Positions 1-64,000 of a stretch of 64,000 bases of DNA are shown piece after piece. A model generated the notes under the pieces. It had not been told where the DNA came from, ran no database searches, and was given only the letters and a program-made list of their open reading frames with translations. The position numbers were made by a program, and so were the translations under genes. How positions within the stretch are numbered: position 1 is the first letter of the stretch; every line of letters starts with the position of its first letter. This DNA is from a virus (lineage: Duplodnaviria > Caudoviricetes): positions 21,736-85,735 of IMG/VR virus record IMGVR_UViG_3300021256_000085; one strand, written 5' to 3'.

Positions 1-2
1 GT

Positions 3-329
3 AAAATTCAAGTTTATAATGGCAAGAAATTATTTGGAGAGATAACCGAATTTTGCCATTGGATATCTATTGACCCAAAAGAGCGTGGAACTAAGGAAAT
101 TACTTTAGAAAACTGTATGAAACTTCGTAAGATAGCAATGGAGAATCTTTGGTGGTTGCTTCATACTGATAATCTTGCTGAAGATGTTACCGAAGACGAA
201 GCTTGGAAAGAAAAAGTTGATAGATGGAACAAAGGTCATGGATTCAATGGTGGATCAAGTATAGATTCATTATTTTTTCCTGGAGAATATGAAATTGCTT
301 TAAATTCAATTAACAACAAATATAATTAA
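3..329 (+). CDS. hypothetical protein, 5'-truncated by window edge
   Basis: The frame of ORF 117..329 is open back to position 3 (KIQVYNGKKLFGEITEF...). Confidence 0.6.
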   Translation, partial: KIQVYNGKKLFGEITEFCHWISIDPKERGTKEITLENCMKLRKIAMENLWWLLHTDNLAEDVTEDEAWKEKVDRWNKGHGFNGGSSIDSLFFPGEYEIALNSINNKYN

Positions 330-333
330 GAAT

Positions 334-681
334 ATGAATAACGAACAAAATTATCTTCCGAAGTACCGAAACATGGCTTGGTGGCGTCATAACGAAATGT
401 ATAATGACCTCATGAAGAAGATGGAAAATCTATATTGCAAGTGGTATGGATCAGCTTGGGGATTGAGTCATAACGATGTGCGGAATCTTATGGAAGATAT
501 TATGACCGGTAAGACTTCATTTAGCAAGTGGAAGAAGGAATTTGAAGAAGCTAATATACGAGCTAATATGGGTCTTGGGCCAAATGATCCAATTCCTGAA
601 ACTCCAAAGCGTAAGGTAAATTTATCTAAGGTATCTACTGAAGATTTGATTAATGAACTCAATAAGAGAATGAAGTCATAA
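334..681 (+). CDS. hypothetical protein
   Basis: 115-aa ORF, co-oriented and tightly packed. Confidence 0.7.
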   Translation: MNNEQNYLPKYRNMAWWRHNEMYNDLMKKMENLYCKWYGSAWGLSHNDVRNLMEDIMTGKTSFSKWKKEFEEANIRANMGLGPNDPIPETPKRKVNLSKVSTEDLINELNKRMKS

Positions 682-694
682 ATTTATTATAGAT

Positions 695-868
695 ATGGAA
701 TTTTCACAAACAAAAGCAATAGATGCATTTGTAAAGCAACTTGACAAAATACTTAAAAGTCATATCAAAGATAAAGATACGGAAATTTGCAAGTTTGCAC
801 GAAGACTTTACAATTCAGGATATTCTGAAGGATATCGTGATGGTAAACGTGATTTGGATGGATATTAG
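695..868 (+). CDS. small hypothetical protein (57 aa, MEFSQTKAIDAF...)
   Basis: Translated by hand; fills the gap; ends in TAG. Confidence 0.55.
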   Translation: MEFSQTKAIDAFVKQLDKILKSHIKDKDTEICKFARRLYNSGYSEGYRDGKRDLDGY

Positions 869-952
869 AAATTAACTTATATAAATATATAAAATAAATA
901 AAATACTTAATTTAAAACCTCGTCGATGTATAGGTAATCGCAAATAAGATTT

Positions 953-1375
953 ATGAAGAAGACTATTAACAACAAGCGTCACTTCAATATTAGCGGTTTG
1001 AACAAGGAACAGATGGTAATTCCTGCAGTTCTTAGAACACTTATTCGTTGGTCTCAAACTTCTTGGGACAAGAAACATACCTATGAAGAGCTGGCTAAAG
1101 CAGTAGGTTATAAATCTCCTCGTATGGGACGTATTCTTGATATTGCTGATAAGACATTGAGACGTCTTGAAAAGGCAACAGGTAAAAAGATTCCAGTTCT
1201 TGGTGGATTAATTTATGCGAAAGGAACTAATTTACCAAGCTATGGATTTGGATATGTTATTCCAGGATATGATACACTTTCAGATGAGGATAAAATTAAT
1301 GCGGTTAAAAAGTATAATCGAGATGCTTGCGCATATGATTGGGGATGGGTTATGGATGAATTGTACCTGCGATAA
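953..1375 (+). CDS. hypothetical protein with possible HTH DNA-binding motif
   Basis: TYEELAKAVGYKSPRMGRIL resembles a helix-turn-helix. Confidence 0.45.
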   Translation: MKKTINNKRHFNISGLNKEQMVIPAVLRTLIRWSQTSWDKKHTYEELAKAVGYKSPRMGRILDIADKTLRRLEKATGKKIPVLGGLIYAKGTNLPSYGFGYVIPGYDTLSDEDKINAVKKYNRDACAYDWGWVMDELYLR

Positions 1376-1401
1376 ATTAGTTCTTTAAATATCATTTTAT
1401 T

Positions 1402-1435
1402 AAAGCCTCTCAAAATATTTTGGGAGGCTTTTTTA
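1402..1435 (+). terminator. intrinsic terminator hairpin, copy 1 of a 30-bp direct repeat
   Basis: AAAGCCTCTCAAAATATTTTGGGAGGCTTT followed by a T-run. Confidence 0.8.
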
Positions 1436-1454
1436 TATTTATAGAATAATTTAA

Positions 1455-1466
1455 TATTTTTATATA
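1455..1466 (+). promoter_or_regulatory. putative late-type promoter motif TATTTTTATATA (also + 16318, 17016; - 33763, 46091, 48014, 54718)
   Basis: Exact 12-mer recurs upstream of structural or leader-bearing operons. Confidence 0.55.
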
Positions 1467-1495
1467 TACACTATATTATATATAAGAATTATTAA

Positions 1496-4400
1496 ATGAT
1501 TTCTATAAGACAATATTTAACTGAAGGTAGAAGACCTAAACAAGAAGCGCAAAAGGTTATTGAAGGTACTAGTATTCTTGACAAAATAATGAATAATGAA
1601 CAAGATAATGTCAAAGAATTTGTTCAAGAATTCATAAGACCTAATGGACCAACTATATATGCATTCACAACAGATAAAGTAGATTCAGCAGTTAAGGTTG
1701 GATATACAGATCAACACCCAGAGAAGCGTATTGAGCAATGGAGAGAAATATATGGTAAAGAGGAAGGTGAAGTTGTTCCTTTAGGATATTGGAGCTCAGA
1801 AGAATTTGATAAAGCCGGAGAACGTGTATTCTTTTGGGATCATGCTATTCATAAGAAATTACAAGGCAAAGGATATAAGCAATTATCACGAGATGAGTTT
1901 ATGAATACTTTAACAGAAAAAGGTAAGCAACTTGTAGATATTCATTATTCTCGTGAATTCTTTTCTAAATATAAGAAATTATTACAAGGACAATTAAGTG
2001 ATGAAGATAAAGAAGAATTATCTGCTCAATTATTAGAAGACTTAATTAATCAAATGAAGCTTAATATCAAAAATGGAACTGCAGATTTTAAGTTATATAA
2101 GTTTGATGAAGAAGGTAGAACTTCAGGTAAGCAAGCGGATAAACAATGGGGTTCTCCAGATACTTACCAAAATACTGATTTACAAGAAAATGCTATTAAG
2201 AATGGTGTAGAAGCTATTAAAGAAGGTAAAAAGAATATATTGATGGCTGCTGTAATGAGATTTGGTAAGACTCATGCATCATATGAAATTATTAAAGAAG
2301 CAGGATTGAAAAGAGTTATCGTTTGTTCTGCTAAAGCTGATGTTAGAACTGCATGGAGAGAAGATATTAATCATGTTCATTTCTTTAAAGATTTTATATT
2401 TATAGAAGTACTTGGACCTAACAACTGGGATGTTACTTATTCTAAAGATGGTAAATCATTAGTTACTGAACATGGTATACCAGATATTGAAGCTTTAGAA
2501 AAATCCGGTAAGACTATGATTTATTTCTTTACTTTACATGATTTAGGTGGCTCTGTAAAAGAATTGAAAGCAAAGCATAAGGGATTATTTGACAAGAATT
2601 TTGATATGATGATTGTTGATGAAACCCATTATGGATCTCATGCTAATACTTTTGGACAAGTTACCGGATTAGGAAGAAAGAAAATTGAAGACGATGATGA
2701 AGATAATGCACAATTAGAAGAAGAGCAAAAATTAGCTGAAGAATCAAAGAAAGTTATTGAATCATTGAATGTAAAATATGATAGAGTTCTTCAAGTTTCT
2801 GGAACACCTTATTATATATTAGCTTCAAATGAAATGATTGATAAGGATGCCGCAATTATTTCTAAAGTTTCTTATACAGATATGCTAAATGCTCGTGATA
2901 AATGGGAAAAAGAACATAAAGGAGAAGATGAAAGTAATTCACCATATTTTGGAATACCTACATTACATAAGATTGGCTTACGATTAAATAAGGAATGCCG
3001 TAAAATTATGGAAGAAGCAGGATATACTGATTCTATGACAGAATTATTCAAAGTCAATGGACAGAAATTTGTAAATGAGAAAGCCATACGAGGATTGATA
3101 AAAGGTATATTTGGAGATGGAAAGAGTAGTTCATTAGCATTCTTGAAGAATAAAGATGTGGATGGCAATAAAGTTTGTAAGCATACAATAATGGTATTAC
3201 CTCGTGTTAAAGCATGCCGAGCTATGAAAGAGTTGTTGAATTCCATGATAGATACAAATGAACGTAAAGTATTTTGTATAGTAAACAATTGGGGTGGCAT
3301 TACTGATGTGAAAGATGTAGATGACTTGAATAACCAATTAGAGAAATTAGATAGTGAAGGAAAGAAAAGTATTATATTGACTGTCAATCGATTTATGACT
3401 GGTGTATCTATGCCTTGTGTAGATAGTATGATATATTTAAAGAATGCAAGTTCACCACAAGAATATGACCAGAATATATTTAGATTATGTACAAGAAGAG
3501 TAAAGAAAGTAAAGGATCCAGATAATGAAAGCAGATCTAAGAAAGTCAATATGAAAGATAACGTATATTTGATTGACTTCAATATGAGTAATATGTTCAA
3601 TATGGTTGCAAATAGTGCTCGTATGAAAGCTGCTGCTGAAGGTAATCCAACTACAAAACGAATCAAAGAATTTATGGAAGATGATCTTAAAGCTGTTCCA
3701 ATATTTGCTGAAGATAAAGCTAGTTCAGAAATACTTGGAAAGATGCATAAGATAACTTCCAAAGATATGATGGAACTATATACAAGATATAACAAGAACA
3801 AGAGTATATCTGATATAGTGAATGATGAAATTGATTTGTTTGGAGAATTATTCAAAGATAAAGATTTCCAAGATATAATAGTTGGTATAAATATAGATGG
3901 TGACAAGAGTAAGATAACTGTTGGAGATAAAGATGAAAATGATGGAGAAACTATTGACAATATACCAACAAGCAAAATTGACAAGAAACTAAAATCATTA
4001 CAAGACAAGATTAAAGATTCTCGCATAACTGATAAAGATAAGAAAGAATTTGAGAGATTAACTAAAGAGAAATTCAAAGCTATTACTAAGAACTTATTAT
4101 ATTGTGACTTATGCTTAGATGAACCTTGTTTTGATATTGAGGGAATTATTGAGAAAGCTAAAAAGGATTCAGAATTCAAGAAAATGCTTCATGAGTTTAA
4201 GATTGAATTGTCGGATATAGAGAAAGTATATAAAGTGATGGACACTAATTATAAACAAGCTTACAATTCTTTATTGACTAGAATGGCATTACTTGCACAA
4301 GACAAGAGCAAAGAAGGATATGATAAGTTTAGTAAAGCTCTTGAAGGATTAGGTAGACTTGGTCAATCTGAAGTTGTAACACCGCCTGAAATTGTTGAGA

Positions 4401-5605
4401 AAATGATTAACAAACTTGATGATTCAGAATATCGAAAAGCAAAGAGCATATTACTGGTGAATGAGAAACAAGCAGAGTTTGCAATGGGATTAGTTAAGAA
4501 ATTCGGTAAAGACATATTAAAGAAAGTTAAGATAGTTGCAAGTTCTGAAATTGGTAAACACTTAACTAAAAAAATGTTGAAAAGCGTTATGAATTCTGAC
4601 TATATTAATAATATTATACTAAATATAGAAGACACAGATGGCAATGGCTATTATGATGTCAAAGATTTTTTACATATGAAGAATGAAGAAATTTTGAAAG
4701 AGAATGATGGAAAGAAATTTGATATAATTTTGTCTAACCCGCCCTATTCTAATACATTACATTTACAATTTTTAGAAAAGTATTGCGAAATTGCAAAAAA
4801 TATTATATCAATACAACCATGTGAATTTATTACAAGAACACATTTAAAGCCAACATATAAAAAACAAAAAGAAAAATATAAAAATTCTATTGGTAAACAT
4901 TTATATGATTTAGAAGTATTAAAAAAGAACCCATTTGATGCCGGCATAGACACAAATATTGGTATATATGTTCTTAATGAAACAGGAGGATTTAATTATG
5001 ATAATTTTTATAAAGAATATGATAAACATTATTTAAATATTGAATCTAAATTTAATACAGGAATAACATTTAATGAAAAATTAGAAAAATATGATAATCA
5101 AAAATATTTTGTTCCTATAAGAACAGATGGTATATATGAAAGATGGTGGACATTACAATTAATTAATTATTTAGATATTATTGTTGATGGAAAAGTTTAT
5201 TCTGGTGATTATAAAGGATTAACAATTTCGGAAGCAAGAAAAAAGAATCCGCATGAAAACCCTAGAAATTCTGATAGAACAACAATGGGTGTTTCATTTA
5301 ATTCATTAGAAGAGGCAATCAATTGTAGAGATTCTTTAAAAACAGAAGCATATATGTTTATAATTGCTTTATTTAAAACTACACGAAAGAATCCATTAAA
5401 TAAAATACCTTTCTTAAATTATAAAAATCATTTATCTAATAATGATATATTTGATTTATTTGATATTAATAATGATTTAAGAAAAGATATTATAAAAGAA
5501 ATGCAACCATTTATGAGTAAATCATCAATGAATGGTTCAGAAATAGGAAAAACATTAATAAATATTCAAAAAAAATATTTAGAAGAATTAAATAAAAATA
5601 ATTGA
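1496..5605 (+). CDS. restriction-modification-like fusion: GIY-YIG-type nuclease + SF2 helicase/ATPase + N6-adenine MTase catalytic region + target-recognition domain; capsid-targeting-like leader
   Basis: TIYAF...VKVGYT (GIY-YIG/T5orf172-like); MAAVMRFGKT Walker A; DETHYG; SGTPY; EVVTPPEIVEKM; NPPY at 4736-4747; N-terminus MISIRQYLTE. Confidence 0.8.
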   Translation: MISIRQYLTEGRRPKQEAQKVIEGTSILDKIMNNEQDNVKEFVQEFIRPNGPTIYAFTTDKVDSAVKVGYTDQHPEKRIEQWREIYGKEEGEVVPLGYWSSEEFDKAGERVFFWDHAIHKKLQGKGYKQLSRDEFMNTLTEKGKQLVDIHYSREFFSKYKKLLQGQLSDEDKEELSAQLLEDLINQMKLNIKNGTADFKLYKFDEEGRTSGKQADKQWGSPDTYQNTDLQENAIKNGVEAIKEGKKNILMAAVMRFGKTHASYEIIKEAGLKRVIVCSAKADVRTAWREDINHVHFFKDFIFIEVLGPNNWDVTYSKDGKSLVTEHGIPDIEALEKSGKTMIYFFTLHDLGGSVKELKAKHKGLFDKNFDMMIVDETHYGSHANTFGQVTGLGRKKIEDDDEDNAQLEEEQKLAEESKKVIESLNVKYDRVLQVSGTPYYILASNEMIDKDAAIISKVSYTDMLNARDKWEKEHKGEDESNSPYFGIPTLHKIGLRLNKECRKIMEEAGYTDSMTELFKVNGQKFVNEKAIRGLIKGIFGDGKSSSLAFLKNKDVDGNKVCKHTIMVLPRVKACRAMKELLNSMIDTNERKVFCIVNNWGGITDVKDVDDLNNQLEKLDSEGKKSIILTVNRFMTGVSMPCVDSMIYLKNASSPQEYDQNIFRLCTRRVKKVKDPDNESRSKKVNMKDNVYLIDFNMSNMFNMVANSARMKAAAEGNPTTKRIKEFMEDDLKAVPIFAEDKASSEILGKMHKITSKDMMELYTRYNKNKSISDIVNDEIDLFGELFKDKDFQDIIVGINIDGDKSKITVGDKDENDGETIDNIPTSKIDKKLKSLQDKIKDSRITDKDKKEFERLTKEKFKAITKNLLYCDLCLDEPCFDIEGIIEKAKKDSEFKKMLHEFKIELSDIEKVYKVMDTNYKQAYNSLLTRMALLAQDKSKEGYDKFSKALEGLGRLGQSEVVTPPEIVEKMINKLDDSEYRKAKSILLVNEKQAEFAMGLVKKFGKDILKKVKIVASSEIGKHLTKKMLKSVMNSDYINNIILNIEDTDGNGYYDVKDFLHMKNEEILKENDGKKFDIILSNPPYSNTLHLQFLEKYCEIAKNIISIQPCEFITRTHLKPTYKKQKEKYKNSIGKHLYDLEVLKKNPFDAGIDTNIGIYVLNETGGFNYDNFYKEYDKHYLNIESKFNTGITFNEKLEKYDNQKYFVPIRTDGIYERWWTLQLINYLDIIVDGKVYSGDYKGLTISEARKKNPHENPRNSDRTTMGVSFNSLEEAINCRDSLKTEAYMFIIALFKTTRKNPLNKIPFLNYKNHLSNNDIFDLFDINNDLRKDIIKEMQPFMSKSSMNGSEIGKTLINIQKKYLEELNKNN

Positions 5606-5660
5606 TTTTTATTGCGTTATTTCAAAGAAAAATATTATTATTAATTATAAAGGTTTAATA

Positions 5661-5828
5661 ATATTTGGAGTAACGCACAAATTAAAAACCAATTGAATTT
5701 AGATATAATTAGAAAACAATTATATATTTAGGGTATTTAATAATTTTTGGTTGTGCGTTACTTTAGACCAAATATTTATTAGATACCTTTTTAATTTAAT
5801 AAATATATCTCATATAGTAACGCATATG
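5661..5828 (+). promoter_or_regulatory. predicted alternative-pairing RNA structure upstream of HNH gene
   Basis: AGTAACGCACAA (5669-5680) pairs with TTGTGCGTTACT (5751-5762); ATATTTGG (5661-5668) pairs with CCAAATAT (5768-5775); a third AGTAACGCA copy (5816-5824) abuts ATG 5826. Confidence 0.5.
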
Positions 5829-6452
5829 ATTAATAAAGGAAGTGTAAATTTATATTGTAATGGAGACATTACATTAATTGAAAATTATTATGAAGCAATA
5901 AACGATTCTAATGAAACTTGGATATGTCACCATAAATTAGAAATTGAATTGCAATTATTTTCTTATGAATTAATTAAGAAAAATTTATATTTTAATAGAC
6001 CTCCAGAAGAATTGATGTTTATTAAAAGAAATGACCACATGAAATTACATGCTTCAAAACATAATTCATTTAAAAACAAACATCATACACAAGAAACAAA
6101 AAATAAAATTAATAATACAAAGTTAAAAAATGGAACATGGCCATCTGGAGAAAAAAATCCAATGTATAAACATGTTTGGACAGAAGAAGAATTAGAACAT
6201 TTAAAACAAGGAGCATTAAATAGAGATAATACAAATATAGGTAAATATGAAAGGACAGAAGAAATAAATAATAAAATGTCTAAATCACTTAAAGGTAAAA
6301 TGGCTGGAGAAAAAAATCCAATGTACGGTATTCGAGGAAAAGACAACCCAAATTATGGATTACATTGGTATACTGATGGAATTAATTCGATTAAAGCAAG
6401 AGAATGTCCTGAAGGATTTAAACCAGGACGAATATATGCATTAAAAAAATAA
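5826..6452 (+). CDS. HNH-type homing endonuclease with NUMOD3-like repeats
   Basis: WICHHKLE...DHMKLH core; repeated GEKNPMY/GKDNPNYG; ATG 5826 is the likelier start than TTG 5751. Confidence 0.75.
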   Translation: MINKGSVNLYCNGDITLIENYYEAINDSNETWICHHKLEIELQLFSYELIKKNLYFNRPPEELMFIKRNDHMKLHASKHNSFKNKHHTQETKNKINNTKLKNGTWPSGEKNPMYKHVWTEEELEHLKQGALNRDNTNIGKYERTEEINNKMSKSLKGKMAGEKNPMYGIRGKDNPNYGLHWYTDGINSIKARECPEGFKPGRIYALKK

Positions 6453-6462
6453 TTAAAACTTA

Positions 6463-6469
6463 CTATATT
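6463..6469 (+). promoter_or_regulatory. putative early/middle promoter motif CTATATT (also 1471, 7069, 11819, 15022, 20339, 20548, 23282, 24754, 24782, 25554, 42669, 54792, 60166; - strand 15003-15009)
   Basis: Recurs in intergenic gaps about 15-95 bp before start codons. Confidence 0.55.
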
Positions 6470-6483
6470 AAATATATAATAAT

Positions 6484-6978
6484 TTGAAAAGTATGAATTT
6501 GACAGATTTTAATATACAGAAATTTATAGATATAGATTACGCAACAGAAGATCGTAAATCTCGCCGAAAGGGCTCAGGAGGGACTCAAGAATTTTTTACG
6601 CCTTATAGTATTGTAAAAAAGATGTGTGATAAAGTTCCTGAAGAAGATTGGCAAGATCCTACGAAATTATTTTGTGAACCATGTTTCGGAAATGGAAATT
6701 TTGTATTGGCTATTATTTATTATAGAATTTTAAATGGTATAGACTGGAAAACGGCATTAGAAACTTGTTATGGTGTAGAACTTTGTGAAGATAACGTTTA
6801 CGAAACACATGGAAGAATCATTAAGCTTTTTGATGCATTAGGAATAGATTATGATGAAGATGTAGCTATGGACATAATGCTTCGTAATCTTGTTTGTCAT
6901 GATTTTTTTAAATGGAATTTCGAAGAATGGCGGCCAATGACTGAAGAAGAAATCAAACAAAGCAAGAAAAAGAAATGA
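6484..6978 (+). CDS. DNA adenine methyltransferase, SAM-binding half (no NPPY motif)
   Basis: TQEFFTPYSIVKKM; motif I FCEPCFGNGNF; YGVEL; ends before any catalytic motif IV. Confidence 0.75.
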   Translation: MKSMNLTDFNIQKFIDIDYATEDRKSRRKGSGGTQEFFTPYSIVKKMCDKVPEEDWQDPTKLFCEPCFGNGNFVLAIIYYRILNGIDWKTALETCYGVELCEDNVYETHGRIIKLFDALGIDYDEDVAMDIMLRNLVCHDFFKWNFEEWRPMTEEEIKQSKKKK

Positions 6979-7000
6979 ACAAATTATAGAAATTATTTTT

Positions 7001-7033
7001 AAAGCCTCTCAAATTATTTTGGGAGGCTTTTTA
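7001..7033 (+). terminator. intrinsic terminator hairpin, copy 2 of the 30-bp direct repeat
   Basis: AAAGCCTCTCAAATTATTTTGGGAGGCTTT; 29/30 identical to 1402-1431. Confidence 0.8.
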
Positions 7034-7100
7034 GTGTTTATAATCTTAAATATATATAAGAAAATTAACTATATTATATTTAAAATAGATATGATGGTTT

Positions 7101-7565
7101 ATGGGCAAAAATACTAAACATATTGATTATTTAGAAAAATGGATTTCTAATTGTGTTGATGATATCGATGATTTACACAGTGTTTTTGAAATAGAATTTA
7201 TAGATAAAGAAATTAGTCGAATCATAGCATTAAGTACATATACAATAGCTTTTACAGATAATTTACTTATTATAACATTTCAAAAGTATGATTTTTTAAT
7301 TGGGCAAACTAAACAACGTAAAGTATTATCTGAAGAACAAATTAAAGAAGCATTTAATCATAAACAAAAAATCAAATTAAATGTTGCAGATAGAAATGGC
7401 AAAATTGTTAAAATATATGAATTTAATGATTGTGAACTAAATTGCATAACTGATAATGTGTATGATTATAGATTAGATATAAATACAAATAGAACATCAT
7501 GCTTAGTATTTACATATGCATCAAAAAATATAATAAATAAAAATAATAATAATTACTATGGATAA
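7101..7565 (+). CDS. hypothetical protein, C-terminus weakly tail-tube-like
   Basis: KLNVADRNGKIVKIYEFNDCE...DY...LVFTY pattern recalls the gp19-type tube C-terminus. Confidence 0.3.
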   Translation: MGKNTKHIDYLEKWISNCVDDIDDLHSVFEIEFIDKEISRIIALSTYTIAFTDNLLIITFQKYDFLIGQTKQRKVLSEEQIKEAFNHKQKIKLNVADRNGKIVKIYEFNDCELNCITDNVYDYRLDINTNRTSCLVFTYASKNIINKNNNNYYG

Positions 7566-7824
7566 AGATATTGTAAATGGATATTTAAAGAGTATATCAA
7601 AAAATTTAAAAGATTGATTAGCTGAAATTAATAAAGAAGAAACATATCCTGATACTTGGAGTAAAGATGATGATAAAATTGTAAAAGATATCATTGAATA
7701 TCTTGAGTGTTGGAATGATTTCGATTGTGGAGATGAACCATATGAGGAATATTGTGCAAGATTTGAACAATATATTGAATGGATGAAACGAATTAAAAAT
7801 AGACTTATTCAATATTATAAATAA
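7558..7824 (+). pseudogene. 88-codon gene with in-frame TGA at codon 20 (7615-7617)
   Basis: MDKDIVNGYLKSISKNLKD*LAEINKEETYPDTWSK...YYK; overlaps the previous stop and ends TAATG into the next gene. Confidence 0.7.
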
Positions 7825-8027
7825 TGGTAAAAAATAAAATGAATGAATATATTATTTTTGAACATGAACTACCTTGGTGGTTCTTTTTAATCCGTCCATT
7901 TGATACGGATGGTATGATTATGGCGAATTATGGTATGTTATATTATGCAACACCTCCAAAACAGTATATTAAATACATTAAGAATAGATATCCAGAATTA
8001 GTAAATCAAAAAATAAATAAATTATGA
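7824..8027 (+). CDS. hypothetical protein
   Basis: ORF track; ATGA coupling to next gene. Confidence 0.6.
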   Translation: MVKNKMNEYIIFEHELPWWFFLIRPFDTDGMIMANYGMLYYATPPKQYIKYIKNRYPELVNQKINKL

Positions 8028-8248
8028 CAAAAGAAGAAAAAGATAAAAAATTTATGTGGTTGATGAATGGTGGTCCTTATAATGATGATGAAATCGCAGA
8101 AATGGCAGAATCTTGGGCACATGATAATTCAAATGGTCTTGAAGATGAAACAGCAAAATACCTTGGATATGTTGCTGGTTTCAGAGAAGCCTATGGATTA
8201 GGTGTACAGGATGCAGTAAGTATTTTTGATGAAGATGAAAGTTCTTAA
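8024..8248 (+). CDS. hypothetical protein
   Basis: ORF track, acidic 74 aa. Confidence 0.65.
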   Translation: MTKEEKDKKFMWLMNGGPYNDDEIAEMAESWAHDNSNGLEDETAKYLGYVAGFREAYGLGVQDAVSIFDEDESS

Positions 8249-8328
8249 CACGTACAATGAATGATTGGATAATTTGAATAACTATAACAACAATTAAAAA
8301 TCAAAACCATCAAGAAAGATTAAAATGT

Positions 8329-8673
8329 ATGATAGAAGAAGCTTACGTTTCATTTGAAGTAGCGAAGCTACTCAAAGAAAAGGGATTTAAAGAAGAGTGT
8401 TCATATAGATATGTTGCAGAACCAGATTATAAAACACCAGAATTTGTATGTTCTCCAATTGGAAATGGTTCTAAATATCTTTATAATGCCCCGACTCATC
8501 AAATGGCAATGCGATGGTTGCGTGAAGTACATGATATTAAAATAATGATTCGTCCATATGTTGATGGAACTTATAGTTATGAAATTCTTAATGGCTTTTG
8601 GTATGTCAATTTTGATTCTTATGAAGATGCTACAGAAGAAGCAATTAAATATTGTCTTGAATATTTAATATAA
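8329..8673 (+). CDS. hypothetical protein of a family common in Bacteroidota phages
   Basis: YVSFEVAKLLKEKGF...APTHQMAMRWLRE motifs. Confidence 0.65.
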   Translation: MIEEAYVSFEVAKLLKEKGFKEECSYRYVAEPDYKTPEFVCSPIGNGSKYLYNAPTHQMAMRWLREVHDIKIMIRPYVDGTYSYEILNGFWYVNFDSYEDATEEAIKYCLEYLI

Positions 8674-8702
8674 CAATTAAAAAAAATAATAGAAAGTAGA
8701 AT

Positions 8703-9038
8703 ATGAAAAAAGGAATTGAACTAATTGCTGAAGAACGTCAAAGACAAATTGATGTTGAAGGTTATAATGCACAACATGACTCACAACACAATGCAAGTGA
8801 ATTTATTTATGCCGCTATTAGCTATATTGAATCCGCAAAAATTGGTGTGAACTGCACTGAAATTGGTTATACCGATGAGAATGAAATTATGAGAAGGAAA
8901 ACAGAAATGGGAAAATACTATCCATTTGGGTGGTTGTTCAAACCTTCAACTGATATTCATGACTTAGTTAAGGCAGGTGCATTGATTGCCGCAGCAATTG
9001 ACAGATTAGAGTCAACTAATATATTATCCACAAAATAA
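8703..9038 (+). CDS. conserved phage hypothetical protein
   Basis: IELIAEERQRQI...DLVKAGALIAAAIDRL motifs. Confidence 0.65.
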   Translation: MKKGIELIAEERQRQIDVEGYNAQHDSQHNASEFIYAAISYIESAKIGVNCTEIGYTDENEIMRRKTEMGKYYPFGWLFKPSTDIHDLVKAGALIAAAIDRLESTNILSTK

Positions 9039-9052
9039 ATAAATTATGATAT

Positions 9053-9211
9053 ATGGGACATTGTAATTTAGAAATGAGTGATAAATGCTATGGTTGTGGT
9101 TACTATGGTACAGGTGATATTGAAGGATGTAAATTAACTATTGCTTTTCATAAGAAATACCCAAACCATACAGATGAAGAATATGAGAAATATATGAAAT
9201 CTCAAAATTAA
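9053..9211 (+). CDS. small Cys-rich protein (52 aa, MGHCNLEMSDKCYGCGYYG...)
   Basis: Translated by hand; fills the gap; four Cys plus His. Confidence 0.55.
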   Translation: MGHCNLEMSDKCYGCGYYGTGDIEGCKLTIAFHKKYPNHTDEEYEKYMKSQN

Positions 9212-9217
9212 AAAAAA

Positions 9218-9514
9218 ATGAAAGAACAAGAACTTAGTGGCAAAATAAAAGAACTCAAAAGTTTAAGAGAAAAATATCGGTATTTTCAAGTTGGTATTGA
9301 TACTATAAAAAAAGAATTTTTAAATCCTCCTTATGACTATCCAAATCTTGACAGAGACATTTGGGAAAAACAAACAATAGAAGAAATAAAATCTAGAGGG
9401 CAAGTATTAAAGGATCTTGAAGAACAAATAAGAGAAGTAAAGAAACATATCAAGAAACTAAATAAAGAACAAAATGAGAGAAATAATACCAAACAATTTA
9501 GAGCAGGTAATTGA
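9218..9514 (+). CDS. hypothetical coiled-coil protein
   Basis: ORF track. Confidence 0.6.
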   Translation: MKEQELSGKIKELKSLREKYRYFQVGIDTIKKEFLNPPYDYPNLDRDIWEKQTIEEIKSRGQVLKDLEEQIREVKKHIKKLNKEQNERNNTKQFRAGN

Positions 9515-9737
9515 ATATTTAGATAAAGAACTTACTAAAAGAGATAAAGAATATCTTTTAGAAAATGGGGCATTATCAGTTCATCATTCATTAGGAAGAT
9601 GGATTCGTAATAATTGGGGATTTTGGAATGAAGAAGATAATGAACTTAAAGCTAATTTAAAGAAATTGGGTTATGAACATCCTGATGATATGTCAAATTA
9701 TATAATAGAACAGTATATAGAACATTTGAAGAATTAA
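9474..9737 (+). CDS. hypothetical protein (DUF6794-like)
   Basis: HHSLGRWIRNNWGFW...HPDDMS motif. Confidence 0.5.
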   Translation: MREIIPNNLEQVIEYLDKELTKRDKEYLLENGALSVHHSLGRWIRNNWGFWNEEDNELKANLKKLGYEHPDDMSNYIIEQYIEHLKN

Positions 9738-9738
9738 T

Positions 9739-10041
9739 ATGAGCAGACGAAGATTTAAAATAACAATTCAATACGATAGCAATGTAGGATATACCGGAAA
9801 AGATATAATTTATTGTCTTCAAAATAATTCATCTGACTATAGATATTTTCTCGATGAAAATGGAAATTTTATAGAATGCTATGGTACAGATTCGTGTTGT
9901 GACTATTTGGCATATGCACTTAAGCTTGAAACTTTTATAGACAAGATATTCCCAAATGGTGAGTGGTGGGATTGTAAAGTTGAAGAAATTGGATTTAGTG
10001 AATTACCTGAACTAATAAAAGAAAAATATGACAGAGGATAA
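9739..10041 (+). CDS. hypothetical protein
   Basis: ORF track. Confidence 0.6.
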   Translation: MSRRRFKITIQYDSNVGYTGKDIIYCLQNNSSDYRYFLDENGNFIECYGTDSCCDYLAYALKLETFIDKIFPNGEWWDCKVEEIGFSELPELIKEKYDRG

Positions 10042-10148
10042 TATGAATAAAAAGAAAAAACTATTTGAACCTATAAGACGTGGAGCACCAAGTTTGCTAT
10101 TTGATTTCGCGGAGGCATTAAAGAAAATAGAAGCTGAAAAGGAAGAAA

Positions 10149-10367
10149 TTGAAAATATATATAAACAAAAATTATATGAAAGAAACAATGAATAAAACAA
10201 TTAATGGGTTATTATCTTGGGCTATATATTCTTTAGTAGTTTGTATCTTATTAGGTATTGCTGAACCAGATTTAACAGTAAGACAATATGTAGGATATTC
10301 ATTTATGTTTGGTTTACTTATTGGATCAATCAATAATTTAGAAAGGGTGATACGTGAAACACATTAG
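10149..10367 (+). CDS. small membrane protein (two hydrophobic segments; true start may be downstream)
   Basis: LLSWAIYSLVVCILLGI and VGYSFMFGLLIG. Confidence 0.5.
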   Translation: MKIYINKNYMKETMNKTINGLLSWAIYSLVVCILLGIAEPDLTVRQYVGYSFMFGLLIGSINNLERVIRETH

Positions 10368-10393
10368 AAAATATTAATAAAGAATATAAAGAT

Positions 10394-10651
10394 ATGGATA
10401 ATATTAACGAATTATTAGGATTAGGTAAAACAAGATTACAAAAATTAATTAATGCATTAGAAGTAAAGCATTGGGATGAATTACATGTAAGTGGACAACA
10501 TGCTATTACTACATTAATTGAGGCAATTGATTATATTGAAGATAATTATGATAAATTCACTGAATATAAAAGTGTTGAAAATGTGGTAAGAGATGCTGTA
10601 AATAATGCGTTAAGTGAAAGTGGATATGATTATAACAATTATAAAAATTAA
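10394..10651 (+). CDS. hypothetical protein
   Basis: ORF track. Confidence 0.6.
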   Translation: MDNINELLGLGKTRLQKLINALEVKHWDELHVSGQHAITTLIEAIDYIEDNYDKFTEYKSVENVVRDAVNNALSESGYDYNNYKN

Positions 10652-10658
10652 TTAATGT

Positions 10659-11030
10659 ATGGACAATAAAGAATTTGATTATACAAGACTTAAAGCATTA
10701 ATGGTAAAGGTGCAAGAGTTTATTCATACTTTACCTAATAAAATGGATGAAAATAATGGTTTCTCAATGATTCTTGTGGCGAGAGATGTGATGAATGGGG
10801 TTTCAGGTATATGTACATTAACAGATGAAAAAGATGCAAGAGAATCAATTGTACAATGTTTTGATAAGGCTTTATCTAAATCATTAGAAGGTAAAAAGGA
10901 TAATGAGGAAGCATTTGAAGTTGTAAATGGAATGGCAGAATATATAATGAGGTTATGTGCTATGTTTCCTGAACTTTATGATAATTTTCAAAAAGGTGTA
11001 GAATATTATAAATCAAAGAATGAAAACTAA
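10659..11030 (+). CDS. hypothetical protein
   Basis: ORF track. Confidence 0.65.
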   Translation: MDNKEFDYTRLKALMVKVQEFIHTLPNKMDENNGFSMILVARDVMNGVSGICTLTDEKDARESIVQCFDKALSKSLEGKKDNEEAFEVVNGMAEYIMRLCAMFPELYDNFQKGVEYYKSKNEN

Positions 11031-11077
11031 TGAATGATTTTGATATTATTTTTAAATAAATAATTTATATAATCATA

Positions 11078-11742
11078 ATGATTTCGTTATTAGAAAATAT
11101 ATACTTGAATCAATATCATCTAAAGAACTTATTAAAGATATAGAAATTAAAAAAGTAAAAGACAATACCAATATAGTATCAAAAAATATACAATGATTAG
11201 GTGTAAATGATATTGATGAACTATATTTATTTCAATATTCAGATCATTATCAATTAATATATAAAGAACAAATATTAGGTGTATTTGGTTTATATGATTT
11301 TAAGAATAGCCCACAAGATAGAATTAGCAGATGGGTATATCAATTTTTCTCAGAAATATATCCAGATTCTGATAAATTCAATAAATTAAGTTTATATGTT
11401 ACTTATCTATTAATGTTTCCAAATGCATCTAAAATGTTGGATATTAATTCAATTGCCACAATTAAAGTATTTTTTGATAAATTAAAAAAATACAGTGAAT
11501 CATTAGGTAAAGAATTTATTATTGCAAATGGTAAAGATGATAAAACAACAAAACTTTATGCTAAATGTGGTGGCTTCAAACGATATATTGAATTTTATCC
11601 AGATGAATATTTAAAATCAGTTAAGAATGATGATATCCATAATATCGTTATTCAAACAGGTGTAATATTTTCAATACATAATAAATATTCAGAACTTAAG
11701 TTTAAAAATTACAATAAATTTTCAAATAATAAAAGACATTAA
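11078..11742 (+). pseudogene. disrupted leader-bearing gene, possibly GNAT-like (frameshift after ATG 11078; in-frame TGA 11194-11196)
   Basis: The frame of 11413..11742 reads upstream as IRKYILESISSK...SKNIQ*LGVNDIDE...; ATG ATT TCG at 11078 is out of frame; C-terminal TTKLYAKCGGF resembles GNAT motif B. Confidence 0.6.
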
Positions 11743-11857
11743 ACTATATCAAATTCCATCTATTATAATAGATGGAATTTTTGTAAGTTATTATTTTAAA
11801 TGTGGATGTTTAAGTTTTCTATATTTAAATGAATTATAATTGTTTTAAGTATAGAAT

Positions 11858-12616
11858 ATGGATGGATTTGATAAAAAAATATTTGATGTTTATTTAGATA
11901 AATTAGCACAAGAAGCTCGTAAAAATCAAGAGTTTCGCCAATATATAGAACAAAAAGCAAAACGAGAAGCTATATATAAAAAAATTACCAAAGACATAAA
12001 GTTTGTAAGTAAATTTGTCAAGAAATGTCAATCTCGTCAAACCGGTGAGAAAACAGTATTCTATGATATTGATATTGAGAAAATGCCTTTGTCAAAACCT
12101 TATGGAGAATTTCATAATCTAATCAATAAATATAATAAAATTATTGGTAGAAGTACTAATTTAAGTATGTATGCTTGTATTAAGTATGATGAATTACTTG
12201 ACAACTCAATATTGACTTATATTATTCCAGCTGTAAAATGGGCTTATGAGAATTATGTCAGGGAAAATTTCTATGGGAAAGAAATAGAATTTGAGGGAGA
12301 AATATGCAAGGCTTTTCAAATTGATTGGTTTGATGAAGTATACGTTGCCGATGAGAAGATTCCGACAACATTCCAAAAGAAAATTGAAGAAATAGAAGAG
12401 AAATATCGAAACAAACCATATTGTAATTATTATGAGAAATATAATCCAGAAAGTTGGGAAATGGCCTGGATTGATTACGTTGAAAGATATGATATACATA
12501 GATATGTCTTTGATTGTCAAAATATGAGAAAACACCCCAAAGAATATCCACATATTAAGAATCATAAGGAATACTTAAAAGAAGCAGAGAAAATATTGCA
12601 TAAGAAATTTATATAA
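11858..12616 (+). CDS. hypothetical protein
   Basis: 252-aa ORF after a CTATATT motif. Confidence 0.7.
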   Translation: MDGFDKKIFDVYLDKLAQEARKNQEFRQYIEQKAKREAIYKKITKDIKFVSKFVKKCQSRQTGEKTVFYDIDIEKMPLSKPYGEFHNLINKYNKIIGRSTNLSMYACIKYDELLDNSILTYIIPAVKWAYENYVRENFYGKEIEFEGEICKAFQIDWFDEVYVADEKIPTTFQKKIEEIEEKYRNKPYCNYYEKYNPESWEMAWIDYVERYDIHRYVFDCQNMRKHPKEYPHIKNHKEYLKEAEKILHKKFI

Positions 12617-12624
12617 AAAAGAAT

Positions 12625-12975
12625 ATGAAAAGTCTTAGAGAAACACTTGAAACAAGAGATATTGTCATAACCTTACCAAGTAAGATTGAATGGTCAGATT
12701 ATGAAAAAGAACTTGAGACGGTAAAAGATGAATCTCAAGTAATGAATTTTAAAGTACCATTTCTACCTAAATATAAGCCTGAAAAAGTCTATATTTGTCA
12801 TAGAGGTAATATTATAGGATGGATGAAATGTTGTGGGATGGTTGATGGAAAATCATTTGATTGTACAACAACTGGTCAACATTGGGAAGGAAAATTTATT
12901 CAACGTACAGGAGAATTCCATAAGATTGAACCAATCCCAATGAAAGGATTCCAAGGATTTAGATATTTTGAATAA
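12625..12975 (+). CDS. hypothetical protein with short leader MKSLRETLE; possibly PUA/ASCH-like
   Basis: Beta-rich; C-terminal MKGFQGFRYF. Confidence 0.4.
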   Translation: MKSLRETLETRDIVITLPSKIEWSDYEKELETVKDESQVMNFKVPFLPKYKPEKVYICHRGNIIGWMKCCGMVDGKSFDCTTTGQHWEGKFIQRTGEFHKIEPIPMKGFQGFRYFE

Positions 12976-13005
12976 ATAAAAACATAGAAATTTATTATAT
13001 AACAA

Positions 13006-13953
13006 ATGAAAGATATTAAAGAATATTTATCAAGAATAACAAAACAGAATTATACAGAAAAAGATCATAGCTATATAAAAGAAGATTATGTAGGAAATAA
13101 TGAAGTTATATGTCAATTAGATAATGGAACAATATTAAATGATTTTGATGAGTTTATTAAAGAAAATCATATATCCAATATTGACAAGAATACTTATTAC
13201 TTTTTCTTAGATTCTATATATGATAATCATTTATATAAATATATAGACAATCCATATACATATTCAGATTATCAAAAAGGTGTGTATATGTTTGAAAATA
13301 TACTTCATTCGTATAGTGCAAAGAATCTATACAGTAAGTTATTAGATATATTTGGTGAAGATATCATAGATGTAAATTTTGTTAATCCTAAAAAGGAAAT
13401 AACTCAATTTAAAATTATTATAAAAGATTCATCAATATTATATAAAATACTTAATGATGATAGATTTTGGTCTACATTAAGATTATATAATTATTATGAT
13501 AAAATTATAAATGATACTGAAAATGAAGTTAGTATTATTTTAGATCCATATAAACCACAAGATATAACCAATAAAATATATAATGAATTTGATGGTATTA
13601 TTTATCATGTAACTTCACAAGAAATATACATAAATAATATCAAAGATAAAGCAATTAAACCAAAATGGAAAATACCAAATGAATACTCAAAAATCTTTAG
13701 AGATGGACGAATATTCTTTATAACAAACAATGATGAAAATAAAATACAAAATCAACTTAAGTCTATTGCAAACTTAAAAAATATACCAGATCCGATTGTA
13801 CTTAAAGTTAATTTAAAAGAATATCGAAATAAGTTAAGATTTAGAATAGATTCTTCTGCATTTAGTTATGATGCTTATTTTACAGAAGAACCAATACCAG
13901 ATTTTTGTATAACCTGTCTTGATTTAAATACATGGAAAGAATATACTTTTTAA
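13006..13953 (+). CDS. putative ADP-ribosyltransferase-fold (Tpt1/DUF952-like) protein with leader MKDIKEYL
   Basis: IIYHVT...NIKDKAIKPK, RIFFIT, IVLKVNL, FRID...AYFTEEPIP. Confidence 0.5.
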   Translation: MKDIKEYLSRITKQNYTEKDHSYIKEDYVGNNEVICQLDNGTILNDFDEFIKENHISNIDKNTYYFFLDSIYDNHLYKYIDNPYTYSDYQKGVYMFENILHSYSAKNLYSKLLDIFGEDIIDVNFVNPKKEITQFKIIIKDSSILYKILNDDRFWSTLRLYNYYDKIINDTENEVSIILDPYKPQDITNKIYNEFDGIIYHVTSQEIYINNIKDKAIKPKWKIPNEYSKIFRDGRIFFITNNDENKIQNQLKSIANLKNIPDPIVLKVNLKEYRNKLRFRIDSSAFSYDAYFTEEPIPDFCITCLDLNTWKEYTF

Positions 13954-14028
13954 ATCCTTCATTTGTGTTTAATTAATATTTTTATTGAAGTTTTTTTACC
14001 ATTCAATTTTAATTTCTTATAATCTTCA

Positions 14029-14502
14029 TTATTTTTCAAATATAGATTTTATATACTTATAAACAACTTCTGCAAAATCTTTACGTGATTTTATTTTATC
14101 ATTTCCAAACCATATAATATTATTTTCTGATCCATGGAATCCGCCATTTGTATAATAGTCAGTGATTTCCTTTGTTGGTTCTTCTGGAATTAATGTACGA
14201 GATTTAGAATCCATAGGAAGCCATCCAATTTGGAAATGACGATTTTTTCCATAAGGTCTAGTTATAGTTGCTTTATATATTCGTACATTATAATTCTTTT
14301 TACAGAAATTGACAATATAATAAGCACCCATATTTTCTCCCTCACCTGGGTACCACGCTTTAGCAAACTCTTCTACGAATTTATCTGGTTCATAAGTATA
14401 TTGTTTATTATCTTCATACTTCAAACCTGTCTTATACAAGTTATCTGAAGTTATTCTTAGTTTCTCTTGAGATTCTAAAATATATTGCTTAATATCTTTC
14501 AT
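14029..14502 (-). CDS. hypothetical protein with leader MKDIKQYILE
   Basis: ORF track; TTATATAAATA upstream on the minus strand. Confidence 0.65.
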   Translation of the reverse strand: MKDIKQYILESQEKLRITSDNLYKTGLKYEDNKQYTYEPDKFVEEFAKAWYPGEGENMGAYYIVNFCKKNYNVRIYKATITRPYGKNRHFQIGWLPMDSKSRTLIPEEPTKEITDYYTNGGFHGSENNIIWFGNDKIKSRKDFAEVVYKYIKSIFEK

Positions 14503-14537
14503 TTCTTAATATTTATATAATTAATTAAAAATAAATT

Positions 14538-14975
14538 TTATGAAATTAATTTTATTGCGTTTTCTTTATTTATTTGGGTTCCATAATAATGCCAAAACTT
14601 TTTAGGTGAACTATTTATTCTATTAATAATTCTTTGTTTTAATAAATGATATTCTTCAATAGTTGGAATATAATCATTAAAATATTTTGTATTAATGAAC
14701 TCTTTCCAATTATTTGAATAATCTTCAATATTAAATCCTCTATTGATTAGTTCTTGATGGATTTCTTGATATCTATTATATATGAATTTTTGTTTATCTA
14801 GAAAAAACTTTACATGTCCGGTACCTAATGTAAATTGATTAGGTATTTTATTAATAGATCCACATTGTATTGATTTCTTCAAACAATTAGGAATACGTTT
14901 GATTTCTCGATGTTCAGCTAATAGATGCTCATCAGTTAATTTCTTTACAGGAATATTTGAATTAATTCTAGTCAT
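14538..14975 (-). CDS. denV: pyrimidine-dimer DNA glycosylase (T4 endonuclease V family)
   Basis: MTRIN...LTDEHLLAEHREIKRI...FTLGTGHVKFF matches T4 DenV (MTRINL...DQHLMAEYRE...LGAGHVTFF). Confidence 0.92.
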   Translation of the reverse strand: MTRINSNIPVKKLTDEHLLAEHREIKRIPNCLKKSIQCGSINKIPNQFTLGTGHVKFFLDKQKFIYNRYQEIHQELINRGFNIEDYSNNWKEFINTKYFNDYIPTIEEYHLLKQRIINRINSSPKKFWHYYGTQINKENAIKLIS

Positions 14976-15076
14976 GTTCAAGTAAATTTAAAATAATATT
15001 TAAATATAGTTATTCAATATTCTATATTATATTTATAATGTTAAAAATATTCAAAACTTATTAAATAAAAAATATT

Positions 15077-15502
15077 ATGGACCGAGATTTACAAAAACAA
15101 ATAATTGAAAGTATCAACAATGATATCAATAATGGAGAATTTGATGAAGATTTGTTACATGATTTGAAAGATACAATTGAAATAATGTCATCTCAAAATT
15201 CTATTGTTAGGAATTATAATAAATTTATTAAGTTATATAGAGAAGCTATATTGTTAGAAAATTATCTTATAGATAAGAAAGATCAGATGAATTTCGATAT
15301 TTGGCAATATTTTTGGGATAGATTATTTGAACAGGGTGGATATAGAGATCAAGTATTTAAAATTTATCCATTCAAATATTGTGATGTAGATTCATCATAT
15401 GAAGATGAAGTATCATTTTTTATGAGTGGGTGGCGTACTGCATGTGAAACCGTTCAATCATTATTAAAAGTAGAAGAAGAAATGTATGAAACAAATAAAT
15501 AA
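15077..15502 (+). CDS. hypothetical protein
   Basis: ORF track. Confidence 0.65.
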   Translation: MDRDLQKQIIESINNDINNGEFDEDLLHDLKDTIEIMSSQNSIVRNYNKFIKLYREAILLENYLIDKKDQMNFDIWQYFWDRLFEQGGYRDQVFKIYPFKYCDVDSSYEDEVSFFMSGWRTACETVQSLLKVEEEMYETNK

Positions 15503-15584
15503 AGATCGATTAAAAGGATTTGGGTGTGTCCTTATAGTATGGATTATTTTATCTATTTTATATTTTATTTTAAGTAGTTTATGA
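15486..15584 (+). CDS. small membrane peptide (32 aa)
   Basis: MKQINKDRLKGFGCVLIVWIILSILYFILSSL; ATGA coupling to 15581. Confidence 0.5.
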   Translation: MKQINKDRLKGFGCVLIVWIILSILYFILSSL

Positions 15585-15874
15585 AAGCTGAATATGGTAA
15601 ATATTATGAATTAGATAATCGTAAATCATATTTTGTTCCAGACTTACAAAGAAGAGTTAAGTTTCCTGATAAGTTATGTGTGAAATGTGATAGTGGATAT
15701 GTCTATGATGAGAGTTTTCATTTTGGGAAACTCATTAATCTTGGATTAGGTATATATTCTGATATTGTGACTAATATTGATATTGAATTTTTGGATAATG
15801 ATGTATTGAATGAATATCAATTACAAACCAATAATATAGATTGTCCTGGTAAAAGGTACATTAATTATGAATAG
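15581..15874 (+). CDS. hypothetical protein
   Basis: ORF track. Confidence 0.6.
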   Translation: MKAEYGKYYELDNRKSYFVPDLQRRVKFPDKLCVKCDSGYVYDESFHFGKLINLGLGIYSDIVTNIDIEFLDNDVLNEYQLQTNNIDCPGKRYINYE

Positions 15875-16010
15875 GAAAAAATTTGATAGATGTAAAAATG
15901 ATATATTGTATTTTATAGAGCATTATTGTTTGATTAATGGTACCCATATTAAATTAAAAGATTATCAAAAGGATATGTTAATGAAATTTAATGAACATAA
16001 ATATAAATAA
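15867..16010 (+). CDS. 47-aa ORF resembling the N-terminal segment of T4-type large terminase
   Basis: MNRKKFDRCKNDILYFIEHYCLINGTHIKLKDYQKDML versus T4 gp17 KCRDDIVYFAETYC...VQLRDYQRDML (recalled). Confidence 0.55.
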   Translation: MNRKKFDRCKNDILYFIEHYCLINGTHIKLKDYQKDMLMKFNEHKYK

Positions 16011-16062
16011 ATTATTTTTGACAACTATATACAATTAGACCCTAATAAAAGCAATAAGAATA

Positions 16063-16311
16063 ATGGCAAAAATATTTCACATAAACAAATATAAATATAA
16101 TGATGAAATAACAATAGAAGAGCGTCATTATGAATGGTATAACACAACGGAACATATTATTAATGGTGAGTTATGTTATCCTAAGTATAGAAGAACTTAT
16201 ACAGAAATAGTTGGTGTATCATTAAAAACAAATGTGGTAGTTACACATAAGCATTCTACTTATATTGATCTATTTGATGAATTAAAAGAATTGGGATATA
16301 AAATAAAGTAA
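16063..16311 (+). CDS. hypothetical protein
   Basis: ORF track. Confidence 0.6.
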   Translation: MAKIFHINKYKYNDEITIEERHYEWYNTTEHIINGELCYPKYRRTYTEIVGVSLKTNVVVTHKHSTYIDLFDELKELGYKIK

Positions 16312-16351
16312 AAATATTATTTTTATATAAAATATACTTACTTTAATATTT

Positions 16352-16633
16352 ATGAAAGAACTTAATAATTTTATAAATGAAAAATTGATAGTTGGTAAAA
16401 ATATCATTCATACAGTAAAATCTAAATACACTCTTAAAGATCTTCAAGAAGCATTAAATTATTATGAAGAATATTATGATGAATTTCCTGAAGAAAAAGG
16501 TGAATATCCTAATTGGGGAGAACTTGATAATTTTTTCAGTAATGAAAAATGGTGTGAAGCTTTGATGAATGGAGAAGATGATTCCCTTGTAAAAATTGTG
16601 GATGCAATATTTGATATATTATATAAAAAATAA
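16352..16633 (+). CDS. small acidic protein with extended leader MKELNNFINE-KLIVGKNIIH
   Basis: Shared leader; TATTTTTATATA at 16318. Confidence 0.7.
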   Translation: MKELNNFINEKLIVGKNIIHTVKSKYTLKDLQEALNYYEEYYDEFPEEKGEYPNWGELDNFFSNEKWCEALMNGEDDSLVKIVDAIFDILYKK

Positions 16634-16653
16634 TATTCAAATAAATAATTTTT

Positions 16654-16983
16654 ATGAAACAATTACAAGAATATATTATGAATGAAAAATTAATAATTGG
16701 TAAAAATATCATTCATAAAAAAGATAAACGATTTCAGAATGATGATCCTTGGACTGAAGATTGTTTATCAAAACTTCAAAATAAATATGATTCTAAATAT
16801 GTAGTTGTATTATCAAGATTAGGTGCTATTGCATTTTATAAAGGTCGTACTCAATCTTTAAAAAATTGTATTTGTATTCTTTGGGGAATTGATAAAAATG
16901 GAGAATTAATAGGAGATTGGGGACCTAATGAAAATTTAAAATCAACATTAGGAAAAGAAATACTTGAGACATTATTAAATTAA
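16654..16983 (+). CDS. hypothetical protein with extended leader MKQLQEYIMNE-KLIIGKNIIHK
   Basis: Shared leader. Confidence 0.7.
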   Translation: MKQLQEYIMNEKLIIGKNIIHKKDKRFQNDDPWTEDCLSKLQNKYDSKYVVVLSRLGAIAFYKGRTQSLKNCICILWGIDKNGELIGDWGPNENLKSTLGKEILETLLN

Positions 16984-17016
16984 ACTTCTAAAATTTGATT
17001 TTAGAAGTTTTTTTTT
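16982..17016 (+). terminator. intrinsic terminator
   Basis: AAACTTCTAAAA / TTTTAGAAGTTT stem plus T-run. Confidence 0.75.
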
Positions 17017-17053
17017 ATTTTTATATATATAATATTATTTATTAAACATATAT

Positions 17054-20000
17054 ATGAAATCATTATCTAATTATTCAAAAACACAATTAAACTATTTTAA
17101 TTCATTTAATAGTACTAATATATATAACCAACAAATTGCTTTAAATGAATCTCAATTAATATTATCACATGGATCTAATATTGATTCAGTTTTGTATAAG
17201 TTGAATAAATGTACTTCAAGATATAATGAGAATTTATTTTTTGAAAATCAAGATGACGTATTATTTACTATAGATGAGCAATATGCAGCTCGTGATATAT
17301 TATTGTTGACTTGTAAATTATATGTTGAATCATTATGTGAAGAATATAATATTGAAGTTCCAATTTTAGAGTCTACTGAAGATACAGTTAAAAATCTTAA
17401 AGGATTTATCAATAAAGTTGGTCAATATGCAAAAGAAAAGGGTGAAGAATTTAAGGATGAGGTAAATAAAATTGGTGATAGAATTAAAGCTGTTAAAGAA
17501 TTCATTCAACAAATTACTTCTAAAGCAATTAAGAGTGCTAAAGAATTAGCTGAGAAATTCTTAGATTTAATGATTTCATTAAAGAGTCGTTTATCAGATA
17601 TATTATCTAAATTAGGTGCTAAGATTGATGAAATCCAAGAAGAATTTAAAGAAAGTATTCTTAATGTTATCAATAATAAAGCTGATAGACCTAAAGAAAA
17701 TATTTATGAGAATTTACAAAATGCTTTGAAATCCGGTCGTCAATTAGATGAAGATTTAATTTTAGAGTTTTCATTGTTTGGTAAAAAGAAATCTAAGGAG
17801 GATGGTGATAATAAAGATGAAAAGTCTAAAGGTAGAAATGAATATGAAAAATCACTTGATCCAGATAAGAAAAAAGGAATTAAATCTAAAGGCAAGACAA
17901 TCATTGTTGGTATATTGAAGCAAATTGCTATATCAACAACTATATTAGTTTTATTACCTTCATTAATAGGATGTGTTTGGGGTCCAGCTGCCGCTATGAT
18001 TGCCGCAACCATTGCAAAAGCAGCTATGACTGGATATGGTTTCTATAGACTTTGTAAAAACATTTATTTGACTATTAAATCTTCAGAGTGGAAAGAAAAA
18101 TCCAAGTGGGCTAAATTAGGTCATGTGATTATTTGGATGTTGTCATTTGCTTTATTAGCATGGGGAGCATCAAAAATGAAAAATGATTTTGTGAAGATTT
18201 GGGATGCATTCTCTAAAGGAAACTTAAAAACTTTGGTACCAGATGAAATGGTCCAAGGTGGTATGAAAATCATCAATAATATTTATAAAGCTTTGACTGG
18301 TAAAGATACTCCTGGATTTGAAGAATTACAAAAAATAACTACTGAAGGTATCACTACATGGGAAAGCAAAGAAGAAGTCAAAGGAAAAACTAATGATAAT
18401 TTCACTTCTAAAGAACTTAAAAACTTAGGTGATACAAATGATTTCAAGAATATTGAAAACAACTTAGGTAAAGAAGTTACTGATGAATTGAAGAAAGCAA
18501 CTGAAGCTACTTTAAAATCTTCAAAGAGTGTACAAGATGCTTTCACCAATGCGGTTGATCCTTCTAAACTTCCATCAGATACACATATTGTATTTGTAGA
18601 TGGTAATACCGCAGCTAAAATGGTCAGAACTGGGTTGATTGGTAATACTAATGGTGCTGAGGTTGCTGTTAACCAAATTACAAATACTTCATTACAAGCA
18701 GCTACAAATGGCCAAGCTGGTACAATGTTCATGGTTGCTATAAAAGGTTCTAAAGATGCCGCTACAGATATTCTTTCACAAGCTTCATCAGCTGCTGGTA
18801 AGCATGGTGTTGATTTCTTAGGTAAAATGATTAGCGGTACGGCTACAGAAACAGTTGTAACACAAGTTCCACATACAGTTGCCGCTACTGCCGGTGGTTT
18901 TGCTCCTATTGTTGGGTTACCTATTATTACAAAGAAAAAAGTCGATAAAGGATTTTTACTTAGATTAGGTTCTTCTCGTTCTAAAAATAAAGTTTATATT
19001 ATTAGAGAAAATGATATCAAAGGTATGGCTTTTAAAGATATTGAATCTAAATATGGATCTAATAATACATCTGTATTTGAAGAGATGAAGAAGATTATCA
19101 ATAAAAATTACAAGACTTTAGAAAAGGCTAAAGAAAATTTAGAGAAAAAATCTAATCCAAGTAAATCTGAGAAAAAATTAATTGAAGGTATTACTAAGCA
19201 ATTAGAGAAAATGAAAGATGGAATATCTGAATATGAATGTTTAGTATTTTTTTCAAAAAAAGATGTTGAAAGTCAAAATACAGAGAATCAAACAAATGAA
19301 GGATTATTAAATAAACTATTTGGTAAAAAAGATAAACCAGAAGTTAAAGAAATTGAATATCAACCTGTAATGTTTATAAATCCTATTTGTATGGCTTGTG
19401 GTGATTTAGCTAATATTACTGAGAAAAAAGGTCCTCGTAAAAATCCAATCTATTTGAAAGGACTTTTTGCAAGTTATGAATTCTTGCCAGGTGAAGAAGG
19501 AATGACTGAGAAAGATATTAATGAAATGCTTCAATCCATTGCATTGGAATCTCTTAAGACAGCTTGGAATATGAGTGCAGATGCCCCATGTACTAAGAAA
19601 GCATTCAAGAAATATGTTGAGAATGAAGAATCTATATTCAAAGATCAACCTCGTGATGATTTTGGTAAACTGACAAATAGTGAAATTACCGAAATATTCA
19701 ATAATCCATCTTCAATCACTAAATATATGGGTGGTAAATATTCTACTAAGAGTACTGTTGAGAAAGAAAACACAGAAAATCAAAAGAAACGTAAAGAGAA
19801 TGCTAAGAAGGAATGGAAAGACAATATTGAGAATAATGATGAAATAAAGAAAATTATTGATGATTCACCTTCATTGAAGAAAAACTTGGTTGATAATGAT
19901 GGTAAAGTAAAAGATGGTGCATTAGATGATTTAAGCGATGCTTTCTTGAGAATGGAGACATCTTATAATAAAGGTAAATCTAAAAAATCTCTTTGGAAAC

Positions 20001-20320
20001 GTATTAAAGATTTCTTTACAGGTGGTGATGATGAAGATAAAGAAAAAAGTAAATATGATCCAGATGAAGTTCAAAAATTAGCATATAAGTTAGCTTCATT
20101 ACATTCTAAAAATTTAAAATCTAAACGTTCATCTGAAGAAGTTAAAGAATCATTGAATATAGAATTAATTGAAGAATTGGATGAGTCAATCAAATACTTT
20201 GATATGAATTTAGAAGATTTGTTATCAGAAGAATTCTATGATTTCTTGAATAATAAAGATATGGTTATTGAATCCTTAGATGATGAAGATGATGAAATAA
20301 TTTTATATGATGAAATTTAA
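17054..20320 (+). CDS. large (1088 aa) probable virion/ejected protein with membrane helices
   Basis: Late-type motif at 17016; hydrophobic helices (ISTTILVLLPSLIGCVWGPAAAMIAA; VIIWMLSFALLAWGA); Ala/Thr/Gly-rich middle; acidic C-terminus. Confidence 0.5.
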   Translation: MKSLSNYSKTQLNYFNSFNSTNIYNQQIALNESQLILSHGSNIDSVLYKLNKCTSRYNENLFFENQDDVLFTIDEQYAARDILLLTCKLYVESLCEEYNIEVPILESTEDTVKNLKGFINKVGQYAKEKGEEFKDEVNKIGDRIKAVKEFIQQITSKAIKSAKELAEKFLDLMISLKSRLSDILSKLGAKIDEIQEEFKESILNVINNKADRPKENIYENLQNALKSGRQLDEDLILEFSLFGKKKSKEDGDNKDEKSKGRNEYEKSLDPDKKKGIKSKGKTIIVGILKQIAISTTILVLLPSLIGCVWGPAAAMIAATIAKAAMTGYGFYRLCKNIYLTIKSSEWKEKSKWAKLGHVIIWMLSFALLAWGASKMKNDFVKIWDAFSKGNLKTLVPDEMVQGGMKIINNIYKALTGKDTPGFEELQKITTEGITTWESKEEVKGKTNDNFTSKELKNLGDTNDFKNIENNLGKEVTDELKKATEATLKSSKSVQDAFTNAVDPSKLPSDTHIVFVDGNTAAKMVRTGLIGNTNGAEVAVNQITNTSLQAATNGQAGTMFMVAIKGSKDAATDILSQASSAAGKHGVDFLGKMISGTATETVVTQVPHTVAATAGGFAPIVGLPIITKKKVDKGFLLRLGSSRSKNKVYIIRENDIKGMAFKDIESKYGSNNTSVFEEMKKIINKNYKTLEKAKENLEKKSNPSKSEKKLIEGITKQLEKMKDGISEYECLVFFSKKDVESQNTENQTNEGLLNKLFGKKDKPEVKEIEYQPVMFINPICMACGDLANITEKKGPRKNPIYLKGLFASYEFLPGEEGMTEKDINEMLQSIALESLKTAWNMSADAPCTKKAFKKYVENEESIFKDQPRDDFGKLTNSEITEIFNNPSSITKYMGGKYSTKSTVEKENTENQKKRKENAKKEWKDNIENNDEIKKIIDDSPSLKKNLVDNDGKVKDGALDDLSDAFLRMETSYNKGKSKKSLWKRIKDFFTGGDDEDKEKSKYDPDEVQKLAYKLASLHSKNLKSKRSSEEVKESLNIELIEELDESIKYFDMNLEDLLSEEFYDFLNNKDMVIESLDDEDDEIILYDEI

Positions 20321-20376
20321 ATTTTTAAAGTTTATTGACTATATTATATTGTAATTAATTTAAAAACTTTAAAATT

Positions 20377-20463
20377 ATGACTTGTTTAGAAACTATTATT
20401 TACATCGTTGGTTTTAGTGTTATGATTGCTTGGTTTAACTATACTGAAAGCAAAATGAAATAA
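20377..20463 (+). CDS. 28-aa membrane peptide (MTCLETIIYIVGFSVMIAWFNYTESKMK)
   Basis: Own CTATATT motif (20339) and own terminator. Confidence 0.55.
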   Translation: MTCLETIIYIVGFSVMIAWFNYTESKMK

Positions 20464-20485
20464 ACCTAAAAATTAAAAAAAATAT

Positions 20486-20526
20486 AAGAAGTATGTATAT
20501 TCAAAATATATATACTTCTTTTTTTT
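20486..20526 (+). terminator. intrinsic terminator
   Basis: AAGAAGTATGTATATT / AATATATATACTTCTT stem plus T-run. Confidence 0.75.
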
Positions 20527-20590
20527 ATGATTTATTAGAAATTTTGACTATATTAATAATTATCATTAAACAATTAAAATTTGAAATATT

Positions 20591-21532
20591 ATGGTAGAGA
20601 ATTTTATTAAGCAAACATTGAAGAAGGAATTTGACCAAGTGAATTTAGGAGATATTAATGCTATTCATGGTAATACTATTTCGGTAAAAATAGTAATGCC
20701 TTGCTATTGTCAAGCAAATTGTCCATTTTGTTTTAACAACCAAACTATCTCGACTCAAATGCATGATTGGGATGAATTTGAGAAAAATCTTATCAAATCA
20801 TTAACATTTATTGTTAAGAATCTTGATAATCGGAAGATTACATTGGATATTACTGGTAATGAACCAACATTCAATATCAACCATTTTAAGAAATTTATGA
20901 ATTTAATTTATAATTTCAGAAGACAATATTCTGATAAGATTGATAAAGTAGTATTGACAACTAATGGATTTCATTTGTATGAATGTATACCTTATCTATA
21001 TCCAACAATTGATATAGTGAATATTTCATTACATCATTATAATTATTCGGAACGTCGTAATATTTTTAAGACTAAATATATTCCATCTAATGAAGATTTG
21101 AAATTGATGATTCAAAAGATGAATTCATTACAAATGACGGTAACATCCGTAGCTGTAATATATAATAATGTTTATATTAAAAAATTTGTTGAGGATTTTG
21201 CTAATTTCTCAAAAGAATTGGGTTTTAAGGATTCAAGAATTAGATTCAATTTCACTTCTAATAATATAATAGTGCGAAATCAATTCTATCATGAATTTAC
21301 TAATAATGATCAAATAGTTGAAAATGCCGGGTTGTCAACCAAATACTTGGATTATGATGGATATAAAGTCAATCTTTATTTGGGTGTACCTGATTTGATT
21401 GATTATGTGATTGGTGTAGAGTTTGTAATAGATGACAATGGAAAACTATATTTAGATTATAATAAGAGATTTGAAATTACTGATCCTCAAATGATCAATG
21501 ATTTCGATAAAAATATATATTTGATTAAATAA
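20591..21532 (+). CDS. radical SAM protein
   Basis: CQANCPFC (CxxxCxxC); ITGNEPT; LTTNG; VNISLH. Confidence 0.85.
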   Translation: MVENFIKQTLKKEFDQVNLGDINAIHGNTISVKIVMPCYCQANCPFCFNNQTISTQMHDWDEFEKNLIKSLTFIVKNLDNRKITLDITGNEPTFNINHFKKFMNLIYNFRRQYSDKIDKVVLTTNGFHLYECIPYLYPTIDIVNISLHHYNYSERRNIFKTKYIPSNEDLKLMIQKMNSLQMTVTSVAVIYNNVYIKKFVEDFANFSKELGFKDSRIRFNFTSNNIIVRNQFYHEFTNNDQIVENAGLSTKYLDYDGYKVNLYLGVPDLIDYVIGVEFVIDDNGKLYLDYNKRFEITDPQMINDFDKNIYLIK

Positions 21533-21534
21533 AT

Positions 21535-21987
21535 ATGAATATCAAAAAGTATTTTTCAAATTTATTTTGTTTACATGAAAAATTAGAATTTGTTGCAAAT
21601 ATATATGGGGACCAAATAAATATCCATCATGGGAAACGTTCTGTTTGGAAATGTAAATCTTGTGGTAAATTGATTTATAAAGATAAGTTATATTATAGAG
21701 ATAGTTTATCTGAATTCTTAAATAAATTATCAGAACAATATTATACTAATTTACAAAATAAATGGGAACAGGAACATAAGCAAACGTTTGACAAAATAAC
21801 CAATCAAATGTGTGAAGCCGCAAGTAATGGTAAATGGTCAATAGATTATGTTATATCATTTAATGAGAATGATTGGTATAAATTTAAAAAATATTGGGAC
21901 AAGCAAAAAATTCGTATAGTTGATGTTGAAGTATCAAATCCGGATGTTGAAATTAAATTATATAAATTTAAATTTGTATGGACGTAA
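21535..21987 (+). CDS. hypothetical protein with Cys/His zinc-binding N-terminus
   Basis: FCLHE...WKCKSCGK. Confidence 0.6.
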   Translation: MNIKKYFSNLFCLHEKLEFVANIYGDQINIHHGKRSVWKCKSCGKLIYKDKLYYRDSLSEFLNKLSEQYYTNLQNKWEQEHKQTFDKITNQMCEAASNGKWSIDYVISFNENDWYKFKKYWDKQKIRIVDVEVSNPDVEIKLYKFKFVWT

Positions 21988-22208
21988 ATAAAGTTTATAT
22001 ATTAAAATGTATTGGAGATGAAAAATTTTTTAATGGCCATTTTAATGTAATATGTAAAATGGCATTTAAAGAAGATCCATTAAAAACAGATAAATACAAT
22101 AAAGAAGTAGAAGCATTCTTGAAGGAATGTAAAAATGACAAAAAATATTTATCTTGTGTAGAAGAAGGGACTGAACAATTAATTTCATTTGAATTACAAA
22201 TAATATGA
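21978..22208 (+). CDS. hypothetical protein
   Basis: ORF track, coupled to neighbours. Confidence 0.55.
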   Translation: MDVNKVYILKCIGDEKFFNGHFNVICKMAFKEDPLKTDKYNKEVEAFLKECKNDKKYLSCVEEGTEQLISFELQII

Positions 22209-22642
22209 AGTATCATTTTCCAAATCCGGATAATAATGAATGGATTAATAAATATAATGATTTAGTTGACCAAATAGCTGAACAAGAAGAATATTGGAAA
22301 GAATATAAGAAACACCAACCTAAAAGAAATGATAAAGATCTTGATTGTTGGAAAACTACTAAAGCAGTCACAATACATCATATTATTCCAAAAAAGATTG
22401 ATATGTCTTTATTAAAAGATAAAAACAATCTTTTATATGTTCCATTCAAAGAACATTGTGATCTTCATTATTATCTATGGAAATCAAATCCTAAATATGC
22501 ATCACATCTTTGGTTTATTGGTATTGCCGGTCGTAGATTAGGAATTTGGGATTTACCTAATGGAGAAGAAGAATATAAACAATTAGCTAAAGATACTTCA
22601 TTATCACGAAAAAAGAAAAAAATAAATGAAAAGAATATTTAA
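22205..22642 (+). CDS. HNH endonuclease-like protein
   Basis: TIHHIIPK...NNLLYVPFKEHCDLH. Confidence 0.7.
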   Translation: MKYHFPNPDNNEWINKYNDLVDQIAEQEEYWKEYKKHQPKRNDKDLDCWKTTKAVTIHHIIPKKIDMSLLKDKNNLLYVPFKEHCDLHYYLWKSNPKYASHLWFIGIAGRRLGIWDLPNGEEEYKQLAKDTSLSRKKKKINEKNI

Positions 22643-23246
22643 GAAATTTTTAGATATAATGAATATACATGCTGATGATAATCAAAAATGGTTATTGATT
22701 AGTATGTTTATTTCCGGATTATTAGCAACATATATATCTCCTGCAATCACTAAAGCAATCATTACAGAATTACCAGCTGAATGGATTGCATTTGAGTCTT
22801 TATTCTCGGCTATTGTTGGATTATTATTAGGAATAATTTGGCAAGGAAAATTTCGTCATAATATTATTCGGTATTTTGTTATTTTTTGTATTACTGAATG
22901 TATACTTGGATTTCTATGTGCTATGTATCTTTGTTTTATTCACTATAATGTATGGGTATTCGCCGTCAGTACGTTGATTTATGGTAACCTGATAACCTCA
23001 TTAGTCGGTAAGTGTATAATGGCGTTTAAAGCGAAACTATGGCCGGAGAAAGAACGAGAAATATATGATAATAACTTAAGTATTGTTGGTGGTATTACTT
23101 GTATTATTGGATTTGCATTAGCATTATTTATGATGCCATCTTTAAAGGTTGCCTTGTTTATTTGGGGATTAGGTTGTATTGTTGATGATATTGGTTGGAT
23201 TATTGTATATATTAAAAACCAAAAAACTTTAAAAACAATACAATAA
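22626..23246 (+). CDS. polytopic membrane protein (about 6 TM; half-MFS-like)
   Basis: Six hydrophobic segments in 206 aa. Confidence 0.55.
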   Translation: MKRIFKKFLDIMNIHADDNQKWLLISMFISGLLATYISPAITKAIITELPAEWIAFESLFSAIVGLLLGIIWQGKFRHNIIRYFVIFCITECILGFLCAMYLCFIHYNVWVFAVSTLIYGNLITSLVGKCIMAFKAKLWPEKEREIYDNNLSIVGGITCIIGFALALFMMPSLKVALFIWGLGCIVDDIGWIIVYIKNQKTLKTIQ

Positions 23247-23314
23247 ATTTTAATATAGTTTGAATTTTTTAAAGGAATATACTATATTATTTTGTAAATT
23301 AAAATATATAATAT

Positions 23315-23491
23315 ATGAATAAGATTATTAATATCCTCGTAAAAAGAGATGGGATTACAAGAGAAGAAGCCCAAGAAATGGTTAAACGTGTTCAAGATAT
23401 GATTATCTTAAATCCAACAGAAGCCATTGAGATTATCCAAGATGAGCTTTATCTGGAACCAGATTATTTGGAAGATTTGTTTAATTATTAA
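23315..23491 (+). CDS. small hypothetical protein (58 aa, MNKIINILVKRDGITREEA...)
   Basis: Translated by hand; CTATATT at 23282. Confidence 0.6.
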   Translation: MNKIINILVKRDGITREEAQEMVKRVQDMIILNPTEAIEIIQDELYLEPDYLEDLFNY

Positions 23492-23503
23492 AAATTAAAG
23501 AAT

Positions 23504-23671
23504 ATGGATAAGCTAACATTTCTCGCCTATGAAGAGGCTCGTCAATCCGGAGAATTCAATATGATTATGGATGCCCATTCTGTCATGGCCCAATACGGAA
23601 TTTCTTCCGATGATTATTGGGATATTATTAAGAATTATTCTAAGTATGCTAATCAATATCTAAAAAGTTAA
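23504..23671 (+). CDS. small hypothetical protein (55 aa, DUF5049-like)
   Basis: FLAYEEARQSGEFNMIMD...IIKNY. Confidence 0.5.
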   Translation: MDKLTFLAYEEARQSGEFNMIMDAHSVMAQYGISSDDYWDIIKNYSKYANQYLKS

Positions 23672-23676
23672 AAGTT

Positions 23677-23964
23677 ATGTTTATTCTTATTCAGCGTTCA
23701 AATGTTGTTGGATTTTTCTCTACAAAAGAGAAAATGAGAATGGTGATTGAATTAATCATCCAACAGGAAAAAGAAAAAAATGGAACTCCTCTTGGAAATT
23801 TAAGTTTTCGTTATATTGAATGTGAACTTGATGATCCATTTTTTAGAGATCCGTATAATCCAGAAATTATAAAAGCAATTTTCAGTTTGTCAACACTACA
23901 TACTGAATACTTCCCAAATGAAGTAAAAACAGATTGGACTACAGGAGAAATTATTAATCTTTAA
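23677..23964 (+). CDS. hypothetical protein
   Basis: ORF track. Confidence 0.6.
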   Translation: MFILIQRSNVVGFFSTKEKMRMVIELIIQQEKEKNGTPLGNLSFRYIECELDDPFFRDPYNPEIIKAIFSLSTLHTEYFPNEVKTDWTTGEIINL

Positions 23965-23977
23965 AATATCATTCAAA

Positions 23978-24376
23978 ATGGAAAATGTAAATTATCTTAA
24001 AAGAAGAATTCGACCAGACTCGGAAAAGTTTCGAAATTATTTGAATAACCTTAAAGTTGGTGATAATGTATATTGGAAGTCTTTAGATAATAATCAAATT
24101 ATTGAAGAGGTTATCCAGAATATTCAGTATGGAACTAATAATGAAACTAAATACTTTATTTCCGAAGATATGTATTTAGTGGAGACTAATCTATTAGATC
24201 CTAATTCTGAAGAAGTAATGGAGTATTTAATTCGAAAAAACAATAATATTTTGAAGAATATTGCTAAACAATTTGACAATAAAGATATTTATAATCATTT
24301 TATTTCCAAATTAGTTAATAATGGATTTGATGAAAAAGTAGCTAAAAATATTTTAAACATTATGATTTATGGATAA
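23978..24376 (+). CDS. hypothetical protein (SH3-like N-terminus LKVGDNVYW)
   Basis: ORF track; loosely similar in layout to the next gene (IKIGDKFTW). Confidence 0.55.
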   Translation: MENVNYLKRRIRPDSEKFRNYLNNLKVGDNVYWKSLDNNQIIEEVIQNIQYGTNNETKYFISEDMYLVETNLLDPNSEEVMEYLIRKNNNILKNIAKQFDNKDIYNHFISKLVNNGFDEKVAKNILNIMIYG

Positions 24377-24740
24377 ATATCCAATAAAGATAGGTGACAA
24401 ATTTACTTGGGTAGATTTAGATGGAGATATCCACATTAATACATGTGTAGATATTGAAAATCAAGATTCAGATCAAATAGAAACAATGTATTTTATTCAT
24501 CGTTCGGAAAATGGTGGTGGTACATTTGTTACAGAAGATGATATTATTTCAATGGATTCTCCTACGGTAAAACAATTTTTAAAAGAAACCAATATCAAAA
24601 AAGCTAATAAGTTCTTTACAGAAAATCGTAAAGATATTCTTGTTGATATGATCTATAACAATCTTTTAGATGGTGACTCATATGACAAACAAACAATTAA
24701 AGAATATTTGAATGAGTTAATAAATTCCGGAGATTTTTAA
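24369..24740 (+). CDS. hypothetical protein
   Basis: ORF track. Confidence 0.6.
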   Translation: MDKYPIKIGDKFTWVDLDGDIHINTCVDIENQDSDQIETMYFIHRSENGGGTFVTEDDIISMDSPTVKQFLKETNIKKANKFFTENRKDILVDMIYNNLLDGDSYDKQTIKEYLNELINSGDF

Positions 24741-24817
24741 TATAAAATTTAAACTATATTTAAATTTTTAAAGATATATGTCTATATTATTTTGTAATTA
24801 ATAAAAAATATAGATAT

Positions 24818-25108
24818 ATGGCACGAAATATTAGTTTTTACAAGGTCACAAATAATGTTGTAAAACGTCATTCATTAGTATTTGATATGAATGGCACACA
24901 TATTTCAAGTAAAGAAATCCGCGAAAAGGCTATTGAGTTATATAATAAATATAAATGTGATGGTATTTTAGTTGTCACGGTCAAGAAAAATCTATGGGGT
25001 GATCCTATTGGTGGTGGTGAACTTTATTATAATGGTGCCAAGTTTTCTCGTGATACTTTAGAAATATCTTTTGTCAATGGTTGGAATATTAATTACAAAA
25101 AACATTAA
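24818..25108 (+). CDS. hypothetical protein
   Basis: ORF track; CTATATT at 24754 and 24782. Confidence 0.6.
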   Translation: MARNISFYKVTNNVVKRHSLVFDMNGTHISSKEIREKAIELYNKYKCDGILVVTVKKNLWGDPIGGGELYYNGAKFSRDTLEISFVNGWNINYKKH

Positions 25109-25497
25109 GAATGTCTTTTTGTATAATTCTCCCAATTAAAATAGGTGAAGATATATTTTAACCATGTATAATGTTTACGTGTATTAAGATATGATGGATT
25201 GTTTTCATTATAATAAGCTTCTTGTTCAAAAGATATAGATCTATATGGATAATTGAAATTATATTTAGAAGTATCTTTAAATAAACAAGAAATCAATTTG
25301 AACAAATATTCAATAAAATACAAAATATAAAAACCAATATATCCTAATTCTTTCATTTGTAATGTATGAATATATTCATGAGTATAATCTTTAGATGATA
25401 GAATAATATGGTTATCGTTTCTAGTAAAAAGAATACCAAATAAATTAATATATTTATATCCTTTCCAAGGAATATATTTGTTACTTATAATTTTCAT
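25105..25497 (-). CDS. HExxH zincin-like small protein
   Basis: INLFGILF...HEYIHTLQMKELGYIGFYILY...ISFEQEAY. Confidence 0.6.
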   Translation of the reverse strand: MKIISNKYIPWKGYKYINLFGILFTRNDNHIILSSKDYTHEYIHTLQMKELGYIGFYILYFIEYLFKLISCLFKDTSKYNFNYPYRSISFEQEAYYNENNPSYLNTRKHYTWLKYIFTYFNWENYTKRHS

Positions 25498-25646
25498 TTT
25501 TTAAAATAAAGATAATTTTTTAATAATAATTTTGAATCTATTTGAAATTTAAACTATATTAGTGTATCAAACAAATAAATTATGACAAATTAAATCAATT
25601 AAGAGAACAATACTAATAAAAACAAAAACAAAAAGGAGAAAAAACT

Positions 25647-27089
25647 ATGAGTAAAATTAATTCCACATCTATGACAAAGAAGTTGTCAACAGTTCAAACA
25701 AGTGTTGGTGAAATTGCAGGACAGGTTACAAATACCGCTGCAGCTCAATCAAATATTGCTCTTCTTCGTAGAGCAGTTCTTGCAAATCTTCTATGGGAGA
25801 ATATTGCATACATGGATGGTCAACGAGTGGCTGATGAGATTAAGCGACTTATTCCATTGTGTGATCCGGCTTTTGTAGCTCAACTTGTCGTTGAAGCTCG
25901 TACTATGCAAAAGCTCCGTCATACACCTCTATTTATTGCGGTAGAGATGTGTAAGTATGACACAACTCGTCCTTATGTAAAGGATATTCTTCCGAAGATT
26001 ATTACCCGTGCAGATATGCTTACCGACTTCTTGGCTCTTTACTGGGCCGATGGAAAGTGCCCTATTTGTAACTCGGCTAAGAAGGGTCTTGCACAAGCAT
26101 TCCATAACTTCAATGAGTACAAGTTTGCCAAGTATGATAGAAATACTCCTATCAAGTTGCGTGATGTAATGTTTATGGTTCGTCCAAAGCCTGAAACCCC
26201 ACTTGAAGCTGAACTTTACAAGAAGATTGCTGACCGTACTCTTGAAACTCCTGAGACATGGGAGGTACTTCTTTCACTTGCACATACAAATAAGGAAAAG
26301 GTAGCAGTTTGGACCAAGCTTATTAATGAAGGTAAGATTGGTGGTAAGGCTATGCTTATGAACCTTCGTAACATGCAGAATGTAGGAGTTCCTCGTCCTG
26401 TTATTACAAAGGGACTTAAGGAGCTTAAGGGAGCTATGCTTCTTCCTCTTGACTTCTTGAAGGCTATGCGTGAGAGCAATGGTCTTGACAGGGAAATTGA
26501 GGATGCTATGCTCAATACATACAAGGATATGCCAAAGCTTCCTGGAAAGACTTTGTTCATTGTAGACGTATCTGGTTCTATGGGATCACTTACATCTGGT
26601 GGATCAGTATTCTCTCGTTTGGATCAAGCTTGTTCAATGGCAATGCTCGCAGCCAATCAATGTACTGACTTTGAACTTGTATGTACAGCAGGTTCAGATG
26701 GTGATCGTAGTGAGGAGCAAATCCGTATTGAATATCCTTCAAAGGGATTCCAGCTTTTCCAAGAGATTCAAGATTCACGTCGTACTGTAGGAGGTGGTGG
26801 TATCTTCACATACCAATGTCTTGAAAAGCTTCGTAAGAAGCTTGGTAACAAGATATATGATTATACACGAATCATTGTATTCTCTGACTCTCAGGATATT
26901 GATGTAAGTTGTGGATCCAATAAGAAGCCTCGTCCATTTGGTAAGTACAATTACATCTGTGATGTATCTTGCCATACTCGAGGTATCAATTACAATGGTG
27001 TATGGACCGCAGAAATTTCTGGATGGTCAGAACACTTCCTCACATACATTGCTGCCTTTGAAGGTATTGAGAATACCTTTGATGAATAA
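25647..27089 (+). CDS. TROVE/Ro60 RNA-binding protein with C-terminal vWA (MIDAS) domain
   Basis: LRRAVLANLLWE...ARTMQKLRHTP...TPETWEV...MLMNLRNM; MIDAS DVSGSM; IVFSDSQ. Confidence 0.88.
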   Translation: MSKINSTSMTKKLSTVQTSVGEIAGQVTNTAAAQSNIALLRRAVLANLLWENIAYMDGQRVADEIKRLIPLCDPAFVAQLVVEARTMQKLRHTPLFIAVEMCKYDTTRPYVKDILPKIITRADMLTDFLALYWADGKCPICNSAKKGLAQAFHNFNEYKFAKYDRNTPIKLRDVMFMVRPKPETPLEAELYKKIADRTLETPETWEVLLSLAHTNKEKVAVWTKLINEGKIGGKAMLMNLRNMQNVGVPRPVITKGLKELKGAMLLPLDFLKAMRESNGLDREIEDAMLNTYKDMPKLPGKTLFIVDVSGSMGSLTSGGSVFSRLDQACSMAMLAANQCTDFELVCTAGSDGDRSEEQIRIEYPSKGFQLFQEIQDSRRTVGGGGIFTYQCLEKLRKKLGNKIYDYTRIIVFSDSQDIDVSCGSNKKPRPFGKYNYICDVSCHTRGINYNGVWTAEISGWSEHFLTYIAAFEGIENTFDE

Positions 27090-27122
27090 AAAATGGAAGG
27101 TTTCAAAACCTTCCATTTTTTA
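27089..27122. terminator. bidirectional terminator between convergent genes
   Basis: AAAAATGGAAGGTT / AACCTTCCATTTTT. Confidence 0.8.
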
Positions 27123-27599
27123 TTTTTTAAGTTCTTTTATATATTTCTTAAGGCATTTTAATTCATCATCATGAAATCTTCCATCCAATATTTTAAATCC
27201 CCAAGAACATGCTTTGTCTGATGATAGTTCTTGAAGGTCTTTATCATCTACAAGTTCTTTATTATATAAAACCCAATATAATGTTGATTTTCCAATATAT
27301 TTGTTTTTGTTTTTCTGAACATATATACCCCTTTTGTCAAATTTTAATGTTTTAAGAAAATCATTCCTATCTGCATATTTTTCATCAAGATATTCAACAA
27401 CTATATTATTTTTAAGGACTTTTACAATTTTGACCATTTCTCTAATCTGAGCGGCATAATGATGTGTGTCATATTTAATTAAAATACATTCATCACCAAC
27501 ATTAAAAGTAAAATCATCATCCGTACGACGAGAAGTTAATCCTAAAAACATATGTTCGGTATTTTTAGATTCATAAATAAAATCTTTAATATCTTTCAT
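27120..27599 (-). CDS. hypothetical protein with leader MKDIKDFIYE
   Basis: ORF track; shared leader. Confidence 0.65.
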   Translation of the reverse strand: MKDIKDFIYESKNTEHMFLGLTSRRTDDDFTFNVGDECILIKYDTHHYAAQIREMVKIVKVLKNNIVVEYLDEKYADRNDFLKTLKFDKRGIYVQKNKNKYIGKSTLYWVLYNKELVDDKDLQELSSDKACSWGFKILDGRFHDDELKCLKKYIKELKK

Positions 27600-27601
27600 A
27601 T

Positions 27602-27877
27602 TTAAACTTCATGACCAAATATTTTTATATCATCACAATATAAAGTTTGTGTTTTCTTGTTATATGTTCCAATATGCTCCATCATCTTGTCTTTATGATT
27701 AGGTACATATACAACTTCTAAATCAGGATCACTTTCATAATTACCAACTAAAACATCTTCTTTAGTTTCTTTCTTCCATTTATCCCAATCTGATTTTGTA
27801 TATTTTACTTTTTCACTAAAAGCATTACCAGAAAATTCATTTACTGATTGATTAATATATTCATTAATTTGTTTCAT
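27602..27877 (-). CDS. hypothetical protein with leader MKQINEYINQSVNE
   Basis: ORF track; shared leader. Confidence 0.65.
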   Translation of the reverse strand: MKQINEYINQSVNEFSGNAFSEKVKYTKSDWDKWKKETKEDVLVGNYESDPDLEVVYVPNHKDKMMEHIGTYNKKTQTLYCDDIKIFGHEV

Positions 27878-27901
27878 ATATATACTTATAATTATATTTC
27901 T

Positions 27902-28603
27902 TTACCATCTTTTAAATTCATGGCTTTCATATTTTTTAGTTGGCATTTCATTATTAATAAATTTGGCAATAATATCTCCTTTAGTAAATGGGCAATCTAA
28001 TCCCCATAAATCATCCCACCAAGAAGGAACTTCACGATATTCTACCATTTCCCAGTGTGGACAATTTTTACATCTCTTATAATGGAATTGATATTCTTTA
28101 TGTCCAGTTCCAGATACGTGAATTCCTGCACCAACAGGGCCACCTGAAAAATATTGATATACAATATCTACTAAACCAGTTTCTTTATATTCCATTTCTT
28201 TAGCACATGAAGGACAAATTAATCCTTGTTTTCTTAATTCTTCATATTTGTCTTCTTCAACATTATCTAACCAAGCCTTGAATTCTTTGATTCTTTTATT
28301 GATAACTTTAATAACAGCTTCCATTCCATAGTTTTCATATTGGAAAACTAATTTCCAAAGTTGTTCTTTAATAGCTTGAGTAGTCTTATTATTGTCAAAT
28401 GTATTTTGCTCTTTACCTAAAACAATATCATATTTTTTGAAAGCATCTTTTAATGTTTGCTCATCTTTATATGATTCAAGAGTTTCAATAAGTTTAGCAA
28501 TATCAAATTGTGGTTGAATAGTTCCTAAACAAAGCATTTCTTCTTTAGGTTCAAAAAACAATTTATAAATAAAAAATTTAATCTTATTCCAAATCTTTTT
28601 CAT
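27902..28603 (-). CDS. hypothetical protein with zinc-ribbon CxxC pairs
   Basis: ICPSC...RCKNC. Confidence 0.6.
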   Translation of the reverse strand: MKKIWNKIKFFIYKLFFEPKEEMLCLGTIQPQFDIAKLIETLESYKDEQTLKDAFKKYDIVLGKEQNTFDNNKTTQAIKEQLWKLVFQYENYGMEAVIKVINKRIKEFKAWLDNVEEDKYEELRKQGLICPSCAKEMEYKETGLVDIVYQYFSGGPVGAGIHVSGTGHKEYQFHYKRCKNCPHWEMVEYREVPSWWDDLWGLDCPFTKGDIIAKFINNEMPTKKYESHEFKRW

Positions 28604-29484
28604 TTTATAACTGATTTTATAAATTTATCATCTTTAAGTTTATTCAATGCAGAGCCACGTTGATTTGGTAATGCCGATTGTTCATCATTTTTCTTAGTTC
28701 CACCCTTAAATGTTTGTGGCATATTTTCTCTAGATGGAGAATTCTCAGCTGGATAATTATTTGATTTAATATCCATCAATCTCTCACATAACCAATCAAC
28801 AATACTTTTAAAATCTTTGCATTCATCTATATAATTAATATAATCATCAATAAGATCTTTATTAAAAATATCTTCTATATATTTTTGAAGTTTTGCCTTC
28901 GTCATTTCATCATCATATAAGTTTGGTCCAGAAACACTATTATATGGTAATTGATGCACATCTTGTTTAGCTTTTACGGCGGCAATTGTTCCTTGTACGG
29001 CTTTTAACATTTGAATAGGTGAAATATCTCCATCATAATTAAAAGATAATATTTTACCATTTGGATTTAATATAATAGATTGAGCCCATGAATGATGTCC
29101 ATCTATAATATAGTTTTCTCTAAAAGTCACAATTGGTTTATGATTAATAACTATTGGTTTATCAAATGTTTGTTTAAAAGCTTTTTTCTGTGTCAATATA
29201 TATTTTAAAGACTTATTTAAATCAATGTCTGATTGAGTTGGGATTAATTGAGAAACAGGAATTTCTTTGACAGAAAAAACTAATTTTGTATCACCTAATT
29301 CACCACCAAATCCATCTTCTAATAATGCTTTAGCCTTTGGGTCATCCAACATTTTATTTAAAGCATCTACATAATCAATATATTTCTTATGTTTCAACCA
29401 AGATTCTAATTCTTTCTTACGTTGCTTGTTTGAATTAGTTGATATACCAGAAGACTCAAATATATATTGAGAGAATATTTTCAT
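28600..29484 (-). CDS. ParB/Srx-like nuclease-fold protein with leader MKIFSQYIFE
   Basis: IPVSQLIPTQ...PIVTFRENYIIDGHHSWA. Confidence 0.7.
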   Translation of the reverse strand: MKIFSQYIFESSGISTNSNKQRKKELESWLKHKKYIDYVDALNKMLDDPKAKALLEDGFGGELGDTKLVFSVKEIPVSQLIPTQSDIDLNKSLKYILTQKKAFKQTFDKPIVINHKPIVTFRENYIIDGHHSWAQSIILNPNGKILSFNYDGDISPIQMLKAVQGTIAAVKAKQDVHQLPYNSVSGPNLYDDEMTKAKLQKYIEDIFNKDLIDDYINYIDECKDFKSIVDWLCERLMDIKSNNYPAENSPSRENMPQTFKGGTKKNDEQSALPNQRGSALNKLKDDKFIKSVIK

Positions 29485-29493
29485 TGTTAATAT

Positions 29494-32400
29494 TTATTTG
29501 ATTAATATTTTTTTATTGATTTCTTGAGTATTCAACACATTATTATCTAATGAATATTTAATAGATAAATCATAATACCCTTTATCATAAGTATTATTAG
29601 AAGTAATTGATATAATTGCGGTGTTTGTATTAGCATAAATTATCTTTGATGTATTTGCACCAAATGTAACTGGTTTGATATTCCATTTTGAAGATATATT
29701 CAAGTTAACCGGTAACATTTTGTTATTATATAAAGAACAAACAATAATATCATCTTGGTTAAAATGATATATATTCTCTTTATAGTTTATTTTCATTCTA
29801 TTAATTAAAAACAAATCACGTTTAGATTGATGTTTTAAATAATATTCTTTAAAGTTTATCTCTTGAGGATATTGATTTAACTCAACTAAATTATCAAATA
29901 AATTACAAGTATTTTTAGAAATAAACATAATGTACCAATATTCTTCTACTTCTTGTCCTTCAATAGGTAGAGTTTCTGGTCCATGCATTAAATACATATC
30001 ATATTCCTCATTATTTGTAATATGTATATATGAATCCCAAATTTCTTTGATAGTGTTTGACTCATTAGTTTCCGAATTCAATAAATCAATTGAATATCTC
30101 TTATAATAGAATTCTTTATAAAAATCAACTAAATTCTTATCATAATTCTTATCTTGATCTTTAGGTAAGTATTTGATTTTTTGATTAATTTCCCAATATT
30201 TATATAAATGAGGAATAACAGTAAATGTGGATGATGAATAGTTTGAATTAATCTTAAAATATAATAGAACTTGTTTTTCTTTTCCGGTTAATTCTAATCG
30301 TTTAAATTGATTATAATTTGAATTAGTCTCTAAGATATTATCAAATTCTTGTATATCTAAATGATTGTCATTTTCATCAATTATATCTACACAAATAACA
30401 AATAGATTTCTCTTGTCACCATTCTTGTTAAACTCACAACAAGGAATGAAATTTCCACTTAACCCTGTAATATTTTTGCATAAATAATTGATATATTTAA
30501 AAGTATAATTCTCATCATTATCAAAATCAGCATTTTCTATTTCATTATAATGGTATAAATTATTCTTGTTAATATCATCAATCAATACATTATTCTCTTC
30601 ATCATATGTTGCCCAATATAATGAAGGATTATCACCAGATAATTCGGTTAATTTATCTATATATTTAGAATCATAGTATCTAATATATTTACTAGATTTA
30701 ATCAACGGAACATTAGTATATTTTGTAAAACCTCCATTTTTATTTGGAAGATTTAAAGTACAAGTTGCTGAATTATCATCAATCTTTACAAAATCTTCAC
30801 TTAATGGTTTTACATTATTAATTAATGATTCACTATAATAACCATATAGATTCAATATCTTGATAATGTCATAATAATAGAAATCCAATCTAGCATATAT
30901 TGATCTGTCTACTAATTCTGAACTTTTCATTCTTTGATAAAGTTCTGGAGTATATTGAACAAATTGATCTTGATTATTTGTTTTAATTTTTAAATATGGT
31001 GTAAAATGGAAATATAATAAATATTTATAATCTTCTGTTGTATAATATAGTTTTTGATTTAATGAGTCATATTCAACATTCTTATAATTGAAATTATCTA
31101 ACATTGAAGATAATATTGGTTCTTTAGAAAAATCAACATTTAAGTTAATATTTGATTGATTATCTCTAATTTCATCAATTTTATAGATAAAATATCCTAT
31201 ATTGATTTTTTTATCATGATCTTCTTTAATAGTATATAATGAATCAGCGGATTGTATTGGAGTTATAATATTACCATTTTCATCTCTTGATAATATATAA
31301 TACCAAGCACTATCTTCTTTTAATGTAATACTATTATTCAATTCATTAAACTCTTCATTCAAATAATAGTTATAGTCATCTTTAGTATTTATTTCTTTAC
31401 TAATTTGATTAACAAAACTAATACGTAATGTATTGTCTAATGGTGAAGATCTTTCAATTAATATATTATCACATAAAGCTCTAAGATTTGATTTAAACTT
31501 CAACAAATCTAATATATTACCAGATTTATCTTTCAATGATAATTCTTTTTTATATAAATCATAAAGATGTACTCTATTCAAATATTTAGAGTTATGACTG
31601 ATATTAATATTTTCTTGATATTTGTTTACTAATTCAGTTATATCCTTCTTGATAGATTGGCTGATTTCACTATCTAATAAATCTTTATATTTCTTTTGGT
31701 ATAATCCAAATTGTGTACTATTCACATGTACAAAATCTGAATCATTCATATAAGAATTGAAATGAACTTGATTATCATCAATATAATCAATTTGGGTGAA
31801 ATTAGAAAAATATTTAGTTGGACTATCAAAAAAATCTTTATTTTCAATATATTCGGTAATATCTAATGAATCATCCTTTTGACCATCTTCTTTATTATAA
31901 AAATTAAAGATAATTTTAGTATTATTCACATATGATATTCTTCCTAATGAATCAACATTTTTTATAATTTCTCCATTTTCATCTTTTTGACTATTTAAAT
32001 GATAAAGATAATTAAAATAGTTAATATCATTAATCCAATATTTATATTCCAAAGTACCAATATGAACATCTAATTCATGTATTTTTGAAGTAAATGTATA
32101 TTCATACCAATAGTTGTTTACATTCAAATAAACTGTATATGATTTATTCACATAAGTATATAAATGCAAATTAGATAATTCTTCAATCATCTTTGGATAA
32201 AATACAAATCCATTATATGTACAATTCTGATTTGATACAAAAGAGAATTGTGACTTATATATAATTTGATTCAATAAATTATCTTTTAATATAAAAATAC
32301 AATTATAATATCCAAATTCTGGAAATTTGATTGGGATAAATAGACACGTATCATTAATCAAATATTGGGTATTATTTGTATTTAAATATTTTATCTCATT

Positions 32401-33738
32401 AAAGTTTTTATCAACTAAATGTTTTTGATGTGTAAAATACAAGAAATTCTCTTTACTAAAAGTAATATTTAACTTATCTCCACAAGCATCAATAATAGGT
32501 TCATAATAATGATCATGAACATAATTCAATTCTTTATAGTCATTAGCATATACTTTATATTCAACATTCAAATTACGTAATGTAATGAACATTGGTAGAA
32601 AATATGTTTGGTAATAATATGCCAAACAAGATAATTTGAACATCAAGTCATATAAAGAGTATTGAAAATATGTTGATAAATATTTGAATTGTTGATCTTC
32701 TAAATATTCTTCAGTTGATATAATTGTTTCTTTATTTGTCAAATCTCGTAATTTTGGTAAACCTTCACCCCAAAATTGATCTTTTATAGATTGCTTATAT
32801 CTTTCTCCGGTATCTTCATTCAATTTGAATTGGAGAGATATATATTGAGTATTGATAAAAAATCTAAAGGCTTTAATTAAATCAGTATGAATTTCAAAAT
32901 AATCACGTACATATTGATTTTTGAATTCATTATCAGTTTCAATTAACTTATATATATTTAAGTATTTACCAAATCCAAACCACTTTAATGATTGAATTGC
33001 AGAATTATAATTACCACATTCTCCTTTGATTCCCATGTAGTTAATCATATATTCTTTTAATTTTTTATTATACAATTCTTCATCAAATACATCATTATCA
33101 AATGGAGTTCCATTAATAGCTTTCAATATTTCATGTGGTAAATTGACACCCATATTTCTACCATTAATAGTCAAAGATTCATATTCAGCATTGAAAATTC
33201 CACCAATGGTAATAGGACACCAAACTTCTTTGTTTGAATATTTGTTATTAATATGAATTAGTATATTTGACAACCATGTTCCAACATATTTTGCATTTGC
33301 TACAACATATATTGGGATCATAATATAATTCTTATCACCTTCTGAAACTTTTAAAATCAATATCTCATCATCTTGATTTGAATCTAGTTTTTGATATTTA
33401 TTACTTTCAGATATCAAGATGTTATTTAATATTGATTTTTCTTGATGTAATGCATTTTGAAATTCATTGACTTTAATCATACTAAATATTTCTGATTCTA
33501 AAGTCAAGTCAATATCATATATATTAGAAATAACTGTATTTTCTAAATCTGTAATATTATCAACTTCATATAAAATATTAATTATTTTCCCATAATAATT
33601 ATTGATTGACAAATGATTGTTATTGTTGGAATCATTAAACCAAAAAATATAATCTTGTTCATCATATTCATATCCAATTGGATTTTGGGTATACTCTTTT
33701 AAATTAAAAATATGAGCGCTATTATCTATAAATTGCAT
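29494..33738 (-). CDS. large (1414 aa) probable virion structural protein (baseplate/tail)
   Basis: Late-type motif at 33763; IKGECGNYNSAIQSLKWFGFG recalls baseplate wedge/tail proteins; Asn/Tyr-rich beta content. Confidence 0.4.
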   Translation of the reverse strand: MQFIDNSAHIFNLKEYTQNPIGYEYDEQDYIFWFNDSNNNNHLSINNYYGKIINILYEVDNITDLENTVISNIYDIDLTLESEIFSMIKVNEFQNALHQEKSILNNILISESNKYQKLDSNQDDEILILKVSEGDKNYIMIPIYVVANAKYVGTWLSNILIHINNKYSNKEVWCPITIGGIFNAEYESLTINGRNMGVNLPHEILKAINGTPFDNDVFDEELYNKKLKEYMINYMGIKGECGNYNSAIQSLKWFGFGKYLNIYKLIETDNEFKNQYVRDYFEIHTDLIKAFRFFINTQYISLQFKLNEDTGERYKQSIKDQFWGEGLPKLRDLTNKETIISTEEYLEDQQFKYLSTYFQYSLYDLMFKLSCLAYYYQTYFLPMFITLRNLNVEYKVYANDYKELNYVHDHYYEPIIDACGDKLNITFSKENFLYFTHQKHLVDKNFNEIKYLNTNNTQYLINDTCLFIPIKFPEFGYYNCIFILKDNLLNQIIYKSQFSFVSNQNCTYNGFVFYPKMIEELSNLHLYTYVNKSYTVYLNVNNYWYEYTFTSKIHELDVHIGTLEYKYWINDINYFNYLYHLNSQKDENGEIIKNVDSLGRISYVNNTKIIFNFYNKEDGQKDDSLDITEYIENKDFFDSPTKYFSNFTQIDYIDDNQVHFNSYMNDSDFVHVNSTQFGLYQKKYKDLLDSEISQSIKKDITELVNKYQENINISHNSKYLNRVHLYDLYKKELSLKDKSGNILDLLKFKSNLRALCDNILIERSSPLDNTLRISFVNQISKEINTKDDYNYYLNEEFNELNNSITLKEDSAWYYILSRDENGNIITPIQSADSLYTIKEDHDKKINIGYFIYKIDEIRDNQSNINLNVDFSKEPILSSMLDNFNYKNVEYDSLNQKLYYTTEDYKYLLYFHFTPYLKIKTNNQDQFVQYTPELYQRMKSSELVDRSIYARLDFYYYDIIKILNLYGYYSESLINNVKPLSEDFVKIDDNSATCTLNLPNKNGGFTKYTNVPLIKSSKYIRYYDSKYIDKLTELSGDNPSLYWATYDEENNVLIDDINKNNLYHYNEIENADFDNDENYTFKYINYLCKNITGLSGNFIPCCEFNKNGDKRNLFVICVDIIDENDNHLDIQEFDNILETNSNYNQFKRLELTGKEKQVLLYFKINSNYSSSTFTVIPHLYKYWEINQKIKYLPKDQDKNYDKNLVDFYKEFYYKRYSIDLLNSETNESNTIKEIWDSYIHITNNEEYDMYLMHGPETLPIEGQEVEEYWYIMFISKNTCNLFDNLVELNQYPQEINFKEYYLKHQSKRDLFLINRMKINYKENIYHFNQDDIIVCSLYNNKMLPVNLNISSKWNIKPVTFGANTSKIIYANTNTAIISITSNNTYDKGYYDLSIKYSLDNNVLNTQEINKKILIK

Positions 33739-33863
33739 TACTTTCTAAGTTATCTAATATTATATATAAAAATAAAAATCGAGTTTTATATAATCTGGAT
33801 TTTTTGAAAATAATTAATGAAATTAAACTATTTTAATTATTATAAATATATTTATAAAGTTCA

Positions 33864-34226
33864 ATGGAAAATAATAAAGTTCTTGGATTAGATGGGAAAT
33901 TATATGATCCAGCTCCTGAAAATGTTAATGTGTTTGAAGATAATACTCCTCCAACTCCACAAACCGGTATGATTATGGATAATATTGATAACCCATTAGA
34001 AAATAAAGAAAATACTCAAAGTTTAAATGAATTAGAAAATAAGACTAAAATTGATGCTAAAGCATTACAAAGATTAATGAGTTATCAAAATAGATTACCA
34101 TCGGTTAGAGAATTTCCAAAAATAGGTAGAAATGACCCTTGTCCTTGTGGTAGTGGAAAGAAATATAAGAACTGTTGCTTATCTTCAGGAAAATATGAAA
34201 AACTTGTAAAACAAACTAAAAAATAA
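33864..34226 (+). CDS. SEC-C zinc-binding motif protein
   Basis: [20 protein letters not shown]. Confidence 0.85.
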
Positions 34227-34259
34227 AAAAAATGGAAGTTTAAAAAGCTTCCATTTTTT
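34227..34259. terminator. bidirectional terminator
   Basis: AAAAAATGGAAG / CTTCCATTTTTT; stem resembles the one at 27089. Confidence 0.75.
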
Positions 34260-37200
34260 ATTCATCAAAATTAAATAATGAATATTGTGAATTATTTTTT
34301 ATAACCTCATCATCAATAATATTATCTGGAATATTCATGACATTACTTAAATGATTAGTATTCTTTTGTTTGTTCATAAATCTAGTATTAGATCCATCTA
34401 ATTCAGAATACTTGTAATAATCAAATGGTTTATTCACTATATTCACAATATCATCTTTAATATCATCTAAAGTTAATTTTTGTGTATGTGGTAATTGATA
34501 ATCATATATGAATCCATTATTATCATCTTCAGTTGGTTTCATATTATTCACCAAATCTTGTAAAAAGAATTCTTTAGTGTTCATATATCCACCAAATATA
34601 TCATCTACATCAATTTTCTTTTCCCAAATCAATGTGAATGGTTCAATATGTATAATTCCTTGTTTAGATTCTTTTTTAATGACAATCACATCAAATAAAT
34701 CTTTAACTAAATCATACATTGAATCTAAATATCCAATATCATCAACCACCACATTCTTTACCACATTACATATCTTTGCTGTATAATTACCAATCCATTG
34801 TTGAATATCCTCTTTATTCAAATATGGATTTTCCTTAGCAAATTTTTGTGCATCAACAATAAATTTATAAATTGGTAAATCTATTCTATTCTTACGACGA
34901 TTATCTTCAATAATTACAAATCTCTTAATTCTTGTCAACTTTGAATAATTAATTCTTCCAGATTTTCGTTCTTGACAATACTTGAATATCTTTACAATAA
35001 TTTCAGGATCATAGAATTTATATAATGTCAAATATATTGGTAGATTCTTTAATACAATCTCTAAATCTTCAGCATATAGATTATTTTCTTCTCGAATTTC
35101 TTTATATTCATCATCAGTAAAAATACTATATGAACCTTTTAATATATCTTTATAAATATCAATATTTGAATCATCAATGTGTTCAAGAAATTTAAATGTC
35201 TTAACAGTATTCTCACAAAAATGATGATTTCTACAATCTTTGATAATTTGTTCAGCTGAATCTTGATCTAATATAATCTCATCCGGATTATCATGAGTTT
35301 TTATATTTATAGTATATCCATAATATTTCAAGCTATTCATCAATACTTGTAATTGTTTTGAATATTCTGAATATCTTTCTTCAAATATTTGTAATTTAAA
35401 AGCTGTCTCATCAATATAATATTTAGCATCATTTTCATCATACTTTATATATTTATTAGTTGATAATAAAGATGATATCAATGGATTATATTTTGATTCT
35501 TCTTCATTACGTTCAATCATATCATTACAAGTTTGAATAAAATCTTTTATTAATAACAAAGTAGAATTATCAAAATCTAAATTCAATCTATTAGTAGTAT
35601 AATATGGTATACGATTATTATTTGAGTCAAACATCTCTAAGAATATCTTGATATATAAATCATTATTACGTACTCGGTTTGCAAATTGCTCTATATCTTG
35701 TGGAATCCATAATTGACTAAAATACACTGTAAAATTATATTTATCACAAATATCAACACCAACAGACAAATAGTTTGAGCACATAATTAAATCATTATTA
35801 CCAATTGACTTATTGACTTCAATATTCACCATTGACTCATTACCATAATTAGATTTCTTGTAATAAAATGACTTTAAAGGTTTCTTATATCCTTTCTTTA
35901 ACAATATATCTGAAAGTACACCAATCAATTGATCATAATATAGATTACCATTATTACATGGATATATGATTTTTTTACCATCTATTATATCATCTGCCAT
36001 ATGTTGACACATAATCACTAACTTTTCATTTTTAGTTTGACACATATGTATCTCAACATCTTTGACACGATGATCTTCTTTAATCACTTTGATATTCTTG
36101 ATTCCAGGAAAAAACAATATTTCACCAGTTGGAGTACCAGTCATCATGATAATCTTTGCGCTATGACAATTAGCTAATCTTTGAATTGTTGGGGACATTA
36201 CATCTCGATATGATGAAGTATATAATAAATGAGATTCATCAATAACAATATATTTAAAGTTAGCTTGGTCAAGTTCCATGATATTCAATCTTGAGAATTT
36301 ATCAATAGTCATAGCCATATTGTTATCACTTAAGATTTCTTCCAAAGTTGGGCGTTTATTACCATAGTAATATAACCAATCTTTAGTTACTTCAGATGCT
36401 TCAACTTTAGCTTTAATAGTAGAAGTGAAAGGTAAAATCAATAATGTCTTTTCTTTTAATGACTTAATCATCTCAGTTTTACCATATCCAGCACCAGCTT
36501 CTAACAAAGTTATATTTTCAAGATTATCTAAGATTTGTGATTTGATATCGGATAAATATTGATTAGATTTCAAATAAAGATATGTCTTGTCAATATTATC
36601 ATTCAATACTTTAATTGGATCAATACTATTATCTATTTGGTCAATCTTTTCTTGTAATTGATTTATCTCATCATTATATACACTATTATTGACTTTGATA
36701 TTAAATCCATGATCTTTATTTAAAGTTTCAACAGCCCATAAAGATATAGGTTTATTATGCAATGCCGCCGTCTTGATGTCTCCTTTTAATTCTTGATATG
36801 GAGTATTTGCACAAATATCTAATATTAATGCTAATGCTTTTTGTTCACCATATAATGCAGTTAATGTATTAGCTATTTGCCAACGTTGAATATGTTTATA
36901 GTGAATTTTCTTATTCTTAGATATATCTCGTTCATCAACATTTAGGATATTTTCTACATCAATTGGTTGGTTGACTCTATCATTTGAGAACCATTCTAGT
37001 TTCTTGAAAATCTCTTTTAACTCAGGATGATATATCCAATTAATTGACTCAACTCCATTATTTAAAGCTGGTTCAAAATTTACATCTAATCTTTGATTGT
37101 TAAAATTTGTGTTAATTAAGATATTATAATCACTACCAATGAAAATACCTTGTTGTGGTTTAGCCATTGCCATATCAATAAAACTAATCACATCCTCATG

Positions 37201-37869
37201 GGTATATTCATATTTTTCACAAAATCTAGTCAAAATCAAATATATATAAGAATATTTGTGCCTAAAATTACAAATATACTCTATTTTTCGTTGGTCATGG
37301 TCAATGGTAATAGGTTGTATTTTAGTCCATATATGTAAAGATTTTCTTGAAGCTGACAAACTAATACTTAAAAACCAACTATATTTAGACAAACAATTGA
37401 ATAATTCTGGTTTGAGTTTATTTGCTAATTCAGCATTCTTGATATCTAAGTCAATAATCTGAACACCATTCCAAATATCATAACCCATCTCACCAATTGG
37501 ACGATCAATTGAACGAGTTGGATATATTACTTTACGTTTGTTTTTTTCAATGTCATAATAAGACTTATCAATAACTAATTCAATAACTTGTCTAAAATCC
37601 CAAATTGAACCTTGTTTTTGGCGAATATTGTTAATCACCAAAGTCTTATTATTCTTAAGTTGATTATCAATGAAATATTTTCTTTCATTTTCTGGACACT
37701 CAAAAAAATTATTAGAAGAATATATAAACTTAGATTTATTTTCTTCTAATGAATTATTTGAAGATAATTGTGAAAATAAATTTAATATATCTGTTAAAGA
37801 TTGTTTTTTATCTGAAACTTCTTTATAAAAATTATATAATTTGGTTATATGGTTATTAATTACTGACAC
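34258..37869 (-). CDS. primase-like (AEP/VirE-N type) plus SF2 helicase fusion
   Basis: IIDLDIK and SASRKSLHIW (AEP-like motifs); EAGAGYGKT; IVIDESH; MTGTP; LSVGVDI; QFANRVR. Confidence 0.7.
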   Translation of the reverse strand: MSVINNHITKLYNFYKEVSDKKQSLTDILNLFSQLSSNNSLEENKSKFIYSSNNFFECPENERKYFIDNQLKNNKTLVINNIRQKQGSIWDFRQVIELVIDKSYYDIEKNKRKVIYPTRSIDRPIGEMGYDIWNGVQIIDLDIKNAELANKLKPELFNCLSKYSWFLSISLSASRKSLHIWTKIQPITIDHDQRKIEYICNFRHKYSYIYLILTRFCEKYEYTHEDVISFIDMAMAKPQQGIFIGSDYNILINTNFNNQRLDVNFEPALNNGVESINWIYHPELKEIFKKLEWFSNDRVNQPIDVENILNVDERDISKNKKIHYKHIQRWQIANTLTALYGEQKALALILDICANTPYQELKGDIKTAALHNKPISLWAVETLNKDHGFNIKVNNSVYNDEINQLQEKIDQIDNSIDPIKVLNDNIDKTYLYLKSNQYLSDIKSQILDNLENITLLEAGAGYGKTEMIKSLKEKTLLILPFTSTIKAKVEASEVTKDWLYYYGNKRPTLEEILSDNNMAMTIDKFSRLNIMELDQANFKYIVIDESHLLYTSSYRDVMSPTIQRLANCHSAKIIMMTGTPTGEILFFPGIKNIKVIKEDHRVKDVEIHMCQTKNEKLVIMCQHMADDIIDGKKIIYPCNNGNLYYDQLIGVLSDILLKKGYKKPLKSFYYKKSNYGNESMVNIEVNKSIGNNDLIMCSNYLSVGVDICDKYNFTVYFSQLWIPQDIEQFANRVRNNDLYIKIFLEMFDSNNNRIPYYTTNRLNLDFDNSTLLLIKDFIQTCNDMIERNEEESKYNPLISSLLSTNKYIKYDENDAKYYIDETAFKLQIFEERYSEYSKQLQVLMNSLKYYGYTINIKTHDNPDEIILDQDSAEQIIKDCRNHHFCENTVKTFKFLEHIDDSNIDIYKDILKGSYSIFTDDEYKEIREENNLYAEDLEIVLKNLPIYLTLYKFYDPEIIVKIFKYCQERKSGRINYSKLTRIKRFVIIEDNRRKNRIDLPIYKFIVDAQKFAKENPYLNKEDIQQWIGNYTAKICNVVKNVVVDDIGYLDSMYDLVKDLFDVIVIKKESKQGIIHIEPFTLIWEKKIDVDDIFGGYMNTKEFFLQDLVNNMKPTEDDNNGFIYDYQLPHTQKLTLDDIKDDIVNIVNKPFDYYKYSELDGSNTRFMNKQKNTNHLSNVMNIPDNIIDDEVIKNNSQYSLFNFDE

Positions 37870-38014
37870 TAATAAAATCTAATATATTTTTTGTTAATAT
37901 ATATTTGTAATGAGTCAATTTTCAATCATTCAAAAAATAATTTTTTTAATAATCTTTAATTCAATAATATACCATAAATTAAATTTATTATTAAATAAAT
38001 ATAGTATATTTTAC

Positions 38015-38854
38015 ATGAGTTGTACTACAAATAATATCCCTAAAACATCAGAAGATATTGTAAAATTAAATGCTCAAATTGAAGATCAAACTGACTATCA
38101 ATTTATACAACGAATTATACAAGATTTAACCCAATCTTGTGCATTACCTTTACCAATACCGGCAGCTGCTATTCCTCCATTAATCTTACAAGCGGCTCAA
38201 TTTTTCTGGGAAAACTATGATTTTGCAGTTGAAGAAAGATATTATTGTGTAAAAAATGCAGATTTTTGTAAATGTGGTCCAAATAGAACTATTACCCTTC
38301 CACAAAGAATAATATCAGTATTTGGTGTATATAAGACAACTAACACTTTTGCTTATGGAGCATTAGGTGATTTCTCATTAGAGAGAATGTTGATTAATAA
38401 CACTACTATGGCTGGTGGTATGGGTAATATTGGAGGGTTTAGTGATTTTTTTGGTGGTTCTGGATATAATTTGACTGATGTTATGGGTGCTATATATGAA
38501 GTTCAAACTTTTAAAAATATGTTTGAAGCTCCATTGACATATAACTTTAATCCATATTCTCATAAATTAGTTATATTAGGAGATCTTGGATATTCAGATT
38601 TAATTTTACAAACATACTTAAGATGTAAAATTCAAGATTTATACCAATTATATTATTTCTTCAGACTTTGTGTTTGTTTAGGTAAAAAATCCATGGCTAC
38701 TATTCTTGGAACATTTGAATATAAGTTACCAGGTGGAATTACTTTAAATTATGCACGATTTGAAGATAGTGCTGACCAAGAAATAGAAAAAATTGAAGAA
38801 TGGTGTAGAAGTCAACATTCAGCTGATTATTTCTTTAATACAATTACAGTTTAA
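38015..38854 (+). CDS. neck/head-completion protein, T4 gp13-like
   Basis: AAQFFWENYDFAVEERYY; C-terminal KLPGGITLNYARF...EIEKIEE resembles the gp13 LPGGVTIDG motif; ATG 38015 preferred over 37910. Confidence 0.7.
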   Translation: MSCTTNNIPKTSEDIVKLNAQIEDQTDYQFIQRIIQDLTQSCALPLPIPAAAIPPLILQAAQFFWENYDFAVEERYYCVKNADFCKCGPNRTITLPQRIISVFGVYKTTNTFAYGALGDFSLERMLINNTTMAGGMGNIGGFSDFFGGSGYNLTDVMGAIYEVQTFKNMFEAPLTYNFNPYSHKLVILGDLGYSDLILQTYLRCKIQDLYQLYYFFRLCVCLGKKSMATILGTFEYKLPGGITLNYARFEDSADQEIEKIEEWCRSQHSADYFFNTITV

Positions 38855-38857
38855 AAT

Positions 38858-39538
38858 ATGAAAAATTTAGATAGTTATATAACTGAGAAACTTGTTATTG
38901 GTAAAAATATCATTCATAAGAAAATTACAGTTTCAACAAGGAATGAGCTTATAACAATATTAGAAGAGCGTTTAAATAAAGATAAAGATGCCAACTTAAA
39001 TGATTTAGATGTTAGCCAAATAACCGATATGTCAGAGTTATTTAATGGTTTAGATCCACATAATATTAAAATTGATCTATGGGATGTCTCAAATGTTAAA
39101 GATATGGATAGTATGTTTTACCGTTGTCTAAATTTTAATTTTGACTTAAGTAAATGGGATATCTCTAATGTTAAAAATATGCATGGTATGTTTTATCTAT
39201 GTAAAAAATTTAATTCTGATTTAAGTCATTGGGATGTATCTAATGTAGATGAAATGGGTAGGATGTTTGAAGGTTGTGAAAATTTCAATTCTGATTTAAG
39301 TAATTGGAATGTTTCAAATGTTGAAAATACATCTCGTATGTTTTATGGATGTAAAAACTTTAATTCAGATTTAAGTAAATGGGATGTGTCTAAAGTTAGA
39401 TATATGAGTAATATGTTTTATCATTGTGAAAAATTCAATTCAGATATAAATCAATGGGATGTATCTAAAGTTAAAATTATGGATAATATGTTTAATGGAT
39501 GTAAATCATTAAATGAACCAAATTGGTGGAGAGAATAA
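38858..39538 (+). CDS. DUF285/BspA-like LRR repeat protein with extended leader MKNLDSYITE-KLVIGKNIIHK
   Basis: About six tandem 25-aa repeats FNSDLSxWDVSNVxxMxxMF, also visible at DNA level (39060-39510). Confidence 0.85.
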   Translation: MKNLDSYITEKLVIGKNIIHKKITVSTRNELITILEERLNKDKDANLNDLDVSQITDMSELFNGLDPHNIKIDLWDVSNVKDMDSMFYRCLNFNFDLSKWDISNVKNMHGMFYLCKKFNSDLSHWDVSNVDEMGRMFEGCENFNSDLSNWNVSNVENTSRMFYGCKNFNSDLSKWDVSKVRYMSNMFYHCEKFNSDINQWDVSKVKIMDNMFNGCKSLNEPNWWRE

Positions 39539-39563
39539 AAATAATTTTGAATTAATCTAAAGA

Positions 39564-39869
39564 ATGAAAACCTTAGATAGTTATATAACTGAGAAACTAG
39601 TTATTGGTAAAAATATTATACATAAAGAAAATAAATCTTGGGATAAACTTATTCAAGATTGGATAGATGAATGGGCAAAAGATGATTTTGAATATCTAAT
39701 GTTATTGATTGATAGATTTTTAGAAGATGATACTTTTGAAGGAGATACTCAAGATGAATATGAACCATTCTTACAATATGAGAAAAATAATAAATTTAAA
39801 GAATATTTCAAAGATAAAATTCTTAAATTTAAATTAGATGTGGAAAATCAAATAAAAAATATGAAATAA
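39564..39869 (+). CDS. acidic protein with extended leader MKTLDSYITE-KLVIGKNIIHK
   Basis: Leader nearly identical at DNA level to 38858. Confidence 0.7.
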   Translation: MKTLDSYITEKLVIGKNIIHKENKSWDKLIQDWIDEWAKDDFEYLMLLIDRFLEDDTFEGDTQDEYEPFLQYEKNNKFKEYFKDKILKFKLDVENQIKNMK

Positions 39870-39877
39870 AATAATAT

Positions 39878-40930
39878 ATGGATAACTTAATTAATTATAT
39901 TAAAGAAGGTTTTATTGATGAGATGCTTGATAAAATTAATAATGAGATAATTACTGAATCTTTAAATGCTAAAGTATTACAGGAATTAGCTAAACAATTA
40001 ATAGATCAAGTAAATCAAGAGAAAAAAGAAAAAGAAAAAGACTCTTATAAAAGTATTTATAATCATACATTCAAAAATGTTTTTGGTGAATCTCACATAG
40101 TTTGGGATAAGATTTCTGATAGTGATATTCAAGAAATTGAACCACAATCATGGGATGTGAAGAAAACTAAGATTGCTAATGAGAAACTTATTAGAAGTGT
40201 TATTAAAGGAGATAAAAATTCTATTATATTTAGTCGTGATCCGGAAACTAAACAATTTGAATATGTGATCTTGACTTGGGGTCAAGTATATACTTTAAAA
40301 CCATTATGGGGTCAAGCCGCTGGTAGAAGACTTGGAAGTGGATATGGAAGACATTTTAAAGATTTAACCCAACGAGAGAAAATTGATTTGTTCCAAAATA
40401 AAATTGTTTATGTTATTGATAAAGTTCAATTTGATTCAACAAAAATTAAAACAGATCGATACAATAATCGACAAGGAATGATTAATTTTGATAAATATTC
40501 ATTATCTAAAATTGCCCAAGACAATAAGGATAGATATAAAAAAATAATATCACAAAATAAAGCTAAAAATGCATCTAATGATCAATTATTAGAAGAAACT
40601 ACTGAAATAATTAATAAAATTACGGAAATTACTGTCAAAGTTGCTAAGAATCCAATTAAATATTTAGATATTTATTATGATGTTCAATCATTATCTAAGT
40701 TAGTTTATGATGAGAAAAAATATGTAGAACCAACTAGATATAATAAAAAAGGATATTATACTGGATTGAATGGATTACTTAGATTAGTTGCTAAATATAT
40801 TGAAGCAGTTAAAGATAGTAAAGCCGGATATTCTTGGGGTACACAACAAATGGATAATACAGTTAAAGAAATCAAAGAAAGAATTCAAAAAGCTAAAGAG
40901 TTAATTGATAAGATTGAAGAACTGATGTAA
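39878..40930 (+). CDS. hypothetical protein with leader-like MDNLINYIKE
   Basis: 350-aa ORF in the neck operon; early IITE/SLNA motif. Confidence 0.6.
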   Translation: MDNLINYIKEGFIDEMLDKINNEIITESLNAKVLQELAKQLIDQVNQEKKEKEKDSYKSIYNHTFKNVFGESHIVWDKISDSDIQEIEPQSWDVKKTKIANEKLIRSVIKGDKNSIIFSRDPETKQFEYVILTWGQVYTLKPLWGQAAGRRLGSGYGRHFKDLTQREKIDLFQNKIVYVIDKVQFDSTKIKTDRYNNRQGMINFDKYSLSKIAQDNKDRYKKIISQNKAKNASNDQLLEETTEIINKITEITVKVAKNPIKYLDIYYDVQSLSKLVYDEKKYVEPTRYNKKGYYTGLNGLLRLVAKYIEAVKDSKAGYSWGTQQMDNTVKEIKERIQKAKELIDKIEELM

Positions 40931-41041
40931 ATATCTTAAAAAAATTATTATAGGCATATCTAGGACGCCCACAGAGAGCGGAATAATATCTCAATGATAA
41001 ATTATATATTTTAATAATTAAAACTCATTTAAAACGTAAAT

Positions 41042-41079
41042 AAAGGAAGAATCTTAAAATAAAGATTTCTTCCTTTTTT
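41042..41079 (+). terminator. intrinsic terminator
   Basis: AAAGGAAGAATCTT / AAGATTTCTTCCTTT plus T-run. Confidence 0.7.
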
Positions 41080-41134
41080 AAATTTTTTCTAATTAAAATC
41101 TATATATAAAAATATAGAACATAAATATAAAATA

Positions 41135-42004
41135 ATGATAAATATATACCCAAAAATATTAATTATTCCAGATGTTCATGGTAGGACATTTTGGAAATCA
41201 GCTATAGATCAATTTCCATATGATCTATATCCTGATTTAGTGATTATTTTCTTAGGAGATTATTTAGATCCATATACCGGATATGAAGATATAACACCTA
41301 AAGATGCTTATGAGAATTTCTTAGAGATATTGGATTATGCAAAAAAAGATAATCGTATAGAACTGTTGATTGGAAATCATGATTGGCATTATTTTGTCAA
41401 TTTAGATACTTGTCGACTAGATAGAGCTCGTTCTAGAGATATTGAAAAATTATTTATAAACAATCTTCAAAAATTTAGATTATCTAAAATTCATGAAGTA
41501 AATGGGATTAATTTCTTATTTAGTCATGCTGGATATACAAATGGATTCTTACATGATATTAGTGATTTAGCTTTATCTGAAATTCAAAGATGGAATCCAG
41601 GTAACATAGATCCTTCTAAAGATGAAAAATATCAATGGATTTTGAAAGTCTCTCAAATTCGGCAAACTTTGGATTTTGAAATATTTGAGAAATGTCTTCA
41701 AAATTATGATAATCCATTTTATAGTTGTATTCCGAGTATGGTATCTAGATATAGAGGTGGATGGAATAATAGTGGTTCAATGATATGGGCAGATATACAT
41801 GAACATATGGAACATATATATCATATTAAAGAATTTGATGAGAAATACTATCAAATATTTGCCCATACAATATCTTTTCCGAATGACTCACAATATGATT
41901 ATTATATTGGACAATTTTATGCTATGTTAGATGCAAGTCAAGCATTTATTATAAATAATGAAGGTACAATCAAATTATTAAATGATAAAAATTATGAGAA
42001 GTAA
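41135..42004 (+). CDS. calcineurin-like metallophosphoesterase
   Basis: PDVHG; GDYLD; GNHD; FSHAG; FAHT. Confidence 0.85.
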   Translation: MINIYPKILIIPDVHGRTFWKSAIDQFPYDLYPDLVIIFLGDYLDPYTGYEDITPKDAYENFLEILDYAKKDNRIELLIGNHDWHYFVNLDTCRLDRARSRDIEKLFINNLQKFRLSKIHEVNGINFLFSHAGYTNGFLHDISDLALSEIQRWNPGNIDPSKDEKYQWILKVSQIRQTLDFEIFEKCLQNYDNPFYSCIPSMVSRYRGGWNNSGSMIWADIHEHMEHIYHIKEFDEKYYQIFAHTISFPNDSQYDYYIGQFYAMLDASQAFIINNEGTIKLLNDKNYEK

Positions 42005-42236
42005 AAAAGAAAGAATTTTATCTAAAATCAAGGAATTTAATAAAAGACTTAAAAATTGTAAAGCATCTTGGTGGTATAATAAATCTGATATTGATACAAT
42101 CAAACAACATACTGATATACCACATAGTTTAGGTTCAAATTATTTAAATAAATATGATACAAAGAAAATAAGAAATAAAAGAAATCGTCTCAAAAATAAA
42201 ATAGATTTGAAAATGGAATTGGAAGATTTTGATTAA
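41982..42236 (+). CDS. basic hypothetical protein
   Basis: ORF track. Confidence 0.5.
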   Translation: MIKIMRSKKERILSKIKEFNKRLKNCKASWWYNKSDIDTIKQHTDIPHSLGSNYLNKYDTKKIRNKRNRLKNKIDLKMELEDFD

Positions 42237-42245
42237 TCTTCCAAT

Positions 42246-42560
42246 TTATTTTTTAATGAAGAATGGATTATCTTTAAGACTATTAATAATTTGTTCACAT
42301 TCATTACAGACAGCTTTAAAATTAATTACTTGTGAAGCATTTAAATCAAACCACTCATTTTTTACATTTGATGTCTTATATTTAGCATGCATCATTTGTT
42401 CTACTTTTAATGGGTAGTTAGTTTCATAATATGAACGAACCCATATTTCATTTGGATTACCTGTTTGTAATTCTTTAATTCTTTTGGTTATATCTTTTTG
42501 TTTAGTCATTCCTATTTTGAATTTTTCACCATCACAAAGTAAATAAACAAACCCTTGCAC
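42246..42560 (-). CDS. GIY-YIG (T5orf172/MUG113-like) protein
   Basis: GFVYLL...FKIGMT...KRIKELQTGNP...EWF; GTG start. Confidence 0.8.
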   Translation of the reverse strand: MQGFVYLLCDGEKFKIGMTKQKDITKRIKELQTGNPNEIWVRSYYETNYPLKVEQMMHAKYKTSNVKNEWFDLNASQVINFKAVCNECEQIINSLKDNPFFIKK

Positions 42561-42702
42561 TTTTATTATCTAATTATTTAATTTATTAAAAATAAGAAAT
42601 TTTAATTATATTTCATCATATTTTATAATTATTTTTGAAACATAGTTTAAATTTATTATTCACAAATACTATATTATCATATCATTTAAATAAATTAAAA
42701 AT

Positions 42703-42939
42703 ATGGCAAAAGATATTCGTGACCTTACAATTGGTGAAATTGAAGATTTACTTTTGAAGCAATATTCTAAAGTAAAAAATGCAAATTATTGGCGTTGGGA
42801 TAAGAAAAACAATGCTCTTAATACATTTGGAGATTTGACTGACGCTATCATTACCATTAAAAAGAACAACCGTTTTATTAATGATGATGAATATATTGAG
42901 AGTGTAATTAAAGATTTTCAAGAAGAAGATTATATTTAA
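42703..42939 (+). CDS. hypothetical protein
   Basis: ORF track; CTATATT at 42669. Confidence 0.6.
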   Translation: MAKDIRDLTIGEIEDLLLKQYSKVKNANYWRWDKKNNALNTFGDLTDAIITIKKNNRFINDDEYIESVIKDFQEEDYI

Positions 42940-42952
42940 ATTTAGTTTAAAT

Positions 42953-43138
42953 ATGAAAGCAAAAGTTGGAGATAAAATTCGTATCATTAAAATGTGTGAT
43001 GACCTTTCTGGTATTGAATATGAAGGTCGTGAAGGAATTATTGAATATATTGATAGTATGAATCAGCTTCACGGAACGTGGGGAGGTTTGGCTATTATTC
43101 CAGGTGTTGACTTTTTTGAAATCATTAATGAAGAATAA
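42953..43138 (+). CDS. DUF4314-like protein
   Basis: VGDKIRIIKMCDD...GIIEYIDSMNQLHGTWGGLAIIPGVD. Confidence 0.6.
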   Translation: MKAKVGDKIRIIKMCDDLSGIEYEGREGIIEYIDSMNQLHGTWGGLAIIPGVDFFEIINEE

Positions 43139-43161
43139 AAAGATTTTGTAAAAGATAATTT

Positions 43162-43332
43162 ATGCTAAGTAAATTTTTTAAGTATACACTAATTATTTTA
43201 ATGTTCATATTAAATTGCTATCTTTGGTATGCTGCAATTAATGTTATTGAAGGACATGAGGCCGCAGGTATGACTGGACTTTGGGCTGCAATAATGGATG
43301 TGTTTTTTATGTACATAATTTTAAAAAATTAA
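43162..43332 (+). CDS. small 2-TM membrane protein (56 aa)
   Basis: Translated by hand: MLSKFFKYTLIILMFILNCYLWYAA... Confidence 0.5.
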   Translation: MLSKFFKYTLIILMFILNCYLWYAAINVIEGHEAAGMTGLWAAIMDVFFMYIILKN

Positions 43333-43336
43333 TAAT

Positions 43337-43600
43337 ATGAAAAAGATTTTAGTTTTGATTATTTCGTTAGTTTGCTTGACAAGTTGTGAACAAATGATTA
43401 CTAAGGAATTGGGTGGAACCACTACTATTACTCTTGAGAAGGGTGAGAAACTTGTTGAAGCCACTTGGAAGAGTAATGGTAATCTTTGGTATTTAGTTGA
43501 ACCTATGGATTCTGACTATGTTCCAAAGACTAAAATATTCAAAGAAAGTTCACTTTATGGTGTTATGGAAGGTAAAGTAATTTTTGTAGAAAACAAATAA
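43337..43600 (+). CDS. lipoprotein
   Basis: Signal MKKILVLIISLVCLTSC with lipobox. Confidence 0.7.
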   Translation: MKKILVLIISLVCLTSCEQMITKELGGTTTITLEKGEKLVEATWKSNGNLWYLVEPMDSDYVPKTKIFKESSLYGVMEGKVIFVENK

Positions 43601-43604
43601 AATT

Positions 43605-44012
43605 ATGAATATCTGTAACTATTTTAATGAAGAGATTAAAAGAAATATTCTTAGTGAAAAAGAATATAATGGTGAACATTCAATTTTATCTCGAGTTGAT
43701 TGGAGAAATATAAAGGAAGCATATAAAGAGCATTATACCCCAGAGCAACTTCAATATCTTTTTGCCCATAATTTGCTTCGAGAATATGTAAAAACTGGTG
43801 CTGTTTGGGAACGCCCTTATTCAGAATATTGGGAATTCACAGATAAAGGAAAATCTTTACGCAAATGGTATAATCGTGAATCTCTTTGGAAATATTTCTA
43901 TTATAAATCTCAAATTTATATGCTAAAGTATTATTGGCAAAAATTTAGGATTAAATGTGGACATCGATATCCTTGGCAGGAATATGAAGGTGTAGATATT
44001 AGTGAAATTTAA
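43605..44012 (+). CDS. hypothetical protein
   Basis: ORF track. Confidence 0.6.
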   Translation: MNICNYFNEEIKRNILSEKEYNGEHSILSRVDWRNIKEAYKEHYTPEQLQYLFAHNLLREYVKTGAVWERPYSEYWEFTDKGKSLRKWYNRESLWKYFYYKSQIYMLKYYWQKFRIKCGHRYPWQEYEGVDISEI

Positions 44013-44025
44013 AAAATAAAAAAGT

Positions 44026-44205
44026 ATGAAAACATTTTCCGATATGATTTTTGGTGCATGTGTAATGTGTCTTATATATAATATTATATTTATTTTTCAA
44101 GATAAAGCAAATTCAATAACTTATGTTGCATTGCTTTTTCTTGTGATATATTTTATACTTGAAATTTCACGTAGGGTATTTGATAAAGAAAATGAGGATT
44201 ATTAA
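44026..44205 (+). CDS. small 2-TM membrane protein (59 aa)
   Basis: Translated by hand: MKTFSDMIFGACVMCLIYNII... Confidence 0.5.
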   Translation: MKTFSDMIFGACVMCLIYNIIFIFQDKANSITYVALLFLVIYFILEISRRVFDKENEDY

Positions 44206-44219
44206 TTAATCCTCATTTT
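44189..44219. terminator. bidirectional hairpin over convergent stop codons
   Basis: AAAATGAGGATTA / TAATCCTCATTTT. Confidence 0.65.
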
Positions 44220-44390
44220 CTTTTTTAGTTTTTTATATTTTTTGATTTTTTTATCAACAATATCTAATGGTTGTAGAATATCACCAGATCCAACTTCTCC
44301 ATTTATCCCTGGAGGACTTACATTTCCCATTCCGGTAGTATTCATTGGAGTTGCAAATAATTCTTCTAAATAAGTCTTAAGATTTTTCAT
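44202..44390 (-). CDS. small protein with leader MKNLKTYLEE
   Basis: ORF track; shared leader. Confidence 0.6.
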   Translation of the reverse strand: MKNLKTYLEELFATPMNTTGMGNVSPPGINGEVGSGDILQPLDIVDKKIKKYKKLKKKMRIN

Positions 44391-46059
44391 TTGATTTGTT
44401 TTCTTTATGATTTCTTTCTTCAGCAGCTTTTTTAGATTTTTCTATTGCTAATTGGTTGAATTCATATAGAAGACTATCATCTAATATATGTTTTTGTCCT
44501 GGATTAATCAAATATCCCATCTTACTCATTACATCTCGATTAATAAGTACTTTTTGTTTTTTATTACGATTATCTACTAAAGCAAATTCCGCATTTAATA
44601 ATTTACGTGAACCAATTCTTATACATGGAATTTCCACAGTTACTCTTTCTTCAACATTTTGACCAACTATAGCATTTGATTGTCCAACCAATTTAAAAGT
44701 ATATTCTTTTCCTTCTATTGTTGCAAAAACTTTATGACCTTTTTGCTCAACTTTCTCACAACCAATAGTAGATGCTTTAGCACCATTACCGGTATCAAAC
44801 TTAGCTTCAAACTCAACTTCTGATTCATCGGTATCTGATAAAGTAAAATACACATTTTCTAGATATCCAATAGCTTTTGGCTCTAATACTAATTGATTAA
44901 TATCATTAATCTCATTTAATAGTATTTCCATAAAATTATCACCAATCACTTCTGAAATACCATCAGTACCAGGTGAAGCATTATATTCAAGAACTACATT
45001 ATCACCTATCTCTGGATTACTATCATGTACTAAAGGCATAATATCTACAGCACACCATGGCATACGAGATATCTTAGCTACTTTCAAAGCAATCTCTTCT
45101 TGTTCTGGAGTTAATTTAACTGATTCAGCGGTTGCACCTAAAGAAACATTAGAACGGAAATCTCCACTAATCTTCACACGTTTCATAGCAGCTAATATTT
45201 TTTGTTCTGTACGCATAGTCAATACATGCACACGAATATCACCACCATCAGCTTCTTCTTTCTTTTGTAACAATAATTCACGTTCAGGATCTATTGCAAA
45301 TATAGCTTGAAGAATAGAAAGAATAGTTTTTCCGTTCACCATAAATACACCAGTTCCACCATGGCCATCAAGAATTTTAATGACATATTCTTTTTTCTTG
45401 TCAGCATTCTCATCTTCACCTACATCTTTATAAATCAATTTAAGTTTCTTTTGTAATGACTCTTCTCCTTTAGCGATATCATTAGCTGAAAGTAATGTGA
45501 ATTTAGGTTGTGGAATATTATATCTTTCCATCAATACCGCTGAAGTGTATTTATTAGATGCACGTTGAGCAGCTTGTATAGGATTAAGAACAAAAAATCC
45601 CCAATCTTGAAGTTCTTTAATAAGTTCAATACACTCTTCAGAATCTTGGGCACCTAAACGAGTGATTACAATAGTATCAACATTTGATTGAACATCAATA
45701 GTATATTTATTGACATTATCATGAAACTTGATTTTTTTATCTGTAGCTTTGTAATCTATTTCTTCAGCAATAAAAGGATATAGTTTTACTCCTTTACCTT
45801 TAATAGCTTCTTCTAAATTCTTCAATGTTTTGTTAGATTTAGAATCTCTATCATTTGTAAAGAAAATAATATTCTTGAAGAAAAAATCCTTCTCATCATT
45901 TTCATCATTCTCTTCAACAATCAAATTATCTGAATTTTGATTTTCCTTTTCTAGAAGTAACTTATTTTCTTCTTTAAGTTTCTTATTAACTACTTTAAAT
46001 ACTTCAGAAATCACCTTTGGATCTCTATAATCAATATATTCATTTGAAAATTTCTTCAT
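44377..46059 (-). CDS. RimK-family ATP-grasp ligase fused to C-terminal retropepsin-like protease domain
   Basis: ASNKY...IPQPKF; VIKILDGHGGTGV; DIRVHV; GDFRSNVSLGA; AVDI; LEYNASPG; C-terminal AKFDTGNG...VLINRD. Confidence 0.85.
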   Translation of the reverse strand: MKKFSNEYIDYRDPKVISEVFKVVNKKLKEENKLLLEKENQNSDNLIVEENDENDEKDFFFKNIIFFTNDRDSKSNKTLKNLEEAIKGKGVKLYPFIAEEIDYKATDKKIKFHDNVNKYTIDVQSNVDTIVITRLGAQDSEECIELIKELQDWGFFVLNPIQAAQRASNKYTSAVLMERYNIPQPKFTLLSANDIAKGEESLQKKLKLIYKDVGEDENADKKKEYVIKILDGHGGTGVFMVNGKTILSILQAIFAIDPERELLLQKKEEADGGDIRVHVLTMRTEQKILAAMKRVKISGDFRSNVSLGATAESVKLTPEQEEIALKVAKISRMPWCAVDIMPLVHDSNPEIGDNVVLEYNASPGTDGISEVIGDNFMEILLNEINDINQLVLEPKAIGYLENVYFTLSDTDESEVEFEAKFDTGNGAKASTIGCEKVEQKGHKVFATIEGKEYTFKLVGQSNAIVGQNVEERVTVEIPCIRIGSRKLLNAEFALVDNRNKKQKVLINRDVMSKMGYLINPGQKHILDDSLLYEFNQLAIEKSKKAAEERNHKENKSNEKS

Positions 46060-46120
46060 ACTATTATATAAGATTTTGTTTAATTATTTATATATAAAAA
46101 TAATTTTTTAAGATACAAAA

Positions 46121-46157
46121 AATAAAAGGTACCTATTTAAATAGATACCTTTTTATT
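46121..46157 (-). terminator. terminator hairpin downstream of 46177..47463
   Basis: AATAAAAGGTA..CTATTT / AATAG..TACCTTTT imperfect stem. Confidence 0.55.
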
Positions 46158-46176
46158 TATAAAATATTTTAATTGA

Positions 46177-47463
46177 TTATTTACTTTCAAGTATTGCTAA
46201 ATCTTTGGCTACTTTATTTAAAAGAGCAATCTTAATAGGGTCATTCTTATATTGTTCAGCAAGCATTGCAATCTTTTTCTTACGAATTGTATATTGTGCT
46301 TCTTTGTTAGCTTCTAATTGTTCTTTGATTTCTTGTGCTTGTGGATCTAATTTCTTCATGTCTTCATTGATACGATCTTCAAACATAGGTTTCAAATCAA
46401 TTCCTGTCAACTTGATAACTTCATTCAAAGCTTCAACCATATAATCATAAGTATAACTACCACTTCCTTGTTTAATATTACGATAAACTGTTAAATTAAC
46501 ATTATCTTTAGCTTCAATGATTGCACAAATAGTGTTGTTGTTAGTTGTCAATACTTTTACATTATCTAATGAAACAATATTGTCAAATGCTTCAAATACT
46601 TCACTAATTGAGCTGGTTAAATTCATGAATGATAATTTCTCATTCATATTCATTATCTTAGAGATTGTATTACAATATTCTTGGAACTTAATATGATTTT
46701 CAAATGTTTCATTAATATCTTTACCTAAACCCTTTCTTGTAAATGTCAAACCGTTTTCATTAATTTCAAAGCGTAATTTGTCACCATGGGCACCTTGTGA
46801 TTCAATAAAGATACCACCATTTTCACTTAATTGATATCCATTACTTAATAATGAATTTATTCTTGCAAATTTCTTATCATCACAATTACTTTCAACAATT
46901 TTATTATCTTCAATCTTAAATGTCTTTCCAAGAACATTGAAATACTGTGATTTGTCCTCATTTACATATACATAACTAATTGGATTCATTACTGTATAGT
47001 TAGGAGCTTGCATCTCTGTGATTTGTGTCTTGTAAACTTCTTTGCAAACTGATCTAAACTCAGGAATATATTGAATGTTCTTCAAAACACCAGCTTTAAT
47101 ATAAGATACAACATCTGATTCATTCATTTCAAGTAATTTCTTTACTTGTTCAACACCAATCTTGTTAATATAGTTATATTTACTATTATTAGCTTCAATT
47201 GATTCACATGCAGATGCTAATTTCCAACTAATGTTATTCTCATTAATATATTCTTTTACAGATTCCAATATATTGTTCAAACCTGTGTCAAAACTACATT
47301 TAGAAGCTTCAAGTACAAAGCCATTTACAATTCCACATGTAGGAGCATTAGTATACATGTATGCTCTATAAGTTTTTAGTATTTCCTTACCTGCTTCAGT
47401 AATAGCTTCAGTACTATTTAATTTTGTAGCAAAGTCAAGGTCTTTCAATAAATTTACACTCAT
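46177..47463 (-). CDS. hypothetical head protein, candidate prohead core/scaffold
   Basis: Unusually many [ILVMF]-x-E sites (ITE, VLE, ILE, INE x4, MNE x2, IVE, FIE, IIE, LNE). Confidence 0.35.
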   Translation of the reverse strand: MSVNLLKDLDFATKLNSTEAITEAGKEILKTYRAYMYTNAPTCGIVNGFVLEASKCSFDTGLNNILESVKEYINENNISWKLASACESIEANNSKYNYINKIGVEQVKKLLEMNESDVVSYIKAGVLKNIQYIPEFRSVCKEVYKTQITEMQAPNYTVMNPISYVYVNEDKSQYFNVLGKTFKIEDNKIVESNCDDKKFARINSLLSNGYQLSENGGIFIESQGAHGDKLRFEINENGLTFTRKGLGKDINETFENHIKFQEYCNTISKIMNMNEKLSFMNLTSSISEVFEAFDNIVSLDNVKVLTTNNNTICAIIEAKDNVNLTVYRNIKQGSGSYTYDYMVEALNEVIKLTGIDLKPMFEDRINEDMKKLDPQAQEIKEQLEANKEAQYTIRKKKIAMLAEQYKNDPIKIALLNKVAKDLAILESK

Positions 47464-47547
47464 ATGTATATATTTGGTATATTTATATTTATATTATTTT
47501 AAAATTATCTATATATAATAATAAATATTTTTTAAGTTTATATTTTA

Positions 47548-47832
47548 TTATAATCGATATCCAAGTTTTGTTGCAGCGGCAGTTACAATTAATCTTGAAG
47601 TCATTAGACTTCCTAATGCACCTTTAGGATCAATTCCCAAAACATTGCATATTGTTGTCATGACTTTAGGACCAAAAACTAAACCACCAGCAGCACCGGC
47701 AATAGCACCAACAATTCCTTCATCAATAGGTAAATTGTTTTCTTTAGCTTCATTTAATTTTTGGATAATTTCATCATAAACTAAAGATTCATTAATTTGA
47801 CAATCTTTATTTATTTCAGACATTGTTTTCAT
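47548..47832 (-). CDS. small protein with leader ending QINE and a Gly-zipper hydrophobic segment
   Basis: MKTMSEINKDCQINE...GIVGAIAGAAGGLVFG. Confidence 0.6.
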   Translation of the reverse strand: MKTMSEINKDCQINESLVYDEIIQKLNEAKENNLPIDEGIVGAIAGAAGGLVFGPKVMTTICNVLGIDPKGALGSLMTSRLIVTAAATKLGYRL

Positions 47833-48035
47833 ATTTCAATTTTATTTTCTTTCTTATTATAAATGATTTGGTCTTTAAATATGGTTGATAGATATCCATT
47901 TCTATTTACTTTTGCAACATGGATATTTGATCCATATTTTTTCTCTAACTCTTGTAAAATTAAAATTAAATTACATATTTCCATTCATTTAATAATAATT
48001 TAATATGTATTTATATATAAAAATAAAAAATATTA

Positions 48036-48794
48036 TTAGTTATCTTCCCATGTTTCGGACATATGTTTTTCACATTCTTTTTCTCTTTCTTTGTCTATTT
48101 CTAATGCCCCATATTTATTTTTTCGAACATCTGTATAAAAATCCTTTTCTAAATCTGATAGATAATCTTTTTGTTTAACAGGACCTAATTTATAGAATTT
48201 TTTCAAATTATTTTTAAATTCTTCAACTGGTAATAATTTTTTAGTAGCATTTGGTTTGACGACATAAACCATAGCCATTTTATATATTATTAATTTAGAT
48301 TTTCTTTCAACAGGAACCCGATTGATATATGCATTTTCAACATCATGTGTACCAGTTACATTCCAAGAATTATATTTTGTGAATAATCCTTTATCATCAG
48401 AAAGAATTAATGGCATATATATAGAGGGCATTCTTTTCATCAAAGTATCATATTTTGGTATTTTAGAACTCTGAAATGTTAATACAATTGCTGGATAATT
48501 TGAATTATATAGATATTTTTTATTAGTATAATTACCCTTATATTCACTTGATCCAATTTCATTTTCTGTGAAAAATGTTTTTGCATCCATCACTTCAATT
48601 TTAACTACATCCTTTTTAAGTGGACTTGATAAAAATGCTTCAATAATTGCATTCATATATATTTTAGATAATGCTTTGCAATTAGTGTGATTAATTATTT
48701 CAATACCTTCTTGATAAATTGGATTTTGTGATTTATGAATAATATTCTTACCTAAAACAAGTTTTTCATAAATATATGTATCTAATTTTTTCAT
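48036..48794 (-). CDS. hypothetical protein with extended leader MKKLDTYIYE-KLVLGKNIIHK
   Basis: Shared leader. Confidence 0.7.
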   Translation of the reverse strand: MKKLDTYIYEKLVLGKNIIHKSQNPIYQEGIEIINHTNCKALSKIYMNAIIEAFLSSPLKKDVVKIEVMDAKTFFTENEIGSSEYKGNYTNKKYLYNSNYPAIVLTFQSSKIPKYDTLMKRMPSIYMPLILSDDKGLFTKYNSWNVTGTHDVENAYINRVPVERKSKLIIYKMAMVYVVKPNATKKLLPVEEFKNNLKKFYKLGPVKQKDYLSDLEKDFYTDVRKNKYGALEIDKEREKECEKHMSETWEDN

Positions 48795-48797
48795 AAT

Positions 48798-50324
48798 TTA
48801 ATATTTGTTTTTAATTCTATCAGCTTGTAATTTCATTTGTTCTTTAATCATAGACTTAGCTAACTCTTCATCATCTATTGATTCAAAAAGCATAGCACAA
48901 ATTATGAAAGTACGAATTGATACTTCAATATCCATTTTAGATTTAATCAACTCTAAAAGATAATCATATGCTTTTAATTTATTTTTGATAGATAGTTTTT
49001 CTGGATTTAAGTCTGGTAATAATCCTTTAATTATTTTTAATACATCTTCTGTTGTAAAATGAATATCTTGTATATAAGATCTTCCACGTAAAGCGGTATC
49101 TAATGATCCTGCATTATAATTAGTAATAATGATAACTGAACCATTATAATAGAATCTTTTTGGTAATTCATTTCCATCATCATCAGTTATTTTACCAGCA
49201 ACACCATATGAGATAAGTCTTCCTTCAGGTTCACTAGTTGAATCTAATGCACCTTTCAAGATATTAATACAATCTTCTGGAGCTTTTGGTCCTACTAATG
49301 AATCTGCATCATCAATCACTAATATATCTCCTTTATCTTTATAATCATATAGAGCTAAATATAATCTTCGTGGGGTACATTTACCTTTAATTGTAAATAA
49401 GTTTTGACCTTCTATATAATCATTTTCTTTTAATAATTTCTTAACTTTGAATGTTTTACCAACACCTGGGGCACCACATAATATAACTGATGGATTAATT
49501 CCTTTAATTACCATCTTCACATATCCTTCCATTTTCTTGAAAACCATTTCTGGATCTTCAGATTCTTCTTGTAGTTTTGTCTCAGCAGTTTTCTCTGATT
49601 TAGTTTTTGAAACGGTGACTAATTTAGATTTAGATAATTCTAATTCAATTTCTTTGACAGATGATGCTCCACCTTTAATAGCTTTAAGAATCTCATTAAA
49701 TTCTTTACTTATATTTTGAAATCTTTCTTGATCTTCTTTAGAATTATTTCTATTCATCAATGCTTGTTGAAGTTCCTCGGCTTTTTTGTGCTTATAATTA
49801 TCTACTTCATTCTCATAAATATGATATCGTAAAGAACCAACATAGAATCTTGATTCTTTAATATCAGATTTTTTAAATATACTACGACCTATTTCAATCG
49901 CTTCCTTTTCTGATAATGAATAATTTTTAGTATTGACAATGGTCCAAATAATTGGTAAAAAATATACTAATGAACTATCTAAGGTATTGATGGTCAATTT
50001 AGACTTTGAACTTCCATTGAATAAGATGTCCATATTATTAAAGAAATCAATAGAATGTGGATTGACACTATCAGATGATTTATTCCAATTGATTTGGAAT
50101 ACTTGACCGGTTTTATCTTTAGGTGAAATTACTAAAAATTGTTTTGTAATAAATTCTTCTTTAGATGTTTTAGTAGTAACATATCCAACTAATGGAACTA
50201 ATAAGTCATCAATATGCTTAGATAAGATTTTATCAATCCCATTAATATATTGATCTAAGTTTTTAATAGAAATAGATGATTCATTTATTTGTTTTTGTTT
50301 TTGAATGAAGTCTAAGAATGTCAT
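48798..50324 (-). CDS. AAA+/P-loop ATPase with leader-like N-terminus MTFLDFIQKQKQINE
   Basis: Walker A CGAPGVGKT; Walker B ILVIDDAD; IIITN; ALRGRS. Confidence 0.8.
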   Translation of the reverse strand: MTFLDFIQKQKQINESSISIKNLDQYINGIDKILSKHIDDLLVPLVGYVTTKTSKEEFITKQFLVISPKDKTGQVFQINWNKSSDSVNPHSIDFFNNMDILFNGSSKSKLTINTLDSSLVYFLPIIWTIVNTKNYSLSEKEAIEIGRSIFKKSDIKESRFYVGSLRYHIYENEVDNYKHKKAEELQQALMNRNNSKEDQERFQNISKEFNEILKAIKGGASSVKEIELELSKSKLVTVSKTKSEKTAETKLQEESEDPEMVFKKMEGYVKMVIKGINPSVILCGAPGVGKTFKVKKLLKENDYIEGQNLFTIKGKCTPRRLYLALYDYKDKGDILVIDDADSLVGPKAPEDCINILKGALDSTSEPEGRLISYGVAGKITDDDGNELPKRFYYNGSVIIITNYNAGSLDTALRGRSYIQDIHFTTEDVLKIIKGLLPDLNPEKLSIKNKLKAYDYLLELIKSKMDIEVSIRTFIICAMLFESIDDEELAKSMIKEQMKLQADRIKNKY

Positions 50325-50327
50325 AGT

Positions 50328-52004
50328 TTAAATAAAATAAATTTCAATTGGCTTAAGTTGAACACAAGTATTTGAGTTCTCCGATTTATTTGGATAATAT
50401 TTAATATTTTTTGATAATTTAGGTATTTCAACTAAAGTGTTCAATGAGATATTTCCAAATATATCTAATCCAGGGGTATTATATTGATTATATTTATTTG
50501 TAATCTTATTATCATTATAGAAATCTAAATCTGTAAGATATTCTGTATATTCTTTATTCTTATATGCTAATTCATTATATTCTGATACAAAATTCAAATC
50601 AATAGAATCAATTAGATTTTCAGTATCATTATTCAATATCAAATTAATGATTTCTGATTTAGATATGAATTTTACTGAATAATGTAAATTAATAAAATAA
50701 TCTAATAGTATTTGATTAATATTCAATTTAATACTTTCCTTCTTGTATTCTGAATTAGTCTTGATATATATGATGATTGAATAGTTTCTGATGATTGGAT
50801 CAATAAACTCAACATTAAATCCAGCTATTGTCTTATTTGAATTACCTAATGTTGAGATAATCATATTCTTTTGATCTTCACTTAGCATCATTTCTTTATC
50901 ACTCAATTCATAGTATTTCTCTTTATCTTGATATATATTCTCAATATTTTGTAAAGCAATAATAAATAACTTATTATATTTCAATGATGTATAACAATTA
51001 TTATATCCGATGAATGAGAATCTTTTCAAGAAAAGCTTCATATTATCTATATTTGAATAGATTAATGAACGAGAGTTAGCACCAACCATATTTCTGATAA
51101 ATTCAATATCATCTGCATTATTACCACCTGAAATAAATGTGTTGATCTTCAAATCAAGATAATCATTCAAGTCAATAGTATTTCCTAATATATCAGTTCC
51201 TGATTCATAGAATACAAATTCAGATTCTTCATTAGATTTAATATTACCAGATAATCCATCATGTGTTAAATATTCAATTTCAACAACTTGTCCTTCTTTA
51301 AGTTTCTTACCATACATTCCATTACCAAATGTAATATCAAAAGTATTATCATAACCAATCGATAACACATATCCACAATCATTTTCACCCATATCATACA
51401 AACATGAATATTCATCATATTTCTCGCCATCAACAGTTACTTTAACATAATTTCTATCAAAGAGAATAACTGTTGAGATATGAATAGATTCTAAGTCTTC
51501 CCCAGTAGCAACATAACGAGAATTGACAAATATACCTTGACAAATCTTGAATTGATATTCAATCAATGGATTATTTAAGTTGAATATATAATAATCAGTT
51601 GGTAGAACAATTGAATATTTAATACCAGTTAGTTTATTGACAACTAATGAGTGATTTTTCACATAGATTGTATGTTTAGTCTTGTTTATCTTATTGTTAA
51701 TGTGCATTTTAGCAATTAACAATCCACTTGCGGCAACCCCATAGTTTGGTTCAAATCCAGAAACTTTGGCAAGAGAGAAAATAGATTTTTTTCTGGTTGC
51801 GGTAAAAATATTTTGTTCAGTCAAGGCATCTTCAATATAAAACATGATATTTTGCATTATACCTTTGATACCATTGAATATCACTCCGAATATTTGTGTA
51901 TTGGTATATTGTAATCCAAGATTATTAAAAGATTTTGATAAAAATGAATAGACAGATTCATCAAAATTCTCAAATGTGGTTTCTATTGTTTTAAATAATT
52001 TCAT
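50328..52004 (-). CDS. baseplate wedge subunit, T4 gp6/baseplate-J-like
   Basis: EQNIFTATRKKSIFSLAKVSGFEP; YDITFGNGMYGKKL; ISGGNNADDIEFIR; adjacent to a gp25-like gene. Confidence 0.8.
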   Translation of the reverse strand: MKLFKTIETTFENFDESVYSFLSKSFNNLGLQYTNTQIFGVIFNGIKGIMQNIMFYIEDALTEQNIFTATRKKSIFSLAKVSGFEPNYGVAASGLLIAKMHINNKINKTKHTIYVKNHSLVVNKLTGIKYSIVLPTDYYIFNLNNPLIEYQFKICQGIFVNSRYVATGEDLESIHISTVILFDRNYVKVTVDGEKYDEYSCLYDMGENDCGYVLSIGYDNTFDITFGNGMYGKKLKEGQVVEIEYLTHDGLSGNIKSNEESEFVFYESGTDILGNTIDLNDYLDLKINTFISGGNNADDIEFIRNMVGANSRSLIYSNIDNMKLFLKRFSFIGYNNCYTSLKYNKLFIIALQNIENIYQDKEKYYELSDKEMMLSEDQKNMIISTLGNSNKTIAGFNVEFIDPIIRNYSIIIYIKTNSEYKKESIKLNINQILLDYFINLHYSVKFISKSEIINLILNNDTENLIDSIDLNFVSEYNELAYKNKEYTEYLTDLDFYNDNKITNKYNQYNTPGLDIFGNISLNTLVEIPKLSKNIKYYPNKSENSNTCVQLKPIEIYFI

Positions 52005-52009
52005 GTATG

Positions 52010-52360
52010 TTATTTCAGTTTATATATTCTTTGTCTTTCATCAGCATCATTCTTATCATGTTTTATATTAATATCAACAACATATATTACGTTTGTTAAT
52101 TCTGTTTCTTGATGAACTTCAATCATATAATAACATTCTCTTAAGAATAATGTCTCATTTTGTATTTTTTCTTCTAAATATCTTTTTATTTGATCTTCAA
52201 CTGGATTCATTTGCCATAAGAATTGTTCAAAATTAGTTCCAAAATTTGGATATCCAATCAATTCAGTATTTTCAGTATTAAATAAAATATCTAATTCCTG
52301 TAATGCTAAATCCAATTTATCTTGAAGATATATTCGAGAATCAATAGCTAAATCCATCAT
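52010..52360 (-). CDS. baseplate wedge subunit, T4 gp25-like
   Basis: LFNTENTELIGYPNFGTNFEQFLW. Confidence 0.75.
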   Translation of the reverse strand: MMDLAIDSRIYLQDKLDLALQELDILFNTENTELIGYPNFGTNFEQFLWQMNPVEDQIKRYLEEKIQNETLFLRECYYMIEVHQETELTNVIYVVDINIKHDKNDADERQRIYKLK

Positions 52361-52380
52361 ATATAATTTAAAATTATCAT

Positions 52381-54693
52381 TTATTTAATAACTGACCAAT
52401 TTCCATAAGTGATATATTCATGATCTTGATTGTAAATCTCAAATGTACCAGATTGATTAGTCAATTGAACGGCCGGAATATTGAATATCACATAATTCAC
52501 ATTTCTACCAATCTCATCATATGTATTTCCATCTAAAGTCATTATAAACAAATCAACTTTAGACATATATTCATGCAAATCAATACCAATATGTTGATTT
52601 TGCATATATTTGATGGTAATATTATTTAATTGATTTGTCTTGAAGAAAATTGGCTTATATATAATTTGTGTATTTTTAATAATTTGATTAGATTTAATAT
52701 CACTTGAATCTTCATTTCTTGTGATACTACAATTAATATTATTTATAAAACTATATGGGGTATAATTCTTATACCATTCTTCTAATTGTAATTTTATATT
52801 TTCATCATTAATATTTTCAAGAATGCTCTCAAAAGTATCATTATTTGTCTTATTATTTAAATTTAACTCAATCATTGGATTTGAATTATTGAATATTTTT
52901 TGATTTAATTCTACTAAGTTATCTAATCTATTTTTTGTAGAAAGATCTGTTGGTGGTAAGATATATTTGAATTTTTCTTTAGATATGTATACTTCATTAC
53001 TCATGATTTCCATACCTATAAAACGGTCTATAAAAATCAATCTACAAACCACTATAGAAGGCATTTCTACCCAATCATTAAACATTTTATATATATTAAA
53101 GAAAAAATGACCATCTCCTAAAGACTTAAAAATATCAATAGTACCATCTTCATTTATAATTTTGTCTATTTGATTAATATTGATATTCTCACTATAGAAT
53201 AGATGATTAAAATCTCTATCAGAAGCAAATTCAATTCTAAATCCAAAGAAATCAATTGATGCTTTATATTCTTCAATATAATCTTCTAAGAATAATTCCC
53301 ATCTAGACTCTTTAAGTTTTTGTATATATTCAAATTTAGATAATCCGGGTTTAGCTTTACCTGATTCAACCAAATAAGAAATAGACTCATCACTGATATC
53401 AGAGATATTATTAATTTCAGATAATTCTTCAATATAAGTTTCTTTTAAATGATCATTAGTATAGATTTTTCGGTCGATAATGTGATGATAGAAACAATAA
53501 GCTTCATATAATGATTGATTAGGATAATTAGTTTTGAAAAATTCTTCTTCTGGATAATGGAAATGACCAATAATTGAAATTATTCCATTATGATCAAAAT
53601 CACATAAAGCTGATAATGTAAAATTATATTGAGTAATAAAAGAACAAGTTCCAGGAAGATAATTATCAGATAAAGTATATATTAAAGTTGTTTTATTAAG
53701 ATTATTATATGGATATAATGATACATTCAAAGGAGTTGTGATATAATTGTTGTCAATAGACAAACGATATTTGAAATATACTTTCTTAAATAGTTTTTCT
53801 TCTCTTTCAAATACTCCATTGTTATTATAATCTTCATCATATTCTTCTATTCCCCAAGGTTGGCAAAACAATGCAATTGGGACATATTGGTTGACAATAC
53901 TATTCTCATTGGTAGAAATTTTATTATTTCGATCTAATTTGATAATTGATTTATTCAAGAAATCTGTATTCTTATCTGATACTGTATCTACTATATTTAA
54001 ATCTTCTTTAAAATATAATTTATAGTCATAAGTATCTTTACCTATCAATTGTCTGTCAAATAATTTTTCAATACTTGGAATATAACATTTGATATATTCA
54101 GAATATATATTGTTTTTATATCTATATTCAGTATCACTACTATAATATTTGGATTCACCGTTTTGATTATAGTACCATTGTTTAGTTTGACAAAGATAAT
54201 GAAAATGAATATTATTGATAAAGTTTTCAATATGGATAATAAAATTTTGATTGACTTTAGTTACCGGATGATATATTTTAACTAAATCACATGGAATATC
54301 AGCTCTAGTAAATGTACAAGTATTATCATCTGGGTTAATTGTTTTCTCTAAGATATCATATACTGCTAATTCATTGATAATATCATCATCAATATAAGTA
54401 TCATTAAAAATATTATAAGATGGGGAATAATACATAGTATCTTTATTAGATGGAAATACTATCTCATCAATAATATCTTTAGGATTACTTGTTGCTAATT
54501 TATTCTTGTAGGTTTCAAAAATATTTCGTTCAATAAAATATATATTATCATCAGTGGCAATATTATTGATTAATCGAAAATTTCTCAACATGACAAAATT
54601 CTTATGATTATCTTCTAATAAACCAAATTCTGAATAAGGTATATATTCTATTCTATAAGTATATTCATTAATATTTAAATATTCAATTTTCAT
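52381..54693 (-). CDS. 770-aa probable structural protein of the baseplate operon
   Basis: First gene after the late-type motif at 54718; upstream of gp25/gp6-like genes. Confidence 0.45.
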   Translation of the reverse strand: MKIEYLNINEYTYRIEYIPYSEFGLLEDNHKNFVMLRNFRLINNIATDDNIYFIERNIFETYKNKLATSNPKDIIDEIVFPSNKDTMYYSPSYNIFNDTYIDDDIINELAVYDILEKTINPDDNTCTFTRADIPCDLVKIYHPVTKVNQNFIIHIENFINNIHFHYLCQTKQWYYNQNGESKYYSSDTEYRYKNNIYSEYIKCYIPSIEKLFDRQLIGKDTYDYKLYFKEDLNIVDTVSDKNTDFLNKSIIKLDRNNKISTNENSIVNQYVPIALFCQPWGIEEYDEDYNNNGVFEREEKLFKKVYFKYRLSIDNNYITTPLNVSLYPYNNLNKTTLIYTLSDNYLPGTCSFITQYNFTLSALCDFDHNGIISIIGHFHYPEEEFFKTNYPNQSLYEAYCFYHHIIDRKIYTNDHLKETYIEELSEINNISDISDESISYLVESGKAKPGLSKFEYIQKLKESRWELFLEDYIEEYKASIDFFGFRIEFASDRDFNHLFYSENININQIDKIINEDGTIDIFKSLGDGHFFFNIYKMFNDWVEMPSIVVCRLIFIDRFIGMEIMSNEVYISKEKFKYILPPTDLSTKNRLDNLVELNQKIFNNSNPMIELNLNNKTNNDTFESILENINDENIKLQLEEWYKNYTPYSFINNINCSITRNEDSSDIKSNQIIKNTQIIYKPIFFKTNQLNNITIKYMQNQHIGIDLHEYMSKVDLFIMTLDGNTYDEIGRNVNYVIFNIPAVQLTNQSGTFEIYNQDHEYITYGNWSVIK

Positions 54694-54825
54694 TAATATC
54701 TATTTAACCTTATATTATATATAAAAATAAAATTATGATATTAATAGAGATGATTTACTATAAATAAATTAAAACCATATTACCATATTTTCTATATTAT
54801 AAATAAGTATATCAAACTTTACTAT

Positions 54826-55908
54826 ATGACTGAATATGACAAATTAAACAAAGTCTTAGAAGGCAAATCAATATTATATATACCTATTTATTCTTGTTTT
54901 GACTATCAAACTGGTAATTTGAATTTTAAAGCTGATGGAAATATTAACAGATTTTTATCAACTTTTTATCATTGTAACAAATATAAGAAATTAGATATAT
55001 TGGTTCCTCCATCTGGAAATGTTAAAGAATGGTTTGAAAATATTTGTAAAACTTATTTACAAAATTGTAATTTAATATCTTGCCCATTAATAGTTAAATC
55101 AGCAAAGGTTGAAAGAAGTATTGAGTTTAGTTATAAAATTCTAGATTTTTTTAAAACCAATAACATAGATATAAATTCATATAATTATATTATTTGTGAA
55201 GCACAACATGTATTTTTAAGGTTATATAATATGGTATCATATAATCTATTTTTAAGATCATATGATATTGGAATTCAAGATAAATTGATTTATTGGTGTC
55301 CGGTTTGTGCTACTGATAATAAAAGTAGAGATTTTCTTGAACCATATAAAGAAATTGATAAATTTATTTTTAGTGTGGCTAAGAATGTTATTGTTGCTTC
55401 TAATGATCAAGTTAAATATTATAATAACTATCATTTTGGTGGTAATCTAATACAAATTGAATCATTAATTGATAGACAACTTCCATTTTTTAAGTATTAT
55501 ATAGATTGGAATATTGTTCATTTTATCAATGGATTCCATATCAAGAATAATATATTCTTACCATTTAGATTAACTGATATGGGATATCAAACTCAAAAAA
55601 TTGTTGATTATCTATATAATGATTATAATTCAAATCATACTTTTAAAGTATTTTATACAAATCCAAATAATTGTGATATATATCAATTTGCAAATAATGA
55701 CTCATATAAGAAATTATTCTTAGATAAATATTTTATAGAAGTACCAAAAGATAGAGATATTTTTTATTCTATAATTGATTATTGTAATGTAATTATTCCA
55801 TATTTTGAAGACACTGAATTTATTTGTCATGCGGCTATTGATGAGTTTAAATATGGAAATTGTATTGTTTGTAAAAATTTAGATGAATTCAAAAATATTT
55901 TAAGTTAA
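54826..55908 (+). CDS. putative glycosyltransferase (GT-B-like), DNA-modification candidate
   Basis: Two Rossmann-like halves (SILYIPIYS...; IFLPFRLTD...VFYTNPN); first gene of the sugar-nucleotide operon. Call rests mainly on context. Confidence 0.4.
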   Translation: MTEYDKLNKVLEGKSILYIPIYSCFDYQTGNLNFKADGNINRFLSTFYHCNKYKKLDILVPPSGNVKEWFENICKTYLQNCNLISCPLIVKSAKVERSIEFSYKILDFFKTNNIDINSYNYIICEAQHVFLRLYNMVSYNLFLRSYDIGIQDKLIYWCPVCATDNKSRDFLEPYKEIDKFIFSVAKNVIVASNDQVKYYNNYHFGGNLIQIESLIDRQLPFFKYYIDWNIVHFINGFHIKNNIFLPFRLTDMGYQTQKIVDYLYNDYNSNHTFKVFYTNPNNCDIYQFANNDSYKKLFLDKYFIEVPKDRDIFYSIIDYCNVIIPYFEDTEFICHAAIDEFKYGNCIVCKNLDEFKNILS

Positions 55909-55915
55909 TATATAT

Positions 55916-56551
55916 ATGGAAAATAAAATTCAAAAAATGTTTGATTTGTTTTTTGACTTAGATTCCAACCAAGAATTAAATAAAATCAAACAATTAGTTA
56001 TTAATAATCCAGATATCTTGAATAAAGGTTTTATATTTACTGGAGTAGGTAAAAACTGGTATATTTGTGAAAAACTAAACAAGACTTTTCTTTCTATGGG
56101 ACTAAAATCTCAAGCATTAGATCCGGTTCACGCTTTGCATGGTGATTTAGGTATGGTTGATGGTCAAATTATATTTTTTATTTCTAAATCAGGAAATACC
56201 GAAGAGCTTATCAAATTGGCAAAGACATTAAGAGCTTTAAAAAATCAACATATTAAAGATTGTATTATGGTTGGTTTTTGCTTAAATAATCAATTTGAGA
56301 ATAGTAGATTGTATGATTATTTGATAATTCCAAGTAAAAGGTTTCCAAAAGACCAAATATATGAATTTGATGAAAAGAATATTGTTCCAACTTTATCTAT
56401 AAATATTATGCAAATGGTTTTGGATAAATTTGGAGTTGAAATATTTGAATCTTATGACTATCTTGTAAATAATTATAAATATAACCATTTAGCCGGAGAG
56501 AATGGCCGTAGGCTTGGTGTAGATAAATTATTAAAAGAATTTACCAAATGA
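55916..56551 (+). CDS. kdsD: SIS-domain arabinose-5-phosphate isomerase (KdsD/GutQ-like, no CBS domains)
   Basis: FTGVGKNWYI...ALHGDLGMV...ISKSGNTEEL. Confidence 0.85.
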   Translation: MENKIQKMFDLFFDLDSNQELNKIKQLVINNPDILNKGFIFTGVGKNWYICEKLNKTFLSMGLKSQALDPVHALHGDLGMVDGQIIFFISKSGNTEELIKLAKTLRALKNQHIKDCIMVGFCLNNQFENSRLYDYLIIPSKRFPKDQIYEFDEKNIVPTLSINIMQMVLDKFGVEIFESYDYLVNNYKYNHLAGENGRRLGVDKLLKEFTK

Positions 56552-58065
56552 ATAAATTAAAGAACATTATTATCGTAGCTGGTGGAGAGAATACCCGTTT
56601 TAATGAAATGAATATTTTCCCAAAGATATTGTTACCAACATTGAATGATCCATCTATATTATCATATGATTGTAAATTATTTGAAAACTATAATATCTAT
56701 TTGATTATTAATGATAGATATGAATTAATGACTAAACAATATATTAAGAAAAACCAATTAGATATTAATATATTGGTGAGTCATAATCATAATGGTAGTG
56801 CAAATACAATATATGATTTGATAAATGAATTACCAAAAGAAGATATTCTTTTTGTTTGGTCAGATCTTATATTAGATAAAATTGGAGTAGAAGATATTGA
56901 AAATTATATTCAGACTATATCTGATAATAATGTAATTTTTACTTATGATGGTAAATATAGATTCAAAGCAACTAATGATAGTATTCAATTATCTGAATAT
57001 GGTAATATACCAGGAATTTATTATTGTAAAAACTTAGATAAAATTTTTAATAATTACAAAGTTAAAAACAATTATGATTATTTAGAAATTATTAAAGATA
57101 ATTTTTTAAATGATTTTACAATTCATGAATATAAAGGACAAATCATTGAATTTAGAGATTTGAAAATTTATCTAGATTATTATAAACCACAAATTAAGAA
57201 AACTAATACAAGATTTTTCAATAAGATGATTGTTGAGTCAAATATGTTGACAAAACAATGTATTAATAAAGATTATAATCATCTTATTGAACGAGAAATT
57301 AATTGGTATAATACTTGTAAAGATAATAATTATTATAATATTCCAACAATTTATGAGACTAATAAAGAAAATCATTTTATCAAGATGGAATATTTAGATG
57401 GTTATCAAAATATATATGAATTTATCAAACAATGTAATGATGAAGAATTCAATATATTTATGAAATCATATCTTAAAGCTGTTGAAAATCTTCATCAATT
57501 AAATCAGGTTAAAGTAGATTATCAACAAGCTTATGAAGATTTTTATATAGAATTTTATGATAAAGTGATTAAGCGGTGTAATAATATTTCTGGTATTTTA
57601 TATAATTATGATGAGAATAAACTTAAAGAAATATTAAATAAAGCATTTAATAGAATTATTGAATTAATTGGTAAAAATAATCTAAATAACTATTCATTTA
57701 CCCATGGAGACTTAAATGGAAGTAATGTAATGTATAATCAAAATACCCATGATATTAAGTTTATTGATCCTCGCGGATATTTTGGTAAAACTCAACTTAT
57801 TGGTCCTGCATCTTATGATTATGCAAAAATCATGTATTGTCTTTCTGGATATGATGATTTTAACAATGGTAATTCAAGATTTACAAAAGATTGGTATGAT
57901 GAACCCCAAGAATTACGTCATTATGAATTTGGAGAAAACCAAAAACTATATTATATTATGGTAGGTATTATTTGGGTGGCATTAGCTGAATATATATCTC
58001 AAGATGTGTTTAAAGCGAATATAGCTTATAGACATGGATTAAAAATTTTGAATAGTATATTATGA
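56548..58065 (+). CDS. bifunctional sugar nucleotidyltransferase + APH/choline-kinase-like kinase
   Basis: N-terminal IIVAGGENTRF...FPKILLP...VWSD; C-terminal HGDLNGSNVMY...FIDPRG. Confidence 0.85.
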   Translation: MNKLKNIIIVAGGENTRFNEMNIFPKILLPTLNDPSILSYDCKLFENYNIYLIINDRYELMTKQYIKKNQLDINILVSHNHNGSANTIYDLINELPKEDILFVWSDLILDKIGVEDIENYIQTISDNNVIFTYDGKYRFKATNDSIQLSEYGNIPGIYYCKNLDKIFNNYKVKNNYDYLEIIKDNFLNDFTIHEYKGQIIEFRDLKIYLDYYKPQIKKTNTRFFNKMIVESNMLTKQCINKDYNHLIEREINWYNTCKDNNYYNIPTIYETNKENHFIKMEYLDGYQNIYEFIKQCNDEEFNIFMKSYLKAVENLHQLNQVKVDYQQAYEDFYIEFYDKVIKRCNNISGILYNYDENKLKEILNKAFNRIIELIGKNNLNNYSFTHGDLNGSNVMYNQNTHDIKFIDPRGYFGKTQLIGPASYDYAKIMYCLSGYDDFNNGNSRFTKDWYDEPQELRHYEFGENQKLYYIMVGIIWVALAEYISQDVFKANIAYRHGLKILNSIL

Positions 58066-58613
58066 AAAAATTATATGTAATTGAAGGATTTGATAGATCT
58101 GGTAAAGATACATTAATGAATGACTTATCTAAAGAAAATCTATCGAATACTTATATTTATTTTAATAATTTAGAAGGATTACCTAAATATGATAAAGAAC
58201 AAGATAATTTTTTAGTTTGGTTAAATAAGTTTATAGATAAACAAACTAATGATTTGATTGAACTATTCAAGAAATATAATAATATAGTAATGACAAGATT
58301 GATTATTTCTGATGAAGTATATAGTTCATTATTTAATCGAGAACATACAACTATTAAATATATGGAACGATTAAATGATATAGAAATTTATAATTATTGT
58401 ATTCTATTCTTGAATTATAATGAGTATTTAAATAGAATTAAACATCTTGAAAATGAAGAGGTTCAATATCATCAAAGAGATTTTGAACGAATTAATGATT
58501 TATATGAAGAGAAATTAATTTCATCAAACTATAAATACTATATTAATTATATTAAGTCTGATACAACTCCTAATGATATTTTACAAGATTTTATTTCTTA
58601 TATTAAAAATTAA
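58062..58613 (+). CDS. deoxynucleoside monophosphate kinase (thymidylate kinase-like)
   Basis: YVIEGFDRSGKDT P-loop; MTRLIISDEVYSSLFNR. Confidence 0.75.
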   Translation: MKKLYVIEGFDRSGKDTLMNDLSKENLSNTYIYFNNLEGLPKYDKEQDNFLVWLNKFIDKQTNDLIELFKKYNNIVMTRLIISDEVYSSLFNREHTTIKYMERLNDIEIYNYCILFLNYNEYLNRIKHLENEEVQYHQRDFERINDLYEEKLISSNYKYYINYIKSDTTPNDILQDFISYIKN

Positions 58614-58618
58614 AAACT

Positions 58619-59641
58619 ATGAAAGAATTTAATAAAATGTTGATTTGTGGACCATGTGCTGCTGAATCAGATATTCAATTAAAAACGATTGCTAAACGAT
58701 TAAAGGAAAATAATATTAATTGTTTGTTTAGAGCTGGTATTTGGAAACCTCGTACAAAACCTGGTACATTTGAAGGTTTGGGTGAAATTGCTATTAAGTG
58801 GATGTGTGAGATTCGTGAACAGTATGGATTTAAAATTGGTTGGGAAGTGGCAACTAAAGAACATGTTGATATTTCTTTAAAATATAATCCAGATTTTCTT
58901 TGGATTGGGGCCCGTACAACTGTTAATCCATTCTTGATAGATATTTTAGCCAAATCATTATCAAATACTAATATAGATGTATATGTCAAGAATCCATCTA
59001 ATTCAGATTATAGTCTTTGGGAAGGTTCAATTGAAAGATTATTGAAATATAATGTTAATGTTGTTGGGGTTATTCATCGTGGATTTTCTTCACAAAATTT
59101 AGCTGATTACCGTAATGCACCAATGTGGTCAATTCCAATTAAGATTAAGAATAAATTTCCGAATTTGTTGTTATTGGGAGATCCTAGTCATATGGGTGGT
59201 CATGATTTTTTGATTAAAGAAATTTCACAAAAAATGATGAATTTAAATTATGATGGTCTTATGATTGAAGTTCATAATAATCCTAAAGAAGCATGGACCG
59301 ATTCTAAACAACAAATTACCGCAAATACTTTAAGAGAAATATTAGATAATTTAGAAATACCAATAGAAAATACAAGTAATGGTTTAATTGAATATCGATT
59401 ACAAATTGATGAGATTGATGATCAAATTATGTCATTAATTAAACAAAGATTTGAAATCACCAATAAAGTTGGGCAATGGAAGAAAGAACATAATGTATCT
59501 ATTTTCCAGAAAAATCGATATGAAGAAATATTAAACAAAAATAAAGTAAGATCTAATCGATATAATTTAGATATTGATTTGATTAATAGTATTTTTAATA
59601 TTATTCATGAGAAATCTGTAGAACAACAATTAAATGAATAA
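58619..59641 (+). CDS. bifunctional DAHP synthase (type I-beta) / chorismate mutase (AroQ), Bacteroidota type
   Basis: CGPCAAES; RAGIWKPRTKPG (KPRT, not the KANRS of KdsA); WIGART; HRGF; DPSH; C-terminal YRLQIDEIDDQI...RF...VGQWKK...FQKNR. Confidence 0.92.
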   Translation: MKEFNKMLICGPCAAESDIQLKTIAKRLKENNINCLFRAGIWKPRTKPGTFEGLGEIAIKWMCEIREQYGFKIGWEVATKEHVDISLKYNPDFLWIGARTTVNPFLIDILAKSLSNTNIDVYVKNPSNSDYSLWEGSIERLLKYNVNVVGVIHRGFSSQNLADYRNAPMWSIPIKIKNKFPNLLLLGDPSHMGGHDFLIKEISQKMMNLNYDGLMIEVHNNPKEAWTDSKQQITANTLREILDNLEIPIENTSNGLIEYRLQIDEIDDQIMSLIKQRFEITNKVGQWKKEHNVSIFQKNRYEEILNKNKVRSNRYNLDIDLINSIFNIIHEKSVEQQLNE

Positions 59642-59675
59642 ACTTATGAATTAAAAATTCAACTAAATATTTAAT

Positions 59676-60161
59676 ATGAAGAAAATTATAATATCAGATT
59701 GTGATGGTATATTGACAAATGGTAAATCAATATATACATATAATGGTAAAACCGCTAAAGTCTATGGTGCATTTGACACCGAAGCTATTAGGACTGCACA
59801 TGATTTAGGATGGGAATTTTTATTTGTATCTGATGATCGTCATGGATGGAATATTACTAAAGCTAGACTTGATAACTATAAAGAAAATGGATTATGTGAA
59901 TATCAAATTGCTTCTCCAGAAGAAAGAGAGGAATTAGTTAAAGAATATCAAAATAAAGGATATTATGTTGTTTTTGTTGGAGATTCGATTTCAGATCTAA
60001 AAGCTGGATTAACCGCAAATAGGTTTTGTACAACTTCAAATGCATGGGATAGTATTCTAGATATGTGTGATTTTATATCCGAAAGAGAAGGAGGAAATGG
60101 TGGATTTGCAGAGATTATTTATGATTGTTTAGATAAATTGAATGAAAATTATCAACAATAA
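59676..60161 (+). CDS. HAD-family sugar-phosphate phosphatase (KdsC-like)
   Basis: SDCDGILTNG; FVGDSISD; EGGNGGFAEII. Confidence 0.85.
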   Translation: MKKIIISDCDGILTNGKSIYTYNGKTAKVYGAFDTEAIRTAHDLGWEFLFVSDDRHGWNITKARLDNYKENGLCEYQIASPEEREELVKEYQNKGYYVVFVGDSISDLKAGLTANRFCTTSNAWDSILDMCDFISEREGGNGGFAEIIYDCLDKLNENYQQ

Positions 60162-60202
60162 TTTTCTATATTATAATATGAAATATATTTATTATTGTTT
60201 TT

Positions 60203-61291
60203 ATGATAAATCAATTTAAAGTTGGTTGTAATTTTGATTGGGAATTAATTGATAAAGCATCTCAATTAAATGATAAATACAAAAATCAAGCAGTTATTAA
60301 AGAGTTTTTTGCAAGTCCAAGTTCTTCTGCTCCAATGACAGCTAGACCTGATTGGAGATTACCTAATATGCCAGATAAAGATTTTGAAAAATATGTAAGA
60401 TTATGTTTGGATAATAATATTTATTTTAATGTTGTGTTAAATTCAATACAACCATATATGACTAAACCAAACATGGTACAACATAAACAAGAAATTCAAG
60501 ATTATGTAAAATGGCTTGAAGATATTGGTGTATATAGAATAACATTTGCAAATCCAATGATGGCAATGTTTATTCGTGAAGTATCTGATATTGAATTAGA
60601 AGCAAGTTGTATATTACATATTGATACACCAACTCAAATGAAATATCTCCATGATACATTAGGTGTAAATAAATTTTGTAATAGTATTCTTAAAAATCGT
60701 AGTCGTGATTTCTTGATTAATTGTGCAAATTATTGTAATGAGAATGGATTGATTCTTGAATTGTTAGCTAATGAGTTTTGTTATAATGCTTCATCTGATT
60801 ATGCTACTCATTGTGTATATCGTGATTCATGTTATCTTTGTCATGCAACATGTAAGACTAAAGAAGAGTCAATGTTATATAATAATTATCCAATGAAATA
60901 TTGTATGTCAAGTCGTAATGGAAATCAAGAACAATGGTTACGAAGTCGTTGGATTCGTCCTGAAGATTTGAAGTATTATAATAATATTGGAATTAATTAT
61001 TTTAAAGTATCTGGAAGAACTGGTGGAACAGATTATTTAGTATCAGTATTAGAGTCATATATGAATCAAAAATATAATGGTAATCTTCTAGGTCTTTGGA
61101 AACCATTAGAGACTATATATAATGGTAAAAAGGAATATGAACAAGAATTGATTGATAATATTCCAAATGATAAATTAGATGGGTTCTTAGACCATTGGTT
61201 TGATAAAAATTTTGAATGTGAGAATCAAATTTGTGGAACCACATGTACATATTGCCGAGATTTTTATAATCAAAAAATAAAAGGAGCTTAA
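60203..61291 (+). CDS. peptidase U32 family protein, predicted Fe-S hydroxylase
   Basis: FNVVLN; GVYRITFANP; LEASCIL; ELLANEFC...HCVYRDSC Cys cluster; FKVSGR. Confidence 0.8.
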   Translation: MINQFKVGCNFDWELIDKASQLNDKYKNQAVIKEFFASPSSSAPMTARPDWRLPNMPDKDFEKYVRLCLDNNIYFNVVLNSIQPYMTKPNMVQHKQEIQDYVKWLEDIGVYRITFANPMMAMFIREVSDIELEASCILHIDTPTQMKYLHDTLGVNKFCNSILKNRSRDFLINCANYCNENGLILELLANEFCYNASSDYATHCVYRDSCYLCHATCKTKEESMLYNNYPMKYCMSSRNGNQEQWLRSRWIRPEDLKYYNNIGINYFKVSGRTGGTDYLVSVLESYMNQKYNGNLLGLWKPLETIYNGKKEYEQELIDNIPNDKLDGFLDHWFDKNFECENQICGTTCTYCRDFYNQKIKGA

Positions 61292-61309
61292 TTAAAAGCT
61301 CCTTTTTTT
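61279..61309. terminator. bidirectional terminator closing the modification operon
   Basis: AAAAGGAGCTT / AAGCTCCTTTT. Confidence 0.8.
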
Positions 61310-61310
61310 A

Positions 61311-63302
61311 TTATTGATTTGTATTAAGTTTGAATATTGCAATTGGTAAATATTGATTTATGTAATTTTCATGAATAAATCCTAATGTTCCTTTCATTTT
61401 AATATGTAAGCTTAAATTTTTATAAGCTGATATACTACTAATCTTAAATACTAATCCTTGTGGATATAATGTATAAATATGATTTGACTCAAAATAATAA
61501 TTCCATTCATCAGGATTAGTTGTATTATCTCTAAAACCAATTTTACATTCACCTAATACTTCATTTGTAAATTCATTTATCAAGATTGATTTATCGGATT
61601 CATAAGTTTCTGAATTAGGATCTAAACTATCAAATAAATTATCATGCCAAATTTGTACATAATCAAATCTCAATACTGGTGTATAGTTAGTATAGTTAGA
61701 TGATTCAATAATTCCGGTATTCAAATAAATATTATTGTCATCATTATTACCGGTTGAATATATTTGTACATCTAATTGGACTTCATTATTATCTAAATCA
61801 GTTACATGTACATAAGGATTCTCACTATTATAACTAAACATATTTGCATTTATTTGCTCACATTGATCTTCAGGAAATTGTTCAATTGTAAATGTTGAAG
61901 ATGAATTATCTGAATCCTTTTCTTTCATTACCATACCTTTAATAATGACATAATTATCATATACCTCCATAACCGCTGCTTCAGAATCATTTTGAGCAGT
62001 TTGATATGATTTTATACCATAAGGTAATGGACGACTTAATGAAGGTAAATGAACATTATATGATTTATTTGATTTAGTGATATTAATATTATGATCTAAT
62101 TTTTCCCAATTCCATTTATAATGTGAATGTCCACAAAACCATAAATTATTTGAATATTTTTCCATTAATTGTTGAATAAATTTACCTTGGTCACCTCTTA
62201 GAATATCTATATGTGTTTCGGCATAAGGATAATAATTATCACTATTGGTCATATAATTGTTTTCTTGGTGATAATTACCAGCTTTATCCATTAACATCAA
62301 ATGGGTAAATATAAAACAACGATGATCTTTATATTCTTCTAAAATCTCTTCAAGACAACGTAAAGTTTGTGGATGATATAAATGATAGTCATTTGAATAA
62401 TCTACTGATTGATTGACTAATAACTCATCTTCATTTAACATTCTACAATTATGGGTATTGTAATCATCTGGATTATTCCAACCATATTCTACATTTAGAT
62501 AAATATATACATCAAATTTATCTTCTCCAAAATATTTCTTAAAATAAAAACTAGTTCCTTCACCGGATTCTTCAGTATGATAATAGTCATCATTATCTCT
62601 GTATTGCTCATAATCTTTAAAATAAATTATCTCATATTCATTATTTGGATTTATAGCAGATACACTTTTCCATAACTCATGATATTTATATTTAGGTTTA
62701 GTATCATGGTTACCAGAACAAGTAAAAATAGATAAGTTTGGTGCATAAGTATCTATACATAACTTATAGTTCTTTAAATGAGCTGACCAATCCGTGGAGA
62801 TATCACCAGAACAACTTACAAAATCTACACCTTCATCCATAAAAGTATGTAAAGCATTTTGAAGATCCTCTGAATATTCACTTCCATCATCATTTCCAAT
62901 AGTAGTTGGGTCTTGGTCACTTTCATCAGTATCATTATAATGGATATCACTCATTAATCCAATTTTATATAATGGTTCTTTGTTGTTCTTATATAAATCT
63001 TTAATTGGAATAGATTCTTGCAAGTCATGATTATAGATATTATATACATTAATATATTCTACATCATTAGGCACAACATAGAAATTCTTGTTGATATAGT
63101 TCTTGTCTAATGGTAAATATTGTGGTAATATATTTTTATCTTTGTCAGCATATCGATATGAATAGTTTTCAGTACCATCATAATTGAAATTTATATCAAT
63201 AGTTTGACGATTAATCAACAAAGTCAATGGATATCGTTTGTTAATATTTTTTAAAGCTTCTAATTGTTCTACATAAGAATCAAATACTTGAATATATTGC
63301 AT
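61311..63302 (-). CDS. metallophosphoesterase (calcineurin-like) with extra N- and C-terminal domains
   Basis: SDIH; SGDIS; GNHD; FTHL; GHSH. Confidence 0.8.
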   Translation of the reverse strand: MQYIQVFDSYVEQLEALKNINKRYPLTLLINRQTIDINFNYDGTENYSYRYADKDKNILPQYLPLDKNYINKNFYVVPNDVEYINVYNIYNHDLQESIPIKDLYKNNKEPLYKIGLMSDIHYNDTDESDQDPTTIGNDDGSEYSEDLQNALHTFMDEGVDFVSCSGDISTDWSAHLKNYKLCIDTYAPNLSIFTCSGNHDTKPKYKYHELWKSVSAINPNNEYEIIYFKDYEQYRDNDDYYHTEESGEGTSFYFKKYFGEDKFDVYIYLNVEYGWNNPDDYNTHNCRMLNEDELLVNQSVDYSNDYHLYHPQTLRCLEEILEEYKDHRCFIFTHLMLMDKAGNYHQENNYMTNSDNYYPYAETHIDILRGDQGKFIQQLMEKYSNNLWFCGHSHYKWNWEKLDHNINITKSNKSYNVHLPSLSRPLPYGIKSYQTAQNDSEAAVMEVYDNYVIIKGMVMKEKDSDNSSSTFTIEQFPEDQCEQINANMFSYNSENPYVHVTDLDNNEVQLDVQIYSTGNNDDNNIYLNTGIIESSNYTNYTPVLRFDYVQIWHDNLFDSLDPNSETYESDKSILINEFTNEVLGECKIGFRDNTTNPDEWNYYFESNHIYTLYPQGLVFKISSISAYKNLSLHIKMKGTLGFIHENYINQYLPIAIFKLNTNQ

Positions 63303-63310
63303 AATCTACA

Positions 63311-64000
63311 TTATATAATTTTGTTAAATAAAGCTTCTATATATTTCTGTGGATTAAATATTTGGTTGATAATTTTTTGATTTTTATTACATAAAGATAT
63401 ATATGAATTTTTACTTATAAAATATTTATTAATGAGTATTTTATAATGATCTATATTGTTTTCATCAAAATATATTGCACAATTCAAATCATATAATGAT
63501 TGTTTTGAATTAATCTTAATTTTTTTAGCTTGATTAATATCTATAATCAATATTGATTTACCAGATAACACATCAATCATTGTATAAGTCAGATAATCAA
63601 AACTATCAAAATCAACAACAAACATGATTTCATCTAAAATCTTGTCATAATCAATATTTGGATATATATTTATTTTATTTTTATCAATATAACTTATATT
63701 AGTATTAGTTATTTTAGAAGGATTGCCAAATTCATCATAATATAAATTTGGTATAGACATAGTTTGGATATTTTTCACTAAACCATATAAAAACCAATCA
63801 CAATTAATATCATTCTTAAACATTTCAAACATTTTCAAAAATAAACTATAATTAGTCTTTAATCCTCTATTTGAAATCATTCCTATTTGATTAGTTTTAT
63901 GTTCAAAATTTAATGGTAAACTATTATATATTAAATCTAATTTAATAATCTTATCTATATCTATATATTTCAATAATTCATTATATATAGTATCATTCTT
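63311..64000 (-). CDS. possible glycosyltransferase C-terminal (GT-B) domain; gene continues beyond window edge
   Basis: Frame is open to position 64000; IGMISNRGLKTN...DSFDYLTYTMIDVLSGKSILI...QIFNPQKYIEALF resembles GT4-type C-terminal lobes. Confidence 0.4.
   Translation of the reverse strand, partial: KNDTIYNELLKYIDIDKIIKLDLIYNSLPLNFEHKTNQIGMISNRGLKTNYSLFLKMFEMFKNDINCDWFLYGLVKNIQTMSIPNLYYDEFGNPSKITNTNISYIDKNKINIYPNIDYDKILDEIMFVVDFDSFDYLTYTMIDVLSGKSILIIDINQAKKIKINSKQSLYDLNCAIYFDENNIDHYKILINKYFISKNSYISLCNKNQKIINQIFNPQKYIEALFNKII

Follow-up and report, generated by a model that had tools for sequence, protein, structure and literature searches.

The window, i.e., the whole stretch of 64,000 nucleotides analysed here, belongs to an 85.7-kb record, about 30% complete, from an uncultured jumbo phage of very high AT content; gene calling over the entire record gave 150 ORFs. 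Fifteen of these start with a common 10-residue N-terminus, M-K-x-[LI]-x-x-[YF]-[IL]-x-E, referred to here as the leader. Members were assigned at a score of at least 9 on a position matrix trained only on two relatives, G001 and G002. The leader genes, with their matrix scores, and the late-type promoter motif and context genes are as follows.

1496..5605, + strand: 1369-aa leader protein (MISIRQYLTE) with an SF2 helicase and DNA methyltransferase region; score 13.5
13006..13953, + strand: 315-aa variant-leader protein (MKDIKEYLS..., Glu displaced); score 10.3, borderline
14029..14502, − strand: 157-aa leader protein (MKDIKQYILE); score 30.4, the highest
16352..16633, + strand: 93-aa class II leader protein (leader, then EKLIVGKNIIH); score 20.8
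16654..16983, + strand: 109-aa class II leader protein, one residue inserted; score 14.8
17054..20320, + strand: 1088-aa borderline member (MKSLSNYSKTQ, without Glu10), exact late motif at 17015-17029; score 9.6
27120..27599, − strand: 159-aa leader protein (MKDIKDFIYE), last gene of the late-motif operon from 33738; score 26.1
27602..27877, − strand: 91-aa leader protein (MKQINEYINQSVNE, Glu at 14), late-motif operon from 33738; score 21.5
28600..29484, − strand: 294-aa leader protein with a ParB/Srx-like body; score 20.2
38858..39538, + strand: 226-aa class II leader protein with DUF285 repeats (Pfam DUF285, E 8e-66); score 19.8
39564..39869, + strand: 101-aa class II leader protein; score 20.5
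39878..40930, + strand: 350-aa leader protein (MDNLINYIKE), no family match in Pfam or PHROG; score 16.1
44202..44390, − strand: 62-aa mini-protein (leader, capsid-protein N-arm copy, Lys-rich tail), late-motif operon from 46059; score 14.1
48036..48794, − strand: 252-aa class II leader protein, at the end of the baseplate operon; score 17.9
48798..50324, − strand: 508-aa AAA ATPase (Pfam AAA), possible degenerate leader; score −15.3, below threshold
50328-52004, − strand: gp6-like baseplate wedge gene (phrog_219, E 7e-21), context gene
52010-52360, − strand: gp25-like gene (weak GPW_gp25 match), context gene
54716..54730, − strand: late-type promoter motif TTATTTTTATATATA, with other exact copies at 16317, 17015, 33761(−), 46089(−) and 48012(−)
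Record positions 20892-21527: further leader member outside the window, 843 bases upstream of it

The first-pass annotation had described a family of leaders resembling the T4 capsid-targeting sequence (CTS) and had proposed a scan of the genome against shuffled controls. The family is real: 15 of 150 ORFs reach the matrix threshold, compared with a mean of 0.27 (maximum 3) for shuffled N-termini, whereas none of 516 internal Met sites and none of 408 spurious ORFs do so. Applied to control genomes, the matrix selects 3 of 277 ORFs in T4 and 4 of 650 in the Prevotella phage Lak-C1 (25.8% GC). A strict pattern, ^M..[LIVFM]..[YF][LIV].E, retrieves 11 ORFs of the record against an expectation of 0.07 (residues 2-25 shuffled) to 0.8 (column permutation), and is likewise absent from the 516 internal Met sites. 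The shuffles, the internal Met sites, the spurious ORFs and the AT-rich Lak-C1 control thus reject an artefact of composition. N-termini were read again from the sequence at all coordinates listed earlier. Among these sites, those at 1496, 14502(−), 16352, 16654, 27599(−), 27877(−), 29484(−), 38858, 39564, 39878, 44390(−) and 48794(−) are members, and 13006 is a borderline variant; 11078, a 21-aa ORF whose sequence differs from that quoted, and 12625 (score −2.0) are not. The looser match at 17054 is retained as borderline (9.6), and those at 47832(−) (−6.5) and 50324(−) (−15.3) are dropped, although the orthologues of the latter, the AAA ATPase, start with MYTFLDFIQE in G001 and MNTFLNFLE in G002.

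In all 11 ORFs with the strict pattern, position 8 is [ILV] and position 10 is Glu; in three others the Glu is displaced. The family of the 13006 protein keeps MKxLxDY[IL] and lacks Glu10 throughout, with a Glu at 13-18 instead. The residue after the Glu is small (S, G, A or T) in 52 of 84 Glu10 leaders and Lys in 15 of 84. About a quarter of the leaders constitute class II, which bears a genome-specific extension, E-K-L-x-[ILV]-x-[KS], and has Lys directly after the Glu; at that position the known T4 sites that were read carry Ala or Ser. The AF2 models show the leader as a short helix of its own, with a floppy linker after it. Across relatives with a capsid protein down to 48% identity, positions 4, 7, 8 and 10 are held while 3, 5, 6 and 9 drift.

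The conservation is at the protein level and not at the nucleotide level. Codons at the fixed positions match genome usage, with Leu and Ile codons interchanging, class II codons differ at synonymous sites, and no motif was found at −30 to −1 upstream of the leader genes. A nucleotide-level element or a recent gene conversion was rejected on the grounds that synonymous sites and upstream DNA differ. An SD-like core was seen in only 5 of 150 genes, so that signals of another kind might reside at gene starts, and ATG AAA is a common start; both points would suit a translation-initiation or mRNA feature of an AT-rich phage devoid of Shine-Dalgarno sites. Such a feature is, however, very improbable, as it is amino-acid classes (Leu/Ile, Tyr/Phe) and not bases that are conserved, and as the leader is absent from 90% of the genes and from the equally AT-rich Lak-C1.

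The register of the leader is fixed from Met1 on mostly unrelated bodies. The 95 tagged proteins of three genomes fall into 76 BLAST clusters, 65 of which are singletons, and 9 of the 15 tagged proteins of the record have no homologue in G001 or G002; the leader is retained in orthologues. This bears on the proposal that the N-terminus survives only as a relic of shared descent, or as the recombination joint of cassette shuffling, with no sorting function today. The DUF285 proteins, which are true paralogues (the protein at 38858 has eight paralogues with a class II leader in G001), agree with a relic, and the class II extensions are near-identical within a genome and different between genomes, which looks like concerted evolution. 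Nevertheless, the predominance of singleton clusters, the differing synonymous sites, the unrelated upstream DNA and the contrast between held and drifting positions among relatives make a relic or joint improbable.

For most cargo proteins, Pfam and PHROGs gave no family and a cluster look-up yielded no names; in the ESM Atlas, ART and ParB came up as weak leads only. The 1369-aa protein at 1496 has Pfam ResIII and PHROG methyltransferase matches, and its closest relatives are found in Lak phages at 37% identity; a late-type motif with one mismatch lies ahead of its gene at 1454-1468. The G002 orthologue of the 14502(−) protein is 80% identical and keeps the leader, and the body has no match in Pfam or PHROG. 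The model of the 13006 protein (AF2 pLDDT 83.5) gave KptA/Tpt1 (ART fold) as top Foldseek matches (E 5e-3, prob 0.95). The ParB/Srx-like protein at 29484(−) has relatives in 698 representative clusters, with an invariant PTQNEI...DGHHRW, and among 106 diverse single-domain ParB-like relatives the leader occurs in only 18; in its model (pLDDT 95.5) the leader is a separate helix 4-11 at pLDDT ~67, after which the linker is floppy, and the top Foldseek matches are ParB-N, Noc and sulfiredoxin (E 7e-3). Because the Foldseek matches of both models are weak (E 5e-3 to 7e-3), these fold labels are leads and not family memberships. At that level the cargo labels given earlier hold for the helicase-methyltransferase, the KptA/Tpt1-like ART, the ParB/Srx-like protein and DUF285; the AAA ATPase has no scoring leader here.

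A radical-SAM-like gene at 20591-21532 in the window raises the idea that the leader is the recognition tag of a radical-SAM modifying enzyme. A Ser-rich, FVTNSSS-type N-terminus occurs on 0 of 150 ORFs, and the leader genes are dispersed and not grouped at the radical-SAM gene, which leaves this idea with almost no probability; it was rejected, the FVTNSSS-type tag being a different peptide from the leader.

The late-type motif has 15 matches with at most one mismatch against 3.5 expected, a count reached in 0 of 100 shuffles, and its exact copies lie 21-30 nt upstream of gene starts (e.g., 16317-16331, 21 nt upstream of the 16352 gene). A like motif stands ahead of the protease, capsid, sheath and tube genes of G002. 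As read from sequence and not from transcripts, the motif heads the operons of 11 of the 15 leader genes, and four lack it; the leader genes at 13006, 14502(−) and 38858-39878 have no clear late motif. The 48794(−) gene is located downstream of the gp25-like, gp6-like and AAA genes in the operon headed by the motif at 54716-54730, and the gp6-like and gp25-like genes identify this operon as a late, structural one. In the early-looking left arm, 0 of 62 genes carry a leader (p 2e-4), and leaders are enriched about fourfold in late operons of G002 (p 2e-4) and G001 (p 1e-3). No homologue of T4 gp55 was found in G002 or G001.

The closest known counterpart of the leader is the T4 CTS (MKTYQEFIAE; IPI, IPII, IPIII, Alt and gp24), which is removed by the prohead protease gp21 (Mullaney & Black 1996, reviewed in PMC5694885, PMC3012670). 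The two have the same length and the same register from Met1, and have in common Lys2, a hydrophobic residue at 4, an aromatic residue at 7, Ile/Leu at 8 and Glu at 10. When the matrix, which was trained without T4, is run on the 277 T4 ORFs, ipII, ipIII and gp24 take ranks 2, 3 and 4 and ipI rank 8; the calculated chance of four chosen ORFs all falling in the top 8 of 277 is ~3e-7. As in T4, the relatives have a gp21-family protease with catalytic His and Ser and a capsid propeptide that ends in the same kind of motif, and the cargo bodies are otherwise unrelated. The system differs in scale from T4's handful, with 10% of ORFs tagged here and 35-45 per related genome in jumbo-sized genomes; it also differs in having cargo of up to 1369 aa that includes enzymes and a second, longer leader class (E-K-L-x-[ILV]...), and in being known from sequence alone.

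The protease and capsid evidence comes from the relatives, which carry a T4-type head module. The G002 genome (376 kb, 98% complete) has 45 leaders, and its protease (Peptidase_S77, E 8e-13; phrog_207, 1e-43) shares 28% identity with T4 gp21 and retains the catalytic His and Ser as well as GELEHP and SSRGAG; a gp21-family prohead protease is also present in Lak-C1. The C-terminal half of the G002 protease contains 9 [YFW][LIV]xE sites, a higher density than in any other of the 637 ORFs (p 3.6e-6), but these are tandem repeats and hence not independent. In the gp23-like capsid protein of 17 relatives the junction ...YAAIHEIHE|S... ([IM]-x-E|[SA]) is kept and is followed by a variable linker; by analogy with LTE|A of T4 gp23, this junction would be the site of the cut. 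No protease, capsid, portal or other head gene was found on the record itself, and the link from leader to protease and capsid depends on relatives with a gp6-like protein of no more than 49-51% identity. A Megablast search of phage records with 24 kb of the window gave no match, nor did phmmer with the G002 capsid protein against PDB sequences. Prevotella or another member of the Bacteroidota is the probable host.

In Lak-C1 the ending of the leader and the capsid junction both shift to L-N-E: the capsid junction is KLNE|D, the protease has TLNE|A at its N-terminus, and the counterpart (orthologue) of the 1369-aa protein carries a leader of 20 residues that ends in SLNE|D. Furthermore, [LI]NE[SADG] is enriched near N-termini of Lak-C1 (15 vs 4.1 expected, p 3e-5), whereas [YF][LI]xE is not.

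This co-variation has to be weighed against the suggestion that the peptide is a docking tag for some other partner, such as a chaperone or unfoldase (e.g., the AAA ATPase beside the baseplate genes), a tail or baseplate assembly site, a replication compartment or a system for timed degradation. Several tagged genes lie in the baseplate operon and adjoin the AAA ATPase, and the proteins tagged in relatives include NDK, Nudix, ferritin-like, HAD, P-loop kinase and GNAT enzymes, which are housekeeping-type and not obvious capsid cargo. Iyer et al. have proposed AAA+ (BCS1-like) translocases for head-packaged proteins of jumbo phages (PMC7824862), a proposal that fits such a tag but would modify the capsid model and not replace it. 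The matrix, however, specifically recovers the capsid-targeted proteins of T4, the leader ends in the capsid-junction motif and co-varies with that junction in Lak-C1, and the relatives have a T4-type head module; a docking tag for another partner is therefore unlikely.

The best reading is that the M-K-x-[LI]-x-x-[YF]-[IL]-x-E N-terminus is probably a T4-type capsid-targeting leader that the prohead protease removes. Points against it are the Lys after the Glu in class II leaders, the leader genes with no clear late motif, the housekeeping-type enzymes tagged in relatives and the absence of a gp55 match in G002. The interpretation in the first-pass annotation is supported in part: all that can be tested in silico (recovery of the T4 CTS proteins by the matrix, protease and capsid junction in the relatives, late motif) fits a leader of this type, but the protease is not on the record and four of the listed sites fail. 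Given its close match to the T4 load-and-cut tag, the leader predicts that the tagged proteins, mostly unknowns and several enzymes, are probably packed into the capsid. They would be made late in infection and dock on the prohead scaffolding core through the short amphipathic leader helix; a gp21-family prohead protease would cut after the Glu of [IL]-x-E, and the mature proteins may remain inside the head alongside the DNA and would probably be delivered to the host together with it.

If the leader has the function that the CTS has in T4, the proteins that an uncultured jumbo phage of the rumen packages and probably injects become readable from its genome, with 15 candidates here and 35-45 per related genome. 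These would form a list of candidates for first-minute host takeover or anti-defence, including the helicase-methyltransferase, the KptA-like ART-fold protein, the ParB/Srx-like protein and many unknowns. The earlier wording of an injected 'arsenal' nonetheless exceeds the evidence, because the tagged proteins of relatives include the housekeeping-type NDK, Nudix and ferritin-like enzymes. The CTS principle would extend from T-even phages to distant T4-like jumbo phages of Bacteroidota, and the joint change of leader ending and capsid junction between this clade and Lak-C1 would offer a sequence-only route to prohead-protease specificity.

The CTS principle itself is known in print for T-even phages, and diverse internal proteins sharing only the CTS have already been described there: the polymorphic internal-protein loci of T-even phages encode diverse defence proteins with only the CTS in common (PMC3012670, its ref. 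23). Fast turnover of cargo behind a conserved leader is likewise seen here; however, the tagged genes are spread over many operons and not confined to one or two loci, and the lineage is far more distant. In phiKZ-like giant phages (phiKZ, 201phi2-1, SPN3US), head and ejection proteins are cut at [SAG]-x-E by a gp21 homologue (PMC5694885). The present phage resembles them as a jumbo phage with many head proteins and predicted post-Glu cleavage by a related protease, whereas phiKZ-like propeptides are mostly >100 residues and have no common short leader, and the leader here resembles that of T4, has 10 residues and terminates in [IL]-x-E. P1 DarB, a 250 kDa enzyme of methyltransferase-helicase type, is directed to the head by an N-terminal signal of <30 residues (PMC9024508). 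The 1369-aa helicase-methyltransferase would be an architectural analogue of DarB, to which no sequence similarity was found; unlike the proteins tagged here, the P1 Dar proteins have no consensus leader in common, and no cleavage of their signal is described. Searches of the full-text literature turned up no paper describing such leaders in phages other than the T-even, phiKZ-like and P1 ones.

A leader-tagged mini-protein that copies the N-arm of the phage's own capsid protein occurs in T4, in Lak-C1 and in the present clade. A search of the full-text literature found no paper on the function of T4 gp61.1. We tentatively raise the possibility, which we hold to be rather doubtful, that T4-type heads from T4 to Lak megaphages and the rumen clade contain a previously unnoticed mini-protein, composed of a CTS leader, a copy of the mature capsid N-arm and a Lys-rich tail, that may anchor the DNA at the inner shell or have a part in assembling the head, and that the leader system of the clade has become a two-class address code directing as much as one tenth of the proteome, including metabolic enzymes, to the capsid. 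In local alignment with the G002 capsid N-arm, the 62-aa mini-protein at 44390(−) gives z = 7.6, and 0 of 500 shuffles reach its score.

The ten-residue N-terminal leader M-K-x-[LI]-x-x-[YF]-[IL]-x-E, which the first-pass annotation had proposed as a genome-wide family, is commoner than in shuffled N-termini. The IMG/VR record, of which the window covers bases 21736-85735, is 85.7 kb long, has a GC content of 26.5% and is rated ~30% complete by CheckV; 150 ORFs were predicted in it by simple gene calling. The strict pattern ^M..[LIVFM]..[YF][LIV].E opens 11 of these ORFs, with 0.07 expected from residue shuffles and 0.8 from column permutation, and it is found at 0 of 516 internal Met sites. 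A position matrix derived from the relatives G001 and G002 alone (threshold score >= 9) detects 15 of the 150 ORFs (shuffle mean 0.27), and none of 516 internal Met sites or 408 spurious ORFs. The N-termini first listed were read back: at 11078 a 21-aa ORF has a sequence unlike the one reported, 12625, 47832- and 50324- fall below the matrix threshold, and 13006 and 17054 are leader variants. Gene calls place a further member shortly upstream of the window in the same record. The relatives, reached via the gp6-like protein in IMG/VR, are similarly tagged: G001 (158 kb, 55% complete) at 35 of 212 ORFs, and G002 (376 kb, 98% complete) at 29 of 637 by the strict pattern and 45 by the matrix.

The matrix, trained without T4, was also applied to all 277 T4 ORFs, for which the 95th percentile is 0.6; the following proteins score 3.0–17.1:

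Rank 1: gp61.1
Ranks 2–3: ipII and ipIII (names confirmed)
Rank 4: 427-aa ORF downstream of gene 23, which we take to be gp24
Rank 8: ipI

In T4, capsid targeting sequence (CTS) propeptides of 10–20 residues are found on the internal proteins, on Alt and on gp24, and gp21 removes them by cutting after Glu (PMC5694885).

Conservation is at the protein level. Codon choice at fixed leader positions follows genome-wide usage, Leu and Ile codons alternate at position 4, and no conserved DNA was found at -30 to -1 of leader genes; in five genes with a longer common start (leader plus EKLxxGKNIIH), synonymous sites and upstream DNA both differ. A translation signal fits the data poorly and is very improbable. 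The leader is also modular: with the first 24 residues cut off, 95 tagged (leader-bearing) proteins from three genomes form 76 BLAST clusters, 65 of them singletons, and clear homologues of the record's tagged proteins in relatives are all tagged, except for the weakly matched 350-aa protein (39878). That the leader is a relic or recombination joint is likewise a poor fit and quite unlikely.

The window contains a gp6-like baseplate wedge gene and a weakly matched gp25-like gene; genes for capsid, portal, protease and terminase are missing from it. G002 encodes the following:

G002 212552-214165 (L023:17552-19165): head maturation protease, 537 aa, C-terminal half acidic coiled-coil

It matches Peptidase_S77 (E 8e-13) and the PHROGs head maturation protease (1e-43), shares 28% identity with T4 gp21, retains His in GELxHP and Ser in SSRGxG, and neighbours genes for a gp23-like major capsid protein, sheath and tube. 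Its C-terminal half includes ~seven tandem WVVEEFAPEVQN repeats and has nine [YFW][LIV]xE sites (WVVEEF repeats), the densest of 637 ORFs (p 3.6e-6, although tandem repeats are not independent events); this half might represent a scaffold that is fused to the protease and self-digested. Across 17 related contigs, the capsid proteins conserve a 41-residue N-terminus ending ...YAAIHEIHE|S, followed by a variable Gly/Ala/Pro linker and a conserved arm; T4 gp23 has LTE|A at the position matching IHE|S.

The Prevotella megaphage Lak-C1 offers a comparison. The nearest database relatives of the 1369-aa protein (1496, +) come from Lak phages of Prevotella (37% identity). Lak-C1 has an S77 protease, and just 4 of its 650 ORFs score by the matrix. 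Its capsid junction is KLNE|D, its protease N-terminus contains TLNE|A, and its orthologue of the 1369-aa protein opens with a peptide of 20 residues whose last ones read SLNE|D, so that leader end and capsid junction shift together. Near Lak-C1 N-termini [LI]NE[SADG] occurs 15 times versus 4.1 expected (p 3e-5), with no enrichment of [YF][LI]xE, which in G002 occurs 60 times versus 25 expected. Such joint change, seen in two lineages and T4, is what cleavage by a single protease would predict. A tag for some other partner or site is unlikely, though the least so of the alternatives weighed here; a capsid-targeting, protease-removed leader is the preferred reading. Lak-C1 (MK250029.1) also has its own recurrent N-terminal peptide, ...KL[IL]E[SN]LFDD[ID]DD, which together with the [LI]NE[SADG] enrichment may be a lineage-specific counterpart of the leader. 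Examples are:

Lak-C1 2690-3736 (+)
Lak-C1 34333-35541 (-)
Lak-C1 151442-152827 (-)
Lak-C1 515490-516248 (-)

Several phages encode a mini-protein combining a CTS-like leader, a stretch copied from the N-arm of that phage's capsid protein and a Lys-rich tail, which ends every one found:

Window 44202-44390 (-): 62 aa, two N-arm motifs of the clade's capsid protein copied, z 7.6
G002 44193-44366 (-): orthologue, same two motifs copied, z 7.9
T4 18966-19130 (-): gp61.1, gp23 residues 67-93 copied, z 10.6
Lak-C1 211496-211738 (+): 80-aa ORF matching its own capsid arm, ~8.6 sd above other small ORFs
L055 1033-1233 (+): same architecture

The mini-proteins show no resemblance among themselves, each matching its own capsid protein, and our literature search found no paper on gp61.1 function. 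In the window, the mini-protein gene is last in a late-motif operon whose first gene (44377-46059, -) encodes a 560-aa RimK-like ATP-grasp enzyme; the G002 neighbour differs.

The late-type motif TTATTTTTAT[AT]TA[AT]A has 15 matches at <=1 mismatch versus 3.5 expected. Six copies are exact, each 21-30 nt 5' of a gene start; exact copies head the baseplate operon, genes 16352 and 17054, the operon of a 1414-aa gene with three tagged genes inside, and that of the ATP-grasp and mini-protein genes. One inexact copy is:

Window 1454-1468: one mismatch, preceding the 1369-aa gene

The earlier placement of tagged genes in late-motif operons holds for 11 of 15; for four the motif is absent. None of 62 left-arm genes is tagged (p 2e-4), tagged genes are ~fourfold enriched in late-type-motif operons of G002 and G001, and in G002 a similar motif stands ahead of the genes for protease, capsid, sheath and tube. 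Another promoter-like motif, CTATATTA(T/A)AT, recurs 15-35 nt 5' of non-late genes and could define a class of early or middle promoters:

Window, upstream of 1496, 6493, 7101, 11858, 14538/15077 and 20591: copies of CTATATTA(T/A)AT

Most cargo bodies match no Pfam or PHROGs family. The 1369-aa cargo combines an SF2 helicase and a methyltransferase region, and the 226-aa protein (38858) has DUF285 repeats. The 294-aa protein (29484-) is a member of a domain family of great size (698 representative clusters; invariant PTQNEI...DGHHRW); its model (pLDDT 95.5, the leader a separate low-confidence helix) best matches ParB-N, Noc and sulfiredoxin, weakly (E 7e-3), and among 106 diverse single-domain relatives the leader is present on only 18, the rest having other leader-like peptides or none. 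The 315-aa protein (13006; pLDDT 83.5), whose best matches are KptA/Tpt1, again weak, recalls T4 Alt, a packaged ADP-ribosyltransferase. Among 81 tagged proteins, Pfam gives DUF285 (9), NDK, Nudix, ferritin-like, HAD, P-loop kinase, nucleotidyltransferase, GNAT and AAA. Three G002 ORFs, matched to this tally by eye via N-terminal motifs, have the leader appended at the N-terminus:

G002 169352-169762 (+): NDK-like
G002 120311-120814 (-): P-loop kinase
G002 184795-185439 (+): HAD hydrolase

Enzymes such as NDK, Nudix and ferritin-like proteins indicate that the cargo is not defence-related alone, and they argue mildly against the suggested arsenal in its pure form. An AAA ATPase gene (phrog_1250; window 48798-50324, -) has the gp6-like baseplate gene on one side and a tagged gene on the other; in a speculation by Iyer et al., AAA+ (BCS1-like) proteins of phages transport folded proteins into heads (PMC7824862).

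For T-even phages the principle has already been published: their diverse internal proteins have the CTS as sole common part (PMC3012670). P1 DarB (PMC9024508) and phiKZ-like phages, with their long propeptides (PMC5694885), are related cases. No paper found by our literature search describes leaders of this kind in T4-like jumbo phages infecting Bacteroidota. Judged from sequence, the system differs from the printed cases in its unusually large tagged set and second leader class, which is longer, with a genome-specific extension E-K-L-x-[ILV]-x-[KS].

Shine-Dalgarno-like cores are scarce (5 of 150 ORFs of the record versus 144 of 277 in T4), which fits a Bacteroidota-type host. Among window genes the full AGGAG site occurs only at 25647-27089 (+), encoding a protein with TROVE (Ro60-like) and vWA; as the gene also sits in locally GC-richer DNA, it may be a recent acquisition.

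Follow-up and report, generated by a model that had tools for sequence, protein, structure and literature searches.

A two-part N-terminal leader on unrelated proteins of AT-rich jumbo phages resembles the T4 capsid-targeting sequence and continues beyond it

Why would five genes scattered over a phage genome, with bodies that have nothing in common, begin with the same 21 or 22 residues? The question arises from a 64,000-nucleotide stretch (the window) of an 85.7-kb contig from an uncultured AT-rich jumbo phage, in which the genes at 16352+, 16654+, 38858+, 39564+, and 48794− share one N-terminal module. A preliminary description had proposed that the module is a recombination handle for recruiting cargo into the virion, and that the residues after a predicted cleavage site may form a second signal. 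The obvious point of comparison is T4, whose capsid-targeting sequence (CTS) is 10 residues long (PMC8442874). In T4 IPIII, residues 4 and 7 serve targeting and residues 8 and 10 serve processing, and gp21 cleaves after L/I-x-E (PMC9026906). The diverse T-even internal proteins have only the targeting sequence in common (PMC3012670, Rao and Black 2010). The giant phages phiKZ, 201phi2-1, and SPN3US package large sets of proteins, and a diverged gp21-type protease processes many of their head proteins, cutting after Glu (PMC9026906).

Results

All five reported ORFs were present, each with the module at its start. When we searched the window with a degenerate DNA pattern for E-K-L-x-x-G-K-N-I-I-H (11 residues), the five matches fell exactly on these ORF starts; 100 dinucleotide-preserving shuffles of the window gave no match, and none was expected. 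A six-frame check found no copy of the module outside the five ORFs, nor was a sixth EKL leader found in the whole 85.7-kb contig. At the DNA level, likeness among the five genes began at the ATG and stopped after codon 21, and the regions 5′ of the genes showed no likeness to one another. The leader DNA of 38858 and 39564, previously called nearly identical, agreed at 59/66 of its first nucleotides (89%). Past the leader the genes diverged as claimed, since the five bodies gave no BLASTP match to each other and, apart from DUF285 in 38858, no Pfam family was found in any of them.

The first leader gene (16352 to 16633, plus strand) encodes 93 aa, with the leader in codons 1 to 22 (16352 to 16417) and an acidic body of no known family; its orthologue in the relative L011 is 92% identical. 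The second (16654 to 16983, plus strand, 109 aa; body without a known family) contains a one-codon insertion, an extra Met9 that moves the Glu to residue 11, and the spacing is normal in its L011 orthologue. Directly 3′ of a head-tail adaptor-like gene (37910 to 38854) lies the third (38858 to 39538, plus strand, 226 aa; leader 38858 to 38923), whose body consists of the DUF285 repeat domain (PF03382; Pfam E-value 7.9e-66, 219.7 bits against a gathering cut-off of 25). The fourth (39564 to 39869, plus strand, 101 aa; leader 39564 to 39629) again has an acidic body of no known family. The fifth (48036 to 48794, minus strand, 252 aa; leader 48729 to 48794) has a basic body of no known family and sits between an AAA ATPase/baseplate-wedge block and a set of small same-strand genes, so that the neighborhoods of leader genes, 3′ of the adaptor-like gene and beside baseplate-wedge genes, are structural. 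A tblastn search of this 252-aa body and its 428-aa neighbor against 50,697 phage records returned no match, the ESM Atlas gave no usable match for the body, and the AlphaFold2 (AF2) model of the protein, made from an input of 3 sequences, was poor (mean pLDDT 53). The earlier label of acidic mini-proteins suits two small bodies (cargo pI 4.2 and 4.45) but not those of 16654, which is near neutral, and 48794, which is basic.

Other genes of the window carry a short leader, that is, the 10-residue T4-like part alone, ending in Glu10. The largest (1496 to 5605, plus strand) encodes a 1369-aa protein with a ResIII helicase domain. On the minus strand are genes for 157 aa (14029 to 14502), 159 aa (27120 to 27599), 294 aa (28600 to 29484), and 62 aa (44202 to 44390), the last overlapping the end of an ATP-grasp (RimK-like) gene; on the plus strand, a gene for 350 aa (39878 to 40930) lies directly 3′ of the fourth leader gene. 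Likeness among the short-leader genes of the contig stops at Glu10. The motif at residues 4 to 10 occurs in 11 of 142 ORFs, compared with 0.10 expected from its internal frequency.

To describe the full leader, we compared distinct copies from this phage and its relatives. Part 1, residues 1 to 10, reads M-K-x-[LI]-x-x-[YF]-I-x-E; part 2, residues 11 to 17, reads K-L-[VI]-I-[GN]-K-[ND], fades by residue 21, and is followed by I-I-H-K in the clade of the window. Glu stands at residue 10 in 107 of 110 distinct leaders, and the strongest columns ahead of it are M1, K2, [LI]4, [YF]7, and I8. Tallied over 107 leaders, L, I, or F occupies position 4 in 106, Y or F position 7 in 94, I position 8 in 105, and E position 10 in 107. 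Conservation then runs unbroken from residue 1 to residue 17 with no fall at Glu10, each of K11, L12, [VI]13, I14, [GN]15, K16, and [ND]17 matching residues 1 to 10 in degree. The Lys at P1′ is invariant in EKL leaders, whereas in short leaders Glu10 is followed by small or varied residues. Because residues 11 to 17 are as conserved as residues 1 to 10, the leader differs from a plain T4-type sequence, and because the segment after Glu10 is kept as strongly as the one before it, it probably has a function of its own. Of the proposed second signal, the part that stands is a conserved segment after the presumed cleavage site.

The motif is mostly N-terminal, with 94 N-terminal and 7 internal placements in our set, and in a profile search of 1.84 billion proteins 50 of 53 matches had it at residue 1. 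The seven internal copies belong to three multi-module protein families and all keep hydrophobic-x-Glu ahead of K-L, as expected of a cleavage site. In the AF2 model of the DUF285 protein (38858), the body reaches pLDDT >90 from about residue 21 and adopts the DUF285 fold, with the leader outside it as a lone, low-confidence N-terminal helix spanning residues 4 to 19 (leader pLDDT 73/58). In this model the leader is independent of the fold of its cargo.

Comparison of codons showed that synonymous codons differ at Glu10, Leu12, Val13, Lys16, Ile18, and Ile19 while the residues are unchanged. Since synonymous sites are free to vary, selection is on the peptide, and the same codon table rules out a role at the DNA level as the cause of leader conservation. 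It is therefore very improbable that the shared start reflects ordinary paralogy or a recombination or regulatory DNA element without peptide function: many tagged genes do stand in tandem arrays, their DUF285 members are true paralogues of one another, and recombination in the leader does happen (below), but the residues are kept while synonymous sites are scrambled, DNA likeness begins exactly at the ATG, the tag keeps to residue 1 across the profile matches, and the bodies fall into dozens of BLAST-unrelated clusters.

The extent of that diversity became clear in the relatives. In uncultured phage contigs of 23 to 29% GC we found the EKL tag on at least 117 distinct proteins, and, as had been predicted, the same leader stands before different cargo: the exact GKNIIH form precedes 16 BLAST clusters and the broader EKL form 54 mutually unrelated ones. 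DUF285 far outnumbers every other cargo (22/46 exact-form and 36/117 broad-form proteins). Tandem arrays of tagged genes in relatives exceed 20 genes, and the array of L067 counts a gene for a T4 gp2-like head protein among its members. We set aside as chance 17 pattern matches in genome contigs of 25 to 66% GC, none of which lay at an ORF start, and about half of 43 pattern loci from metagenomes. No EKL-type leader was found in Lak-C1, PAU, pT24, PTm1, or LR756500, which contain few short leaders at most; hence the tag is not general among these relatives. A full-text literature search for the leader motif strings returned no paper, and in the literature searched we found no description of the EKL extension after the T4-like part.

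Lastly, we asked how leader and cargo are paired across relatives. L028 and L035 agree at 99% along the 534 nt that precede the leader, after which L028 follows another L035 gene; a 44-nt block is common to all three sequences. The junction lies inside the leader, and L035 holds one DUF285 cassette more than L028. This is the only clean case of a leader crossover, and in the close relatives of the window, L011 and L020, leader-cargo pairings are unchanged. A further overlapping metagenome contig, L007, runs past the right end of the window. The idea of a recombination handle is supported in that a crossover in the leader changed the cargo that follows, but not as the reason for conservation: as the peptide is conserved and synonymous sites are free, recombination is a consequence of the conserved coding patch and not its cause. 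The suggested likeness to the polymorphic T-even internal-protein locus agrees with this crossover and with the published account of those proteins (PMC3012670).

Discussion

The leader resembles the T4 CTS in being N-terminal, in the 10-residue length of part 1 with its terminal Glu10, in the hydrophobic or aromatic residues at positions 4 and 7 and Ile at 8, in preceding unrelated bodies in several genes per genome, and in occurring in a lineage whose relatives have a gp21-type S77 protease. By sequence, residues 1 to 10 follow the T4 rules at positions 4, 7, 8, and 10; the shared sequence past the presumed cut site does not. Conservation in T4 ends at the cut site, as it does here only in the short-leader genes, whereas in the full leader a further 7 to 11 residues past the presumed site equal the CTS in conservation. 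The numbers also differ, with no fewer than 12 tagged genes on the 85.7-kb contig and the longer arrays of the relatives. As in the T-even internal-protein genes, a conserved leader precedes exchangeable cargo, and L028/L035 is the one case in which variants differ by a whole cassette; in contrast to that single locus, tagged genes here are found both scattered through the genome and in long tandem arrays. The propeptides of phiKZ, 201phi2-1, and SPN3US differ more, being cut at S/A-x-E and having neither a shared leader of fixed length nor a conserved segment after the cut.

Our preferred reading, which we hold with slightly more confidence than doubt, is that the leader is a two-part N-terminal address combining T4-type capsid targeting and cleavage with a clade-specific second part, in a DNA patch that also serves recombination. 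Part 1 would be a T4-type capsid-targeting propeptide that docks the new protein on the prohead scaffolding core; its removal, by a cut after I-x-E at Glu10, would fall to a prohead protease of the gp21 type (Peptidase S77). Part 2 would be a second conserved element, particular to this clade of uncultured AT-rich jumbo phages. It may add two turns to the docking helix; alternatively, it may stay behind as the shared N terminus of the mature proteins and affect their retention, position in the head, or behavior at ejection. The constant peptide would leave about 60 nt of near-identical DNA ahead of many genes, and homologous recombination in this patch could add, remove, or exchange cargo cassettes. 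An S77 protease scored above the Pfam cut-off in 5 of 5 named phages, namely four of the nearest by baseplate-wedge similarity together with Lak-C1, chosen through DUF285 DNA similarity (Lak-C1, PAU, pT24, PTm1, and LR756500). On the 85.7-kb contig, for which CheckV completeness is 30%, and on a 46-kb relative, we recognized no gene for an S77 protease, a major capsid protein, or a scaffold.

A more specific version, which we regard as rather unlikely, is that residues 1 to 10 bring the protein into the prohead before being cut off, and that the newly exposed K-L-[VI]-I-[GN]-K-[ND] end is a second address marking a distinct class of packaged proteins. Such an address might, for example, set the position in the head, the exit with the DNA, or the handling in the host after injection, and in the multi-module proteins the leader unit might be a polyprotein processing site.

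The strong conservation of K11 to N17 is unexpected for a plain propeptide, so the site may be uncut or the tag read otherwise. One possibility, which we also consider doubtful, is an uncleaved docking tag: some 20 residues, folded as a helix or as a helix and a short strand, would be a permanent anchor to one virion socket and would attach domains of various kinds, the repeat-type DUF285 binding domain among them, to a component of the head interior or surface, much as in exchangeable tail spikes and decoration proteins, whose N-terminal anchors are conserved. The unbroken conservation over residues 1 to 17, the continuous AF2 helix from 4 to 19, and the lead of DUF285 in both cargo lists are consistent with an anchor. 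Against it, positions 4, 7, 8, and 10 with the fixed Glu10 obey the T4 targeting-and-processing rules, the 10-residue form occurs by itself in the same genomes, the internal copies retain hydrophobic-x-Glu, and most cargos are small and lack signs of an adhesin.

Less probable still is that the tag is read by another machine than the prohead, such as a co-encoded enzyme or chaperone (an ATP-grasp ligase or AAA ATPase, for instance) or an export or import system. In the window, the gene of a short-leader peptide does adjoin that of an ATP-grasp enzyme, and an AAA ATPase is encoded next to the fifth leader gene. However, in the distant leader loci, which are short fragments, DUF285 is the only homologue of window proteins seen, so the ATP-grasp and AAA genes are not seen there; among the genes called in L067 and L069, likewise short fragments, none has an ATP-grasp or AAA Pfam family. 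For an export machine, the tag lacks the hydrophobic core of a secretion signal.

If the two-part address for head loading holds, this clade of phages marks unrelated proteins by the dozen for delivery along with its DNA, and searching sequences for a 22-residue tag would be enough to predict the packaged proteome. The conserved residues past the cut would be a feature absent from the T4 model, one that can be tested with peptide, protease, and reporter fusion. The crossover within the leader gives a concrete view of how such cargo sets turn over. Were the second address also real, leader and recombination together would provide a clade of jumbo phages of the gut or rumen type with a plug-in system for delivering dozens of proteins.

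Results

A common leader on five unrelated proteins

The source of the window is a tailed phage, represented by a single virus contig of 85.7 kb and 26% GC that CheckV estimates to be 30% complete; the window makes up the right-hand 64 kb of it. It encodes a head-tail adaptor-like protein (37910-38854) and a baseplate wedge protein (50328-52004; phrog_219), the latter with closest matches in Sphingomonas phage PAU, uncultured huge phages, Tenacibaculum jumbo phages, Lak megaphages, and T4-like cyanophages. We found that the same 21-22 residues open five ORFs, at 16352 (+), 16654 (+), 38858 (+), 39564 (+), and 48794 (-). A DNA pattern for E-K-L-x-x-G-K-N-I-I-H matched at these five places only, with no match in 100 shuffles, and no sixth copy of the tag was found in the whole 85.7-kb contig. 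DNA likeness among the leaders begins at the ATG and ends after codon 21, the upstream regions are unlike, and BLASTP found the five bodies mutually unrelated, which bears out the preliminary description of dispersed genes that share a leader and then diverge. Only the body of 38858 belongs to a known family (DUF285), and a PHROGs search of the other four added nothing. The leader of 16654 carries an in-frame 3-nt ATG insertion (16678-16680) that moves Glu to residue 11; it is strain-specific, as the orthologue in the related contig L011 has normal spacing.

Anatomy of the tag

Among 110 leaders, Glu was found at residue 10 in 107, and these 107 distinct leaders with canonical spacing were used to define the tag. 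The best-kept columns are M1, K2, [LI]4, [YF]7, I8, E10, K11, L12, [VI]13, I14, [GN]15, K16, and [ND]17, with conservation falling off from residue 18 on. In the T4 IPIII targeting sequence, residues 4 and 7 serve targeting and residues 8 and 10 processing, and the gp21 protease cleaves after L/I-x-E (PMC9026906; PMC8442874). Residues 1-10 of the tag obey these rules. The motif is present at residues 4-10 in 11 of 142 ORFs (both leader kinds together) versus 0.10 expected. The same contig also has short-leader genes in which likeness stops at Glu10. Judged by its sequence, the extended leader therefore combines a T4-like leader with a second block of conserved residues. This block departs from the T4 capsid-targeting sequence (CTS), and for that reason we do not class the module as a plain CTS.

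The second block also occurs in seven internal copies, in three multi-module protein families. All seven are preceded by hydrophobic-x-Glu and have lost the first half of the leader. In several leaders of contig L067 the h-x-E-K-L unit is found twice in succession. Both the internal copies and the doubled units would fit a processing site.

AF2 prediction of the DUF285 protein (25-sequence alignment) was confident for the body (pLDDT >90 starting near residue 21) and of low confidence for the leader (pLDDT 73 and 58). From this difference, the tag seems to lie outside the confidently folded cargo domain. A lone helix modeled at residues 4-19 is offered as a suggestion.

Distribution of the tag

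In a degenerate pattern scan, true occurrences of the tag came from a single IMG/VR contig and ∼20 contigs of metagenomic origin; GC content was 23-28% throughout, and Met always stood exactly six residues ahead of the aromatic residue. Matches in bacterial and archaeal genome contigs never lay at ORF starts and were rejected as chance. The exact form (GKNIIH) heads 46 proteins, which fell into 16 BLAST clusters, DUF285 being the largest (22 members). A profile built from 26 leaders and searched against 1.84 billion representative proteins (E up to 0.001) returned 53 hits, 50 of them beginning at residue 1; these represent a broader family in which position 15 is often N, S, or D instead of G. 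When pooled, 117 distinct bodies formed 54 BLAST clusters. The tag was absent from the five named phages checked (Lak-C1 and four phages among those with the most similar wedge proteins), and its motif strings had no match in the searched papers.

Tagged genes can form arrays. In contig L067 (24% GC), over 20 tagged genes follow one another at 1568-18662; they encode ∼150-200 aa, carry the EKL-IINK form, and include DUF285 genes. An untagged T4 gp2-like gene sits inside this array, as does a NUDIX-DUF285 fusion with the short leader only. Contig L069 (29% GC) has 11 tagged genes. At 13752-17083 of L069, six neighboring genes have another N-terminal motif (…F-E-T-N-S-S-S-x-H…) in common and are probably a paralogous enzyme family unrelated to the leader. 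At 98-99% protein identity, metagenome contig L007 (ODAI010954724.1) overlaps the window's right end and runs past it, where three further EKL-leader genes lie at 4248-7077: two DUF285 genes and one of 135 aa with a divergent tail. On contig L021, a tandem run of about nine short-leader-only genes with different bodies (4305-8340 and 12525-13235) is an internal-protein-like locus adjoining extended-leader genes.

Recombination within the leader

Two of the compared loci, L028 and L035, share 99% identity over 534 nt that start within a DUF285 gene and extend through the first 60 nt of the gene after it; past this stretch, the L028 sequence tracks another L035 gene. All three sequences have an identical 44-nt leader block. 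L035 therefore carries an additional DUF285 cassette relative to L028, with the junction within the leader; this is the one clean case. At a third locus, L030, non-DUF285 cargo is found where the next DUF285 copy would stand, preceded by the same 3′ end and leader; this arrangement is consistent with cargo exchange. One crossover thus fits the earlier proposal that the leader is a recombination handle recruiting new cargo. Leader-cargo pairs are unchanged in the window's close relatives (L011, L020, and L007).

Neighboring genes

Directly 3′ of the first two leader genes lies a 1088-aa protein (17054-20320, +) with hydrophobic, membrane-like stretches by eye, a weak, sub-threshold Apolipoprotein-family Pfam match, an L-x-E site around residue 32, and an N-terminus resembling the first seven leader residues. 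These features make it a candidate for an ejection or tape-measure-like protein. A TROVE (Ro60-like) domain protein at 25647-27089 (+) also matches phrog_850 (RNA-binding protein) and, weakly and below threshold, VWA_2 (von Willebrand A). Within 44202-46059 (-), the end of a RimK-like ATP-grasp gene (560 aa; Pfam RimK, E 4.9e-22) overlaps a gene of 62 aa, in which a Gly/Pro-rich body follows a short T4-like leader; the two may be an enzyme-substrate pair. A protein of 94 aa (47548-47832, -; compare L063 2274-2600) that contains a hydrophobic stretch rich in Gly and Ala resembles by eye an ORF of Lak-C1 that adjoins a DUF285 gene and lies ∼4.5 kb from the Lak-C1 S77 prohead protease. This likeness could reflect a short segment of synteny shared with Lak megaphages.

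Discussion

The reading that we somewhat favor is that part 1 of the leader (residues 1-10) would load the protein onto the prohead core, and an S77 (gp21-type) protease would then trim it after Glu10. Part 2 would either lengthen the docking helix or stay on the mature proteins as a shared N-terminus that has a role of its own. The S77 protease is present in all five named relatives checked (Lak-C1, PAU, pT24, PTm1, and LR756500), and was not found on the 85.7-kb, 30% complete contig. That the tag is an anchor that stays uncleaved seems unlikely to us, and that it is read by another enzyme or chaperone less likely again.

Across 32 distinct exact-form leaders, the residues are conserved while synonymous codons vary: two codons divide 14/18 at Glu10 and 10/22 at Lys16, four are used at Leu12, and three each at Val13, Ile18, and Ile19. 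This pattern indicates that selection acts on the peptide. Plain paralogy or a DNA element, against which both the codon data and the diversity of cargo speak, is highly improbable as the origin of the shared leader.

Three things are particular to this leader: the strong conservation of a block that follows the presumed cut site, the occurrence of that block in at least 54 groups of cargo within a clade of uncultured, AT-rich phages, and a documented crossover within it.

Follow-up and report, generated by a model that had tools for sequence, protein, structure and literature searches.

A phage operon from the ruminant gut suggests a possible route to a modified DNA base that needs no oxygen and has not been described

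The closest described counterparts of the locus analysed here are the arabinosyl-5-hydroxycytosine (ara-hC) DNA hypermodification systems of Straboviridae. The published 5hodCMP synthase of these systems is a ThyA-type, O2- and FMN-dependent enzyme with D169N, arabinosyltransferase 1 of RB69 and DLP3 glycosylates 5-hydroxycytosine in DNA, and the shielding of DNA by such glycosylation has been shown for both phages (PMC13326640). Prephenate-dependent hydroxylases of the U32 family form a second point of reference and comprise RlhA (23S rRNA ho5C2501), TrhP (tRNA ho5U) and UbiU/UbiV (PMC5727448, PMC6599085, PMC10990095, bioRxiv 10.1101/587956). Formation of ho5C by RlhA involves Fe-S and prephenate (PMC5727448). 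In the UbiUV pathway, prephenate was identified as the oxygen donor by 18O labelling; as of 2024, no U32 protein had been demonstrated to hydroxylate a substrate directly in vitro (PMC10990095). For the CmoA/CmoX carboxymethylcytosine system of Synechococcus phage S-B43, prephenate supply was named as an open question (PMC12783734).

We analysed a stretch of 64,000 nt (the window), positions 21,736 to 85,735 of IMG/VR record IMGVR_UViG_3300021256_000085 (Caudoviricetes), an 85.7 kb contig covering about 30% of the genome of a large rumen phage. A first-pass annotation had described seven co-oriented, tightly coupled genes closed by one terminator, and this layout was recovered: seven plus-strand ORFs of 360, 211, 505, 183, 340, 161 and 362 aa occupy 54826-61291, with intergenic gaps of 7, -4, -4, 5, 34 and 41 nt in that order, and the flanking genes on either side lie on the minus strand. 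The features are:

54826..55908, + strand: GT-B glycosyltransferase, 360 aa; homolog of RB69 gp46:47 / DLP3 gp79 (arabinosyltransferase 1) by fold and profile
55916..56551, + strand: arabinose-5-phosphate isomerase (SIS, KpsF/KdsD-like), 211 aa; phrog_5670, E 8e-32; counterpart of RB69 gp55
56548..58065, + strand: bifunctional nucleotidyltransferase-sugar kinase, 505 aa; phrog_4098, E 2e-69; homolog of AfhE / RB69 gp52:53
58062..58613, + strand: Tmk-like dNMP kinase (RB69 gp45-like), 183 aa; phrog_761, E 5e-8
58619..59641, + strand: type I-beta DAHP synthase with C-terminal AroQ chorismate mutase (DAHPS-CM), 340 aa; Pfam DAHP_synth_1, E 4e-25, and CM_2, E 5e-20
59676..60161, + strand: KdsC/YrbI-like HAD phosphatase, 161 aa; TIGR01670, E 2e-12, below cut-off
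60203..61291, + strand: U32-family TIM-barrel protein, 362 aa; Peptidase_U32 PF01136, 31.4 bits (cut-off 22.4); phrog_5757, E 5e-123
61279..61306, no single strand: bidirectional intrinsic terminator (hairpin of 11 bp flanked by U tails) that includes the stop codon of U32 in its span

The hairpin (-16.8 kcal/mol, z -5.1) can serve as a terminator for both strands. The identical set of seven genes is present in many further, independent phage contigs from rumen and gut, so the operon is not a chance arrangement. Bovine and sheep gut metagenomes contain the stretch; the habitat is the anaerobic ruminant gut, in line with the anaerobic setting proposed earlier, and the host is probably a member of the Bacteroidota. 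Metatranscriptome contigs from two studies span no more than short parts of the operon, and likewise of the neighbouring gene, and do not demonstrate transcription, and tetranucleotide counts (CTAG 0.39, GATC 0.53, CG 0.49) did not discriminate between models.

Five of the operon genes match the published ara-hC kit of RB69, DLP3 and HY126. The glycosyltransferase had no match in HMM searches of Pfam, PHROGs and NCBIfam or in tblastn of GenBank phages, and was placed solely through fold search and profile-profile alignment. Its AF2 model (pLDDT 91.9) has a GT-B fold whose best PDB match in Foldseek is MshA 3c4q, also published as the top match for gp46:47 (PMC13326640); the best viral structures in BFVD came from phages KARL-1, Muldoon and RB69 (ORF047c). 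Alignment with the Aat family extended over the full length (hhalign probability 99.4, E 2.5e-21), and the protein initially called a putative glycosyltransferase pending a fold check can now be described as a homolog of RB69-type DNA arabinosyltransferases. The arabinose supply set (A5P isomerase, AfhE-like kinase-nucleotidyltransferase and HAD phosphatase) is present, with a phosphatase from a different HAD subfamily. Relative to Mosigvirus GADS24, the isomerase is 33% identical (E 2e-23) and the nucleotidyltransferase-kinase 26% identical across 532 aa (E 1e-41). The KdsC-like phosphatase accompanies the latter enzyme even in clusters without DAHPS or isomerase, and is probably an arabinose-1,5-bisphosphate 5-phosphatase replacing AfhF. 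The parallel first drawn with GmhA/HldE/GmhB captured a similar logic, but the sugar branch is the published Afh/RB69 UDP-arabinofuranose route (PMC13326640). The Tmk-like kinase, found in nearly all clusters with U32 and glycosyltransferase and also in sister hydroxymethylase cassettes, probably phosphorylates modified dCMP, an activity that we infer.

The kit enzyme that requires O2 is missing from the operon, where U32 and DAHPS-CM take its place; this pattern suggests that the modified base is made by an undescribed route independent of oxygen. No ThyA-type synthase was found in the operon or in the 85.7 kb contig; as the genome is so incomplete, another hydroxylase elsewhere cannot be excluded for the window phage. 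Eleven related records carry U32 and the glycosyltransferase and have a completeness rating of 90% or more, and terminal repeats close four of these; none of the 11 had a ThyA-type synthase (PF00303); the positive control detected one in 15 of 15 Straboviridae records. These 11 records include close kin (G002, G006, G012), the CheckV completeness of linear records is possibly overestimated (for example G005 and G038, 128 kb), and several metagenome contigs (L056, L058, L059, L069, L072, L081, L201, L203) lay outside the whole-record searches. ThyX was also absent from four of the 11.

The window's U32 protein belongs to a clade of 23 lineages (SH-aLRT 99), none of which has a ThyA-type synthase in the flanks retrieved. 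The expected co-occurrence of U32 with chorismate mutase (CM) or DAHPS-CM in phages was seen across lineages, including 16 of the 23 in this clade; the clade counts rest on a quick tree, and no direction of transfer is claimed. In many ara-hC phages of enterobacteria, U32 is directly followed by a small AroQ CM that scores over the Pfam cut-off. CM and DAHPS were both absent from 12 of 25 glycosyltransferase lineages without the ThyA-type synthase (flanks of at least 3 kb), and Mosigvirus GADS24 has neither. Three phages of Acinetobacter, which is strictly aerobic, possess the ThyA-type synthase and lack both U32 and CM. One E. coli Dhakavirus is also without U32, so the oxygen pattern is not strict. 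Sister phages picked by other genes carry, in the same slot beside the same RimK-like gene, Tmk with a dCMP-hydroxymethylase-type ThyA and sugar genes, and U32, the Aat-type glycosyltransferase and CM are all missing from them. In phages of 41-49 kb, the module is reduced to a pyrophosphatase-like gene, Tmk, glycosyltransferase and U32 beside DNA polymerase.

The U32 protein is the candidate Fe-S, prephenate-dependent dCMP 5-hydroxylase, with cluster binding and catalysis both inferred. Its model matches U32 structure 5d88 with a Z of 17.4 (next match 13.0), and it aligns over its whole length with the UbiU/RlhA/TrhP profile (hhalign probability 97.6-97.9); a phmmer search of PDB sequences returned no match. 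C193, C204 and C234 are invariant and C210 nearly so, the four being conserved in 98-100% of 129 homologs. They lie in the region equivalent to that of the canonical CX6CX15-16CX3/4C motif, but their spacing, CX10CX5CX23C, differs from it. A second cysteine tetrad is located C-terminally (339/344/348/351), which brings the invariant or near-invariant cysteines to eight. The gene has a dN/dS of about 0.09 (against relative L050). It is not new in itself: proteins of the RB69 gp50 type, about 50% identical, occur in 222 GenBank phage records, with no role assigned there. The protein does not fit the RlhA subfamily (U32 plus DUF3656, acting on 23S rRNA): it has a single domain in 362 aa, and a Pfam search gave no DUF3656 match.

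The aldolase of the operon has a KPRT motif at 43-46, scores 124.7 bits with the DAHPS model TIGR01361 against 46.8 bits with the KDO8PS model TIGR01362, and finds exclusively DAH7PS among its PDB matches; it does not fit KdsA (KDO8P synthase), which would be expected to have a KANRS-type motif and its best score with the KDO8PS model. Its closest named cellular homologs are from Bacteroidota (43-47%), and across 37 homologs from phages and bacteria there is no variation in C13, the KPRT motif, H191, E217 and D228, nor in R260, R277, K288, R300, S333 and Q337 of the CM domain. Judged by motif, metal ligands and catalytic residues, the protein is a Bacteroidota-type type I-beta DAHP synthase fused to AroQ. 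The suggestion that the phage has its own prephenate supply holds in part: of the eight steps, only the first and the last are covered. Relatives L070 and L072 encode almost all or all of the steps, the L072 cluster containing AroB, AroK, AroQ-AroA, AroC, AroE and DAHPS-CM. Five of 19 viral DAHPS-CM loci adjoin U32, one more has U32 elsewhere in the genome, and ten have a CmoA-like user of prephenate close by. Where U32 is missing, viral DAHPS-CM genes are for the most part neighbours of CmoA.

Gene identities, folds, homologies and co-occurrence are direct observations, and on them we base a mechanism that we regard as probable: prephenate-dependent, O2-independent 5-hydroxylation of dCMP followed by DNA arabinosylation. 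No chemistry or virion-DNA data exist for it, and the identity of the sugar is inferred. DAHPS-CM, as its family suggests, would drive flux into the host shikimate pathway and convert chorismate to prephenate. The new step would be hydroxylation of dCMP at C5 by the U32 Fe-S enzyme, with prephenate as oxygen donor and phenylpyruvate and CO2 as by-products; this role is an inference from comparative genomics, and the activity itself is inferred. The Tmk-like kinase would then phosphorylate 5-hydroxy-dCMP for DNA synthesis. By homology to the HY126/RB69 route, isomerase, kinase, HAD phosphatase and nucleotidyltransferase would turn ribulose-5-P into NDP- (probably UDP-) arabinofuranose, and the GT-B enzyme would place the sugar on the 5-OH in DNA as a shield against restriction and CRISPR nucleases. 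Cytosine in phage DNA would thereby become arabinosyl-5-hydroxycytosine, or a related glycosyl-5-hydroxycytosine, without O2.

With slightly more reserve, we also favour a broader proposal, in which phage U32 is a widespread O2-independent, prephenate-dependent dCMP 5-hydroxylase, acting as the sole C5-hydroxylase in phages of gut anaerobes and as an anaerobic back-up in many RB69-like phages, and in which CM, DAHPS and even a whole shikimate pathway were recruited to feed DNA modification. A literature search for phage U32 with prephenate, chorismate mutase or anaerobic cytosine hydroxylase yielded no relevant paper, and the coupling, not known to the first-pass annotation as described, was not found proposed elsewhere; this search did not extend to He et al. 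2026 or Mahler et al. 2025, either of which could contain a comment on U32.

U32 could instead act after replication on C in DNA, as an RlhA-like enzyme whose partial or sequence-specific hydroxylation precedes glycosylation. The characterised nucleic-acid U32 enzymes, RlhA and TrhP, do work on polymers (PMC5727448), and a profile search detected no PF08761-type dCTPase in large or jumbo relatives, which leaves dCTPase presence unsettled and makes the dCMP-level route less certain there. We nevertheless find this account unlikely, if still to be kept in mind: a Tmk-like kinase is nearly always in the cluster, small phages have the pyrophosphohydrolase-like gene immediately upstream, the sister cassette replaces U32 with a dCMP-level hydroxymethylase-type enzyme, and no extra nucleic-acid-binding domain was matched in U32 (Pfam and structure search). 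Another possibility, which we likewise doubt, is an accessory redox function, such as sugar tailoring or cofactor recycling, with the 5-OH or 5-hydroxymethyl group supplied by an enzyme that has escaped recognition; DAHPS-CM would then be an auxiliary metabolic gene with no connection to the modification. It would suit the Table 1 label of RB69 gp50, 'sugar or heterocycle reductase' (PMC13326640), the coexistence of U32 with an aerobically sufficient synthase in RB69-type phages, and the ThyX homologs in seven of the 11 ThyA-less genomes. Yet the ThyX genes checked (G001, G002, G007) encode the ordinary RHR motif and are not part of the core cluster, small phages keep U32 with glycosyltransferase and Tmk although no arabinose-supply genes are adjacent and both ThyA and ThyX are absent, and CM adjoins U32 in unrelated lineages, one cluster holding the whole shikimate pathway.

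Isomerase, DAHP_synth_1-family aldolase and KdsC-like phosphatase represent the three families of KDO synthesis, and together with the nucleotidyltransferase they might yield CMP-KDO or a heptulosonate sugar for transfer to the host surface or virion proteins. This is very improbable given the KPRT motif, CM fusion and far better DAHPS than KDO8PS score of the aldolase, the presence of KdsC with the AfhE homolog in clusters without the aldolase, and the homology of the glycosyltransferase to a DNA arabinosyltransferase. We give least credence to U32 as a hydroxylase of tRNA or rRNA, from host or phage, that adjusts translation, its position in the cluster being fortuitous. RNA is the substrate of RlhA and TrhP, but U32 is present in all glycosyltransferase-selected loci with sufficient downstream flank, is the best conserved operon gene relative to three of four relatives, and is frequently an immediate neighbour of DNA polymerase genes.

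O2 is required by the published route to 5-hydroxycytosine in DNA, yet many phages equipped with the downstream kit inhabit the gut and rumen, which are anoxic. A U32/prephenate route, if true, would explain how these phages modify their DNA and would give a role to the unassigned gp50 of RB69. Modification, and hence resistance to restriction and CRISPR, would rely on different enzymes with and without oxygen, and phage genes for DAHP synthase and chorismate mutase would have to be seen not as generic auxiliary metabolic genes but as suppliers for DNA modification. With prephenate, the oxygen sources of viral base modification, so far water and O2, would number three, and a single-domain U32 protein with dCMP as a small-molecule substrate would make U32 catalysis directly testable in vitro.

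The operon shares its logic with T4 gp42 and the glucosyltransferases, in which a C5 handle is set on dCMP before DNA is glycosylated. The T4 handle is CH2OH, derived from methylene-THF and water, and a ThyA-fold enzyme of that kind was not found in the operon. With the ara-hC systems of Straboviridae (RB69 gp45-gp55, DLP3 gp76-83 and HY126 Afh; Lee et al. NAR 2026, PMC13326640; also He et al. Nat Chem Biol 2026 and Mahler et al. 2025, here as cited in PMC13326640), it has in common the A5P isomerase, kinase-nucleotidyltransferase, HAD phosphatase, Tmk-like kinase and arabinosyltransferase-1 homolog, and with the RB69 type also the U32 gene. Unlike that kit, the operon and its complete relatives are without the ThyA-type FMN/O2-dependent 5hodCMP synthase, and the operon has a KdsC-type instead of an AfhF-type phosphatase and an embedded DAHPS-CM; habitat (anaerobic), probable host (Bacteroidota) and gene order (not of Straboviridae type) differ as well. 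The S-B43 CmoA/CmoX system resembles our model as a phage DNA modification that consumes prephenate, but there prephenate gives CO2 to SAM rather than oxygen, with neither U32 nor glycosylation. With RlhA, TrhP and UbiUV, the phage U32 protein shares the TIM barrel, a KIEGR-like motif (KVSGR in the phage), invariant cysteines in the same region and a linkage to prephenate production. It is only 13-18% identical to them and differs in cysteine spacing, in its C-terminal cysteine tetrad and in lacking DUF3656; it is also phage-encoded, and its predicted substrate is a free deoxynucleotide.

The seven co-oriented genes of the first-pass annotation, running from a putative glycosyltransferase to a U32 protein, are present as described: seven plus-strand ORFs (54826-61291) with intergenic gaps of 7, -4, -4, 5, 34 and 41 nt, flanked on both sides by genes of opposite orientation and closed by a terminator.

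61279-61306: strong bidirectional terminator, serving the 3' end of the operon
61311-63302, minus strand: calcineurin-like metallophosphoesterase (663 aa), converging on this shared terminator and not seen adjoining the operon in the relatives examined

The source record is a linear viral contig of 85.7 kb, rated about 30% complete, with baseplate and neck genes. The window stretch was found in bovine and sheep gut metagenomes from several studies, and long contigs of a 2025 bovine sample span nearly the whole operon. Since no Shine-Dalgarno sequences were found in the operon's start regions, and the closest named cellular proteins to its DAHP synthase-chorismate mutase (DAHPS-CM) are from Bacteroidota, we infer that the host likely belongs to this phylum. 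An MKx[LI]xx[YF]IxE-type leader, resembling T4 capsid-targeting sequences, opens many unrelated proteins within 1496-48794, and CTAG (0.39), GATC (0.53) and CG (0.49) are under-represented across the whole contig.

The sugar and transferase genes of the operon are an already known kit, that of the arabinosyl-5-hydroxycytosine (ara-hC) phages. Proteins with about 50% identity to the window's U32 protein occur in 222 GenBank phage records; all 60 among the matches listed come from RB69-like phages of facultative anaerobes, in which the homologue is located within the ara-hC cluster. There, 5-hydroxy-dCMP is formed by a ThyA homolog with O2 and flavin, and the sugar follows the route Ru5P -> Ara5P -> Ara1,5P -> Ara1P -> UDP-Araf (Lee et al. 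2026, PMC13326640). Two window enzymes, the isomerase (33% identity) and the kinase-nucleotidyltransferase (26%), are homologous to members of this route. The first ORF (54826..55908) had no HMM match; the glycosyltransferase proposed for it is upheld by a confident structure model with a GT-B fold, with a KARL-1 protein and RB69 ORF047c among its closest viral structures, and by a full-length alignment to the arabinosyltransferase-1 (Aat) family (probability 99.4). The KdsC-like phosphatase is assigned by gene association to the sugar branch, because it still accompanies the kinase-nucleotidyltransferase in clusters without DAHPS and isomerase. A KDO8P synthase identity for the operon's aldolase was rejected, its KPRT motif being that of a DAHP synthase. 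The window operon holds a single glycosyltransferase; operons of L050, L051, L058, L063, the L006 group and L201 contain additional glycosyltransferase-like genes (cluster c17, about 410 aa; a GT8-Stealth protein in L201), which suggests di- or tri-glycosylation in these relatives.

What the kit lacks here is the O2-dependent hydroxylase. We analysed 140 loci, nearly all gathered by U32 similarity. The PF00303 profile, which detects the divergent 5hodCMP synthase in 15 of 15 Straboviridae control records, found no ThyA-family gene in any of the 11 records that carry U32 and glycosyltransferase and have a rated completeness of 90% or more; terminal repeats close four of these records. ThyX, which can provide dTMP, was matched in seven of these 11; four had neither ThyA nor ThyX. 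In a quick tree of U32 proteins dereplicated at 85%, the window's clade comprises 23 lineages (SH-aLRT 99), none with a D169N synthase within the fetched flanks. Aat-type glycosyltransferases require a C5 hydroxyl, as established for RB69 and DLP3, so in the absence of the ThyA-type synthase another enzyme must provide it. Judged by gene content, U32 is the sole conserved candidate. In phages of 41-49 kb the module consists only of a pyrophosphohydrolase-like gene, Tmk, glycosyltransferase and U32, adjoining DNA polymerase. In a distant virus (L046:10001-14908), whose U32 is 33% identical, U32 occurs together with a ThyA homolog that has D169N/N177D, the 5hodCMP-synthase signature; this is a second lineage with both enzymes.

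The U32 model (pLDDT 92.6) had its best match in 5d88, a U32 structure (Z 17.4, against 13.0 for the next hit), and the phage profile aligned over the whole barrel with UbiU, RlhA and TrhP (probability 97.6-97.9). C193, C204, C210 and C234 are kept in 98-100% of 129 homologs and fall in the part of the protein where UbiU has its cluster ligands, with different spacing; a second Cys tetrad lies at the C-terminus. U32 is the best conserved operon gene against three of four relatives (in the comparison with L050, dN is about 0.09 and dS about 1). Bacterial and MAG members also occur in the same U32 clade (L123, L128, L134, L136-L139). The cellular U32 gene is preceded by three conserved genes, encoding a GP88-like protein, a guanylate kinase fused to a methyltransferase, and an uncharacterised protein of 267 aa; this group may be a cellular nucleotide-modification or defence cluster.

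RlhA, which makes 5-hydroxycytidine, requires an Fe-S cluster and prephenate (PMC5727448), and in the UbiUV pathway prephenate was shown to be the oxygen donor, with no direct in vitro activity by then (PMC10990095). The anticipated co-occurrence was recovered: of the 23 lineages, 16 have CM or DAHPS-CM in the vicinity of U32. In many enterobacterial ara-hC phages a separate AroQ CM, scoring above the Pfam threshold, follows directly downstream of U32, and eight of these records encode an AroG-type DAHPS elsewhere. In two relatives, shikimate genes are embedded in the modification cluster itself, in L072 as AroB, AroK, AroQ-AroA, AroC, AroE and DAHPS-CM, with U32/Tmk on one side and the arabinose genes on the other, and in L070 as a similar set.

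L072:12228-17216: complete shikimate pathway
L070:914-11529: nearly complete shikimate pathway

The "own prephenate supply" attributed to the window holds only for the first and last steps, which are encoded there; the middle steps are left to the host. Since 12 of 25 glycosyltransferase-bearing lineages without the synthase had no CM nearby, the supply gene is optional. Among 19 viral DAHPS-CM loci (three truncated or incomplete), five adjoin U32, one has U32 elsewhere in the genome, and 10, largely of one lineage, have a CmoA-like Cx-SAM synthase nearby (best match TIGR00740, below cut-off). CmoA is the other known prephenate-consuming nucleic-acid-modification enzyme, and phage S-B43 uses it for DNA (PMC12783734). 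By these counts, phage DAHPS-CM mostly accompanies a prephenate consumer.

L214, L216-L218, L222, L224, L226, L228-L230 (IMG/VR): DAHPS-CM near CmoA-like Cx-SAM synthase

In L229 and L227 a Dcm-like methyltransferase adjoins DAHPS-CM, an arrangement like that of a CmoA/CmoX carboxymethylcytosine system that brings its own supply of prephenate. In L217 and kin the place of this methyltransferase is taken by a ParB-like protein of 511 aa.

The mechanism we consider most probable, for which no chemistry has been shown, is that U32 would hydroxylate dCMP using prephenate and without O2, after which the product would be phosphorylated, incorporated into DNA and then arabinosylated. Two main rivals were weighed against it. 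U32 could act on DNA instead of dCMP, which we regard as unlikely, or it could have an accessory redox role, which ranks just behind. Both U32 and the ThyA-type synthase occur in many phages of facultative anaerobes, and the work on the RB69 pathway gives its U32 protein, gp50, no label beyond "sugar or heterocycle reductase" and makes no mention of prephenate or chorismate (Lee et al. 2026, PMC13326640). Two natural comparisons agree with U32 as an alternative to the synthase. The ThyA-type synthase is present, and U32 and CM are absent, in three phages whose host, Acinetobacter, is a strict aerobe; an E. coli Dhakavirus without U32 is an exception to this oxygen pattern. The second comparison involves three sister phages, chosen via other genes near the operon and not via U32, and the gene beside which such cassettes are found.

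44377-46059, minus strand: RimK-like ATP-grasp protein of the window
L251:6481-15558 (G049), L252:5664-11207 (G051) and L246 (G050): cassettes of the sister rumen jumbo phages

No U32, Aat-type glycosyltransferase or CM was found in these phages (one rated 98% complete, the other two 55% and 68%), which carry Tmk, a ThyA homolog and sugar-nucleotide genes in place of the U32 cassette. The ThyA homolog has the signature of a dCMP hydroxymethylase (D169 retained, D at 177), and none of the 20 U32- and glycosyltransferase-bearing records searched, the window's own included, has a hydroxymethylase of this type. In two of the three the cassette adjoins a RimK-like gene that shares 72-73% identity with the one in the window; the same slot holds the U32 cassette in L003 and others. 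We infer from this gene arrangement that either cassette seems able to replace the other as an anaerobic route to a C5 handle. The sister cassettes also include nucleotidyltransferase, HAD or KdsC-like phosphatase, epimerase-like and glycosyltransferase-like genes, and G049 and G050 have two ThyA homologs each. In relatives, either cassette type is divergently oriented to the RimK-like gene; the window operon lies 8.8 kb away from it.

The proposed coupling of U32 and prephenate in DNA modification had been thought undescribed, and our literature search, which covered recent ara-hC papers incompletely, found no paper proposing it. With its activity inferred, the operon functions in the same way as the ara-hC system of RB69. 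Strictly it does not belong to that system, since it lacks the defining ThyA-type synthase, and its phosphatase is KdsC-like where the known route has an AfhF-like enzyme.
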